DNA from: Abditibacteriaceae bacterium
GTDB lineage: Bacteria > Armatimonadota > Abditibacteriia > Abditibacteriales > Abditibacteriaceae
NCBI GenBank assembly: GCA_031425655.1
Contig: JANPJS010000222.1
Location: forward strand, 1 to 51,652
Length of the DNA: 51,652 nt
Direction: 5' to 3'
Shown: piece by piece, positions 1-51,652 of the stretch
Layout: each line of letters opens with the position of its first letter
Numbering within the stretch: position 1 is the stretch's first letter
Position numbers and translations under genes: made by a program
The notes under the pieces: generated by a model
Databases searched by the model: none
What the model was told of the DNA's origin: nothing
Seen by the model: the letters and a program-made list of their open reading frames with translations, nothing else

Positions 1-151
1 AGAAGCGCTGTCATTCTGAGCTTGCGAAGAATCTCGGCTTATGCGGTGTTCTTGCTCATGCTGAGTGTGGAGGCTCTTACGCAGAGATTCTTCGCAAGCT
101 CAGAATGACTCAATGCCTCAGTGGTTGATCCGCCTAACACACCCCACTGCG
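1..151. mobile_element. MITE/REP-like palindromic element (truncated by window edge); inverted copy of 26303-26499
   Basis: Inner inverted repeat gtcattctgagcttgcgaagaatctc...gagattcttcgcaagctcagaatgac (10-109); right end cctaacacaccccactgcg|ta matches the terminus of the 26303-26499 element. Confidence 0.8.
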
Positions 152-265
152 TAACATGAATTTATAAGGCAATGCGATTTTTTCACTCAGGCGCGGCTTC
201 ACTTTGATCGAACTCCGGGTCGTCATCAGGGCAATCGCATTAGAAAATTGGGAGGCCAAAGAGAG

Positions 266-380
266 TGTCATTCCGAGCGGGCGCCCTCTGGGCAGGGTCG
301 AGGAATCTTTTGCCGCGTAAAACAAAGATTTCTCCACTTCACTCCGCTCGCAAGCTCGCTCCATTTCGGTCGAAATGACA
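266..380. repeat. REP-like palindromic element (tgtcattccgagcg...gtcgaaatgaca) carrying the 19-bp insert
   Basis: Terminal tgtcatt...aatgaca inverted repeat, internal aatcttt/aaagatt stem, CGGGCGCCCTCTGGGCAGG at 278-296. Confidence 0.75.
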
Positions 381-432
381 CCTACTTTGCTATTTTCAAA
401 CATTTTCTAAAGATATCGCATATCTTTTCGAC

Positions 433-478
433 AATCCGCCATTTCGCGGATGGTTCAGCGTGTTCGCGGCTCTAAAAT
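433..478 (+). promoter_or_regulatory. Palindromic activator box plus -10 element (TAAAAT 473-478)
   Basis: AATCCGCCATTTCGCGGATG at 433-452; 21 nt between the 18-bp core and the -10; the same geometry recurs at four other promoters. Confidence 0.7.
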
Positions 479-517
479 GCCATACGAAGCAGATGTAAAA
501 GCGAAGGTGACAAGACG

Positions 518-874
518 ATGAAGACAATTCTTCTGGTCGAAGACGACCGCCAGTGCGGATTGCTTTACGAGGAAGAGCTGAGCGAGTCCGGTTATCGCGT
601 ATTGCGCGCGATGGATGGGCCGCAGGCGTTGCAACTAATGCAGCAGAAACCGGATCTGGTTGTGCTCGACATCAATTTGCCGGGCATGAACGGGCTGGAA
701 GTGATGGGAAAGCTGTTGGCTGAAGATCCCCGGCTGCCGGTCATTCTCAACTCAGCTTATGGCGCCTATCAAGACGATTTTCTGAGTTGGGCGGCGAATG
801 CTTACGTCATCAAGAGCAGTGATTTGAGCGAGTTGAAATCACAAATCTCTGAGGCATTGACTGGGATTTCTTAA
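518..874 (+). CDS. Single-domain (CheY-like) response regulator
   Basis: 118 aa; ILLVEDD, LVVLD(INLPGMNG), and YVIKS receiver motifs; RBS gaaggtga. Confidence 0.92.
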   Translation: MKTILLVEDDRQCGLLYEEELSESGYRVLRAMDGPQALQLMQQKPDLVVLDINLPGMNGLEVMGKLLAEDPRLPVILNSAYGAYQDDFLSWAANAYVIKSSDLSELKSQISEALTGIS

Positions 875-969
875 GAATCAGTCTGAAAAGTCCTGCCGTT
901 TTGCCACTCCAGATGTCTCGCCCCTGCCCGGAGGGCGCCCGCTCGACATGACACTTTTCAGACTGCTTT
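875..969. mobile_element. MITE-like element inserted at the TAA stop of the response regulator
   Basis: Sub-terminal inverted repeat agtctgaaaagt/acttttcagact 5 nt inside each end, flanked by TAA on both sides; contains a half REP with the 19-bp insert (923-941). Confidence 0.7.
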
Positions 970-1127
970 TAAAACCGGCCCGTCCACGACTGGGCCAAAG
1001 GCAGGCGAAACGCGGCGCTTTTGAGGCGGCATGAATTTTATCCGGTATTCGGCTCCGTGGCGGAGCAAATCGTGCGATGGCGGCCCAAATAGATTCGATT
1101 AAATAGGTTCGATCAAGAGGAAAGACT

Positions 1128-2195
1128 ATGTTTGAAACCGGCATCAACCCCTGGCACATCACGGAACTGGATTTTCTCACGGAGCGATCTCAATCCGACA
1201 AGCTGCGCTTTCTTTTGAACTACGCGGTGCTGGCGCCTTCGGGGCACAACACGCAGCCGTGGCTGTTTCGTGTCGGCGAGGACTGGGTTGAGATTCATGC
1301 CGACAAGTCGCGCGCCCTGCCGGTGATTGATCCGGGCCACCGCGAACTCATCATGAGCTGCGGCGCGGCTCTGCTTAATCTGCGCCTCGCGCTGCGGCAC
1401 TTCGGCTACCAGCCTCGGATAGAATTGCTGCCCGACTCTGTTCAGCCCGACTTAATGGCGCGCGTTCTCGTGGGCGATAACGCGGCGGCGACGGCTGAAG
1501 AAGACTCGCTTTTTGCGATGATTCCGCACCGGCGCACCAACCGTCAGGCTTTCGCGGATCGCCCTGTGCCGCCTTCGCTGCTGGCCGAACTGCAAGCGGC
1601 AGCGTCGGCAGAAGGCGCCTGGCTTCATATTGTCGAGAGCGCCGCTGCGCGGCGATTAGTGGCCGATTTGATCACTGTCGGCGACTATCTGCAAGGCAAG
1701 GACTTAGAATTTCGCCGCGAATTGGAAGCGTGCATTCGTCCGGCGCGCAGCAGTGAGCGCGAGGGCATCCCGACCTATGCGCTGGGCGAGGGCGGCGCTC
1801 CTGCCTACGTCGCGCCGCTGTCAGCCTCCGGGCACCTGTCAGTCTCCGGCCACAGCGACGGCGCCGAAGATAGCCAGGTAGCGGCGGGCTTACCGGTTTT
1901 AGCCGTTATGGGCACTGAAGCGAACCATCCGCGCGACTGGCTGCTGGCGGGACAGGCTTTGGAGCGTGTGCTGCTGCGAGCGCGGGCCGATGAAGTGTGG
2001 GCCTCGTTCTTGAATCATCCTGTCGAAGTCGCTGGCTTATGGCCGGAGTTGCGCGGCATCACCGGACGCGGCGGTTTTCCGCAATTCCTGTTGCGCTTCG
2101 GCTATGCGGCTGACTCCGCTGTGCCACAGCCGACACCACGCCGCACAGTGGATGAGGTGATAATTGATTACAAGCTATTTCAAAAGCTGTTTTAG
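1128..2195 (+). CDS. Acg-family FMN-binding nitroreductase-like protein
   Basis: AVLAPSGHNTQPW, SCGAALLNL, RRTNR and PTPRR motifs typical of Acg/Rv2032/Rv3131-type proteins. Confidence 0.9.
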   Translation: MFETGINPWHITELDFLTERSQSDKLRFLLNYAVLAPSGHNTQPWLFRVGEDWVEIHADKSRALPVIDPGHRELIMSCGAALLNLRLALRHFGYQPRIELLPDSVQPDLMARVLVGDNAAATAEEDSLFAMIPHRRTNRQAFADRPVPPSLLAELQAAASAEGAWLHIVESAAARRLVADLITVGDYLQGKDLEFRRELEACIRPARSSEREGIPTYALGEGGAPAYVAPLSASGHLSVSGHSDGAEDSQVAAGLPVLAVMGTEANHPRDWLLAGQALERVLLRARADEVWASFLNHPVEVAGLWPELRGITGRGGFPQFLLRFGYAADSAVPQPTPRRTVDEVIIDYKLFQKLF

Positions 2196-2299
2196 ATGAA
2201 TTTTGCCTCGCACGGCGACCCCCAAACCCCCTTACTAAGGGGGCTGGGGGTCGCCTCAGGCGCGCTTTTCCTCTATTATCCGACTTTTGAAATAGTCTG
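2171..2299. mobile_element. MITE-like element overlapping the 3' end of the nitroreductase
   Basis: ctatttcaaaag (2175-2186) / cttttgaaatag (2284-2295) inverted repeat, TA flanks, internal GC hairpin ggcgacccc...ggggtcgcc. Confidence 0.65.
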
Positions 2300-2315
2300 T
2301 AGGGAAGATTACGCG

Positions 2316-2357
2316 AAAAGAAGGCTTGTCATTCTGAATGACAAGCCTTCTTTTTTT
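2316..2357. terminator. Bidirectional intrinsic terminator between convergent nitroreductases
   Basis: aaaagaaggcttgtcatt-ctg-aatgacaagccttctttt with A and T tracts on either side. Confidence 0.85.
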
Positions 2358-2393
2358 GGTTCTTAAGTTTTAAAACGACTGTTCAAACGCTTT

Positions 2394-3515
2394 TTAAGGG
2401 CTTTGGCGCCCGCTGCGGGAGCGCCGAAGATGCTCGGCCAGCGAGTGCAGAGTGATGTTGCAGGTCGTGACATCTTCGGCAGCGCGGCGCGCGGTTGGCG
2501 TGGCATCTTCGCTGGGGTAGCCTAAGCGGAACATCAATCGAGGATAGCCGGAACGCCCGACGATTTCACGCAAAGACGGACGCAATTGGCCGATTTCAAT
2601 CGGGCCGTTGAAGAAGCTGGCCGAGATTCCCGCCGCACTCGCACAAAGCAGCACACGCGCTAACGACTGGCCGGCACCAAGCCAATCGCGCGGGCCGTCC
2701 AAATCGCTGCCCAGCACAGCCAAAACCGGCGCGCTGCCGGCCAGCAGCCAATCTTTGTCAGCCTGGCTTTCACTCACGTTCAACAGCGGCAACGCGACGG
2801 GCGCCACACGCGAAGCCAGATTTCCCATGCCCAATGCATCGCCGGGAATGCCGTCGGCGCTTTTGCTTTGATGCGGGCGAATCCAGCTTGCGTGTTCACG
2901 TCGAAATTCGCGCTCGTGCCACTGCATGACATCGCCTTGTGCGACAAGCTCAATGAGCGCGGTGCGCTTCAGTGAGCTTTCGATTAAATGCAGCCACGCG
3001 CCCTCGCGCGCCGCTTCCTCGCACAGCTTGACCTGTAGGCTGGTGGGAATCGGCGTGTTCAAAAACAGGCTGCGGTTGGTATGGCGCTGGGCGATGGCCT
3101 CAAATAACAGTTCGGATTCGTTGTCAGGCGCACGCGGTTCGCCGAGCGTGACGCGCGCCAGTAAATCCGGGTCGGGCCGCATATTCTTCGCGCCGGGCAG
3201 CAGTTCCACCTGATCGGCGTAGCCAAAGTGCCTGATCGCCAACCGCAGGTGCAGCAGCGCCGCACCGCAGCCGATGATAAGTTCACTGCCGTGCGGATCG
3301 GAAATCGGCAAAGCGCGATTGCGGTCGGCAAAAAGGTCGGCGTGCCCGTCCGAGACTTCCCAAATCCACGGCTGTGCGTTGTGGCTCGACGGCGCCAAAA
3401 CCGCGTAGCGCAGCAGGAAACGCAACTTTTCATTATCGCCGGCGGCCTCTGGAAATTGCGCCTGCCAATCGAGCCATGTTTGGGGATCAAGCGTGACAGC
3501 TTTTGAATTGCTCAT
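2394..3515 (-). CDS. Acg-family FMN-binding nitroreductase-like protein (paralogue)
   Basis: AVLAPSSHNAQPW, GCGAALLHL and RHTNR motifs; start moved to ATG 3515 (RBS ggag, removes overlap with the USP gene). Confidence 0.9.
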   Translation of the reverse strand: MSNSKAVTLDPQTWLDWQAQFPEAAGDNEKLRFLLRYAVLAPSSHNAQPWIWEVSDGHADLFADRNRALPISDPHGSELIIGCGAALLHLRLAIRHFGYADQVELLPGAKNMRPDPDLLARVTLGEPRAPDNESELLFEAIAQRHTNRSLFLNTPIPTSLQVKLCEEAAREGAWLHLIESSLKRTALIELVAQGDVMQWHEREFRREHASWIRPHQSKSADGIPGDALGMGNLASRVAPVALPLLNVSESQADKDWLLAGSAPVLAVLGSDLDGPRDWLGAGQSLARVLLCASAAGISASFFNGPIEIGQLRPSLREIVGRSGYPRLMFRLGYPSEDATPTARRAAEDVTTCNITLHSLAEHLRRSRSGRQSP

Positions 3516-3552
3516 TGTCTCCACTTCCCTTTGCACGAAGTTCGCAGCGGCT

Positions 3553-4098
3553 TCAATCTCCGTCCAGATACAATGCGCGGCTGGTCGCGTGGACAACTTC
3601 AAATTCGGGACGCAGTGCCGCCGGGTTAATCGGAGTGTCGCTGTTTTTTGGTGCCTCTTCGTGCGTGCGATTCACCGTCATCACCGGGCAGGGCGCGATT
3701 TGCAGCACGCGCGTTGCCACACTGCCCAATTCACCGGGCTGCAAGCCGCCGGCGCCGTGCGTGGTCAGCACAATCAAATCGGCGCCTTCTTCGCGTGCGG
3801 CGCGCATGATTTGCTCGGCGGTTTCCCCTTGTTTCAAAAGGGGCCGCGTCCGCACATGGGACGGCACCCGCTCCTCCAAAACGGCGCACAAGTTCTTGAC
3901 GGTTTCGGCGCGGCGGTCGGCTTCCGAATGCGCGTCCGGTGCGTAACCGGCTAAGGGCGTCAGCGCGCTGGGCGAGGGTTCGACGTGCAGCACGCAAATC
4001 TCCGTTGCACCTTTGCCGGCCAGTTTGATGGCTTGGCGTAGCCCTTCGTAAGAAGCCTCGCTGAAATCAGTCGGGCACAGAATTTTTTGGAATGTCAT
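3553..4098 (-). CDS. Universal stress protein (UspA family)
   Basis: FQKILCPTDFS, ADLIVLTTHG, LGSVATRVL..APCPV motifs; start moved to ATG 4098 (RBS aaggtga). Confidence 0.92.
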   Translation of the reverse strand: MTFQKILCPTDFSEASYEGLRQAIKLAGKGATEICVLHVEPSPSALTPLAGYAPDAHSEADRRAETVKNLCAVLEERVPSHVRTRPLLKQGETAEQIMRAAREEGADLIVLTTHGAGGLQPGELGSVATRVLQIAPCPVMTVNRTHEEAPKNSDTPINPAALRPEFEVVHATSRALYLDGD

Positions 4099-4147
4099 GG
4101 CAATCACCTTGTTTGGGTAAGTAAGCGCAGACGCGCTTCTACCTATC

Positions 4148-4193
4148 ATTTTGCGTTTTGAAGGGTGATGCCACATCCGCGAAACGGCGGATT
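4148..4193 (-). promoter_or_regulatory. Palindromic activator box plus -10 (CAAAAT) for the usp-acg operon
   Basis: Minus strand AATCCGCCGTTTCGCGGATG (4193-4174), 21-nt spacer, CAAAAT (4153-4148). Confidence 0.7.
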
Positions 4194-4206
4194 CTTCAGA
4201 TCAGAA

Positions 4207-4299
4207 AGGATGAGGGATGAAGGCGGAAGGATGAAAATCGGCGTTGCGCGCCGTCGGAGTGCGCGCCGAAGGCGCCTTCATCCCTCATCCCTCATCCCT
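4207..4299. repeat. Heptamer-based palindromic intergenic repeat
   Basis: aggatgagggatgaaggcg ... cgccttcatccctcatccctcatccct, directly after the kinase stop. Confidence 0.7.
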
Positions 4300-5596
4300 C
4301 TGCATTGCCGTTCCCCGGCAGATGAAAAACGAAGCTGGTGCCTTGTCCTTCTTCGCTTTCCACTTCGATATGCCCGCCGTGTTCGCCAATAATCTGCTGC
4401 GTGACGGTTAATCCCAGGCCGGTGCCGTGTTCGCGGTGTGTCACAAACGGCGTCCAGATTCCGGGCAATTTATCGCTTGCGATGCCTTTGCCGGTGTCGG
4501 CGATGGTGATGACGATTTCATCGTCATTACGGCGTGTCGAGAGGGTTAGCGTGCCGCCATCGGGCATGGCCTGCATGGCGTTGCGCGTCACGTTGAGAAA
4601 GGCGCGCAAGAGCGCCGAAGTGTTCATGCAAAGCAGCGGCAGCGCCGGAGCGTAATCCTTGCGCAGAACAATGTTGTGCTTGTCCCAATCGCCGCAGGCC
4701 AGCAGACAGGCGCGGTCGAGAACCTCGTGCAGATTGCCACTGGTTTTAGGCGCATCGCGCGGACGCGATAAATCCAGCAAATCGTTGAGCAACTCTTCCA
4801 ATCGCCCGATTTCCGAGGCGATGATTCCGGCGCGATGCCGCACTTTTTCCGCATCGTCGGGATGACGCGCCAAAGAGTGCGCGTAACCGCCCAACGTCAC
4901 CAGAGGATTGCGAATTTCATGTGAAACGTGCGCCACCATCTTGCCTACCGCAGCTAAAGTTTCGGCGCGTCCCAACTCGTCCTGCGCTTGACGCAAGTCA
5001 TCGGAGGAAGCACGCAGGCGGCGCAGCAAAAGCGCTTGGTAGCCGAAGACGAACGCCGCGCCGTAAAGCACGCAGCCTTCGACGATAACGTCCACGGGAC
5101 GCAGTTCTACGCCGGCCACGCGGTGCGACCACAACAATGCCAAGACGTAAAACGGCGTGAAGGCCAAAGCCGCCAAAAGACCGCCTCGCATCGAAAAGAA
5201 AAACGCCCCAGCCAAAACCGGCGTAAGCGCGTAGAAAAAGAATGGCGATGTGGCGCCGCCGGTCAGGGCCATTAAAGTCGCGCCGAAGGCCATATCCACG
5301 CCGAGCAGCAACGGCTGGCGCAACACGCGCCGGTCGAGTTTTTCGTGGGCTAAGCTCAACGCCAAATTCGCCGCGACCGCAACGGCGAAAATCTCCCACC
5401 ACAAAAGCCCCGACGTGAGCGCGCCCGGTTGCCACCAGACCACTAAAAGGGGCGGCAACAAACTCAGCCAACGCGCGCCGATCAAAAAGAGAAAGCCGTT
5501 TTCTTCGTGAATTACGCGCGCCAGCCAACGCCGCACGAGCGAGACTCGCTTGCCAATGGCAAGCGGCTCCGCTGAATTGATTGGCGTTAGTCTCAT
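4292..5596 (-). CDS. Membrane-bound sensor histidine kinase (HisKA + HATPase_c)
   Basis: About 5-6 hydrophobic N-terminal segments; H-box VSHEIRNPL, N-box NVTRNAMQA, DTGKGI and GTGLGL. Confidence 0.92.
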   Translation of the reverse strand: MRLTPINSAEPLAIGKRVSLVRRWLARVIHEENGFLFLIGARWLSLLPPLLVVWWQPGALTSGLLWWEIFAVAVAANLALSLAHEKLDRRVLRQPLLLGVDMAFGATLMALTGGATSPFFFYALTPVLAGAFFFSMRGGLLAALAFTPFYVLALLWSHRVAGVELRPVDVIVEGCVLYGAAFVFGYQALLLRRLRASSDDLRQAQDELGRAETLAAVGKMVAHVSHEIRNPLVTLGGYAHSLARHPDDAEKVRHRAGIIASEIGRLEELLNDLLDLSRPRDAPKTSGNLHEVLDRACLLACGDWDKHNIVLRKDYAPALPLLCMNTSALLRAFLNVTRNAMQAMPDGGTLTLSTRRNDDEIVITIADTGKGIASDKLPGIWTPFVTHREHGTGLGLTVTQQIIGEHGGHIEVESEEGQGTSFVFHLPGNGNAEG

Positions 5597-5632
5597 GGTT
5601 GTCCAGAGTTTAACGACTGAGCAGCGAGGCGC

Positions 5633-7531
5633 TTAGCCTGCCTCGACCGGCTCATCGAAGGGCACGTCCTCAAACTGATAACGCAGCATGACTTCACCGC
5701 CGATGGAAGTGGTCGTATCAGCGCGGCCCAGCACTTTCTCGAAAACGTGGCGCATCGGCGCGTTTTCTTGCAAAACCTGCGCGACGACGCCGGCAAAGCC
5801 GTTTTCGCGCGCGGCGTCGGTCAGCAATCGCAGCAAATGCTGCGCGATGCCCATCTTGCGATAATCCTCGTGAACCACAAAGGCGACTTCGGCCACGCGC
5901 GCCTCGGCATGGCCTTCATAGCGTCCGACGGCGACTATTTTTTCCGCGCCCGGCTCGCCGATTAAACCGACAATCGCCAACCGTGTGCGATAGTTGATCT
6001 GCACCAAATCGCTGGCGCGCTGATGCGGCATGGCTCGCGCGTAATAACCGTAACGCCCGCGAATGGTTTCCTCGTCGTGCGAATAAAAGAAGTCCTGCAA
6101 TAATCGCTCGTCCGAAGCGCGAATGGGCCGAAAGAAAATCGCCGTATCGCCGCGCTGCGGGTGCTGAAAAGTCTGCGTGTGTTCCAAACGCGCCGGATAA
6201 AAATGGCCTTGAAAACGCCGCAAATCGCCGTAAACGTAGCGGCGTTCTTTGGCCGCATCGAGCAGTTCGTTGCGAAAATCGGGATGCGCGATCTCCATTA
6301 AAGCCCTTGCGCGCTCGCCGACGCTTTTGCCGTGCAGCGATGCGATGCCGTATTCCGTGACGACATAATGCACGTCGCCCCGGCTTGTCACCACGCCCGA
6401 ACCTTCTTCCAGCGCCGCCACGATGCGCGATACTTTACCGCTTTGCGCCGTTGACGGCAGCGCGATAATCGGGCGTCCGCGCTTCGATTTGGCGGCGCCG
6501 CGCATGAAATCCACCTGCCCGCCGATGCCCGAATAAAAGCGGCTGCCCATGCTGTCGGCGCACACTTGTCCGGTCAAGTCAACCGCGATGGCCGAATTGA
6601 TCGCCACCATGTCGTCGTTGAGGCGAATCACGCCCGGATCGTTGGTGTAATCCGATGGATAAAACCCAACGTGCGGGTTTTCATCCACCCAATCGTAAAG
6701 CGCGCGTGTGCCCATGCAAAACGAAGTCACGATTTGCTGGCGATGCAGCGTTTTACGCTTGCCGTTGACCACGCCGCGCGCCACCAGTTCCATCAGGCCG
6801 TCAGAGAACATTTCGGTATGAACACCGAGATCGTTTTTCTGATGTAAATGCGACAAAACCGCGTTGGGAATGGCGCCGATGCCCATTTGCAGCGTGGCGC
6901 CATCCTTAACTAAACGCGCGACGTGCGCGCCGATTTGCCCGGCGATTTCCAGCGCGGCAGCATTGGGCGCTTCAAAACGCACTTCGCGCAAGGGTTCTTC
7001 GGCTTCGATGAGGCAGTCAATTTCGCTGATATGCACAAACGAATCGCCGAAAGTGCGCGGCATCAAGCGATTGACCTGCGCGATGACCAAACGCGCGCTT
7101 TGCGTCGCCGCCTTGACAATATCCACGCTGACGCCAAGCGAGCAAAAGCCCTGCGCGTCGGGCGGCGTGACTTGAATCAAAGCCGCGTCCAGCGGCATCG
7201 GGCCGGAAGTTAGCAGCGCGGGGATTTCCGACAGAAAAATCGGCGTGTAATCGGCGCGTCCGTCCTGCACCGCTTCGCGCACATTGGCGCCGATGAAAAA
7301 CGCATTGTGGCGAAAGTTATCGGCATATTCGGGCCGCACATAAGCCGCTTCGCCTTGCGTGAGAATGTGAATAATCGGGTTGTCGGCGAAGAAATGCGCG
7401 TGTTCAATCAAGCCGCGCGTGAGTGTGCCCGGCTCGGCGCAGCCCGACCCAATGAAAATGCGTCCGCCGCGCCGGATGCGCTTCAAAGCCGCTTCGACCG
7501 TCGTCAACTTCTTTTCGTATTCACTTCGCAT
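5633..7531 (-). CDS. Acetyl-CoA hydrolase/CoA-transferase (4-hydroxybutyrate CoA-transferase-like) fused to a C-terminal GNAT domain
   Basis: TLQMGIGAIP, GVHTEMFSDG (catalytic Glu), SGIGGQVDFMRGA and VVTEYG motifs; C-terminal AEVAFVV..DYRKMGIA GNAT motif A; start moved to ATG 7531 (RBS aaggag). Confidence 0.9.
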   Translation of the reverse strand: MRSEYEKKLTTVEAALKRIRRGGRIFIGSGCAEPGTLTRGLIEHAHFFADNPIIHILTQGEAAYVRPEYADNFRHNAFFIGANVREAVQDGRADYTPIFLSEIPALLTSGPMPLDAALIQVTPPDAQGFCSLGVSVDIVKAATQSARLVIAQVNRLMPRTFGDSFVHISEIDCLIEAEEPLREVRFEAPNAAALEIAGQIGAHVARLVKDGATLQMGIGAIPNAVLSHLHQKNDLGVHTEMFSDGLMELVARGVVNGKRKTLHRQQIVTSFCMGTRALYDWVDENPHVGFYPSDYTNDPGVIRLNDDMVAINSAIAVDLTGQVCADSMGSRFYSGIGGQVDFMRGAAKSKRGRPIIALPSTAQSGKVSRIVAALEEGSGVVTSRGDVHYVVTEYGIASLHGKSVGERARALMEIAHPDFRNELLDAAKERRYVYGDLRRFQGHFYPARLEHTQTFQHPQRGDTAIFFRPIRASDERLLQDFFYSHDEETIRGRYGYYARAMPHQRASDLVQINYRTRLAIVGLIGEPGAEKIVAVGRYEGHAEARVAEVAFVVHEDYRKMGIAQHLLRLLTDAARENGFAGVVAQVLQENAPMRHVFEKVLGRADTTTSIGGEVMLRYQFEDVPFDEPVEAG

Positions 7532-7541
7532 AACGAACTCC

Positions 7542-7652
7542 TTTAAACACAAAGATCACAAAGATTTGCACAAAGAATCACAAAGATTTGAAAAGGTTTT
7601 TTCAAGAGCTTTTGTGTTCTTTGTGCGATCTTTTGTGTTCTTTGTGTTTAAA
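7542..7652. repeat. Palindromic repeat built from cacaaag/ctttgtg units
   Basis: tttaaacacaaaga...tctttgtgtttaaa with four cacaaag units in the left arm and matching tttgtg units in the right arm. Confidence 0.8.
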
Positions 7653-7661
7653 CGTTTCTTT

Positions 7662-9320
7662 TCACCGGCAGAAAATTACTAAAATCTGCGCGGCCACGAT
7701 GCGCGCAATCATCACTATCGGGTAAACCGTCGCGTAAGTCACGGTGGGCGCGTCGGAATCCGTAGTGCTGTGCGCGAAAGCCAAAGCCGGCGGATCGGTC
7801 ATGCTGCCCGCCAGCAAGCCGCACAAACTCGGAAACGGCATTTTCATCACGAAACGAGCGACCAGCGCCGCCAAAACCAGCGGAACAAGCGTGATGAGCG
7901 AAGCTAAGGCCATCCAACGCCAACCGTCACCTTGCAGCAAAGTCGGCACGAAGTTGTCACCGGCTTTGAGACCAACACAGGCCAAAAACAAGATGATGCC
8001 GGTTTCGCGCAGCGCCGCACCCGCCGCCGGCGGCATATGCCAGACCAAAGGCCCGATGCGCCCGACGCGACTGAGCAAAATAGCGGCGAGCAGTGGCCCG
8101 CCGGCCAGCCCCAGCTTCACCGGCGCGGGAAAGCCCGGAAGGGCAAGTGGATAGCTGCCGAGCAGCACTCCCAGCGAGATGCCCAAGAATATCGCCGCCA
8201 TCGAAGGATGTTCCAGTTCCTTCGCCGAATCGCCGATTTCGCGCGCGGCTTCATCCAGCGCCGGCGGTGAACCGACAGTTAAGATTCTGTCGCCGAATTG
8301 CAGGCCCAAATCCGAGCGCGGCGGCAGTTGCACCCCGGCGCGATTGATGCGCGTGACCACCACACCAAAGCGCCCGGCCCAGTTCAGTTGATGAATACTT
8401 TTGCCCAAAATGGCGCGCTGAGTGACGATCAGGCTGCGCGTGGTGACTTCGCCCGGAGCTTCGCGCAAGTCCACCGGCGACTCCTCGCCGACGATGAGAC
8501 GAAATTCTTCCAATTCTTCTTTTGGCCCGACGGCGAGCAAAACGTCGCCGGTTTCAAGGCGCGTATCGCCGCGCGCCACTTCGACATTCCCATCATGCTG
8601 CACACGCGAAATCACCACGCCCGAATCTTTGAGTCGCGGCAGTTGGCGAATCGGCAGGCCGTTTAAATTCGCGTTGGTGACTTCGAGATTCAGCGTTTCC
8701 AGCGCGGCTTCACGGGGCGGCAGCGATGGTTCGACTTCGCGCACCATATCCGCGCGAAAGGCGCGCCGCGTCACGAGCATGGTGAGAATAATGCCCAGCA
8801 CGCCGAACGGATAAGCCACCGCGTAGCCCAAGCCGGGCATTTTTGCCATGTTCTCGGTTGCGCCCGGCAGTTCTTTCAACGCTTGTTGCGCGGCGGCCAG
8901 CGACGGCGTATTCGTGGTGCCGCCGGAAAATAAACCCACCGCGACGGGCATTGGCACGCCACCGAAGCGGCTCACGGCCACAGTGACCAAAACGCCGCAA
9001 ACCACGATGCCAAGCGCCAAACCATTGAGCGCCAACCCCTGCCGGCGCAGGCTGCTGAAAAAGCCCGGCCCGACTTGCACGCCGATGGCGTAAACGAAAA
9101 GAATCAGGCCAAATTCGCGTGCGAAGTCGAGAGTTTCATGCGAAAGCGTTAAGCCGAAATGCCCGAAGGTCAAACCCGCGAACAGCACACCGGCGATGCC
9201 CAGTTCGACACTTTTAATGCGAAGACTGCCCAGTCCTAAACCGCAAACCGCGACCAGACCAAGCACTAAAACCGCGTGCGCCACTGAATCTTCGATGAAC
9301 AAATCTTTGAGCCATTCCAT
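7662..9320 (-). CDS. AspT/YidE/YbjL-family transporter with two TrkA-C domains
   Basis: GLILFVYAIGVQVGPGFF, GGTTNTPSLAAA, GSMTDPPALAF and YATVYP motifs; start moved to ATG 9320. Confidence 0.9.
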   Translation of the reverse strand: MEWLKDLFIEDSVAHAVLVLGLVAVCGLGLGSLRIKSVELGIAGVLFAGLTFGHFGLTLSHETLDFAREFGLILFVYAIGVQVGPGFFSSLRRQGLALNGLALGIVVCGVLVTVAVSRFGGVPMPVAVGLFSGGTTNTPSLAAAQQALKELPGATENMAKMPGLGYAVAYPFGVLGIILTMLVTRRAFRADMVREVEPSLPPREAALETLNLEVTNANLNGLPIRQLPRLKDSGVVISRVQHDGNVEVARGDTRLETGDVLLAVGPKEELEEFRLIVGEESPVDLREAPGEVTTRSLIVTQRAILGKSIHQLNWAGRFGVVVTRINRAGVQLPPRSDLGLQFGDRILTVGSPPALDEAAREIGDSAKELEHPSMAAIFLGISLGVLLGSYPLALPGFPAPVKLGLAGGPLLAAILLSRVGRIGPLVWHMPPAAGAALRETGIILFLACVGLKAGDNFVPTLLQGDGWRWMALASLITLVPLVLAALVARFVMKMPFPSLCGLLAGSMTDPPALAFAHSTTDSDAPTVTYATVYPIVMIARIVAAQILVIFCR

Positions 9321-9338
9321 AAGCTGTTTCCTCTGAAA

Positions 9339-9384
9339 ATTCTGCCGCGCACGAGCCTCGAATGCATCCGCCAAACGGCGGATT
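9339..9384 (-). promoter_or_regulatory. Palindromic activator box plus -10 (CAGAAT) for the transporter operon
   Basis: Minus strand AATCCGCCGTTTGGCGGATG (9384-9365), 21-nt spacer, CAGAAT (9344-9339). Confidence 0.7.
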
Positions 9385-9418
9385 GGCCGTGCTAAACTCT
9401 CGTGCGGAGGGAAAAAAC

Positions 9419-9982
9419 ATGGCCAGCGCAGTTGCAATCAGTCCTTTAGTCGAGCAGTTGATGAAAATCGAAGGCAAAGCCGAAATCGTGGGCGGACAAA
9501 TCGTGGAGATGGAAATGACAGGAGATCATCCAAGCTACGCCGCAGGTGAAATCTTTTTTTCGCTGCGCCAATGGGTTCAACAAACAGAGGAAGGCCGCGC
9601 GGTGCAGGATGGCGCCGGCTTTCTATGCGAATTGCCGCATCGCCAGTCCTTCTCGCCGGATGCAGCCTATTACACCGGGCCGGCAGGTGAAATGGGCTTT
9701 TTCCCGGAGTCGCCAGTATTCGCCGCCGAAGTCCGCAGCGAGAACGATTATGGGCCGCAAGTCGAGCGCCGTCTGGCGCAAAAGCGCGCCGATTACTTTG
9801 CAGCCGGCACGCTTGTGGTGTGGGACGTTGACCTGCAAAACGACGAAGTCATCGCTAAATACAGCAGCGCCGCGCCCTTATCGCCGCAAATCTTCCGGCG
9901 CGGCGAAATTGCGGAAGCCGAACCTGCCGTGCCCGGCTGGAAACTGCCGGTTGATGCCTTGTTTGCTACGCGCACGCCCTGA
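9419..9982 (+). CDS. Uma2-family (DUF820) putative endonuclease
   Basis: KAEIVGG, SPDAAY, P.FAAEVRSEND, K.ADYFAAG..VVWDVD, EPAVPGW motifs; ATG 9419 with RBS ggagg. Confidence 0.88.
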   Translation: MASAVAISPLVEQLMKIEGKAEIVGGQIVEMEMTGDHPSYAAGEIFFSLRQWVQQTEEGRAVQDGAGFLCELPHRQSFSPDAAYYTGPAGEMGFFPESPVFAAEVRSENDYGPQVERRLAQKRADYFAAGTLVVWDVDLQNDEVIAKYSSAAPLSPQIFRRGEIAEAEPAVPGWKLPVDALFATRTP

Positions 9983-9990
9983 CTTCTTAG

Positions 9991-10167
9991 CTGGACTTTA
10001 TCCATTTGCTGCACCGCACTCGATATTTATCCGTGCGAAGCGGTTTTCACGCTCAGGACTTTTTGAATGTCGAGGTTTGAGAGCTACATTCAAAAAGTCC
10101 AAAAGCCCACAACGCTTCACGCACGGTTGAGCGTGAGCTTGAAATGACGCAAATGGATAAAGTCCAG
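9991..10167. mobile_element. MITE with perfect terminal inverted repeats
   Basis: 19-bp perfect TIR ctggactttatccatttgc/gcaaatggataaagtccag, CTTAG on both flanks, internal perfect 15-bp inverted repeat 10056-10070/10086-10100. Confidence 0.8.
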
Positions 10168-10171
10168 CTTA

Positions 10172-10336
10172 GACTCAGTCTGAAAAGTCCCCTCCCCTTG
10201 CCGTTTAAGGCGGGTGCCCTCTAGGCAGGTGTTAGGGTGGGGTTCTGTCGTTTTACCGAACCCTAACCCCATCCCCAACCCTTCCCCTTGATACGGCAAA
10301 GGGGAAGGGAGTCTCCGCCACTTTTCAGACTATCTC
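10172..10336. mobile_element. MITE-like element (same ends as 875-969) at the Ric-like gene stop codon
   Basis: agtctgaaaagt/acttttcagact ends, TTA on both flanks, internal tccccttg/aagggga REP-like hairpins and the 19-bp insert at 10211-10229. Confidence 0.75.
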
Positions 10337-11158
10337 TTAGGCGCTTTCCTCGGAAGCGGCTAAAGATAAAGCACGCGGGAAAATCACGTCTTCTTCGATG
10401 CTGAGGTGGCGTGCGATGGCGGTTTCGAGTTCGCCTAAATCATGCGCCAGCACGCGATAAGTGTTGCAAACGCCCGAAGGCGGCTGAAAATGATTGATCC
10501 AGCCGCGCAGCATTTTCAACGAAGCGCGCAGCATGATGTTTTCCGAATGCTGATGGCAAATCGAGCGCAGCAGGCTAATGGAGTAAGACAAGTCGCGCTT
10601 ACTTTCCGTCGCATCGGCGCCGGAAGTTTCGAGACATTTCAAAACCGGAAACAACGCGGTTTCTTCGCGCGTGATGTGACTTTCGATCTGCTCTTTCAAA
10701 TCCTCGAACAGCCCCTGCATCTCCCAAAACTCGGAAAACGCCGCGCCGTGATCGTCGGCCACGCGATCTACCAAATACGATAAACGCGGTATTTCATCGC
10801 GCAGAAATTGATGCGGGCCTTGCACAATGGCCTCAATCTGCTCCGAAAGCGAAGCGTGCGACCAATCAAAAGCTTCTTCGCTCGGCAACGCATCCGTCCT
10901 CGCGTCGCAGGCGCGCAAGTCGGACAAAACAGCTTCTGCGTCCACATCCTGTTCGCGGCACGCTTGCGCGACGGTGTGTTGGCCACAGCAATAACTCAAA
11001 CCCCATTTTTCAAACACGCGCGCCCTCGCCGGACGCTCGGCCACCATCTGCGCGACGGTTTCCTCGTGCCTCATCGCGGCCTGCCCGCTAATCACGATCA
11101 GCTGCCCGGCGGCGCGGCTGCTCTTCAAAGCGAAAAAATTTATCAGATGTTTCCTCAT
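10337..11158 (-). CDS. Ric/YtfE/ScdA-like di-iron protein (DUF542 + hemerythrin)
   Basis: GLSYCCG N-terminal motif; H, HxxxEE..LFP, H and HxxxE..IFP ligand pattern. Start uncertain (ATG 11158 or 11074). Confidence 0.85.
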   Translation of the reverse strand: MRKHLINFFALKSSRAAGQLIVISGQAAMRHEETVAQMVAERPARARVFEKWGLSYCCGQHTVAQACREQDVDAEAVLSDLRACDARTDALPSEEAFDWSHASLSEQIEAIVQGPHQFLRDEIPRLSYLVDRVADDHGAAFSEFWEMQGLFEDLKEQIESHITREETALFPVLKCLETSGADATESKRDLSYSISLLRSICHQHSENIMLRASLKMLRGWINHFQPPSGVCNTYRVLAHDLGELETAIARHLSIEEDVIFPRALSLAASEESA

Positions 11159-11165
11159 GAGGTGC

Positions 11166-11211
11166 AGTCTGCCGCCACGCGGGGCGGGTTTCATCGGCGA
11201 AACGGCGGATT
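11166..11211 (-). promoter_or_regulatory. Palindromic activator box plus -10 (CAGACT) for the Ric-like gene
   Basis: Minus strand AATCCGCCGTTTCGCCGATG (11211-11192), 21-nt spacer, CAGACT (11171-11166). Confidence 0.68.
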
Positions 11212-11219
11212 ATGCCCGT

Positions 11220-11702
11220 TTAGCCGAAGTAATCGGATTCCCGATAAAGCAGTGGAGGCCGGTCGTGTGTTGCGGAGTTGATAACTTCGCCGATAAAAAG
11301 TGAACACAATCCTAAATCGTGGACTGCGATTAAGCGGCATTCGAGATAGGCGCTGCAGTCTTTAAGAATCGGTGCGCCGGTGAGTGCGGTTTCGCATTCC
11401 AGAGCGGCGAACTTGTTGACATCGCGTCCGGTTCGCAACCCGAAATGGCCGCCCAACATTTCCTGTCCCTGCGCCAAGACGTTGACCACAAAGGCTTTGC
11501 TTTCGCAGATGAAATCGTGCGTGTAGCGCCGTTTGGCGATGGACAGCGCCACGCACGGCGGGCGCAGCGAAACCTGACTGACCATGCGCAGCGTGAGGGC
11601 GTTGATCTCGTCGCCGCGCCGTGCGCTGACCACGTAAACGCCGTAACTCAGGCGACGCAAAGCCGCGCGATTCTGGTGAGAGGAAGCCGGTGGCGTGTTC
11701 AT
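11220..11702 (-). CDS. Flavin reductase family protein (FlaRed/DIM6-NTAB)
   Basis: YGVYVVS, QVSLRPP, FVVNVL, G+..GR.VNKF, GAPIL, LECR and LFIGEV motifs; 4-nt overlap with the regulator gene. Confidence 0.88.
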   Translation of the reverse strand: MNTPPASSHQNRAALRRLSYGVYVVSARRGDEINALTLRMVSQVSLRPPCVALSIAKRRYTHDFICESKAFVVNVLAQGQEMLGGHFGLRTGRDVNKFAALECETALTGAPILKDCSAYLECRLIAVHDLGLCSLFIGEVINSATHDRPPLLYRESDYFG

Positions 11703-12376
11703 GGTGCTTTGTCCACAGGCTCAGCTGCTGCCAGCCCGTGTCGCGCCGCCCAAACCGCCGCCTGCACGCGGTCGGAAACGCCCAGTTTGTGGATGATATG
11801 CTCGACGTGGGTTTTGACGGTGCTTTCGGAAATGAACAAGAGCGGCGCGATTTCTTTGTTGGACAGCCCGGTTGAAAGCAGGCGCAGCACTTCGATTTCG
11901 CGCTCGGAAAGCGGCTGGATCAAATCTTTCGCGAGCGCCGCGCTTTGGCTGACGCCGCGCAAAATGCGCGCTAAATCTTTAGCTTCGAGCAGCGTTTCGC
12001 CGCCCGCGACTTTACGAAGCGCATCCAATAACTCGTCGCGCTCAACGCCTTTAAGGACGTAACCCGCCGCGCCGCCCGCGACGGCGCGAGCCATGTAAGT
12101 CGGATTGTCGTAAGTCGTCAGCATCACGACCGAAGTGCCGGGATTTTGCGCTTTGATGACGCCAAGTGCATCCAATCCGTCGCCGCCGGCCATGCGAATA
12201 TCCAGCAAAACCAAACGCGGCTCCAGTTCGCGCACCCGTTCGGCACCTTCCGGCCCGGACGAGGCTTCGCCGACAACATAAAACTCGGTGTCGTCCAACA
12301 TACTTTTCACGCCGCCGCGCCAGATGGCGTGATCGTCCACCAGCAGCACGGTGATTTTAGCAGAAGTTTCGCTCAT
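11699..12376 (-). CDS. NarL/LuxR-family response regulator (DosR/DevR-like context)
   Basis: REC (LLVDDH, LLDIRM, GYVLK) plus LuxR HTH (LSEREIEVL..GLSNKEIA..LFISESTVKTHV). Confidence 0.93.
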   Translation of the reverse strand: MSETSAKITVLLVDDHAIWRGGVKSMLDDTEFYVVGEASSGPEGAERVRELEPRLVLLDIRMAGGDGLDALGVIKAQNPGTSVVMLTTYDNPTYMARAVAGGAAGYVLKGVERDELLDALRKVAGGETLLEAKDLARILRGVSQSAALAKDLIQPLSEREIEVLRLLSTGLSNKEIAPLLFISESTVKTHVEHIIHKLGVSDRVQAAVWAARHGLAAAEPVDKAP

Positions 12377-13956
12377 GAATTTTCACTTTCTTCCTGTGGC
12401 GCGAGAGCCACAAAGCGAGCGCGCAGCGTGGTGCCGACGCCCGGCGCTGAGTGCAATTCAAGGCTTCCGCCCAATAAATGCACACGCTCGATGATGCCCT
12501 GCAAACCAACGTGGCCGGATGCGCCGATGCGCTCTCTGGTGTTGAAGCCGATGCCCCAGTCGCGCATTTCAAAGCACAGTTGTTCGCCGCTCTGCAGCAG
12601 TTTCATTTGCACGCGCGGCGTTTGGGCGTGGCGTCGCGCATTGGTGAGAGCTTCCTGCGCGATGCGATAAACGCCGGTTTCCAGCGTGCGGTCAAAACGC
12701 GCATCGCCGATGTTGTCAACGAAATCGGCTGCTTGCCAGGCGGCTCGTGCCTTTTCTTCTTGTAAAAGTTGCTCAAGCGCGCCGGTGAGTCCTAAATCGT
12801 CCAAAGCCAACAAACGCAGGCCATTGACCAAGCGGCGCGATTCGACAACCGCTTCTTTGAGATATTGCAAGCCCTGCTCTAATTCGCGCGCGGCTTTGTC
12901 TTCTCTGCCGGTCGCGTGGGCGCGCTTAAAGGCTTCCAAATGCGCGTGAGAAGCCATCACAAACTGCGTCAGGCCGTCGTGCAAATCGTAAGCGACGGCG
13001 CGGCGCTCTTCTTCCTGCGCGGCGATGAGGCTGGAAACCAAAGAACGCTGCTGCGCCAGCAACTGCAGATTATGAATCGCCACCGCCGCGTGCGCGCCCA
13101 AAGCCTGCACCGCCACTTCGTCGGCTTCGGTAAACACGCCGCCGCCCTGCTTGTTGGTCAGGTAAAGACTGCCCACTACCACGTCGCCGCGACGAATCGG
13201 CACGCCTAAAAACGAATCCATCGGCGGATGATGATCGGGAAAGCCAACCGAAGCCGGATGCTCGCTGAGGGTGTCAATGCGAAGCGGCTCACTGCGTTCA
13301 AGCAGCAAACCAAGAATGCCGCGACCGCGCGGCAACGGGCCGATGACGGCTTCTTCTTCCGGTGTCAGGCCGACCGTGATGAACTGCTTCAAACCGCCGC
13401 CATCCTCGCGTGCCACGCCCAGCGCTGCGTAACGCGCGCCGGCCAAAACGCGCGCGGCGTCGGCGATGTGGCGCAGGGCTTCAGCCCCGGTGCGGCTGGT
13501 AAGAATATCCAGTGCAACGCGATTGGCGGCTTCCATCACGACGGCGCGATGGCGCGCTCCAGCTTCCATTTCCAGCACGGCGCGTTCGGCCTGACGGCGC
13601 TCGGAAATGTTACGCATCAGAGCCAAAGCGCCTGAAACGGCGCTGCTTCCGTCGCGCAGCGGCGTGAGCGACATTTGCACGTCTAAGCGGCTGCCGTCTT
13701 GCGTCACGCGCACGGTTTCAAAGCGCCCGACGGCCTCGCCTGCTGCGATATGGCGCGCGATTTCGCGGCTTTCGCGCGCCACTTCGGGCGGCGATAAAAC
13801 TTCCAGCGCTTGCCCGATGATTTCGTCGGCGCTGTAGCCGAAAATTTCGGTTGCGCTGCGGTTCCAACTCGCAATCGCGCCCTCCGTCGTCACGCCGATA
13901 ATGGCGTCGTCGCAGGCTTCTAAAAGGGCTGCCAGTTGCTGAGCGTGCTGTCCCAT
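12373..13956 (-). CDS. PAS + GAF sensor histidine kinase (HisKA_3), DosS/DevS-like
   Basis: N-terminal PAS; GAF with EHPASVGFPDHHPPMDSFLGVPI and GSLYLT; EERRAVAYDLHD H-box; QEALTNARRHA; GLQGIIERV. Confidence 0.9.
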   Translation of the reverse strand: MGQHAQQLAALLEACDDAIIGVTTEGAIASWNRSATEIFGYSADEIIGQALEVLSPPEVARESREIARHIAAGEAVGRFETVRVTQDGSRLDVQMSLTPLRDGSSAVSGALALMRNISERRQAERAVLEMEAGARHRAVVMEAANRVALDILTSRTGAEALRHIADAARVLAGARYAALGVAREDGGGLKQFITVGLTPEEEAVIGPLPRGRGILGLLLERSEPLRIDTLSEHPASVGFPDHHPPMDSFLGVPIRRGDVVVGSLYLTNKQGGGVFTEADEVAVQALGAHAAVAIHNLQLLAQQRSLVSSLIAAQEEERRAVAYDLHDGLTQFVMASHAHLEAFKRAHATGREDKAARELEQGLQYLKEAVVESRRLVNGLRLLALDDLGLTGALEQLLQEEKARAAWQAADFVDNIGDARFDRTLETGVYRIAQEALTNARRHAQTPRVQMKLLQSGEQLCFEMRDWGIGFNTRERIGASGHVGLQGIIERVHLLGGSLELHSAPGVGTTLRARFVALAPQEESENS

Positions 13957-15783
13957 TTACATTTCCCAGTGTTCGGGCGAGCGCCACAAGCTCGACAAAG
14001 TCAAGTCGCGCACGCTGAGCAATTCTTTAGGCAAGCGGTCGTAGAGGCGAATAAACAGTTCCTCGTGCGAGAGGATTTCTGCGTTCCACTCTGCGCGGTC
14101 AACGGCCATTAAATCATTGAAGCGCCGACGATCAAAGTCTTCCATGCCGCTCCAGTCCAAGTCTTCATAACGCGGCATCCAGCCAATCGGCCCTTCGATG
14201 CTGACGGCGTGGCCATTGGCGCGCTCGACGATCCATTTCAGCACGCGCATATTTTCGCCGAAGCCGGGCCACAGAAACTTGCCTTCGTCGTCGGTGCGAA
14301 ACCAGTTCACGGTAAAGATGCGCGGAGGGTTGGGAATCGCGCGTCCAAATTGCAGCCAGTGACTGAAGTAATCGCCCATATGATAGCCGCAAAACGGCAG
14401 CATCGCAAACGGATCGCGCCGCACAACGCCGGTTTTGCCGGCAGCGGCAGCCGTAGTTTCGCTGCCCATCGTGGCCGCCGAATATACGCCGTAAGTCCAG
14501 TTAAACGCCTGATAAACAAGGGGCATCAAGGTGCTGCGCCGACCGCCGAAAACAAAGGCTTTAATCGGCACGCCCTGCGGGTTTTCCCACTCGGCGTCAA
14601 TCGAAGGACACTGCGAAACTGGCGCCGTAAAACGCGCGTTGGGATGCGCGGCTTTGCGTCCGGAGTCGGGCGTCCAGTCCTGTCCTTTCCAGTCTTTTAG
14701 ATGAGCGGGCTTTTCCTGCGTCATGCCGTCCCACCACACGTCGCCGTCATCGGTCAGCGCCACATTCGTGAAAATCGTGTTGGCGCGCAGCGATTCCATG
14801 GCGTTCGGATTCGTTTCATAAGAAGTGCCGGGCGCCACGCCGAAATAACCGGCTTCGGGATTAATCGCGTAAAGCTTGCCGTCCTCGCCCGGCTTAATCC
14901 ACGCGATGTCGTCGCCGACCGTCGTCACTTTCCAGCCTTCCATGCTTTCGGGCGGAACCAGCATAGCGAAGTTGGTTTTGCCGCACGCGCTGGGAAAAGC
15001 CGCCGCAACGTAGGTCTTCTCGCCCTGCGGCGACTCGACGCCCAAAATCAGCATATGCTCGGCCAGCCAGCCTTGATCGCGCGCCATATTGGACGCGATA
15101 CGCAAGGCAAAGCATTTTTTGCCCAACAGCGCGTTACCGCCATAACCGCTGCCGTAGCTCCAAATGGCGCGCTCTTCGGGAAAATGCACGATGTATTTTC
15201 GCGCCTTGTTGCACGGCCACGGCACGTCTGTCTGCCCTTCTTCGAGCGGCATTCCAACGGAGTGTAGGCAGGGAATGAATTCGCCGCCTTCGCCCAGCAC
15301 ATCCAAAACCGCGCGGCCCATGCGCGTCATGATTTTCATGTTAACCGCGACGTAAGGCGAATCGCTCAGCTCAACGCCAATGTGCGCTATCGGCGAGCCG
15401 AGCGGCCCCATCGAAAAAGGGATCACATACATCGTGCGTCCCTTCATGCAGCCGTCGAACAAGCGCGTCAGCGTCTCCTTCATTTCGCGCGGAGCTACCC
15501 AGTTGTTAGTCGGGCCGGCGCCGGCCTTGCTGACGCTGCAAATGAAAGTCTGGTCTTCGACACGCGCGACATCATCAGGATCGGAACGCGCCAAAAAGCT
15601 GTTCGGACGCAGCGCGTCGTTCAAGCGCACAAATGTCCCGCTTTCCACCAGTTGATCGCACAAGCGGTCGTATTCTTCAGGAGAGCCGTCGCACCAATAA
15701 ACGGCATCGGGGTGGCAAAGCGCCGCCATTTCCTGCACCCATTGAATCAGCGCGGCATGGCGAACGTAAATCGGGGTGTCCAT
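13957..15783 (-). CDS. pckG: Phosphoenolpyruvate carboxykinase (GTP)
   Basis: [49 protein letters not shown] and [11 protein letters not shown] motifs. Confidence 0.97.
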
Positions 15784-15824
15784 AAAAATTCCTTTTGTCC
15801 AACGGACTCGTCGAACACAAAGGA

Positions 15825-15870
15825 AGTGTGTTCTGCGTCGTTACGAATTCCATCCGCTATCCGGCGGATT
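15825..15870 (-). promoter_or_regulatory. Palindromic activator box plus -10 (CACACT) for the pckG-kinase-regulator operon
   Basis: Minus strand AATCCGCCGGATAGCGGATG (15870-15851), 21-nt spacer, CACACT (15830-15825). Confidence 0.7.
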
Positions 15871-15901
15871 TCACCATCGTATTTCTTGAACGCTGCCCGT
15901 C

Positions 15902-16369
15902 CTATTCCGGCGCCGGGGTGAGGGGGAAAGCACACAGTTTCTCTTCGGAAGCCGCCTTCGTGCGGGGCGAGGGTGCTTCCAATAGTTCGGCAATTGTGGT
16001 CGCCCGACATTGCTCTTCAATAAGCGCCATCGCGTCATCCAACCGTTTGTGCAACGGGCACAGATTGGCGCCGTGCGCGTCCAGTCCCAGAGGGCAGTTG
16101 CGGATACGCTGAATCGGGTCAACAGCTTGAATCACTTCGAGCAGCGAAGTCTCCTGCGCCGCTTTTACCAGACGAAAGCCGCCGCCTATCCCACGCTGAG
16201 ACGTGATAAGCCCGGCCCGGCTTAAGCTCTGCAATACCTTCGATAAATAACCTGCCGGAACGCGCGTCCCCGCCGCGATTTGCCCCACCGTCTGCGACTC
16301 CTCTTCCCCTGAAGCTAAATGCACAACAGCCCGCAGCGCATACTCGGCGGTTTGAGAAAACATGGCCAT
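15902..16369 (-). CDS. Rrf2-family transcriptional regulator
   Basis: SQTAEYALRA, YLSKVLQ.L, S.RG.GGGF.L motifs; C-terminal CPLG..AH...LCPLH. Confidence 0.93.
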   Translation of the reverse strand: MAMFSQTAEYALRAVVHLASGEEESQTVGQIAAGTRVPAGYLSKVLQSLSRAGLITSQRGIGGGFRLVKAAQETSLLEVIQAVDPIQRIRNCPLGLDAHGANLCPLHKRLDDAMALIEEQCRATTIAELLEAPSPRTKAASEEKLCAFPLTPAPE

Positions 16370-16397
16370 AACTTTTACGTTCTCCTGAAATAATACC

Positions 16398-16427
16398 TTG
16401 ACATCCAGTTTAGCACACCCCTATAAT
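16398..16427 (+). promoter_or_regulatory. Sigma70 consensus promoter for the hmp operon
   Basis: TTGACA (16398-16403), 18 nt, TATAAT (16422-16427). Confidence 0.85.
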
Positions 16428-16434
16428 TCCCCTT

Positions 16435-16456
16435 AATTAGACATATTTGTCCGATT
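16435..16456. promoter_or_regulatory. Probable Rrf2 operator
   Basis: Imperfect palindrome AATTAGACA-TATT-TGTCCGATT immediately downstream of the predicted start site, in the divergent intergenic region. Confidence 0.6.
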
Positions 16457-16488
16457 TCTATATTTCATAGAAAAAAGAGAGAAAAACC

Positions 16489-16881
16489 ATGAATGAGCAG
16501 GAAAAGCGGCTGCGCGCGCATCCCACCGAGCGATTCGCCGGAGACAGTCACGTTTTTGATTTGAAGGCGGCGCTGGAGGCCTTGCGCGCCGAAGCGCATT
16601 CGGGGAAAAGCGGTCATCGTCAGGTCACGATTTTTCATCGCGCGCCTGTCACACAGGTGCTTTTTGCCTTCGATGCGGGCGGGGAACTGGCCGACCATGC
16701 GGCCAACGGTTTGGTCACGATTCACGTTTTGGACGGGCATTTAACGGTGCAGGCGGCAGAGCAAACACACGAACTCGAAGCGGGCCGGATGGTTGTGTTA
16801 TCGCCCGGCGTGCGCCACAGCGTTCGTGCTGCAAAAGGCGGCGCCATGCTGCTCACGGTGCATTTGGAGAGCGGTAAATGA
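16489..16881 (+). CDS. Cupin-domain protein
   Basis: F.FDAGGELADH.A.G.VTIHVLDG and PGVRHSVRA motifs. Confidence 0.85.
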   Translation: MNEQEKRLRAHPTERFAGDSHVFDLKAALEALRAEAHSGKSGHRQVTIFHRAPVTQVLFAFDAGGELADHAANGLVTIHVLDGHLTVQAAEQTHELEAGRMVVLSPGVRHSVRAAKGGAMLLTVHLESGK

Positions 16882-17333
16882 TGCTGCTGACAGCATTTTG
16901 CTTTGTGTGGGCGGGCATGGTGCTGGGCATTTCGTTTCTGGAAACGCCGGTTAAATTCACCGCGCCCAGCGTGACTTTGCCGATTGGCTTAGATGTCGGG
17001 CGCCATGTTTTTGGCGTTTTCAACAAAGTCGAAATCGCTGCGGCGCTACTGATCTGTGGCTTGTTAATCGGGATGCGCCCGCAGCGCGTGGTTTGGCTGC
17101 CGTTAGCTTTCGTTGCGCTCGTTGTGGCGCTGCAAAGCGTGTGGCTGCTGCCCGTTCTCGATGCTCGCGTCGGGATGATTTTAGCCCGCCAAATACCGCC
17201 TCCCGCGCCGTATCACATTGTTTATGTCGGGCTGGAGTTCTTGAAATTAACGTGCCTTCTGGTGGCCGGCGCGTTGTGCTTAAAAACTCCTGATTTTCGC
17301 CGTGCAACGCCGTTTGCCACCAAAGAAAATTAA
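16878..17333 (+). CDS. Conserved four-helix membrane protein of unknown function
   Basis: GISFLETPVKF.AP, GR.VF..FN..E, WLLP.LD.R and H..YV..E..K motifs; four hydrophobic segments; ATGA coupling to the cupin gene. Confidence 0.8.
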   Translation: MMLLTAFCFVWAGMVLGISFLETPVKFTAPSVTLPIGLDVGRHVFGVFNKVEIAAALLICGLLIGMRPQRVVWLPLAFVALVVALQSVWLLPVLDARVGMILARQIPPPAPYHIVYVGLEFLKLTCLLVAGALCLKTPDFRRATPFATKEN

Positions 17334-17347
17334 TGGAGCCTTGAATT

Positions 17348-18550
17348 ATGCTGTCCGCAGAAGCCCGTCCTTACATTGATGCCAGCGTTCCTGTTTTGCG
17401 TGAACACGGCGTTACGATTACACGCACGTTTTATCGCAATATGTTTGCGGAGTATCCGGAATTCACCAACCTGTTCAACATGGGAAATCAGGCGAACGGC
17501 TCACAGCAGCAAGCCCTCGCTGCCGCCGTATTTGCTTACGCTGCCAATTACGGAAACGCCGAAGCACTGGCGCCGGTTGTCGAGCGCATTGTGCATAAGC
17601 ACGTTTCAGTCGGCATCACGGCGGGTCATTATCCGATTGTTGGCCGCCATCTTTTGGGCGCCATCGAGCAAACGCTGGGCGAAGCGGCCACGCCGCCCCT
17701 GATGGCCGCCTGGCGCGAGGCTTATGGCCTGCTCGCCGATGCTCTGATTACTGCGGAAAAGGCGCTTTATGCCGAGCTACACATACAGCCCGGCGATTTT
17801 GAAAAAATGCGCGTCGTTGATGTGCAGGTTCAAAGCGAACTGGTGACTTCGTTCACTCTGCAGCCCGAAGACAACGACCGAGCGATTCAATTCAAGCCGG
17901 GACAATATGTGACTGTTGCCGTCAATCTGGGCGAAGGCCGGCGCCAGATGCGCCAATACAGCCTGTCCGATGCGCCGGGTAAAAACTCGCTGCGATTGTC
18001 GGTCAAGCGCCAACCCGCAGACGCGGAAATTCCGGCGGGACAAATCTCGAACTGGCTGCACGATAATCTCACGACAGAAAGCGTGCTGGAAGTAGGCGTT
18101 CCGGTGGGCGAATTCACGCCCGACGCCGAAGGCACCGAGCCGATTGTCTTGCTTTCGGCAGGCATCGGCATTACGCCGATGATTTCGGTGCTCAATCGCA
18201 TCGCGGAAGTTCACCCGCAGCGCATGGTCATTTTCGGCCACGCCACGCGCGACAAAGCCAATCACTCCCATCGCTCTGATGTGGGGCAAGCGCAAAAATT
18301 GATGCCGAATCTTCGCGTCGTCACGTTTTACGAAAGGCCCGATGTCGAAGATTTGAGCGAAACCGTGCGAGACGGGCACATGGATATTGCGGCGCTTGGT
18401 GACTGGCCGCGAGCCGATACCAATGTTTATTTGTGCGGGCCGCTGCCTTTCATGCAGATTCAATGGCAGCATCTAATCGAAGCCGGCGTGCCCGCTTCCA
18501 ACTTGCACCGCGAAATCTTCGGCCCCGAAATGCTGGATCACTTGTTGTAA
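17348..18550 (+). CDS. hmp: Flavohaemoglobin (NO dioxygenase)
   Basis: Globin (FY B10, FNMGNQ, IVHKH, HYPIVG) plus FAD (PGQYV, RQYSLSD) and NAD (AGIGITPM, YLCGP.PFM, EIFGP) domains. Confidence 0.93.
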   Translation: MLSAEARPYIDASVPVLREHGVTITRTFYRNMFAEYPEFTNLFNMGNQANGSQQQALAAAVFAYAANYGNAEALAPVVERIVHKHVSVGITAGHYPIVGRHLLGAIEQTLGEAATPPLMAAWREAYGLLADALITAEKALYAELHIQPGDFEKMRVVDVQVQSELVTSFTLQPEDNDRAIQFKPGQYVTVAVNLGEGRRQMRQYSLSDAPGKNSLRLSVKRQPADAEIPAGQISNWLHDNLTTESVLEVGVPVGEFTPDAEGTEPIVLLSAGIGITPMISVLNRIAEVHPQRMVIFGHATRDKANHSHRSDVGQAQKLMPNLRVVTFYERPDVEDLSETVRDGHMDIAALGDWPRADTNVYLCGPLPFMQIQWQHLIEAGVPASNLHREIFGPEMLDHLL

Positions 18551-18575
18551 TTGAAAACGCAACGGAGCCTTGCTG

Positions 18576-19253
18576 ATGCCTCAAGAAATTCCTGAATCTG
18601 CTGTTATTGATGTGCGCTCAATTCCCAAGCCGCAGCGCCATCCGTTGATTTTCGACGCGCTCGAAAAGTTGGCGGTCGGGGAAAGCCTCGTCGTGTTGAA
18701 CGATCACAATCCGATTCCACTGCGCGGGCAGGTCGAAGCCATTTACCACGCGCAGTTTGAGTGGCGCTATCTGGAAGAAGGGCCGGACGAATTTCGCCTT
18801 CAATTCACGCGCCGCGAGCCGGCTCCGCATGGTTTCAAGCGTCCTGAATCGAAGAAAAACCGCTTGAGAATGGCCCCGCCGAGTATTGCGCCAGCTAAGC
18901 CGTCGCCGGTGCGGGTGAATTTATTGGAAGCCTGCCGCGCGGCGCATTCCGGCCCGCAATGGGCGCACGAATGCGACGACCTCGACATGACGCTGCTATC
19001 GTGGGAAAGCGGCAGGCGCATCGAAACGCACGTTAATAACGAAGTGGATGTCGTGTGCCTCGGCGTTGAAGGCAGCGGAATCGTGACCGTTAACGGTGCA
19101 GCCCACGAAGTGCGGCCTGGAGTTCTCCTACTGATTCCCAAAGGCTGCGAACGCGCTGTCGAAAGCACGTCCGAGCGGTTCACTTATCTCAGCGTGCATC
19201 AGCGGCGGCGCGGCCTGATGCCGACTTTCAAGGGTAAACCGCTTACAAATTGA
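18576..19253 (+). CDS. DUF2249 + cupin fusion protein
   Basis: IDVR.IP..RHPLIF, NDHNP.PL, F.W.YLEEGP N-terminal domain; C-terminal H.NNEVDV...G.G.VTVNG cupin. Confidence 0.8.
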   Translation: MPQEIPESAVIDVRSIPKPQRHPLIFDALEKLAVGESLVVLNDHNPIPLRGQVEAIYHAQFEWRYLEEGPDEFRLQFTRREPAPHGFKRPESKKNRLRMAPPSIAPAKPSPVRVNLLEACRAAHSGPQWAHECDDLDMTLLSWESGRRIETHVNNEVDVVCLGVEGSGIVTVNGAAHEVRPGVLLLIPKGCERAVESTSERFTYLSVHQRRRGLMPTFKGKPLTN

Positions 19254-19265
19254 CGAGGAAAGTTT

Positions 19266-19514
19266 ATGACTTACGTTATCGCGGAACCATGCATTGACGT
19301 GAAAGACAAAGCGTGCGTCGAGGTTTGTCCGGTGGATTGCATCCACGAGGCTGAAGACGGCACCTCGCCGCAGCTTTACATCAACCCCAGCGAGTGTATT
19401 GATTGCGGAGCCTGCGAACCGGAATGTCCTGTCGAGGCGATTTTTGAGGAATCAGCCTTGCCCGCTGAATGGAAGCATTACACCCAAATCAACGCTGATT
19501 TTTATGCCGAGTGA
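19266..19514 (+). CDS. 7Fe-type ferredoxin (FdxA/FdxC-like)
   Basis: [25 protein letters not shown] ... [17 protein letters not shown]. Confidence 0.95.
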
Positions 19515-19569
19515 TGTGCTTGCACGCGTCCCATTGGCATGAATGAAAAGCCGTTGTATCCAGCTACAG

Positions 19570-19616
19570 AATCCGCCAAAAAGCGGAGGCGCAGGGAGTA
19601 ACTCGTGTTGGACACT
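19570..19616 (+). promoter_or_regulatory. Variant activator box upstream of the molybdoenzyme operon
   Basis: AATCCGCCAAAAAGCGGAGG (19570-19589), with GACACT (19611-19616) after a 22-nt spacer. Confidence 0.45.
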
Positions 19617-19748
19617 GAGGTGCCAGTGGGGAAAGTTGATCGAGATATGCAGCTTGAGGAGCAACTGACAATCGAAGAGGCGCAACGCTTCAAGTGCCAG
19701 ATGTTAGTTCGCGAAGCCCCGGCGTGATTACGTCCTGGCTTGAAAATT

Positions 19749-20897
19749 ATGAAACCCGAAGTCTTCAGATGCGCGGCATGGGGAGTTTTAACGACATCGC
19801 TGCTCGGCGTGATGATTATCGTCGGATCGCGCAATCTGGCGCACTTCGACGCGGCGCTTATCGCCTATACCTTCGCCTCACTCTTTGCGATGTTTGGCGT
19901 GACTTATCGCTATGCGATGTGGTTGCAGCGCCCGCCGACGGCTTTATATTGGAAGCGCGGCTGGCAGGCGTTTTTTAATGGCAAAAGATTGGTGCGCAAC
20001 AGCGGAAAATTGGCGGTTCGCGTCGCTACCGATTTCGCGGGCAATCGCTTTATTTTCAAGCGTAGCAGTTTGCGCTGGGTAGCGCACTTTTTCATCATGT
20101 GGGGCTGTCTGGTGGCGTTCGCCATCACTTTTCCTCTGGTTTTTGGCTGGATGCACTTCACGACGGAGCCGGGCAATCTCGATTGGTATCGCGCTTATGT
20201 TTTCGGCTTTCCGACCATTGCTTTTCCCGTTCATTCGATCTTCGCGGTTGTGCTGTTTCATGGCTTGGTCTGGTGTAGCTTCGCCGTGATTATTGGTGTG
20301 ATGATGGCCATGCGCCGCCGGATGCGTGAACACGGTGCGGCGGTTTTGCAGCAGTTCACCGAAGATATTTTGCCGCTGGTTTTGCTTTTCGCCATCAGCG
20401 TGACGGGTTTAATGCTGACCGCTTCTTACACCTGGATGCGCGGCTACGCTTTCGACTTCATTGCGATTTTGCACGCCATCACGGTGATTTTTACCTTGCT
20501 TTATATGCCGTTCGGCAAGTTCTTTCACATCTTTCAGCGACCGGCGCAGCTTGGCGCCAGCTTTTATAAAGACGTGGGCGAAGCCGGAGAAAAGGCGCAT
20601 TGCCGGCGTTGCGGCGATGCCTTTTCCAGCGTGATGCACGTTCGGGATTTAATCGAAGTTCAGCGCAAGCTGGGCTACACATACGAAATGGATGGCGAAA
20701 CCGAACATTATCAATGGATTTGCCCACCCTGTCGCCGCGCGATGTTAGGCCTCGCGCAAGGTCTGGCGTGGATTCCCGAACATGGCGATGAAGCCATTCA
20801 TACCGGACTTCCTCACCCGGTTCACCCGATATTCGGCAATCCCGTCGTGACCGAAGGGCCGCTGGGCAGCGAAGACAAAAAGAATTTGCATTTTTGA
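19749..20897 (+). CDS. Multi-pass membrane protein (NarI/cytochrome-b-like anchor?) with C-terminal CxxC...CxxC
   Basis: About 7 hydrophobic segments; RW.AH, ILHAI and [12 protein letters not shown] motifs; CRRC...CPPC tail. Start ATG 19749 or TTG 19740. Confidence 0.75.
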
Positions 20898-20904
20898 AGA
20901 TTTA

Positions 20905-21012
20905 ATTCACCACAGAGGACGCGGAGAGCGCAGAGATTTTTGAGGAAAGAAGAGAAAGTTTGGGCCATTTCTCCAATTCCTCTCTGCGTCCTTCGCGTCC
21001 TCTGCGGTGAAT
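20905..21012. repeat. Palindromic intergenic repeat, copy 1 (caccRcagaggacgcggag family)
   Basis: attcaccacagaggacgcggagagcgcagag...ctctgcgtccttcgcgtcctctgcggtgaat. Confidence 0.85.
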
Positions 21013-21024
21013 AAAGGTTGTTTT

Positions 21025-23271
21025 ATGGCGAAGATTCTTGGCGGCGAAGTAGACATCATCGAGCAGTTCGGGCCGCATTTGGCACGGGCGTCGGGCACAC
21101 GCCTGGACAACGGCGCGCAGCCGGATAAGCTGGTGAAAACGCATTGCTGCTTTTGCGGGCAGCAGTGCGGCATTCAACTCAAAGTCAAGGACAACGAAGT
21201 CATCGGCTTCGAGCCGTGGACGGATTTTCCTTTCAACAAAGGGATGCTGTGCCCTAAAGGCGTCAAACGCTATATGCAGAACGGCCATCCCGACCGCCTG
21301 CTCACAGCCTTTAAGCGCGATCCGAATAGCAAAAGCGGCTTTTCGCCAATGCGCTACGAAGAAGCGATTCGGCGCGTGGCTGATGAAATCGAACGCATTC
21401 AACGCGAACACGGGCCGGATGCTTTTGCCATTCTTTCGGGCGCGAGCTTGACGACGGAAAAGTGCTATTTGATGGGCAAATTCGCGCGAATGTGCCTCAA
21501 AACCGCCAACATTGATTACAACGGGCGGCTTTGCATGGTCAGCGCCGGTGCGGGCAACAAGAAAGCCTTTGGCATTGATCGTTCGGGCAATCCGTGGGCG
21601 GATATGGCGAATACCGAAGTGATCTGGATCAGCGGCTCCAATGTCGCCGAGTGTTCGCCAATTACCACCAATTACGTGTGGCAAGCACGCGAACAAGGCG
21701 CCAAAGTCATCGTGGTTGACCCGCGATTGACGCCGATTGCGCGCACCTGCGACCTGTTTCTGCCGGTTAAGCCGGGCCGCGACATCGCGCTTTTCAACGG
21801 CATTTTGCACTTGATGATCGAAAACGACTGGCTTGACCACGATTTCATTGACAACTACACCGTTGGTTTTGAAGATGTGGCGGCTCACGTCGCACAGTGG
21901 ACGCCTCGCCGCACGGCGGAAGTAACGGGCATTGCCGAGCGCGCGATTCGCCAGGCGGCGGAAATGTGGGGCACGGCCAAAAGCAGCTTTTTGTTGCACG
22001 CGCGCGGCATGGAGCATCATACGCACGGCGTTCAAAACGTGCTGGGTTCGATCAACATGGTGCTGGCCAGCGGACGCATCGGCAAGCCCGGTTCGGGATA
22101 CGGCACCATCGTTGGCCAGGCCAATGGGCAAGGCGGGCGCGAACACGGCCAAAAATGCGATCAGCTTCCCGGCTGGCGTGACATTTCAAATCCTGAACAT
22201 CGTGCCTATATTGCCGGCGTCTGGGGCATGGATGAAAAAGAAATGCCGCAGGCCGGTGTGGACGCTTACGAAATCTTCCGCAAGGTAGATAAAGGCGAGA
22301 TTCGCGGCCTCCTTTCCATTTGCTTCAACCCCAAAGTCTCACTGCCGGACAATCATTTCATCACGCGGATGTTAGACAAGCTGGAGTTCTATGTCGCCAT
22401 TGATTTTTTCATGAACGACAGCGCCCATCACGCCGATATTGTTCTCCCTGGCTCATTGCAAGAAGAAGACGAAGGCACTGTTACCCAGGTCGAAGGCCGC
22501 GTCATCAAGATCAACAAAGCGGTGGACAGCCCCGGCGATGCGCGTCAGGACTGGAAGATTATTCAAGACATCGCCAAAGCACTGGGGCGCGAAAAGGGTT
22601 TTACCTTCGGCAAACCCGAAGAGATCTGGAACGAACTGCGCATCGCTTCCAAAGGCGGCGTGGCCGATTATTCGGGCATTTCCTACGAGAAAATCGAAGC
22701 GCAGCAGGGCGTTTTCTGGCCTTGTCCCTCTGACGACCATCCCGGCACGCCGCGACTTTTCGAGCGCGGCTCATGGAACCCAGTCGCTAAAGGCAATGGC
22801 CCGTTTTACTTTCCCGATGGCCGTGCGCGTTTCAACGTTGGCACGTATTCGCCACCCGCCGAAGATGTGGATGAAGAATATCCAATTATTCTGACCACAG
22901 GCCGCGTGGTTTCGCATTTTTTGTCGGGCACGCAAACTCGGCGCATCGGGCCTTTAGTTGACCAGTATCCCGAACCCCGCATCGAGATCCATCCGCGCCT
23001 GGCCGAAAAACTGGGCATTGCGGACAACGAGTGGACGACGGTGCAATCGCGACGCGGCGAAGTAACCTTTCGCGCGATGGTGGTGCGCACCATTCGCCCC
23101 GACACCGTTTTCGTGCCGTATCACTGGGCCGGCAAGAAAAGCATCAATCAACTGACCATTGCCGCCCAAGACCCGATTTCCAAAATTCCCGAATACAAAG
23201 TCTGCGCCGTGCGCGTTTTCAAAGCCGCCGGCCCCCCGGATTACGTCGGCAAGTTGGAGCCGCAACAATAA
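21025..23271 (+). CDS. Molybdopterin oxidoreductase catalytic subunit, Nas/Nap-like nitrate-reductase clade
   Basis: [10 protein letters not shown]...LCPKG [4Fe-4S] motif; NGRLCMVSA Mo-ligand Cys; [28 protein letters not shown]; no Tat signal. Start moved out of the repeat to ATG 21025. Confidence 0.88.
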
Positions 23272-23275
23272 GGAG

Positions 23276-23412
23276 TTCACCGCAGAGGACGCGGAGGACG
23301 CAGAGAAAAGAAGAAGATGATGATTGAGTGCTGAGTCACGTTTGCATTCATAGGCACTCCACTTCTCAACTTTCTTTGTCCTCTCTGCGTCCTCCGCGTC
23401 CTCTGCGGTGAA
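23276..23412. repeat. Palindromic intergenic repeat, copy 2
   Basis: ttcaccgcagaggacgcggaggacgcagaga...tctctgcgtcctccgcgtcctctgcggtgaa. Confidence 0.85.
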
Positions 23413-23421
23413 TAAAAAGCT

Positions 23422-24045
23422 ATGGCTGTTCCCGAACGACTTGAATTTTTCATTGATCCCAGCCGCTGCATCGGCTGCCAGGCGTGTGTGCAGGCGTGCA
23501 GCGAATGCGACACGCACAAAGGACATTCGATGATTCATCTTGAATATGTCAACCGCGCTTATTCGACGCAAACCGTGCCTGTGGTTTGTATGCACTGCGA
23601 TTCGCCAACCTGCGCCGAGGTTTGTCCCGCCGATGCCATCAAGAAAAGTGGCGACGGCATCGTGCAAACCGCGCGCAAGCCGCGCTGCATCGCGTGCAAC
23701 AACTGCGTGCTGGCGTGTCCGTTCGGCGTGCCCAAAATGAATACCGAAGCCGAGTTAATGATGAAGTGCGATATGTGCTACGACCGCACCAGCGAAGGCA
23801 AAAAGCCGATGTGTGCGACCGTTTGCCCCAGTCAGGCTTTATTTTTTGGCACTCGCGAAGAAATCGAGGCACTGCGCCCACGCTCGGCTCCGACCAATCA
23901 ATTCCAGTTTGGCGGACAGGTCATTTCCACCAAAGTCAGCATGATGGTGCCGCGCACACATCAAGCGCAATATGTGGACGTGACGGCGGCAATGAACGAG
24001 GAAACCAGCGGCAAAAGCATTTTGCTGAATATGTTTGAAGAGTAA
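23422..24045 (+). CDS. Four-cluster 4Fe-4S protein (DmsB/NrfC-like)
   Basis: [33 protein letters not shown] and KCDMC...PMC..VCP motifs. Confidence 0.92.
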
Positions 24046-24178
24046 TTCACCGCAGAGGACGCGGAGAACGCGGAGACAAAGAACGGAGATATGGGACTTG
24101 AAGGCGAGCTAAGGTTCCAACCCCTAAATCTCAGTTCTCAATCTCCTCTCCGCGTTCTCCGCGTCCTCTGCGGTGAAT
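24045..24178. repeat. Palindromic intergenic repeat, copy 3
   Basis: attcaccgcagaggacgcggagaacgcggaga...tctccgcgttctccgcgtcctctgcggtgaat. Confidence 0.85.
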
Positions 24179-24190
24179 AAAAGGAGCGTT

Positions 24191-24739
24191 ATGGTTGACC
24201 AAGATCGCGATTACAATTCGACTCCGCCCGACGCGCGTCCGCTTGTGGCGCAGCCGCAGTGGCGGCAGGATTTCCCGATTGATGTGCCGCAGGACAATTA
24301 CATCTCACGGCGCGAATTCACCAAATTCTTGGTGCTGACCAGCGCGGCTTTTACCTTCGGGCAGTTTTGGATTGCATGGGAAAACTGGCGGCGAGCGCAG
24401 CGCGGCGAAATGCCGATGCAGCAGATTGCTATGCTGTCGCAAATCCCTGTCGGCACGTCAATCGTGTTTCATTATCCGAATGAAGATGAGCCGTGTCTGC
24501 TGATACGCCCTGATGAAAAAACGCTGTTGGCCTATTCACAGAAATGCACACATTTGTCGTGCGCGGTCATTCCCGAACTGGAAAAGAAGCGCATTGCCTG
24601 CCCGTGCCATCACGGTTATTTCAGCCTTGATGATGGCCGAGTTCTCGCCGGGCCGCCGCAACGCCCCCTGCCGCGTATCAAGCTGGAAGTGCGTGGCGAT
24701 GCTATCTACGCGAGTGGGGTAGAGTTACGCACCGCATAA
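24191..24739 (+). CDS. Rieske 2Fe-2S protein with Tat-like membrane anchor
   Basis: SRREFTK followed by a hydrophobic helix; CTHLSC and CPCHHG boxes; GPP.RPL; ATG 24191 with RBS aaggag. Confidence 0.92.
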   Translation: MVDQDRDYNSTPPDARPLVAQPQWRQDFPIDVPQDNYISRREFTKFLVLTSAAFTFGQFWIAWENWRRAQRGEMPMQQIAMLSQIPVGTSIVFHYPNEDEPCLLIRPDEKTLLAYSQKCTHLSCAVIPELEKKRIACPCHHGYFSLDDGRVLAGPPQRPLPRIKLEVRGDAIYASGVELRTA

Positions 24740-24764
24740 CGGAGATCGTAATAACGGAGATCGT

Positions 24765-25037
24765 ATGAAAAAGTATTTCACGCGCGCCCAGAAGACGACG
24801 ATTGTGCAGGGCATTCAAAGCATTGTTCTCATCATTGACGTGATTCAGTTGTGGCTGCTGACGGCGACGATGAACTCCTATTTGGGCGGAGATAGCGGTG
24901 TCCCGGTGCCCGCTGCCGTTTTCAGTTTGATTTGCTTGGCGCTCAATCTCGGCTTATTGAAGTTTCTCTATGGCCTCGACCGCACGCCGCGCGACGTAAA
25001 CGATAGCAGCGCACCCTATCGGGGAGTCGGATCATGA
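24765..25037 (+). CDS. Small two-helix membrane protein
   Basis: 90 aa, [10 protein letters not shown] motif, two hydrophobic segments, RBS ggag, ATGA coupling to the MFS gene. Confidence 0.75.
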
Positions 25038-26239
25038 ACGCACAAGCCATGCCTTACCCAGCGGCTACAGCTTCTCCGCAGACTGCCGCGCCCGCCGGCA
25101 ACCCGCTTCAACTGCTGCTGGCGACCGGCGGATTCGCTGTTTGCTTTGCGATTTTCGGCTCAGTCTCGGCGATGATGCCGATTCTCAAAAAGCAGATGAA
25201 TTTGTCGCCGATGCAAGTCAGCATCGCCCTTGCACTACCGGTTATTCTGGGCAGTCTGGGCCGCATTCCATTGGGCATGCTCACTGACCGTTTCGGCGCA
25301 CGCATAATGTTCGCGCTTGTCATGGCTGGTTCGATTGTGCCCGTTGTGGCGATGAAATGGGTGCATAATTATTCGCAGCTTTTGGTGGCGGCGTTTTTCT
25401 GCGGACTGGCTTTGGCGAGCTTTTCGGTGGGGACAGGCTTTGTTTCGCGCTGGTATCCGGCGCAAAGGCAAGGCTTTGCATTGGGCATATACGGCGCGGG
25501 CAATATAGGGCAATCCTTCGCTTCGTTTGGCGCGCCCGTGGTCGTAGGTGCCTTCGGCTTCATCTGGGGCTTTTGGGCGTTTGCGGTTTTGACTGGCATC
25601 TGGCTGGCTTTGTGGCTGCTGCTGGCGCGCAATCCACCGGGGCACATTCCGCCAAAATCTTGGCAGGAAGTCGTCGCGCCATTGCAGAATCGCATGAGTT
25701 GGGTTCTCAGTCTTTATTACTTTCTGACCTTCGGTGGTTTCGTGGCTATGGCGGTTTACCTGCCGACGCTGCTCACCGATTTATTCGGTCTGGCGCCCGA
25801 AGACGCCGGACTTCGCACAGCGGGGTTTGTCCTCGTGGCGACGATTATGCGACCGATTGGCGGCATCTTAGCCGACCGCATCGGCGGGCGCGCGATATTG
25901 CTGCGCGTCTTTCCAGCCGTCGCGCTGATGGCGCTGCTTTTGGTCGTGCCCAACATGGTGACGTTCACGTTAGGCGCGCTGGGCATGGCGGCGGCGATTG
26001 GATTGGGCAACGGCGCCGTCTTTAAACTGGCGCCGGAATACTTTCCCAAAGAAGTGGGTGCCGTGACGGGATTGATTGGCGCAGCGGGCGGTTTGGGCGG
26101 CTTTTTTCCGCCGCTTTTACTTGGATTAATGAAACAAAGTGTCGGCCATTACGGGCCGGGTTTTGTTGCGCTGTCGCTTTTCGCTGTTGGATGCTGGGCC
26201 GTTTGCCGAGCGGTGAAACCGGCACCAACAGGTTCCTGA
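25034..26239 (+). CDS. NarK/NasA-type nitrate/nitrite MFS transporter
   Basis: [45 protein letters not shown] and GGLGGFFPP (nitrate signature) motifs. Confidence 0.9.
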
Positions 26240-26302
26240 AGGAGATAATAGGCCTCTTGCAACGGTCTGATTAACTTCGATGAATGCGATTTATTCACCT
26301 TA

Positions 26303-26499
26303 CGCAGTGGAGTGTGATAGGCAGGTCACCCAACAAGGTGATGAGTCATTCTGAGCTTGCGAAGAATCTCTGCGTAAGAGGCTCCACACGGAGCATGAGC
26401 AAAAACAACGCAAAGGCCGAGATTCTTCCGGGTGCCCTCTGGGCAGGACTCAGAATGACAGCGCTTCGTGAATTTGCCTGCCTAACACACTCCACTGCG
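26303..26499. mobile_element. MITE with nested REP-like palindrome and 19-bp insert
   Basis: TIR cgcagtggagtgtg(a/t)taggcagg, TA flanks; inner gtcattctgag...ctcagaatgac (26345-26459); insert at 26429-26447. Confidence 0.8.
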
Positions 26500-26769
26500 T
26501 AAGGCGAGTGATTTATCGAAGTGAACGATTATGGCGAGCCGCAGTTTTTGCGTGCGACCAGAGTCAAGCGCGCCGATTTTGAACTGATGATTGAAGTGGT
26601 AGCGCAAGAGCAGCCTCATCATACGGGCAAGGCTAAGTCTGTATGCAAATACAGTTATTGCAGGCTGGCAGGCCGGGAAATGAGGTTAAAACGCGCTTTA
26701 GGAGGCCATTTTAGGCGCTCATTTCTGGAATGCGCGCGAGGGCTATCTTTCTGCCTCCTGCCTCCTGCC

Positions 26770-28503
26770 TCACTCTTCTGCGTCTTCCTGCATGGAAGCG
26801 TGAGATTGGAGCGGCATGGTGAAGGTGAATTTCGAGCCTTGCCCGACTGTGCTTTCGGCCCAAACGCGGCCTTCGTGACATTCGACCAAGTGTTTCACTA
26901 AGAACAAGCCGATGCCGGTGCCGCCGGCTTGACGGGTGTCGCGGTTGTCTACGCGCTCGAATTTCTCGAAAACCTTGTTCAATTTTCCGGGCGGAATGCC
27001 CATGCCCTGATCGCTGATACTGACCGTCAAAGTCTCGTCGTCGCTACTAATATCTACGATGACAGCGCCGCCCGAAGGCGAGTATTTGATGGCATTGGAG
27101 ACCAGATTAGTCAAAATTTGATCGAATTTGTCGCTGTCGCCGGTAAGCGGCGGAATGTCACCGTGCGTATTGAATTGCAAATTGTGGTTGTCGCTGGCGT
27201 AAGCGCGCTGCACTTGCAAGGATTTCTGAATGATGTCCAGCGGATTGAAAGTGCTCCAATTCATTTGCAGTGCGCGGCCCGATTCGATGCGCGATACGTT
27301 TAACAAATCTTCGATTAATCTCTGCAAACGGTCGCATTCGCTGTCAATGATTCCATAGAATTCCAGCCGGTCGCTTTGATCGAAATAGCCTTCGGTATCT
27401 TGCAGCAGCGTAGAAATAAAGCCTTTGATAGAAGTCAGAGGCGTGCGCAATTCGTGCGAAACCGTGGAAACGAACGCGGTTTTCATGCGCTCGACGTTGC
27501 GAATCGCGGTAATATCGTTGAAAACCACGGCCACGCCCATCAATACGTTGGCGCCTTGATGCTCGCCGCGCACGAACGCGGTTTGCGCTTGGAAAATGCG
27601 CGGCTCGCCGTCGTGATTTTCGCCGTCCGGCAGCAGGACTTCGATTTCGCGGTGCGATTCGTGGCGCTGGTGGAAAACCTCGTCCAACATTTCCAGAATC
27701 GCTTCGTTGGTGATGATTTCGCTGTAATGGCGATGCAAAGGCAGGTCATCGCCCATGCCGAAAATCTGCGCCGCCGCCGGGTTGATTAAAGAAACATGGC
27801 CGGTTGGTTCCAGCATCACGACGCCGGCCAAGAGGCTTTGCAGCGTGGCTTGAAGCTGTTCTTTTTCTTCGGCCAGGCGCAAATACATCTGCGCGTTGGT
27901 GATAGCCGCCGTCACCTGGCGTGCCATCGTATTCAGCAGCAGCAAATCTTCGTGCGAAAACTGATCGTTGCCGCGCTTGTTGATAATCAGCAACACGCCG
28001 ACCGTGACGTGCGCGATGACGCGCTCTTGCTCGTCGCGCCGTTCCATCACTAAGGGTTGCACGATGAGGTTGCGCACGTTCAAGCGCGTCATCCAGGCGC
28101 TGTCGGTTTCTCCGACATTCTGGAAATCCTTTGGCCCTTCGATGACCGTGGCCATCCCGCTGCGATAGGCTTCACCGATCAGGCCGGAATTGGCGGGCAG
28201 ACGCAGCATACGGATTTGATCGGGCGCCAGGCCAAGCGACGGGGCGCGGGCGACTAATTGGTTTTCTTCGCCGTCGTGCAGCAAAAACGCGCATTTTTCG
28301 GCTTGCAACATCATGGCGACGCGACGCACCAGACGCTGCAGCGTTTGTTCCAATTCGGTCGCCGAAGGCATCGAAACCGAGTTGCCTTCATTGTCCGTCA
28401 GCGTTGCACCCTGCGCCGGAGCGACCGCAGGCGGCGTGGACGGATGTGCCTGAATTTGGCTGGCCTCAGGTGTGGGAGCAGGGAGGGAAGGTGAAGAATT
28501 CAC
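26770..28503 (-). CDS. Cytoplasmic GAF-PAS sensor histidine kinase (WalK/PhoR-like transmitter)
   Basis: VSHELRTPLTSIKG, NLVSNAIKYS, DQGMGI, FERVD and GGTGIGL motifs; start uncertain. Confidence 0.9.
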   Translation of the reverse strand: MNSSPSLPAPTPEASQIQAHPSTPPAVAPAQGATLTDNEGNSVSMPSATELEQTLQRLVRRVAMMLQAEKCAFLLHDGEENQLVARAPSLGLAPDQIRMLRLPANSGLIGEAYRSGMATVIEGPKDFQNVGETDSAWMTRLNVRNLIVQPLVMERRDEQERVIAHVTVGVLLIINKRGNDQFSHEDLLLLNTMARQVTAAITNAQMYLRLAEEKEQLQATLQSLLAGVVMLEPTGHVSLINPAAAQIFGMGDDLPLHRHYSEIITNEAILEMLDEVFHQRHESHREIEVLLPDGENHDGEPRIFQAQTAFVRGEHQGANVLMGVAVVFNDITAIRNVERMKTAFVSTVSHELRTPLTSIKGFISTLLQDTEGYFDQSDRLEFYGIIDSECDRLQRLIEDLLNVSRIESGRALQMNWSTFNPLDIIQKSLQVQRAYASDNHNLQFNTHGDIPPLTGDSDKFDQILTNLVSNAIKYSPSGGAVIVDISSDDETLTVSISDQGMGIPPGKLNKVFEKFERVDNRDTRQAGGTGIGLFLVKHLVECHEGRVWAESTVGQGSKFTFTMPLQSHASMQEDAEE

Positions 28504-28550
28504 TGCTGTTTTGGAAGTAAGGTGAGATTTTCTGTATCAAACTTTTACTG

Positions 28551-28586
28551 AAAAATCAGCGGAAAGCGTTATCGGCTTTCCGCTGA
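28551..28586 (-). terminator. Intrinsic terminator
   Basis: Minus strand tcagcggaaagc-loop-gctttccgctga followed by TTTTT, just after the 28594 stop. Confidence 0.75.
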
Positions 28587-28593
28587 CCTATGA

Positions 28594-29139
28594 TTACGAA
28601 TTTGCCGAAAAATCGTCGGGCCGAATTTCGCCGTTGGCGTTGAGTTTGGCATCGCGCCCACCGCTTTCACGCCCGCCGGGGTTGAGATTCTTGCCTTCAC
28701 GCCGGGCTTCGCGTGAGCTTTCGTGTCCCGGCTCGCGGGTTTTGGCATCGCGCGGCTCTGCTTTGCTTTCCGCCGGCTTTTCCACCGGCTTTTTTTCGGT
28801 CGCGGGCGCTTGGCCGGTGAGTTGAAAAAGTTGTGCGGCGTCTTTCAAGCGAAGGCGGAAATCAAGGACTTCGGCTTCGGAAATCGGCCCGACATCCTGC
28901 AATCGGTCGCGTTCGACATCGCTGAGTTCATCGCGCGCCGGCTGGAGAAAGCCCCAGTCCCAGCGCTCTTCGGGCACGAACATCTGGCCCATCCGCTTGC
29001 AGCGCCGGCAACGAAACTTCACGTAGATATAAGTTCGGCCCGGCTCGCGCTCATACAAATCGGTGCGCATGATTTCTTTGCCGCGAATTTGATGGCCGCA
29101 ACACCGGCACTTCACCATTGGTTTACTCATGCTGCTCAT
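28594..29139 (-). CDS. Hypothetical zinc-ribbon protein
   Basis: CRCC...CRRC pair, acidic middle, low-complexity tail; followed by its own terminator. Confidence 0.75.
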   Translation of the reverse strand: MSSMSKPMVKCRCCGHQIRGKEIMRTDLYEREPGRTYIYVKFRCRRCKRMGQMFVPEERWDWGFLQPARDELSDVERDRLQDVGPISEAEVLDFRLRLKDAAQLFQLTGQAPATEKKPVEKPAESKAEPRDAKTREPGHESSREARREGKNLNPGGRESGGRDAKLNANGEIRPDDFSANS

Positions 29140-29366
29140 GGAGAAATCCTCCAGAAATCAGTATAGCCCGTTCAAATATGGAGTGCGAAGTGCGGAATGG
29201 GCAGACTTGAAGCTTGACGAATATTTAACGCCGTTGGCAGGTGATAGACGACCGCAGCCTCTTATAATCTTTGTTGGCATCTCAAAGTTCGCGCAATGCG
29301 TTCTGCGACGAGCGCCGTTGTGCTTTCTGTCTTTCGTTTGCGCCCAAATGAATGAGGAGCGTTTTT

Positions 29367-31934
29367 ATGGCCATCCCCGCACCGCTGCCACCCGATGAAA
29401 CCTCGCGATTGGAGGCTTTGCGCAACCTTCGGATGTTGGATACCGCGCCGGAGGCGGATTTCGACGATGTCACCCGACTGGCGTCACACATCTGTGGCGT
29501 GCCTATCGCATTGGTCAGCATGGTAGATGCCGACCGCCAATGGTTCAAGTCGCGCGTCGGTTTAGAGGCTACCGAGACTCCGCGTGACATGGCGTTTTGC
29601 GCTCACGCGATTCTACAGCGCGAACTGTTCGTAGTTCCAAACGCTCTGGAAGACGAGCGATTTGTAAATAATCCGCTGGTGACGGGGGAGCCGAATATCC
29701 GATTTTATGCGGGAATGCCGTTGATCACCTCGGACGGCTACGCTTTTGGCACGCTTTGCGTCATTGACCGCGTGCCGCGACAACTGACCCACGAGCAGCA
29801 GGACGCCTTGCGCGTGCTGGCCCGCCAGGTTGTGATGCAATCTGAAACGCGCCAACGAGTCATTGAATTAGAGCATATTTGTGGCGCTCAACGCGAAACG
29901 CAGGCGGCATTGGCCGAAAGCGAGGAGCGATACCGCGATTTGTTTGAAAACGCCCACGACCTCATCCAGTCGGTGGGAATGGATGGACGGTTTCTCTACG
30001 TCAATCGCGCCTGGCGCGATGCGTTCGGTTACAGCGACGATGAGTTGAACGGCATGACCATGTTCGACGTGCTGCATCCCGATTCGTTGGCGCATTGCCA
30101 GGCAATGTTCCAGCGCGTGATGGCTGGAGAGCGACTCGACGGCGTGGTGGCGCGCTTCATCGCCAGAGACGGCAGGGTGCTGATTCTCGAAGGCAATAGC
30201 AGTTGCCGGATGGAGGGCGGCAAGCCGGTCGCCACGCGCAGCATCTTCCGCGACGTAACGGAGCGCCGATTGGTTGAAGTGGAGCGGGAGGAACGTCACC
30301 GGCTGGCGGCCCTGGTCGCCGATGTGGGCGCCGCTCTGACGGGACACAGCGATTTGTCCTGCATGATGCACCAGTGCGCCGAGGCGATGGTGCATCATCT
30401 GGACGTGGCTTTCGCGCGGATTTGGACGCTGAGTGACGCAGAGAACGTCTTGGAGTTAGAGGCCAGCGCCGGGATGTATACCCATCTGGATGGCCCGCAT
30501 GGCCGCGTGCCGGTCGGTAAATTCAAAATCGGCCTCATCGCCGCCGAGCGTCTGCCGCACCTGACGAATCAGGTTATCGGAGACCCGCGCGTCAGTGATC
30601 AGGAGTGGGCTAAAAAAGAAGGCATGGTCGCCTTTGCCGGATATCCGCTCTTGTTGGATGAGAATGTGGTCGGTGTGGTGGCCGTTTTCGCGCGGCGGCC
30701 TCTGTCGGAGTTCGAGTTAAAGGCTTTGGGTTCCGTCGCCAATAAGATCGCGCTCGGCATCGAGCGCCGGCGAGTCGAGGACAAACTCCAGAAAGTCCTG
30801 ACCTGGCAACAGGCCATTGTGAACAGCGCCAACTTCACCATCATTTCAACCGATGAAAAAGGCATCATCCGCACCTTCAATCGAGGCGCGGAGGCGCTCC
30901 TGGGCTATGCCGCTGCTGAAGTGGTGGATAAAATCACGCCGTCGATCCTGCACGATGCCGACGAAGTTGTTGCGCACGCGGCGGCGCTGTCGCTCGAATT
31001 GGGCCGTTCCATCGAGCCGGGCTTCGAGGTGTTCGTCACCAAAGCGCGCGCGGCAGTCGCCGATGAAAACGAATGGACATACGTTCGCAGGGACGGCAGT
31101 CGTTTTCCGGTGCTACTCTCGGTGACGGCGCTTCGCAATGAGTCCGGGACGATTACCGGCTTTCTTGGCATCGGTGCCGATATTACGGAGCGCAAGCGCC
31201 TTCAAAGCGAGGAAACGCGTCTTCGTCGCCAATTGGAGATAGCCAATCAGGAACTCAGGGATTTCGCCTACGTGGTGTCGCACGATCTCAAAGCGCCGCT
31301 GCGTGCCATCGCTTCGCTGGCAGGTTGGATCGCCGACGATTACGCCGATAAGCTCGACGACGACGGACGCGAGCAGTTGGCATTGTTGCAGGGGCGCGTG
31401 CAACGGATGCACAATTTGATCGAAGGCATTTTGCAATATTCGCGCGTAGGCCGTATCGGTGAAGAGGGTGAACCGGTAGACCTCAGCGTGCTGGTTCCCG
31501 ATGTGGTTGACGCGCTGGCGCCGCCGCCGCACGTCGAAGTCAAAATCCTCACTTCGCTGCCAGTGGTGCGCGGCGACCGCACTCGATTGACGCAACTCTT
31601 TCAAAATTTGCTGAGCAACGCGGTGAAGTTCCTCGACAAGCCGCAGGGCGAAATTGGCATAAACTGTCAGGCGGAGGGCGGTTTTTGGCACTTCGCTGTA
31701 TCCGATAACGGCCCCGGCATCGAAGAGCGGCATTTCGCCCGTATTTTTCAGCTTTTTCAGACACTTACGCCGCGCGACGAGTTCGAGAGCACGGGCATCG
31801 GCCTCTCAATCGTTAAAAAAATCGTGGAACAGTGTGCCGGCTCGGTGTGGGTGGAGTCCCTGGTCGGCGCAGGCACCACGTTTCACTTTACACTGCCCCG
31901 TGTCCCCGCCGGGCCACATCAGGAGACACCATGA
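29367..31934 (+). CDS. GAF-PAS-GAF-PAS histidine kinase (Cph1-type transmitter)
   Basis: [63 protein letters not shown] gaggag. Confidence 0.92.
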
Positions 31935-32344
31935 ACGATTCCCATCCCATTTTGCTCGTCGAGGACGACCGCGTTGACGTGATGACCGTCAAGCGCGCTT
32001 TCAAGGAACTGAACCTTATCAATCGCCTTCACGTTGTCGGCAACGGCGAAGAAGCTCTGGAATACTTGCGTGATTCCGCTAATATACGGCCCGCCTTCAT
32101 TCTGCTCGACCTTAATATGCCGCGCATGAACGGCATTGAGTTTCTGCACGCCGTCAAAGTTGATGAAACGCTGCGGCGCATTCCCGTGATCATGCTCACG
32201 ACCTCGCATGAGGAGCGCGACAAAATCGAATCGTTCAACCTGTCCGTCAGCGGCTATATATGCAAGCCGGTGGGTTTTCACGAATTCGTCGAAGTTATTA
32301 AGACGATTAACCTTTACTGGACGTTGAACGAGCAACCCGCATGA
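31931..32344 (+). CDS. Rcp1-like single-domain response regulator
   Basis: [34 protein letters not shown] and YW motifs; ATG 31931 with RBS aggag. Confidence 0.92.
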
Positions 32345-34719
32345 AAAATATGGAAACGCTCAACGTTTTGCTGGTCGAGGACGATCAGGTGGATCAAATG
32401 GCGTTTCGCCGCCTCGTGACGACCGAGAATCTGCCCTATCAATTTCAAATCGTTTCCAGTGTGGCGGAAGCCAAAGAGTTGCTGGCGCGCGAAAAATTCG
32501 ACGTCATCATCGCCGATTATGCGTTGGGCGACGGCACTGGTTTCGAGGTGCTTGAAGCGGCGCCGGAAGTGCCGACCATCATCGCTACCGGCGGGCGCGA
32601 TGCCAGTCGCGCCGTAACGGCCATGAAGGCGGGCGCCTACGATTACATCGTAAAGGACTATGATCGCGGATATTTGCAGGTGTTGCCCCATTTGATCGGC
32701 AATGCGGTGGCGCGCTACCGCGAGATCGCAGAGCATCGCGTCACAGAGGAGCGATTGCGCCAGAGCGAGGAGCGATTTCGCCACGCTTTCGAGGACGCGC
32801 CTATCGGCATGGCGCTCGTGGCGCCTGAGGGCCGCTGGCTGCGTGTGAACGCGCGTCTGTGTGAGATTCTCGGTTATGAGACGGAGCAATTGCTCGGCAT
32901 GACGTTTCAGGACATCACCCATCCCGACGACCAGGATACCATTCAATTTGCGTGGCGCCTGCTGAGCGGCGAAATTCGCCATTACCAAATTGAAAAGCGA
33001 TATCTCCACCGTGACGGCCACGTCGTGTGGGTGCTGCTTGACGTGTCGCTGGTGCTCGCGGAGCCGGACGGCGCTCCGCTGTATTTCATCGCGCAGATTC
33101 AGGACATCACTGATCGCAAGCGCCTTGAGGCAGAGTTGGCCGCCGCGCGAGACGAGGCGCTCGAATCGGCGCAGGCCAAGTCGCAGTTTTTGGCCAACAT
33201 GAGCCACGAAATCCGCACGCCGATGAACGGCATCATCGGCATGACGGATTTGCTACTGGGCACGCAGCTCAATGCGAGTCAACGGGATTTCGCGCAGACG
33301 ATTCAAGGGGCGGGCAACGCGCTACTGGGGCTTATCAATGACATTCTCGATCTGTCGAAGATCGAATCTGGAAAAATGGCTCTGGACGAGGCGGATTTCT
33401 CGCTGCGCGAATTCATTGAGGAAGCGGCGCGCCTCTTCGAGCCGCAGGCCAGTGCCAAAGGTATCGCGCTTGCGACACTGGTTTATAGCGACGTGCCTCC
33501 CATGCTGCATGGCGACGAAGGCCGCCTCCGCCAAATTCTGGTTAATTTGGTGGGCAATGCCCTGAAATTCACCAAGCAGGGCGAAGTGATGGTGCGCGTG
33601 ACGTGCGAAGCCGACGATGGACGCGGCACGATGCTACGTTTCGCGGTGAGTGACACCGGCATCGGCATCGCGCCCGAAGCGCAGGCCCGCATTTTCGAGT
33701 CGTTCGCGCAAGCCGACGGCTCGACGACGCGCGAATATGGCGGCACCGGATTGGGATTGGCCATTTGTCGCCAAATCGTCAGGTTGATGGGCGGTGAAAT
33801 CGGCGCCAAGAGCGAGTTTGGTCGCGGCGCGACATTTTGGTTCACGGCGCGCTTCGTGCCGTCTCAGGCATCGGACGCCGCGCCGCAGCCGGCCATGCCC
33901 GTGTTCCGTCCACAGCAAGATGTTGCGCCGCGCGAGGCGCGTCCGGCACGCCTGCTTTTGGTGGAAGATCATCCGGTCAATCAGAAAGTGCTGCTGCTGC
34001 AAATGGCTGAGTTGGGCTATGCCGCTGATGTGGCAGCCAACGGCCAGGAGGCGCTGGCCGCGCTCGAATGCGGAACCTATGACTTGGTTTTGATGGATTG
34101 CCAGATGCCTGTGATGGATGGTTACAGCGCTGCGTCGGAGATTCGGCGCCGTGAAGGCGACGGGCGCCACACTCCGGTGGTGGCGCTGACGGCGCACGCT
34201 TTGTCCGGAGAGCGCGACAAATGCATCGCGGCGGGCATGGATGATTATCTGAGCAAGCCGGTAAAGTCGGCGGATTTGGCTGCGATGCTGGAACGCTGGT
34301 TACCGGCACAAACAACTGTTGGCGAGGAGTCTCTAAACGGCCCGACGGTTGAAGACGAGTTGCCTGCCGTGATCAACGCGGCAACGCTGGAGAATTTGCG
34401 GCGGATTCAGTCAGTTTCTTCGCCCGGACTGTTGAGTGATTTGGTAACAACCTTTGTGGAGCAAACCGAGAAACACTTGGTGCTGTTGCGTCAGGCTGTC
34501 GCCGATGGCGACGCACGAGCCGCGACTTATGCGGCCCATACTCTGCACGGCAGCAGTCTGCAATTGGGCGCCGACCGCTTTGGACTATTGTGTGGTGCGC
34601 TCGAAGCGCGCGGACAAGACGGTGACCTGAGCGGTGCCGACGACGAACTGTCGCGCATCGAAACCGAGTGGCAGGTGACGCGCCGGGCAGTGGAGACAGA
34701 AGCGGCGCGACACGATTGA
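32341..34719 (+). CDS. Hybrid histidine kinase REC-PAS-HisKA-HATPase-REC-Hpt
   Basis: [34 protein letters not shown] and AHTLHGSS (Hpt) motifs. Confidence 0.93.
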
Positions 34720-34729
34720 AGGAACAGCA

Positions 34730-35686
34730 GTGGACATCAAAAGAGTTCTAATCGCCGATGACGATGCGGTGACACGCCACATATTGCGGGCCGCATTGGA
34801 AGAATGGAACTACGAAGTGGTGTCCTGCTCCAACGGCACCGAGGCGCTGGCGGTGCTGCTGGCCCCCGACGCGCCACAGGTGGCTATCCTCGATTGGATC
34901 ATGCCGGATGTCAGCGGCCCGGAAATTTGCGCGCGCGTGCGGCGGGAAGGCAGCGTTCCTTATCCTATCATGCTGTTGCTGACAATCAAGGAAGGCACGA
35001 AGAATCTTGTCGAGGGCCTGGCGGCGGGTGCCGACGATTATCTTGTCAAGCCCATCGCGCCCTCGGAGTTGCAGGCGCGTTTGCAAGCGGCCTGGCGCGT
35101 GGTGGAATCGCACGATGAATTGCTCTCTGTGCAACACAAACTGGAATCGTTGGCCGCCCGCGACGATCTCACCAACGCCTGGAACAGGCGCGCTGTCCTG
35201 GATATTTTGCGCGGCGAGATCAGCCGCGCCGCGCGCGGCACGCCGGTGGCGGTGGCAATGGTTGACGTTGATCATTTCAAGCAGGTCAATGACCAATATG
35301 GCCATCAAGTCGGCGACGAAGTATTGATTGAATTCGTGCGACGCGTGGGCCACACGATTCGAGACTATGACGATCTGGCGCGCTACGGCGGCGAGGAGTT
35401 TCTGATCGTCTTTCCCGGTTGCGACGTGCCTTGTGCCCTGGGTTTGTGCGAGCGGGTGCGGCGTTGCGTGGTGGAGACTCCTTTCGATACTTCGGCAGGG
35501 CCAATCATGCTTTCGGTCAGCATCGGTGTGGCGATATGTGGCGGCGCGTCGGACTCCGCCGGCCCGCCACGCGATCGCAGAGGGATGATACAAGAAATCA
35601 TCGCCCACGCCGACGCCGCACTCTATGCCGCTAAACGTGGGGGCCGTGACCGCCTGATGGTATACGAAGACTCGAAACACGCCTGA
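34730..35686 (+). CDS. REC-GGDEF diguanylate cyclase
   Basis: DVDHFK.VND.YGH..GD, RDYD I-site and intact RYGGEEF. Confidence 0.93.
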   Translation: MDIKRVLIADDDAVTRHILRAALEEWNYEVVSCSNGTEALAVLLAPDAPQVAILDWIMPDVSGPEICARVRREGSVPYPIMLLLTIKEGTKNLVEGLAAGADDYLVKPIAPSELQARLQAAWRVVESHDELLSVQHKLESLAARDDLTNAWNRRAVLDILRGEISRAARGTPVAVAMVDVDHFKQVNDQYGHQVGDEVLIEFVRRVGHTIRDYDDLARYGGEEFLIVFPGCDVPCALGLCERVRRCVVETPFDTSAGPIMLSVSIGVAICGGASDSAGPPRDRRGMIQEIIAHADAALYAAKRGGRDRLMVYEDSKHA

Positions 35687-35734
35687 TCCCGGTCTTGCTT
35701 CGATGTCGTCCATTGCCGCATAATAAATGGCATC

Positions 35735-36430
35735 ATGCAAGCGGAGAAGCCTCTCGTTCTGGTCATTGATGACGATATCGTCATCCAGCGTTATCTGGAA
35801 TCGGTTTTGCCGGGCCAGGGCTTTCTCGTTACGGTGGCGGGCACCGGCGCCGAAGGCATCGCGCAAGCCGCGTCGCTGCGCCCGGCGATCATATTGCTCG
35901 ACTTGGGATTGCCCGACATGGACGGCGCCGTAGTCACTCGACAGCTCCGCGAATGGTGCCACACGCCGATCATTATTCTCTCCGTGCGCCAGGACGAAAG
36001 CGACAAAATTGCTGTGCTCGACGAGGGGGCGGACGATTATCTCGTTAAGCCCTTCAGCGTGCCGGAGTTAGCGGCCCGCATCCGCGCCGCCGCCCGCCGC
36101 GCTGCGCTGGCGGGCAGCGAGAACGATCCCATTGTCACCGTCAGAGAGATACGAATTGACTTGAACCTGCGCCGCGTCACGCGCAACGGGCAGGAAATTC
36201 ATCTAACGCGCCTCGAATTCAAGTTACTGGCAGCGCTGGCGCGGCGCGCGGGACAGCTTGTGACCAGTGATAAGATTCTCAAAGAGGTGTGGGGGCCGGA
36301 ATACGGCACCGAGACGAACTATTTGCGCATTTATATCAAGCAGTTGCGTGACAAACTGGGCGACGATCCCGCGCAACCCCACATTCTTCGCACCGAGGCA
36401 GGCATTGGCTATCGGCTTCTGGTGGACTGA
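35735..36430 (+). CDS. OmpR-family response regulator, KdpE-like
   Basis: LLDLGLPDMDG, LREW...PIIILS, VWGP...TNYLRIYI.QLR.KL.DDPA.P...TE.GIGYR. Confidence 0.9.
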   Translation: MQAEKPLVLVIDDDIVIQRYLESVLPGQGFLVTVAGTGAEGIAQAASLRPAIILLDLGLPDMDGAVVTRQLREWCHTPIIILSVRQDESDKIAVLDEGADDYLVKPFSVPELAARIRAAARRAALAGSENDPIVTVREIRIDLNLRRVTRNGQEIHLTRLEFKLLAALARRAGQLVTSDKILKEVWGPEYGTETNYLRIYIKQLRDKLGDDPAQPHILRTEAGIGYRLLVD

Positions 36431-36431
36431 A

Positions 36432-36474
36432 ACAAAAACGAGGCTGGAGCGATATGCTCCAGCCTCGTTTTTGT
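36432..36474. terminator. Bidirectional intrinsic terminator
   Basis: Perfect 19-bp stem acaaaaacgaggctggagc/gctccagcctcgtttttgt between convergent genes. Confidence 0.88.
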
Positions 36475-36482
36475 CTCTGGTT

Positions 36483-37451
36483 TCATTCACCGTCAGATGT
36501 CGAATCTAATACCTCGGAGCGAAACGTCATTGACCAACTCCAGTGCAGGAAGCATCGTTCCTCGCCGGTAGTCTGCGCGCGGCGGAATCCTTCTTCGGCC
36601 AGACGAATCAATTCGTCAGCCGAAACCGCGTCGTAATAACTGCTGACCGTCACACCGATTTTCGAGCGAAAGCCCTGAGGGTGGCGCTCTGTCTCGAAAT
36701 TTCGCGTCCAAACGTTAATATTTTCCGCGAGTGTCATGGCCTGGCCGGTGTCCCGGTTTGGGAACACAAGCATTAACTTGTCGGTGCCGTAGCGTCCGAA
36801 GGTGTAACCCGCCCCTAAGCCCTCTCGCAGATGTGTGACGATAATGCCGAACAATTGATCGGTATCGTTGCCAGGACTCTCTTCATTGACCGGTGGCAAA
36901 TCGTCTAAGCCGATCATCATCACCGCCACCGACGCCTTCTGTTTCCACTGTTCGTCCAGAGAGAGGCGCAGTATTTCGACGATGTCGTCGCGGTTGAGGA
37001 GGGCGCCGAATATCGGTGCAGGTGGTGAGTCTGGCTTCGTTTCCGGCAATCCTGCTATGCGTGTAACGATGCGTCTCCCGGCCTCGACGCGCTCGCGCAA
37101 CTCGTCCAGATCAATCGGCTTAGTGAGGTAAGCGTCGGCACCAGCGCGCATTCCTTCGAGCAGGTTTTCGCGGCCCTGCTTCGCTGTCGCCAGCACTATG
37201 TAAACGTAGTCGCGTTGCAGTTTCTGGCGGATGCGCCGGCACAACTCAATGCCACTTATGCCGGGCATCACCCAGTCGAGCAGCATCATCACCGGTCCCT
37301 CTTCGTGTTGGAGCTTCTCCCAGGCATCTTCGCCGTCTCGACAAGGCACGATCTCATAGCCCCAGAGGTTCAATGCCTCCCAAAACAAGCGGCGGGTCAT
37401 GACGCAGTCGTCCACTACCAGAACACGAATTGGCTGCTTTGTATTGGGCAT
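36483..37451 (-). CDS. REC + degenerate GGDEF protein
   Basis: LLDWVMPG receiver; C-terminal GGDEF-like fold with RYGTDKL; start ATG 37451 is tentative. Confidence 0.8.
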   Translation of the reverse strand: MPNTKQPIRVLVVDDCVMTRRLFWEALNLWGYEIVPCRDGEDAWEKLQHEEGPVMMLLDWVMPGISGIELCRRIRQKLQRDYVYIVLATAKQGRENLLEGMRAGADAYLTKPIDLDELRERVEAGRRIVTRIAGLPETKPDSPPAPIFGALLNRDDIVEILRLSLDEQWKQKASVAVMMIGLDDLPPVNEESPGNDTDQLFGIIVTHLREGLGAGYTFGRYGTDKLMLVFPNRDTGQAMTLAENINVWTRNFETERHPQGFRSKIGVTVSSYYDAVSADELIRLAEEGFRRAQTTGEERCFLHWSWSMTFRSEVLDSTSDGE

Positions 37452-37484
37452 GGGTGGATTCCTTGGGTTGAAACAGTGCTTCAC

Positions 37485-37850
37485 TCAGCGCTGGAGGAGC
37501 GCAAAACGCTTCTCGCTGGCAGTGTGCCTTCGAGATTGAGATACATTTTTCCACCAGTGAGAGCATATGTCCATTGCGTGCCTACGATTTTGCCGTTGCG
37601 GGCTGGGAACAGGCGCGTCCATCTCAATTGGTGCGGTGCTGCTATGGCTCTCCTGCCGCCGGATGCGCTCCCAATCTCCCAGACGCTCGGTGCCTGTGTA
37701 ATCCAGTATTTCAGGATAGTGATGCACGAGGTGGGCAATGAAAGCGGCTCCCACACTGGTCGGAATGTAACCGGAACCTTTGCACAGGGCGCAGTTCGGA
37801 TTGTCGGCCCGGCAAATGGGGCAAGTGTGGATGAGGTCGTTCAGAGTCAT
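37485..37850 (-). CDS. Hypothetical small protein with CxxC/CxxCxGxG motifs
   Basis: CPIC...CALCKGSG; co-oriented with neighbours; start uncertain. Confidence 0.4.
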   Translation of the reverse strand: MTLNDLIHTCPICRADNPNCALCKGSGYIPTSVGAAFIAHLVHHYPEILDYTGTERLGDWERIRRQESHSSTAPIEMDAPVPSPQRQNRRHAMDICSHWWKNVSQSRRHTASEKRFALLQR

Positions 37851-38058
37851 CTGGGAGTTCCTATCGTGTGTCTTCATGGGTGTGGCGCGCCTTTCAAGGC
37901 GTGTGCTCAAAGACAGTTACTACGATGGTTACGGGCCAAAAGCGAAAGAATTGGAACTGTAATTGGCTGAAAGAGCGGCGGTTGCGACTTTCGTTTTCGC
38001 CAAAAGGCGCCGCTTATCGCCATGTCTCATCGCAATAACTGTCTTTGGACACAGGCTC

Positions 38059-38514
38059 TCAGGCAGCCAACGTGGACGTGCAGTGCGGGCAACGTGTCGC
38101 CGCCAACGGAATGGCCGAGACACAATGTGGGCATTCTTTGGTGGTCGGCGCTGGTGCTGCCTCGGCTTTGCGGAGGCGGTTGATTTGCTTGACGAGGAGG
38201 AAGACGACCAACGCCACCAGCGTGAAACCAATGACGGTGTTGATGAACTGGCCGTAGGCGATCACCGCAGCGCCCGCTTCCTTGGCGTCGGCGAGGCTGA
38301 CCACCGGCTTGCCGGCCTTGGTCAGTTTGTCCGGCGTGAGGTTGATGAGCAGGCTGGAAAAGTCAACCTTGCCCATCAACATGCCGAGCGGCGGCATGAG
38401 CACGTCCTCGGTGAGCGAGGTGACGATTTTTCCAAATGCGGCGCCAATGATAACGCCAATGGCCAAGTCAACCATGTTGCCCTTGAGGGCAAATTCCTTA
38501 AAGTCCTTCAACAT
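38059..38514 (-). CDS. mscL: Large-conductance mechanosensitive channel with C-terminal zinc ribbon
   Basis: [33 protein letters not shown] motifs; tail CPHC...CPHC; start moved to ATG 38514 (RBS aaggag). Confidence 0.95.
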
Positions 38515-38589
38515 TCCAATCTCCTTGTTGTCGGTCGTTTTGACCGACATTTAATTTTGCATTTTTTCCTGCAATTGCCTACGGATGAA

Positions 38590-38628
38590 CCGTAAACCTT
38601 CCGTTAGCGCCCCGTAAGAAAACCGTAA
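38590..38628. promoter_or_regulatory. Four 11-bp-phased direct repeats (OmpR/KdpE-type site) upstream of mscL
   Basis: ccgtaa 38590, ccgtta 38601, ccgtaa 38612, ccgtaa 38623. Confidence 0.6.
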
Positions 38629-38651
38629 AATTAAATTCACGTTTCCTCTCC

Positions 38652-39206
38652 CTAACTTTGGCAATTAACGCGGCATGGCGTTGGTTTATTATTGTGGCAA
38701 AGCGAGATTTTATGTTGGGAACGCGCGGTCACAGATTCTATTCCATCAGACGGCAACGATGCCTTCCTGGGGACATCGTCGTCGTTCGGCCCAGAACGCC
38801 TTGAGCAAAACATCCAAAATGCGCGACCGATGAGGCACAAAAAGCAAAGTGTTCCAATTAAGGCTCCCGCAAGGGCAGAACCGATTGAATGCCCTGTCAA
38901 GATGGAAATAGTGATGGTGCTGCCAAGTCCGGCAAGCGCCGCCACGGGAACAGCCCTGGCCACTCGACCGCGCAGCACAGCCTCTTTCCGATCCTGCAAC
39001 CATAGATGCATGAGTTCACGCATCATGCCGACCGTCATCAACGGCACCCCGTCCACGATTTTCACGATGGAATCCGGTATCGTCTCGGAGATTTTAACCG
39101 AACGATTGCCCTTCTCTTCAACCAACTCCAACGTGTCGTCACAGACCCATTCAAACAAAATTTGGGTTGATACCCCAAAAGCGTGTCTTGCTTCTTTGAT
39201 CGTCAT
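38652..39206 (-). CDS. Hypothetical membrane protein with possible N-terminal HTH
   Basis: RBS aaggag; TIKEARHAFGVS..ILFEWV resembles an excisionase/MerR-like HTH; two hydrophobic segments. Confidence 0.5.
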   Translation of the reverse strand: MTIKEARHAFGVSTQILFEWVCDDTLELVEEKGNRSVKISETIPDSIVKIVDGVPLMTVGMMRELMHLWLQDRKEAVLRGRVARAVPVAALAGLGSTITISILTGHSIGSALAGALIGTLCFLCLIGRAFWMFCSRRSGPNDDDVPRKASLPSDGIESVTARSQHKISLCHNNKPTPCRVNCQS

Positions 39207-39329
39207 GATGCCGTTTACTCCTTCTGGAAAACCGTCGGTGTAGGATGCCGCGTCGGCTGCTTTTCACGGGCTGAGCATTGCAGGTAAGAGCCAACGTGAG
39301 CTATTCAACACTTTGATACGGCAACCCAC

Positions 39330-39491
39330 TTAATCTGCGTTCATTTGTTCGGCGGCGGCGTTGAAGGTGTTGGAGATGCGACGGCCCATGACCGTCAGCA
39401 CAGCGATCACCACCAGGGCGATCAGCGAGATCAGCAGCCCGTATTCCACCAGCGTTTGTCCTTCTTCATTCTGGATGAGTTGTTTCAACAT
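39330..39491 (-). CDS. flp: Flp/Fap-family type IVb (Tad) pilin, absent from the ORF track
   Basis: Manual translation MLKQLIQNEEG|QTLVEYGLLISLIALVVIAVLTVMGRRISNTFNAAAEQMNAD (53 aa): G|xxxxEY prepilin motif plus hydrophobic helix; RBS gaggtg. Confidence 0.92.
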   Translation of the reverse strand: MLKQLIQNEEGQTLVEYGLLISLIALVVIAVLTVMGRRISNTFNAAAEQMNAD

Positions 39492-39715
39492 GTGAGTTCA
39501 CCTCGCTTTGCAGGAGCCTCGGCCACCATTACGCTGCGGTCTGAAATAATTGTCCCTCACTCCACTCTATTGGACGACGGGAAAAACGTTAACTTTTCGT
39601 CGGGGACGCGTATTAAAACCGTTAAGAATAGTGCGCCAAGTCGTGGCAAGTAGGTATATTCCGGCGCCCGCTCCGGCGCCACGGTATAATGGTGTGCAAC
39701 ATAGGACGCCGTGCG

Positions 39716-40822
39716 ATGATTGAATTACCTCTCCTCCAGCATTCTGACCGCCTCTTGATCGTGGAAGATGACCGCATGAGTGCGATGCTTCTGGAGCACA
39801 TTCTCCGTGGCGCCGGTTACGAAAATGTAGTTGTTTCTCACGACCCGCGCGAGGTGCTGCCCCTGTGCGAGGCACAGCCGCCCGATTTGATTTTGCTTGA
39901 TCTGATGATGCCGCACATTGACGGCTTTGGGGTAATGGACTTGCTGCAATCGCGGTTGCGCACCGAGTTATATCTGCCGGTTCTGATGCTGACGGCGGAT
40001 ATCAGTCCCGCCACGAAATTGCGTGCGTTGGCTGCCGGGGCGAAGGATTTTCTCACCAAGCCATTCGATTCTAAAGAATTGTTGTTGCGTGTGCGAAATT
40101 TGTTGCAAATGCGTGCGCTCTACAGCCAGTTGCAGCACGTCAATGACGATTTGGCATCGCGCGTTTCCGACCGCACACGCAAATTGGGCGAAGTTAGCGG
40201 CCAATTGGCTCTGGCCAGCATGGAATTGGAAGAAGCGCAATACGAGGTAGTGCAACGACTCTGCACGGCGGCTGAATTCCGCGACGATCAAACAGGCGCT
40301 CATATCCGGCGCGTGGGCGATTCCGCCGCGCTACTGGCGCGTGCATTAGGGCTAAACGAGGAGCGCGTGGCGTTGATTCATCGCGCGGCGCCGCTCCACG
40401 ACGTGGGCAAAATTGGCATCCCTGACGACGTTCTTCTCAAACCGGGGCATCTGGAACCGGAGGAATTCGATACGATCAAATCGCACACCAATATTGGTGC
40501 TCGCCTGTTGGCTAACGGCAAATCGCCGTTGGTGCAACTGGCCGAAACCATCGCGCTCACGCATCACGAGCGATGGGACGGCAGCGGCTATCCGTGTGGG
40601 CTGATGGGCGAGGCAATTCCCCTTGAAGGCCGAATTTTGGCCGTGGTGGACGTGTTCGACGCGCTCACCAACGTGCGTCCCTATAAATCGGCCTGGCCGG
40701 TGCGCGAGGCGCTGGCTGAAATCGAAAGGTGCGCCGGTCATCAATTCGATCCTTGTGTCGCCTCCACTTTTTTGAAAATGGTGTCCGATTGGCACAGAAG
40801 CTCTAATAATAGACCCGTTTGA
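39716..40822 (+). CDS. REC + HD-GYP c-di-GMP phosphodiesterase (RpfG-like)
   Basis: [44 protein letters not shown]...RPYK motifs; TATAAT at 39685-39690 favours ATG 39716. Confidence 0.93.
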
Positions 40823-40864
40823 AGCCAACCTGAAGACTGCCCGACATCCATGCCTTGTGCGGCA

Positions 40865-43800
40865 CTATCGCAGTTTCACCACGAAGCTGACGGTGCCGGT
40901 GCTATTTGGCGCTAAGGTGCCGGTGAACGTCCATTTCAAGGCGCCGGGACTGTTGACGGCGGGCGCTGTCGAGGTCACGCCGGTAAGATTCGCGGGTAGG
41001 GCGCTGTTGCTGCGGCTGCTGAAAACCGTGTAAGCCGGCGTGGTGTCGTTGATAACGAAGCTATTCAGTGCCTCGCCGCTAATGTTACGATAAGTGATGG
41101 TATAAGTGATGAGATCGCCGGATTTGGCGGTCGTTTTATCTACCGTTTTTGTGAGCTGCACACCGGGCTGCGCGCCAACCGTAGTAACATCGGTGCGAAT
41201 AAGCGTGTTGCTCAACGGCGGATTGGCGCCGGTGTAGGTGAACTGGGCTGTCAGCGAAATCACGTCCTGCGCGCCGTTGGGCGCGTTGGCGGGCACGAAT
41301 TCCTTGACGACTAAGCTCACTTGCTGGCCCGCAACGACGGTAATAGGGCCTGTTACGGGATTTTCGCCCGCGTCAATGGCGCCGTTGGCGTTGCTGTCGA
41401 GATAAATCAGGTTTTGCCAACCGGTATTGGCGGGCGACGCGACGTGCGTCGTCGAAAACGTCACGCTGCCGCCGCTGCCCGCCGTGAAAACGTGTGGATA
41501 CAGCACGATATTGCCCGGTGTGCCGATTTGCGCGCCGTCGTTGGTGAATTGGTTGACCGGCACGTCGCCGAAGTTGACACCCGTATACGTCGTGCCGACC
41601 GTGTTGGTGAACGTCGTGGTGTCGGCGGCGCGGATGTAAGTGCCGGCTGTCGTGCCAACGCTGGCGCCGGTTGAAATGTAATTCGCCAGATTGCTTTCTA
41701 CGATTTTGACCGGGTTGGCGCCCGCCGAGGCCGGAATCCACAGCGTATAAGCGCCGGTCGGGTCGGTGGTGGCGGTGTCGAAAGTCGTGCCGCCCGCGTT
41801 GTCGGTGGCGCTCACTGTGGCGCCGCTGATGCCCGCTTCGCCGCCGTCGCGCGTGCCATTGTTAGGCGTGCCTCCACCGATGCCGTTGTCGTTGAAAACA
41901 ACACCACTAAGTTTGCTGCCGTTGAACAAGCCGAAGTTCTGGTCGGTGACAGAGGCGGCGGCAGTGCTAACAGTGAGGGCACGCACACCGCTTGCCGTTT
42001 CGGTTCCGATGTAGCCAGCCGGTGTGAACGGCGTCACATCGGTGAGGGTGTTGTTGTTATCGAGGATTAAAGTGAAATTGCCTGCCGTGCTGCCGGACAG
42101 TGTAAAGGCACCGGTCACCGGGTCAACTGCTGCCGCCGCTGTGGCGTTGCCGCCCGCCGCCGGGCGCAGTTTCACGAACAAACCGACTATGCCAGTGCCG
42201 GTTTCTCCGTTGTTCAGCGACGAATCGTGGTTGACATCGAGATAAACGAAGCCGGTAATGGAGAAGCCTGCTGTTGTGGTATCAACGGCCGTGTTGTTGG
42301 CGGCGTTGGGGTCTGAGACGCCAACAGGCGGAGATACCGTAACCGTGTTGGTAATGGTGCCTGACGTTCCGGCAGCGACCGTGCCCGCAACAACCAGTGT
42401 GATGCTCTGTGAAGGGGCTAAGTTGAGGCCCGTCAATTCGCCATTGCTGATGTTATAAACGCCCTGACTTGGCGTAAATGTCGGGTTTTGCAAACTGGCG
42501 GGCAGGGTGTCATTGATGAACAGTGAGGCTAACGTGGTCGGCCCATTGTTGGTAACGGTAATCGTATACGAGTTGGGGCTGCCCGCCAAAACGCTGGTTT
42601 TTCCGTCGCTTTTCGCCACGGATAAATCGGAGCTGCCCGCAATGGTGTCGGTGTCGCTGGACGAATCGTTGACGGCATTAATGTCGTTCTGGCCGGGGGT
42701 GTCCACGACGACCCGAACCGTAATCGGGTCACTGGCGCTTGCCGAGATGTTGCAGTTGAGCGTCAGTGTTACCGTGCCATTGGTTGGAATGTTGACGCCC
42801 GTCCATTGGCTGGTCGCTGCGTTATAGGAGCCGCTGGACGGCGTGTAAACCGGTGACAATACCTCCGGCGGCAGCACCGGAAACAGCGTAAAGCTGGTGA
42901 TTGGCGTAGTGCCGAAATTCGTGACCGTGATGGTATAGGTGTTGGGCGCTCCGGCGGTGGTTGTGGCTTTGCCGTCGTTAATGCTGACGCCAATATCCAC
43001 GCCGGTGGCCGGGTTGGTGACAGTGGCTGTGGTGCCCGGTGCCGGGCCGCCACCGTCGGGGTCTACGGTCGCGTTATTGGTAATGCTTGGCGGTGGCGCA
43101 AGGCCGGTGACGGCAGTTATGGTAATCGTCGCCGTTGCGCCGACGTTGATTTGCCCCGCCGCCGCGCCGGGACTGTTGATTAAGCGCGGTGTGGCGAATG
43201 GATTCGCCGCGCCGGGAATCACCACGCCATTCAGCGTTGCCGAGTTCGGCACATAAGTCAGAATGGCCGGCAAAACGTCTACAAGAGTCGTGCCGCTACT
43301 GGCACCGGTGCCGGTGTTGGCGACGGTGATGGTATACGTTATGTTCTGCCCCGCCAGAAGCGTGGTCGTCGGGTTCGCCGCTTTGATGATTTCGAGGCGG
43401 GGAATTGTGGTTACGACCGTGTTAGTGGCAATGATTTCGTTGTTAATCGTCTCGAAGGCGCACGAGGTGTATTGATATGTCCAGCGCGCGGAGTTGTCGT
43501 ATTGAGCCGTGAGCGGCGGTGGCGGGATGGCATTGACCAAAACCTGAAAAGTTATTGTGCGCACCGAGCCGGGCGCTGCGCCAAAGGGCACTGTGCCAAT
43601 GGGAACTCCAGTTGCGGGATTGGCTCCCACTTGAGGCACTCCGTCAAGTGTGAGGCTGCCCGACAAAAAGGAAGTGCCGGGTGGAACCGTGTCGTAGAAG
43701 ACCACATTGGACGCATTGGCGGTGCCCAGAGTGTTATCCACGCTAATCGTGTAGGTGAGGGTATCGCCGATGAACGACGTTGCTTTATCAACCTGTTTAA

Positions 43801-44911
43801 CCGGAACCCGGAATTTGGGCGCGCCGACATCAATTTGCACGCCAAGACCGGTGATGACGTAGCGGTCGCCGGTGCTGGTGCCGCGTGTGTAGGCCACGTT
43901 CTGCGAGTTGGTAATAAACGCCGAGGCATCTACGTTAGTGATGTCCCAACCCTGACGTGCCCCGCTTGCATTAGAACCCGGTGTGTGGTTCCGAGTGCCG
44001 TGCGTGCCGCTGGTGTTCAGGGTGCCGGTATCGCTATTAATCTGCGAGGAGAAGAAGTTACCGGCGGGATTGTTGGGTCCGCTCAGCACGTTGGTCGGGG
44101 GCGTTGTCGCTCCAAAGAGTAATTGATCGCCCACGATGTTGCTATCACCTTCAATAGTGCTGATTAAAACGCGTGCGTTGACCGCGCCGGTCGGGGGCGC
44201 ACAGAAGCCCGTAATCTGCGAGGTCGTGCTGGTGGTGCCATCCGTGACTTCAGCACCCACAAAGACAGACATATTGCGCGAGGGCAGATTGTCGTTGGCG
44301 TAAACCACGGCAAGTAACCAACCGGCGGAGTTGCCATTTTCTTCGGTGGGGCTGGTGGTGCCGGGCACGTTTCCGCAAGTGTAAGTTCCGGCTCCCGCCG
44401 CTCTCACCAGAGCCGTCACGTTGTTCGAGCGCACATAGTAACCGGTGCCGCCGCCGACTACGTTCTGGCTGGTCGCCGCTGTCGGCGCGATGGACGAAGT
44501 GCCTGCTGGCGTGGTGAAGGTGACAGATTGGTTGAGCACGGCGGCGGAGAGTGTCGCGCCAGTCACCGTGGAACTGCCGCCCCAGATCAGTTCGGCATAC
44601 AACACGGTGCTGCCTCCAGGCATCACAAGGTTCGCGGTCGCCGAGTTGTTGGCAATGGAAAGTGTGGTGCCCGCCGGAAACGTGCCGACGGTCAACGCGC
44701 CGTTGGTCGAGGAAAAAGCGCCAATCGAACCGTTGGTGCCGGGGTTGTTCGCGCCGTTGATTTTGCTGAGGCCCAGCGAGTTGCCGATGAAAGTCATGGC
44801 GCCCGATTGCGTAGTGCCGTAACGCTTAACGTAAGCTGCGACTGCGGGACGTGGTGCGAAAAGCAACGCACCGCAGAAAACGAAAAAGAATAAACGCTGG
44901 AAACGGGTCAT
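40865..44911 (-). CDS. Secreted DUF11-repeat surface/adhesin-like protein
   Basis: Signal peptide MTRFQRLFF...AVAA; several K.VDK...GD..TYTI.V.N DUF11 repeats; SdrD-B-like G.V..D.N domains; Thr/Gly/Asn-rich. Confidence 0.85.
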   Translation of the reverse strand: MTRFQRLFFFVFCGALLFAPRPAVAAYVKRYGTTQSGAMTFIGNSLGLSKINGANNPGTNGSIGAFSSTNGALTVGTFPAGTTLSIANNSATANLVMPGGSTVLYAELIWGGSSTVTGATLSAAVLNQSVTFTTPAGTSSIAPTAATSQNVVGGGTGYYVRSNNVTALVRAAGAGTYTCGNVPGTTSPTEENGNSAGWLLAVVYANDNLPSRNMSVFVGAEVTDGTTSTTSQITGFCAPPTGAVNARVLISTIEGDSNIVGDQLLFGATTPPTNVLSGPNNPAGNFFSSQINSDTGTLNTSGTHGTRNHTPGSNASGARQGWDITNVDASAFITNSQNVAYTRGTSTGDRYVITGLGVQIDVGAPKFRVPVKQVDKATSFIGDTLTYTISVDNTLGTANASNVVFYDTVPPGTSFLSGSLTLDGVPQVGANPATGVPIGTVPFGAAPGSVRTITFQVLVNAIPPPPLTAQYDNSARWTYQYTSCAFETINNEIIATNTVVTTIPRLEIIKAANPTTTLLAGQNITYTITVANTGTGASSGTTLVDVLPAILTYVPNSATLNGVVIPGAANPFATPRLINSPGAAAGQINVGATATITITAVTGLAPPPSITNNATVDPDGGGPAPGTTATVTNPATGVDIGVSINDGKATTTAGAPNTYTITVTNFGTTPITSFTLFPVLPPEVLSPVYTPSSGSYNAATSQWTGVNIPTNGTVTLTLNCNISASASDPITVRVVVDTPGQNDINAVNDSSSDTDTIAGSSDLSVAKSDGKTSVLAGSPNSYTITVTNNGPTTLASLFINDTLPASLQNPTFTPSQGVYNISNGELTGLNLAPSQSITLVVAGTVAAGTSGTITNTVTVSPPVGVSDPNAANNTAVDTTTAGFSITGFVYLDVNHDSSLNNGETGTGIVGLFVKLRPAAGGNATAAAAVDPVTGAFTLSGSTAGNFTLILDNNNTLTDVTPFTPAGYIGTETASGVRALTVSTAAASVTDQNFGLFNGSKLSGVVFNDNGIGGGTPNNGTRDGGEAGISGATVSATDNAGGTTFDTATTDPTGAYTLWIPASAGANPVKIVESNLANYISTGASVGTTAGTYIRAADTTTFTNTVGTTYTGVNFGDVPVNQFTNDGAQIGTPGNIVLYPHVFTAGSGGSVTFSTTHVASPANTGWQNLIYLDSNANGAIDAGENPVTGPITVVAGQQVSLVVKEFVPANAPNGAQDVISLTAQFTYTGANPPLSNTLIRTDVTTVGAQPGVQLTKTVDKTTAKSGDLITYTITYRNISGEALNSFVINDTTPAYTVFSSRSNSALPANLTGVTSTAPAVNSPGALKWTFTGTLAPNSTGTVSFVVKLR

Positions 44912-44992
44912 AGGTATTTTGTCTACAGCGCGATATGGAGCGCAGGCGTTTCGCCCGCTACGCGCGTTACGGGCGAAACACCCGCGCTCCAA

Positions 44993-47900
44993 TTACTGCT
45001 CGCCGGGTTGCGAACCGGGGCGCACTGGACCGCTTGGCGGCGTGTTGCCCGGCGCCAGTGGCTCGAAATGCGGCGGCGCGGGTGTCGTCGCGGGCGTGCC
45101 GGGCACCGTCGTCGGTGCGGGAATCGGCGTGACGGAGCCGGGCAGGCCGCTCGTCGGCACTTCGGCCAGCGGCAGGGCCGCTGCGACGACGGGCGCGTCT
45201 TGCGTGGCGCCGATGCGGCGGCCCAGCCATTCTTCGTCGAATTTCCAGCGCAAGCGCAGATAAACGCCGGGCCGGGTATATTCGTCGCCGGCCAGATCGT
45301 TTTCGTTGAAGCCCAAAATGTTAAAACCGGCGCTGAGCAGTAGGTTGCGGCCCAATAAATAGGCGGCTTCGACACCTAAAGCGTGCTTTCTGCCGCCTCC
45401 GCCCCACAGCGTTGAGCCAATGAGGCTGACGTCCCAACGCTCGCCCATTTCTTTGGTGATGCGCGCTAAAAGCAGTTGCGCCGAAGCCTCGCTGCTCAGG
45501 CTTCCCAAGTCGGGCGTGGCTTCCTGCGACCGTTTCCACGCATAGTGCAATCGCATTTGCAAGCTGCTTTTCGGCTGATAGTTGGCGTCGAAGGACAGCA
45601 AATGCACGCGACGGTTGAGCGAGCTAACAAAAGTGTCAGCCTCGTCGCCGGAGCGAAATTCGTATTTCGCAAGGGCGTTGAATTTATCGTTCCGTTCGGG
45701 CCGATACGCGATTCCGGCCTGAAAACGCTCCAGCGCCCGCCGCCCGGCCAAAGTGCCGCCCGAACCGCCCAAACGCCCGCTGTTTGTCACCGTGTAAATG
45801 TTGCGCGCCAAAAACGTCAGGTCGCGGCTCGGTTTGTAAGCCAGGCCCGCCGTCGAAAGCAAACTGTCGCCGCTGCCGGCCTGACGGCTTTCGATGCGCG
45901 CCGTCGCGCGGAAACGGTCGCCGTGCAGCCATTCGATGCCCAATCCTGCCGCCGTGCCGTCCTCGTTAAGCGCACCGGCTCCGCCCAGTGTTTTAATGCG
46001 CTCGAACGACGTGTGCAGGCGCACGCCCGGCGCGACGGGCCACAGGTTTTTCAGGCCAATCGCAGCCTGGGCGCTGCGTCCGTCAATGCCGCTACCAATG
46101 CGGTATTCGCTGAAAAGCGAGCCGTTTTTCATGTAGTCGGTTTCGATGCCGACCCGTGTGTTGAACTGGCGTTGCGATTCGTTGAGCGCGTAAAGACCGC
46201 CGAACGAATCGAGAAATTCGTGCGTGAGATAAAGCCGCGTGCGCGTGGATAATTGATAATCGCCGCCGACTTGAAACGATTTGCGCGATTCGCCGGCCAG
46301 CGCCTGCTCGTAGCGCGCGAATAGCGTGGCTTCGGGATGGTTGGCTAACTGCCCGGCGATGCGCGCGAAGGCGGTCGTGAAACTGCTGGGCGCGGTGCCC
46401 AACCCGGTGCCGTTGGCCGGTGCGCCATTGCCGTCGGCATGGCGCACGCCCAATTGCAAACGCAGATTCTGGCCGAGTGACTGCTCAACTGCTGCTTGCA
46501 AACCTGTCAGCGTGCCGCCATTTTGGCGGTCTTCGGTGCGAACCGCTTCAGCCAACAAGCGCGTGCGCTGGCGCAAACGGTAATTGAGGCGGGCGCTCAG
46601 TTCGCTGCGCCCGCTGCTGAGAAGCGATTCGGGATTGTCGAAATCGGCGTCGCTGCGGCCTGCGAAAAGACGCGCTTGCAATTTCGGGCCTTGATGCAAA
46701 AGCTCCAAACGCACCGCGTTGCCGTTGCCGGAATTGGTGTCGGCTTTGGCCCATTCGCCCATCACGACCGTGTTCGCGCCCAATTTGGCGATGGCGTTGG
46801 CTCCGGCAATAGTTGTCGGATTCGACGGGTCTTGATCGCGCACAAACGTCGCGCCGATTTGCAAATTCTTCGAGACCTTGAATTGCCCCGTCAGGCCGCC
46901 GACGTTGAAATTCGGGCCGCCGCGATCTACTTCGTAAGTGATGCGGATATAAACCGGGTTCAGATCGGCGTCTAACGAAGGCACCGGACGGCGGAAAATG
47001 ATGCCGTCTACGAGGCCATCAATCTGATAATCGGTAAAGCGCGTTTGCAGCGTGCGGCTGATGACCACGCCCGGCTGATTGCGGTCGCGCACGATGATTT
47101 CGACTTTTTCGCTGCCCGGAATGAAGCCCAGCCCGCGCAAACGATACGGCCCGGAGACGCCCGCTGCCGGAATTTCGTCAATGGCGCGTTGGGCGTTATC
47201 GCGGCTGAAAAACGTCGTGGCGGTGAATTTGTCGGTTTCGTGATGCGCTTGAAATCCATTCAAACTGCGCGAGTAGCGCGCAAGGCTGTCGCTGTCGCCG
47301 CTGCCGCCGGTTACGAAATCGCCGTAAAGCAAAAACGACTGGTTTTTGTCCACGCGCACATAAAGACGGCTGGTGCTTTGCGCGTCGAAGCCCTTCGTGG
47401 AGGCATCGCCGTAGACCGGATAAAACTCGTCGGGCTGAATGTCGCGGAACAACTGTTCGTCGCTTTTTTGCGAATCGTAGCGCAGCGTCAGCAGATATTT
47501 GCCTTGAATCTGGCCTTTGATGAAAGCCGCGCCGCGCGCTCCGACGTTCGTGCTGTCGCTGCCCGCGAGCTTCCGCAAATCGTCCTCGAACGGGTCGTTC
47601 TGGTTTAGCGGTCGCGCACCGCTGGGACGGAATTTAAACAAGTTGAAACGCGCATCCAAGAGGCCGGCGGCTAACAACGGGCGCAAATCGGGCGAGAAAA
47701 CAAGCTGCGTGGTCGAAGCCAAAAGGCCGCTCGAAACGCGGATTAAACAGTCGCCCGGCTCGGCGGGGGCCATGAGTTGCAATCTGGCGCGTCCGCCTTC
47801 GATGAAAATCTGCGTTCCCGGCTCGGCGGCGCTTAAATCTTCGCTTTTCCACACGCCCCGGCTGGCTTCGAGCGTGATTGGCGTGCGGCCCATGACCGGC

Positions 47901-50900
47901 GTGCCCAATTCGTCTACGAGTTGAACTTCAAAATTAACAAGGCTGCTTCCGTCGGCGGGCAGCTTGCCTTGCGGCACGAAAAGGCGAAGGCGGCCTAATT
48001 TGCCGGGCGCCGTGACGGTGATTTTTTTGCGGCCTCGCTCGTTGGCGAAGGCGTCGAACTGCGTGATTTCGAGCGTATTCGGCCCGGTTTTTAAGCGCAC
48101 GCCGATGTATTCCCACGCTTCGATTTGCTTTGCGGCCAACACGCTTTTCTTACCGACGCGAGTGTCTAAAACTTCCTCGCCGTTCAGCCACAGTTTGAAG
48201 ATTCCGCCTTGCTGGCCTTTGACGCGGACGGCGATTTGGTCGTGCGCTAATGTCGCGCCGTCCTGCAAATCTACGAAATCGAGTGCGTTATCAAGTTTGG
48301 GCAGCAAATCTTCGAGCGCGGCGGGCGGCGATAACAGCAGCGGCGCGACAGCTATCGGCGGATTTGACTGGCCGTCGAGAGGCCGTGTTATGTCGCGCGG
48401 AATCTGGCCCGCGAGCGGCGCTTCGCCGGTGTTTTGAATAGTGAGCGCGCCGCCTGCGGGCGAATCGCTCAGGCCGGGCGCTGTCGTGACTTTCACACTG
48501 ACATTCGGCAAAACCGCGCTTGGATTAGCGCCGATGTTTCCGGTCGGTGTGTAACTTGAAGTGCCGCCGTAGCCGCCAAATTTGTCGCCGCTCAGGACGT
48601 TGCCCAAGTTGCTGCCCAATGTGCCGGTTAAGTTCGTGCCCAAGCCGCCGGTCAGCGGGTCGTCGTTGCCGTTTTTGCCGGGCGCGCTAATGCTGCCGCC
48701 CAAACCGCCAAGGCCGCTCGAAGCACCGGTGGCTTGCACGATGGTGCCGCTGGCGGGCAGGCCGCGTGCGGTCGTGGAATCGCTAAGCCTCGGCTCGGCT
48801 TCCAACGCGGCTCCGGCGCCCGCTTCTAAAGCGGCGGCGGCGTTTTGGGTTTTTACAGCGGCGCGGCGTTTGGCGATGGCCTCTAAAATCTCCGGCGACG
48901 GCGCGGGGATGGCGAAATTGACTTTTTGCAACTCGCCGTTTTTCAAATCGGCCCACGCTGTCGTGCCGCTGCCGCGCAAGCCGTGACGATGCGTGAGACC
49001 TTCCAATTTGGCGCCGCCGGGCAATGTCGTGACATCCACTTTGACGGTATGTGTGGTCGCGCTCAGGCCGTAAATCGAGTATTTGCCTTCTTCATCCGTA
49101 ATGGCGAAGGTGCCGTTTTCGACCCACACTCGCACGCCGGGAATGCCGTCTTCGCCTTTGTCCTGAATGCGATTGCGGTTGTTATCGGCGAAGACTTTGC
49201 CGATGAGAATGCCCTTCGTGGTGAACACGCCGCCGGTAATTCGCACCGTCGCGGTTGCCACATTAGACGAAGATGGGCCAAAAATCGAAGTGCCGGTGGC
49301 TTGCGCGCGGTTTTTCTGGTCGCCGGTTTCGCTGCCGACGCCGACGCGCACGCGGTAAGAAATCGTCACTTCCTGCGCGACGTTCAAAGCGCCGATGGCA
49401 AAAGTCAAACGCGGGCCGGTGCCCTGCGGCTCGACCTGCGCCGCGCCGATGCGGGCGCTGCCGCTGACGTAAGCGAAGCCGCGCGGCAGTAAATCAGATA
49501 CGGTCACGCCGGTGAGCGCGAAGCCGCTGGAGTTGCGAACGCGCACGCGGTAATCCACGAAGTCGGCGATTTCGGCGGTGCGGCGCGAGGCGGCTTTTTC
49601 GATGAACAAGCCCGACGGCGCCGGGCCGTCAACCGGCACATCAATCTGCACGGCGCCCAACGCGGCGTCCACGATGAAGGTGCCGCCGAAGGAGCCGGAA
49701 GCGTCAATGGTGCGGCCCGGCGGCAGGAGGGGAATCGGCACTGTCGTCGGAAAGCGATAAGCGGTGGGCGGCTCAATGAGCAAGCGATAAATGCTGCCCT
49801 CGACTTGCGGGAACTGGAAAATGCCGTCGGCGCCGGTAATGACGGTCGAGGGGCGCGGCGTGACGCCGTCGAAGTCGAAAACGCGCGCCGGGCCGCCTGC
49901 GTTGCCGCCGTTGCCGGCTCCGGTCACGTCAATTAAGGTGACGCGGGTGCCCGCGACCGGGGCGTTGGTGCGCGAATCGAAGACCACGCCGAACGGGTCA
50001 ACGAGAATATTCGCCAGAGCATCCGTATTGCCGCCGCAATCTTCAAGGCGCGCTGTCAGCACATCGTTGCGCCGAATTTCAAGGATAGTATTGGCGCCGT
50101 CAGCCGCGCCGCCACTGGTTGGAACCGGTGGCGTGACGCGAAAAATGCCGGTATTTGGCCCGGTTTCGACGCCGATGACGCGAACGGAATCGTCGGTCAG
50201 CGTCGAGCGAATGGTAATCGGCACTTGTTCGATGCGCGTCGGGTCGAGGTTGCACGAAGCGGCGCTGCCCTGCACGAAAAGCGGGCGTCCGATGCCGGTC
50301 ACGCCGGTCACGCGCTGATATTGGTCGTTGCTGTAGTAGAACAGCGTCGGCGGCACGCGCGGCACGCTGACTTGCACGATGTTCGAGGGCACTTCGAGCA
50401 GTCGCACGACATACACATCGTTGCCGTAGAGCACTGCGGTGTTGTTGATGCTGTTGGCGGCGTTGGCATTAACGCGAACGCGCAGCGTGATTTGCACCGT
50501 GCCGCCGCGCGGAAAGGGCGAAACTCCGTAAGCGACGGCGTCAACTTGCGCGGCGTCGGGCGGGGTCGTGGTGTAAGTGTGCAGAGGCGCGCCGACGCGG
50601 TGATAAAGACGCAGGCCGATGGCCGGAGCCTGCAAATCCACGAAGGTGGTGTTGGCCGGAATCACGTCGCGCACGATGACTAATGTGCGCGCTTGGCCAT
50701 CCACGGAAACCGCGATGCCCGACGGCTCAATCGAGCCGATGCTTTGCGCCGTGATTGTAAAACTGACTTCTTCGTTGGGCTTGACGGCATCGCGGCTGGC
50801 GGCTTTGCTCAGGCGCAGCGAGACGCCGGGCGCCGTTCGCACCGTGTCGGTATTAAATTGCGCGGCGCCCTGCGTCAGGCTGACGGCGGTGAGGCGCAAA

Positions 50901-51394
50901 ATGCCGGTCTGATCGGCGCCGACAGTCGGAGGAATGGTGGCGACGACCACGAAGTCGGCAAAAGCGCCGGGCGCCAGCGAGATTTTCTCGCCGGGACGCA
51001 CTTCGCTTTCGCCGGGATCGAGTTGGCCGTTGCCGTTGGCGTCGCGGAAGATGCGCACGTTAGCGAAGTCAAAGTCGCCGCCGCCCAAATTGGCCGCGAT
51101 AAGCGTGTAATCGGTGGCCACGTTGCCGGTATTGGTCAGGCGATGCGGGAATTGCGCCGTCGCGCCGCCGGGCAGACGCACGCTGTTATCCTGCGTCAGC
51201 GACAGGGCTTCCAAAGGCTCGACAATCACGCGCACTTCGTTGGAATCAATGGTGACGAACTGGTCGCCGTCTTGATAAGTTGCGGTCGCCTTGTTGAGAA
51301 TGTTACTGCCCGCCTGCGGCACCTGCGCGCGAACGATTCCGCCCAGGCAGAGTAGGGCGAAAAGTAAAAAGGTCAGGCGGCGCGCGGTGGTCAT
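44993..51394 (-). CDS. Very large secreted DUF11/SdrD-B protein with probable C-terminal outer-membrane beta-barrel
   Basis: Signal peptide; DUF11 repeats; GKVFADNNRN..QD.GE.GIPGVR; YPVYGD.S; long amphipathic beta-strand region ending GVYLRLRWKF, then a Pro-rich tail. Confidence 0.85.
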   Translation of the reverse strand: MTTARRLTFLLFALLCLGGIVRAQVPQAGSNILNKATATYQDGDQFVTIDSNEVRVIVEPLEALSLTQDNSVRLPGGATAQFPHRLTNTGNVATDYTLIAANLGGGDFDFANVRIFRDANGNGQLDPGESEVRPGEKISLAPGAFADFVVVATIPPTVGADQTGILRLTAVSLTQGAAQFNTDTVRTAPGVSLRLSKAASRDAVKPNEEVSFTITAQSIGSIEPSGIAVSVDGQARTLVIVRDVIPANTTFVDLQAPAIGLRLYHRVGAPLHTYTTTPPDAAQVDAVAYGVSPFPRGGTVQITLRVRVNANAANSINNTAVLYGNDVYVVRLLEVPSNIVQVSVPRVPPTLFYYSNDQYQRVTGVTGIGRPLFVQGSAASCNLDPTRIEQVPITIRSTLTDDSVRVIGVETGPNTGIFRVTPPVPTSGGAADGANTILEIRRNDVLTARLEDCGGNTDALANILVDPFGVVFDSRTNAPVAGTRVTLIDVTGAGNGGNAGGPARVFDFDGVTPRPSTVITGADGIFQFPQVEGSIYRLLIEPPTAYRFPTTVPIPLLPPGRTIDASGSFGGTFIVDAALGAVQIDVPVDGPAPSGLFIEKAASRRTAEIADFVDYRVRVRNSSGFALTGVTVSDLLPRGFAYVSGSARIGAAQVEPQGTGPRLTFAIGALNVAQEVTISYRVRVGVGSETGDQKNRAQATGTSIFGPSSSNVATATVRITGGVFTTKGILIGKVFADNNRNRIQDKGEDGIPGVRVWVENGTFAITDEEGKYSIYGLSATTHTVKVDVTTLPGGAKLEGLTHRHGLRGSGTTAWADLKNGELQKVNFAIPAPSPEILEAIAKRRAAVKTQNAAAALEAGAGAALEAEPRLSDSTTARGLPASGTIVQATGASSGLGGLGGSISAPGKNGNDDPLTGGLGTNLTGTLGSNLGNVLSGDKFGGYGGTSSYTPTGNIGANPSAVLPNVSVKVTTAPGLSDSPAGGALTIQNTGEAPLAGQIPRDITRPLDGQSNPPIAVAPLLLSPPAALEDLLPKLDNALDFVDLQDGATLAHDQIAVRVKGQQGGIFKLWLNGEEVLDTRVGKKSVLAAKQIEAWEYIGVRLKTGPNTLEITQFDAFANERGRKKITVTAPGKLGRLRLFVPQGKLPADGSSLVNFEVQLVDELGTPVMGRTPITLEASRGVWKSEDLSAAEPGTQIFIEGGRARLQLMAPAEPGDCLIRVSSGLLASTTQLVFSPDLRPLLAAGLLDARFNLFKFRPSGARPLNQNDPFEDDLRKLAGSDSTNVGARGAAFIKGQIQGKYLLTLRYDSQKSDEQLFRDIQPDEFYPVYGDASTKGFDAQSTSRLYVRVDKNQSFLLYGDFVTGGSGDSDSLARYSRSLNGFQAHHETDKFTATTFFSRDNAQRAIDEIPAAGVSGPYRLRGLGFIPGSEKVEIIVRDRNQPGVVISRTLQTRFTDYQIDGLVDGIIFRRPVPSLDADLNPVYIRITYEVDRGGPNFNVGGLTGQFKVSKNLQIGATFVRDQDPSNPTTIAGANAIAKLGANTVVMGEWAKADTNSGNGNAVRLELLHQGPKLQARLFAGRSDADFDNPESLLSSGRSELSARLNYRLRQRTRLLAEAVRTEDRQNGGTLTGLQAAVEQSLGQNLRLQLGVRHADGNGAPANGTGLGTAPSSFTTAFARIAGQLANHPEATLFARYEQALAGESRKSFQVGGDYQLSTRTRLYLTHEFLDSFGGLYALNESQRQFNTRVGIETDYMKNGSLFSEYRIGSGIDGRSAQAAIGLKNLWPVAPGVRLHTSFERIKTLGGAGALNEDGTAAGLGIEWLHGDRFRATARIESRQAGSGDSLLSTAGLAYKPSRDLTFLARNIYTVTNSGRLGGSGGTLAGRRALERFQAGIAYRPERNDKFNALAKYEFRSGDEADTFVSSLNRRVHLLSFDANYQPKSSLQMRLHYAWKRSQEATPDLGSLSSEASAQLLLARITKEMGERWDVSLIGSTLWGGGGRKHALGVEAAYLLGRNLLLSAGFNILGFNENDLAGDEYTRPGVYLRLRWKFDEEWLGRRIGATQDAPVVAAALPLAEVPTSGLPGSVTPIPAPTTVPGTPATTPAPPHFEPLAPGNTPPSGPVRPGSQPGEQ

Positions 51395-51539
51395 TGAAGC
51401 AGTTTTAGCGAAATAGATGAGGTTTTATCTTGCTGGAAAAAGTTTTTTAGGTTGCCGGTAATAAATAGTCACCCCGGCTCGTAGCGACAAGGATTGCCTT
51501 GCCGAAATAGAAGCTACTGGACTCGAATTGCTACAAATC

Positions 51540-51652
51540 GCACTTGGAGAGCCACAGGAGGCACTTGGAGAGCCGTAGGAGCGACTCGGAGACCCGTAGG
51601 ATTGCCTCCTGTGGCTCTCCGAGTGGCTCCTGTGGCTCTCCGAGTGGCTCCT
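51540..51652. repeat. 21-bp tandem repeat arranged as an inverted array (truncated by window edge)
   Basis: Three gcacttggagagccacaggag-like units (51540-51602), then ctcctgtggctctccgagtgg twice plus a partial copy (51606-51652). Confidence 0.85.

Follow-up and report, generated by a model that had tools for sequence, protein, structure and literature searches.

The window (the whole 51,652-nt stretch of DNA that was analysed), which belongs to a 5.98 Mb Abditibacteriaceae genome of the phylum Armatimonadota, very probably encodes a DosRS-like regulon for low oxygen, whose new single-box operator would be read by a NarL-family response regulator rather than by DosR itself. The signal is 20 bases long, and all six of its copies are found inside one 19.2 kb span. 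It forms the dyad AATCCGCCA-NN-TGGCGGAT(G), which has the geometry of the NarL/DosR family and was not taken as a CRP-type site, and the consensus derived from the sites of relatives is AATCCGCCA-NN-TGGCGGATG. The first-pass annotation had located the six boxes, whose coordinates, strands and letters are all reproduced:

433–452, plus strand: box 1, -10-like hexamer TAAAAT at 473–478, upstream of a stand-alone receiver gene (518–874) and acg (1128–2195)
4174–4193, minus strand: box 2, CAAAAT at 4148–4153, upstream of usp, whose start lies near 4098, and of another acg gene
9365–9384, minus strand: box 3, CAGAAT at 9339–9344, upstream of genes for an AspT/YidE transporter, a CoA-transferase-GNAT protein and a HisKA kinase
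11192–11211, minus strand: box 4, CAGACT at 11166–11171, upstream of the gene for a ric-like di-iron protein (start about 11074)
15851–15870, minus strand: box 5, CACACT at 15825–15830, upstream of pckG, sensor kinase, regulator and flavin reductase
19570–19589, plus strand: box 6 (the weakest), GACACT at 19611–19616, upstream of a membrane protein gene and the nitrate reductase operon

All six are intergenic, as had been described, once over-long ORF calls are cut back by eye to likely starts (receiver 518, usp 4098, transporter 9320, ric 11074 and pckG 15783). The fixed spacing also holds: 21 nt separate the 18-bp core from the hexamer (20 nt from the 20-mer) in boxes 1 to 5, and box 6 has one base more (22 nt). 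The gene behind box 1, which had been named a response regulator, does encode a receiver, without the DNA-binding part that such a name implies; its product is a receiver domain standing alone, and acg comes next.

When a position weight matrix (PWM) built from the six boxes is run against the whole 5.98-Mb genome, these six take ranks 1 to 6. With leave-one-out matrices, five of them have 0 equal or better matches outside the cluster and box 6 has 42, so that box 6 is weak when taken alone; it is backed by a locus of the same genus (L021), in which a box likewise precedes a NarK/nitrate-reductase operon. A model of box plus -10 hexamer, trained on other loci only and with L021 excluded, returns 12 hits genome-wide, the six boxes being ranks 1 to 5 and 9, and 1 hit in the reversed-genome control. 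Two dyad patterns based on the DevR half-site GGGACT and a pattern for the exact NarL 7-2-7 consensus dyad give 0 matches in this genome, in agreement with the first-pass view that the box is unlike DosR or NarL sites.

The scan of relatives that the first-pass annotation had proposed alongside the genome scan finds a box in 63 of the 80 loci around relatives of the regulator, with 143 sites in total and 1–2 in order-3 Markov controls. A -10-like hexamer (NANNNT) follows at a gap of 20 in 101 of the 143 sites and at a gap of 21 in 37, while on the opposite side of the box it occurs in at most 13 of 143 at any gap. If transcription starts 7 nt past the hexamer, a gap of 20 puts the dyad centre near -42.5 and a gap of 21 puts it near -43.5. 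This comparative evidence favours the proposed new operator with activator geometry. A similar density in coding sequences had been named as an outcome that would count against it; when each crude ORF call is stripped of its first quarter, 19 of 138 sites lie within what remains at the 3' side, where 68% would be expected. A search of the 18–69 nt upstream of the 138 sites shows no conserved tandem second box: no single offset has more than 4 sites, although very degenerate copies could escape such a search.

Two proteins of the operon behind box 5 would form the signalling pair:

11699–12376, minus strand: NarL/LuxR-family response regulator, proposed box reader (from co-occurrence and covariation)
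11801–11824, minus strand: its recognition helix, residues 185–192 (S185, K188, T189 and E192, by alignment)
12373–13956, minus strand: sensor kinase, PAS-GAF-HisKA_3-HATPase (domain search)
13048–13479, minus strand: its DosT/DosS GAF-A-like heme domain, residues 160–303 (alignment)

The regulator combines PF00072 (REC) with PF00196 (GerE/LuxR HTH), matches NarL (1a04) with an E-value of 1e-38, and scores higher against NarL/VraR (136 bits) than against DevR (123 bits). The first-pass proposal that it reads the box is supported by co-occurrence and by covariation between helix and box. Across 301 genomes, at least 4 strict box-plus--10 matches are present in 26 of 47 regulator-positive genomes and in 1 of 254 regulator-negative ones, with means of 4.8 and 0.30 strict matches per genome, respectively; the genomes compared are kin. 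This -10-anchored pattern was adopted because the plain palindrome ATCCGC-N6-GCGGAT without a -10, present in 27 of 41 genomes, does not tell regulator-positive and regulator-negative genomes apart. The strict pattern overlooks variant boxes, and 6 of the 47 regulator-positive genomes score 0, all six having a PWM or variant site close to the regulator. Among the gene clusters of 84 loci, only the regulator (72 loci) and the kinase (67) are near-universal. No site at 15 bits is found in 17 of the 80 loci, of which five are from Planctomycetota with a different recognition helix; L036, L064, L081 and L093 are box-less even though each spans the full 20 kb and its E192 helix is intact.

Box variants follow two base-contact positions of the recognition helix, S185G and E192V/S, as placed by alignment with K179/K182/N183 of DosR and K188/V189/K192 of NarL (available text of PMC4082495, PMC13486717 and PMC10853779). 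The right half-site reads CACC in 7 of 8 sites of E192V loci, and CTGC appears in 16 of 27 sites of S185G loci; each is found in 0 of 83 sites of S185/T189/E192 loci. There are exceptions, with G185 beside standard boxes in L039/L041, L052 and L084, and V192 beside a near-standard box in L078. Few independent events stand behind these variants, because the genomes compared are related to one another and the clades with V and S share an unresolved fork of the (quick) regulator tree.

The best PDB match of the kinase GAF, above the DevS GAF entries, is 2vzw (E 1.2e-38), which we take to be DosT GAF-A; this domain had not been mentioned in the first-pass annotation. The predicted heme residues, by alignment, are His243 as proximal ligand, Tyr265 as distal residue and Gly180 at the position of DosT Gly85, and 119 of 119 top homologues keep all three. 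The glycine of 2vzw at the position of DevS Glu87 agrees with the available text of PMC4082495, which gives H149/H147 as proximal histidines and Y171/Y169 as distal tyrosines of DosS/DosT GAF-A, has these hemes taking O2, NO and CO, and describes a stable oxy complex for DosT. The transmitter ranks VraS/DesK (E 7e-10 to 3e-7) above the ATPase domains of DevS (4e-4) and DosT (0.36), the PDB chains of the latter two being short fragments. Many orthologous kinases are GAF-only, with the PAS missing, and many kinases carry an extra PAS. Some have lost the heme histidine or loop and retain boxes, so that a box does not always stand for oxygen sensing. A DosS-type GAF kinase does not by itself predict a box: in family f34 such a kinase is paired with a different NarL regulator, and the nine loci together yield one weak match (15.1 bits).

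The remaining genes of the regulon and its neighbourhood are as follows:

518–2195, plus strand: target unit 1, receiver-only protein and Acg-family FMN protein (co-transcription presumed)
2394–4098, minus strand: target unit 2, universal stress protein and Acg-family FMN protein
4292–9320, minus strand: target unit 3, AspT/YidE transporter, acetyl-CoA hydrolase/transferase-GNAT and HisKA kinase
10337–11074, minus strand: target unit 4, RIC/ScdA-like di-iron protein
11220–11702, minus strand: flavin reductase-like gene that closes the regulator operon
13957–15783, minus strand: GTP-dependent PEP carboxykinase, whose gene opens the regulator operon
19740–26239, plus strand: target unit 6, membrane protein, NasC-like molybdoenzyme (nitrate reductase), 4Fe-4S protein, Rieske protein, DUF6755 and NarK-like MFS transporter
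15902–16369: Rrf2 gene, outside the regulon, divergent from the cupin-hmp-fdx operon
16398–16455, plus strand: outside the regulon, TTGACA-18-TATAAT promoter with a candidate dyad for the Rrf2 repressor, upstream of the cupin-hmp-fdx operon (16489–19514)

The pckG-kinase-regulator operon would be autoregulated through box 5; of the autoactivation proposed earlier, what stands is that a box precedes the kinase-regulator operon here and in 15 of the loci examined, though not in every locus. In relatives, boxed genes encode cytochrome bd, alcohol dehydrogenase (ADH), phosphoketolase/acetate kinase, phosphofructokinase (PFK), 2-hydroxyacid dehydrogenase and PFOR, as well as Hsp20, BON and a ribosome-hibernation factor. 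The box also links to the regulon a conserved protein of 78 aa with four cysteines, which matches only unnamed clusters in the ESM Atlas. The label of a hypoxia/NO regulon given in the first-pass annotation is supported in its hypoxia part by the comparative evidence; its NO part is weaker, as the NO-detoxifying hmp operon has no box and carries its own consensus promoter with the candidate Rrf2 site.

In the proposed mechanism, the DosT-type GAF of the kinase would hold a heme and, by analogy with DosS/DosT, the kinase would be off with O2 bound and would switch on in the deoxy state or with NO or CO on the heme; NO may act through the kinase heme, as it does for DosS/DosT. Phosphate would pass to the NarL-family regulator, whose phosphorylated dimer would occupy one dyad abutting the -35 position and recruit housekeeping RNA polymerase where a promoter offers a -10 and no full -35. 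Such recruitment is suggested because NarL and DosR activation complexes sit at -43.5.

The same operator and reader might answer mainly to NO/CO or to general redox or energy stress, PAS input included, instead of low oxygen, which is unlikely. RIC, Acg, nitrate reductase/NarK and the adjoining hmp cluster are all inside the window, the DosS/DosT hemes bind NO and CO besides O2 (PMC4082495, available text), and extra PAS domains occur in many kinases as boxes do beside heme-less paralogues; however, hmp lacks a box and has a consensus promoter of its own with the candidate Rrf2 site, many orthologues lack the PAS, and the phylum-wide targets (cytochrome bd, ADH, phosphoketolase, PFOR, PFK, Usp and Hsp20) make up a microaerobic/fermentative set. 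Gly180 is moreover as in DosT, for which the same source reports a stable oxy complex.

An activator encoded elsewhere, for example of the CRP/FNR family, could read the box and leave the two-component pair as a mere member of the regulon. The core TCCGC-N6-GCGGA has 5-6-5 spacing, and one 96% complete genome in 400 contigs (G280) has 9 strict matches, including some upstream of cydA and phosphoketolase, where a search for the regulator and the heme-GAF kinase found neither. The target set also resembles FNR-type regulons. This is nevertheless very improbable, given that box variants track the base-contact residues of the NarL-type regulator itself, that 253 of the 254 genomes without the regulator stay below 4 matches, and that no other transcription factor, CRP/FNR included, is among the gene clusters widely shared by the 84 loci near boxes. 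As for a dispersed repeat, a terminator stem or another non-regulatory palindrome, the box is indeed a short GC-rich inverted repeat, often directly behind a gene end such as that of the regulator, but its distance to the -10 hexamer is fixed and one-sided, its flanks are unrelated, it is limited to 12 hits genome-wide, it lies before the 5' ends of genes that form a coherent set, and its presence depends on that of the regulator. Spacing, co-occurrence and genome-wide counts largely refute this explanation, whose probability is minimal.

The DosRS-like regulon can be compared with several known systems. NreB/NreC consists of a soluble HisKA_3 kinase that senses oxygen through an Fe-S PAS, and a NarL-family regulator that activates low-oxygen genes; the overall design is shared, whereas the PAS here, judging from the kinase sequence, lacks the Cys cluster and the conserved input is the heme GAF. 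Mycobacterial DosS/DosT-DosR (DevRS) likewise pairs a NarL-family regulator with a heme GAF in which the proximal residue is His and the distal one Tyr, has a dyad near -43.5 (PMC13486717), and targets usp, acg/nitroreductase, nitrate and small heat-shock protein (Hsp20) genes (PMC5069765, PMC3177182). It differs in its contact residues, where K179/K182/N183 stand in place of S185/K188/T189 (PMC4082495, PMC13486717), in the need of DevR promoters for at least two boxes (PMC3177182) instead of one, and in the GAF-A/GAF-B tandem of its kinases, where a single GAF, often with a PAS, is found here; by score the transmitter is nearer VraS/DesK (E 1e-9), the DevS/DosT chains compared being short fragments. 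OsdK/OsdR from Streptomyces coelicolor resembles the present system in its DosT-like kinase, autoregulation and a regulon clustered around the pair that includes usp, nitroreductase, ADH, nitrate reductase and a hemerythrin protein. OsdR, which shares 61% identity with DevR and retains the DNA contacts of DevR, recognises AGGGCCGATCGGCCCT (PMC5069765), to which the box, from another phylum, is unrelated in sequence. At the yeaR promoter of E. coli, one NarL dimer sits on a 7-2-7 dyad at -43.5, just upstream of the -35, and helix 9 K188 and H190 are kept here, with K174 present (PMC10853779); V189T and K192E set the regulator apart, as does a soluble heme-GAF kinase in place of the membrane nitrate sensor NarX.

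Chances are roughly even that a dormancy-type oxygen switch was assembled in Armatimonadota independently of actinobacterial DosRS, from a DosT-type GAF, another transmitter and regulator and its own single-box operator, and then gave rise to insulated paralogues through single recognition-helix changes. One branch would have E192V and an ATCACCC box and would have lost the heme loop; the other would have S185G and ATCTGCC boxes, which in one group would sit on type IV pilus genes.

Armatimonadota are known nearly only from metagenomes, and in the literature searched on the phylum, on DosS homologues and on the motif, no regulon or operator is described for them. The box is a precise tool for reading their low-oxygen programme from genomes, suggests a DosT-like heme switch for microaerobic survival and quiescence in soil and freshwater members, and gives physiological context to unknown genes such as that of the four-cysteine protein. 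The paired helix and box variants open DNA recognition by the NarL family to testing by single substitutions. If independent assembly is true, this would be the first regulon defined for Armatimonadota, as far as the literature searched shows, and together with insulated paralogues it would provide a natural recognition code for NarL-family proteins.

The six boxes that the first-pass annotation had placed in the window, 20-mers with an 18-bp core, were all found as described when the sequence was checked directly. They are listed here with the units behind them, the regulatory pair and the neighbouring hmp operon.

433, forward: box; receiver-only protein and Acg-family FMN protein
4193, reverse: box; Usp and second Acg
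9384, reverse: box; AspT/YidE transporter, CoA-transferase-GNAT and kinase
11211, reverse: box; RIC-like di-iron protein
11699-12376, reverse: NarL-family regulator
12373-13956, reverse: partner sensor kinase (PAS-GAF-HisKA_3-HATPase)
15870, reverse: box; PEPCK(GTP), sensor kinase, NarL-type regulator and flavin reductase
15902-19514: Rrf2 gene (divergent), cupin, 151-aa gene, flavohemoglobin (hmp), DUF2249-cupin and ferredoxin
16398-16427: consensus sigma-70 promoter (TTGACA-18-TATAAT) ahead of the hmp operon
About 16434-16455: candidate Rrf2 dyad just downstream of the hmp promoter
19570, forward: sixth box; NasC-like nitrate reductase cluster and NarK-like transporter

These boxes almost certainly constitute a real operator. 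Within their 5.98-Mb genome (97% complete), of which the window is contig C222, the genome-wide PWM scan proposed earlier, with a matrix built from the six, ranks them 1 to 6, all inside 433-19589; when each box is left out in turn, five have 0 matches as good or better outside the cluster, and the sixth has 42. When a model joining box and -10 is trained on other loci only (L021 excluded), 12 matches in the genome reach 17 bits or more: the window boxes at ranks 1-5 and 9, one match on contig C149, a pair on C143 and three others that are weak. The reversed genome has a single match. The same scan finds no further site in the window at a score of at least 10, the dense run of GAF/PAS kinases, hybrid kinase and GGDEF and HD-GYP response regulators (26770-40822) and the two large DUF11/SdrD surface proteins (40865-51394) being box-free. 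The C149 match (14035-14080) is a likely seventh box with -10, ahead of a cluster whose last member is an HlyD/CusB-type efflux gene, and HlyD genes also lie 3' of boxes in three other loci (L057, L230, L236). Divergent from the third box is a Uma2-family putative endonuclease gene (9419-9982), with no -10 on its side.

The motif recurs across the phylum. In the 80 loci retained from 109 around relatives of the regulator (1.1 Mb in all), the PWM of the window boxes gives 133 strand-hits in 54 loci, versus 0-3 in Markov controls, and the scan of relatives with a refined motif gives 143 sites in 63 loci, versus 1-2 in controls, with the consensus AATCCGCC(A/G)TTTNGCGGATG. A NANNNT hexamer, of consensus TATAAT/TACAAT, follows the 20-mer at a gap of 20 nt in 101 of the 143 sites and of 21 nt in 37, compared with 0-23 sites at the remaining gaps from 10 to 35 and at most 13 on the opposite side of the box. 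If +1 lies 7 nt past the hexamer, the dyad is centred at -42.5 (gap 20) or -43.5 (gap 21), in agreement with the earlier placement near -42. The dyad is symmetric apart from its ends, position 20 being G in 109 of the 143 sites where symmetry would demand T; at gap 20, the closing TG would occupy the place of the TG in a TTGACA -35 element with a 17-nt spacer, and the three bases after it are unconserved. The similar density in coding sequences that would have spoken against an operator is not seen, as the 3' three quarters of crudely called ORFs hold 19 of 138 sites, where 68% would be expected. No conserved tandem second box occurs 18-69 nt upstream of these 138 sites. The refined search finds no site in 17 loci. 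Five of them are from Planctomycetota and have another helix, several are short contigs, and four are Armatimonadota loci of full length whose helix is intact (L036, L064, L081, L093).

The box is very probably read by the NarL-type regulator at 11699-12376, whose closest named relative is from an Abditibacteriaceae MAG (89% identity) and whose family, in the 80 loci retained, is nearly restricted to Armatimonadota. It is present in 46 of 301 genomes with completeness of at least 80%, plus G270, where the gene is split across two contigs; a strict box and -10 pattern has a mean of 4.8 matches in these 47 genomes (at least four in 26) and of 0.30 in the 254 others (at least four in one), counts drawn from kin rather than independent genomes. 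The exception, G280, has credible boxes ahead of cydA and phosphoketolase; neither regulator nor heme-GAF kinase was found there, likely owing to an assembly gap. When the genes of 84 loci are clustered, two clusters alone are near-universal, those of the regulator (72) and the kinase (67), the former count being so by construction because the loci were fetched around it. The recognition helix, S185-T-V-K188-T189-H-V-E192, aligns with DosR K179/K182/N183 and NarL K188/V189/K192, for which base contacts are described (PMC4082495, PMC13486717, PMC10853779). As a control, nine loci pairing a DosS-type GAF kinase with another NarL regulator hold one weak box match in total. The kinase of these loci (L204-L211, L216) is a separate one, about 580-630 aa long, and the neighbouring NarL regulator has the helix SVKTVETYRARI; a radical SAM homologue adjoins three of them, and no operator of the pair was found in them.

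Half-sites vary with the helix. When the inner bases of the pattern are left free, which gives 144 sites in 84 loci and 8-22 in controls, the 83 right half-sites of S185/T189/E192 loci include CCGC (48), CCAC (12), CCCC (10) and CCTC (7), and CACC or CTGC in none, against CACC in 7/8 sites of the four V192 loci and CTGC in 16/27 sites of G185/T189/E192 loci. On a quick tree, CTGC accompanies G185 in several separate branches (Armatimonas loci, pilus-linked loci, L138/L139, L092), with exceptions at L041, L052 and L084. A variant box with -10 occurs in 5/27 family genomes, three with a V192 regulator, one with an S192 regulator and the fifth being the window's own, in which contig C132 encodes a matching kinase that is heme-less, together with a truncated regulator. 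The regulator of this second, paralogous kinase (C132, 101-1706) stops at about residue 103. On C143 (20693-20800), two variant boxes of identical sequence face divergent usp/acg clusters. The system may have decayed, the contigs may be misassembled, or the window regulator may read these boxes as well. In L051, L070, L080 and L219, a G185 paralogue group adjoins type IV pilus genes (T2SSE, T2SSF, pilin) with variant boxes, which suggests redeployment of the regulator to pilus control.

Heme-based activation of the boxed genes at low oxygen is likely. The best PDB match of the kinase GAF domain (residues 160-303) is 2vzw (E 1.2e-38), which we take to be DosT GAF-A, followed by DevS GAF entries (E 1e-34 to 1e-35). 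In the alignment, His243 takes the place of the proximal His of DosS/DosT, Tyr265 that of the distal Tyr, and Gly180 that of DosT Gly85 rather than DosS Glu87 (PMC4082495); all three are invariant in the best 119 of 3163 homologues. The PAS domain is missing in many orthologues, and the transmitter is nearer VraS/DesK than DevS/DosT, the latter compared as fragments. The heme His or its loop is lost in two kinase groups (L027/L073/L079/L082 and L061/L083/L134), both accompanying variant boxes. The latter group lacks both His and Tyr and has boxes of type AATCCCCC, which in L061 and L134 precede a cation-diffusion metal transporter. Another kinase of the family, with an interrupted GAF match, lies in G097 (C79, 8595-9161), a genome in which no copy of the regulator was found.

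The genes behind the boxes form a microaerobic, fermentative and quiescence set. Crude ORF calls with Pfam on 89 representatives from regulator loci place in operons behind boxes Usp (26 loci), a 78-aa four-cysteine protein (27), the kinase (15), RIC-like proteins (6), cytochrome bd subunit I, Zn-ADH and BON (5 each), phosphoketolase and PFK (4 each), together with acetate kinase, 2-hydroxyacid dehydrogenase, acyl-CoA synthetase, PEPCK, Acg, Hsp20 and a COX1-family oxidase. In metagenomes, 65 stretches with a near-consensus box and -10 represent 60 distinct sites; Pfam on 45 of 57 downstream ORFs gave Usp, ADH, PFK, PFOR (2), ATP synthase, Hsp20, BON, S30AE ribosome-associated protein, M50-CBS peptidase, rubrerythrin, Acg, sigma factors and HlyD, and no family for 13. 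The 78-aa protein (CDGxxC...WL...HxCPxC; L043, 1748-1984), mostly the first gene behind a box directly after the regulator, matches no Pfam family and only unnamed Atlas clusters, and was not found in the window's genome; it probably belongs to the core of the regulon as a zinc-ribbon protein. The first gene of the nitrate-reductase-like operon (19740-20897) encodes a 385-aa membrane protein, possibly a membrane anchor subunit; it has CxxC...CxxC at its C-terminus and matches nothing in Pfam or NCBIfam.

The regulon had been proposed to respond to hypoxia and NO. Its low-oxygen part is supported by this target set; its NO part is weaker, since the hmp operon and the divergent Rrf2 gene lie inside the cluster without a box, though NO may still act through the heme, as for DosS/DosT. 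As the hmp operon has its own promoter and candidate dyad, NO detoxification is probably under separate repressor control.

The dyads of DosR at hspX (PMC13486717) and NarL at yeaR (PMC10853779) lie at -43.5, matching the box centres here, and the DevR/OsdR regulons (PMC5069765, PMC3177182) overlap the boxed gene set. Within the accessible literature on Armatimonadota or Abditibacteri regulons, DosS homologues and the motif with NarL, the system is not described, and subscription papers, regulon databases or supplements could hold a prior prediction. The regulator differs from DosR in its contact residues, in the sequence of its box and in tandem sites; the kinase differs from DosS in domain layout. 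As it works like DosRS yet departs from it on these points, the system is best regarded as a DosRS-like variant whose operator is new.
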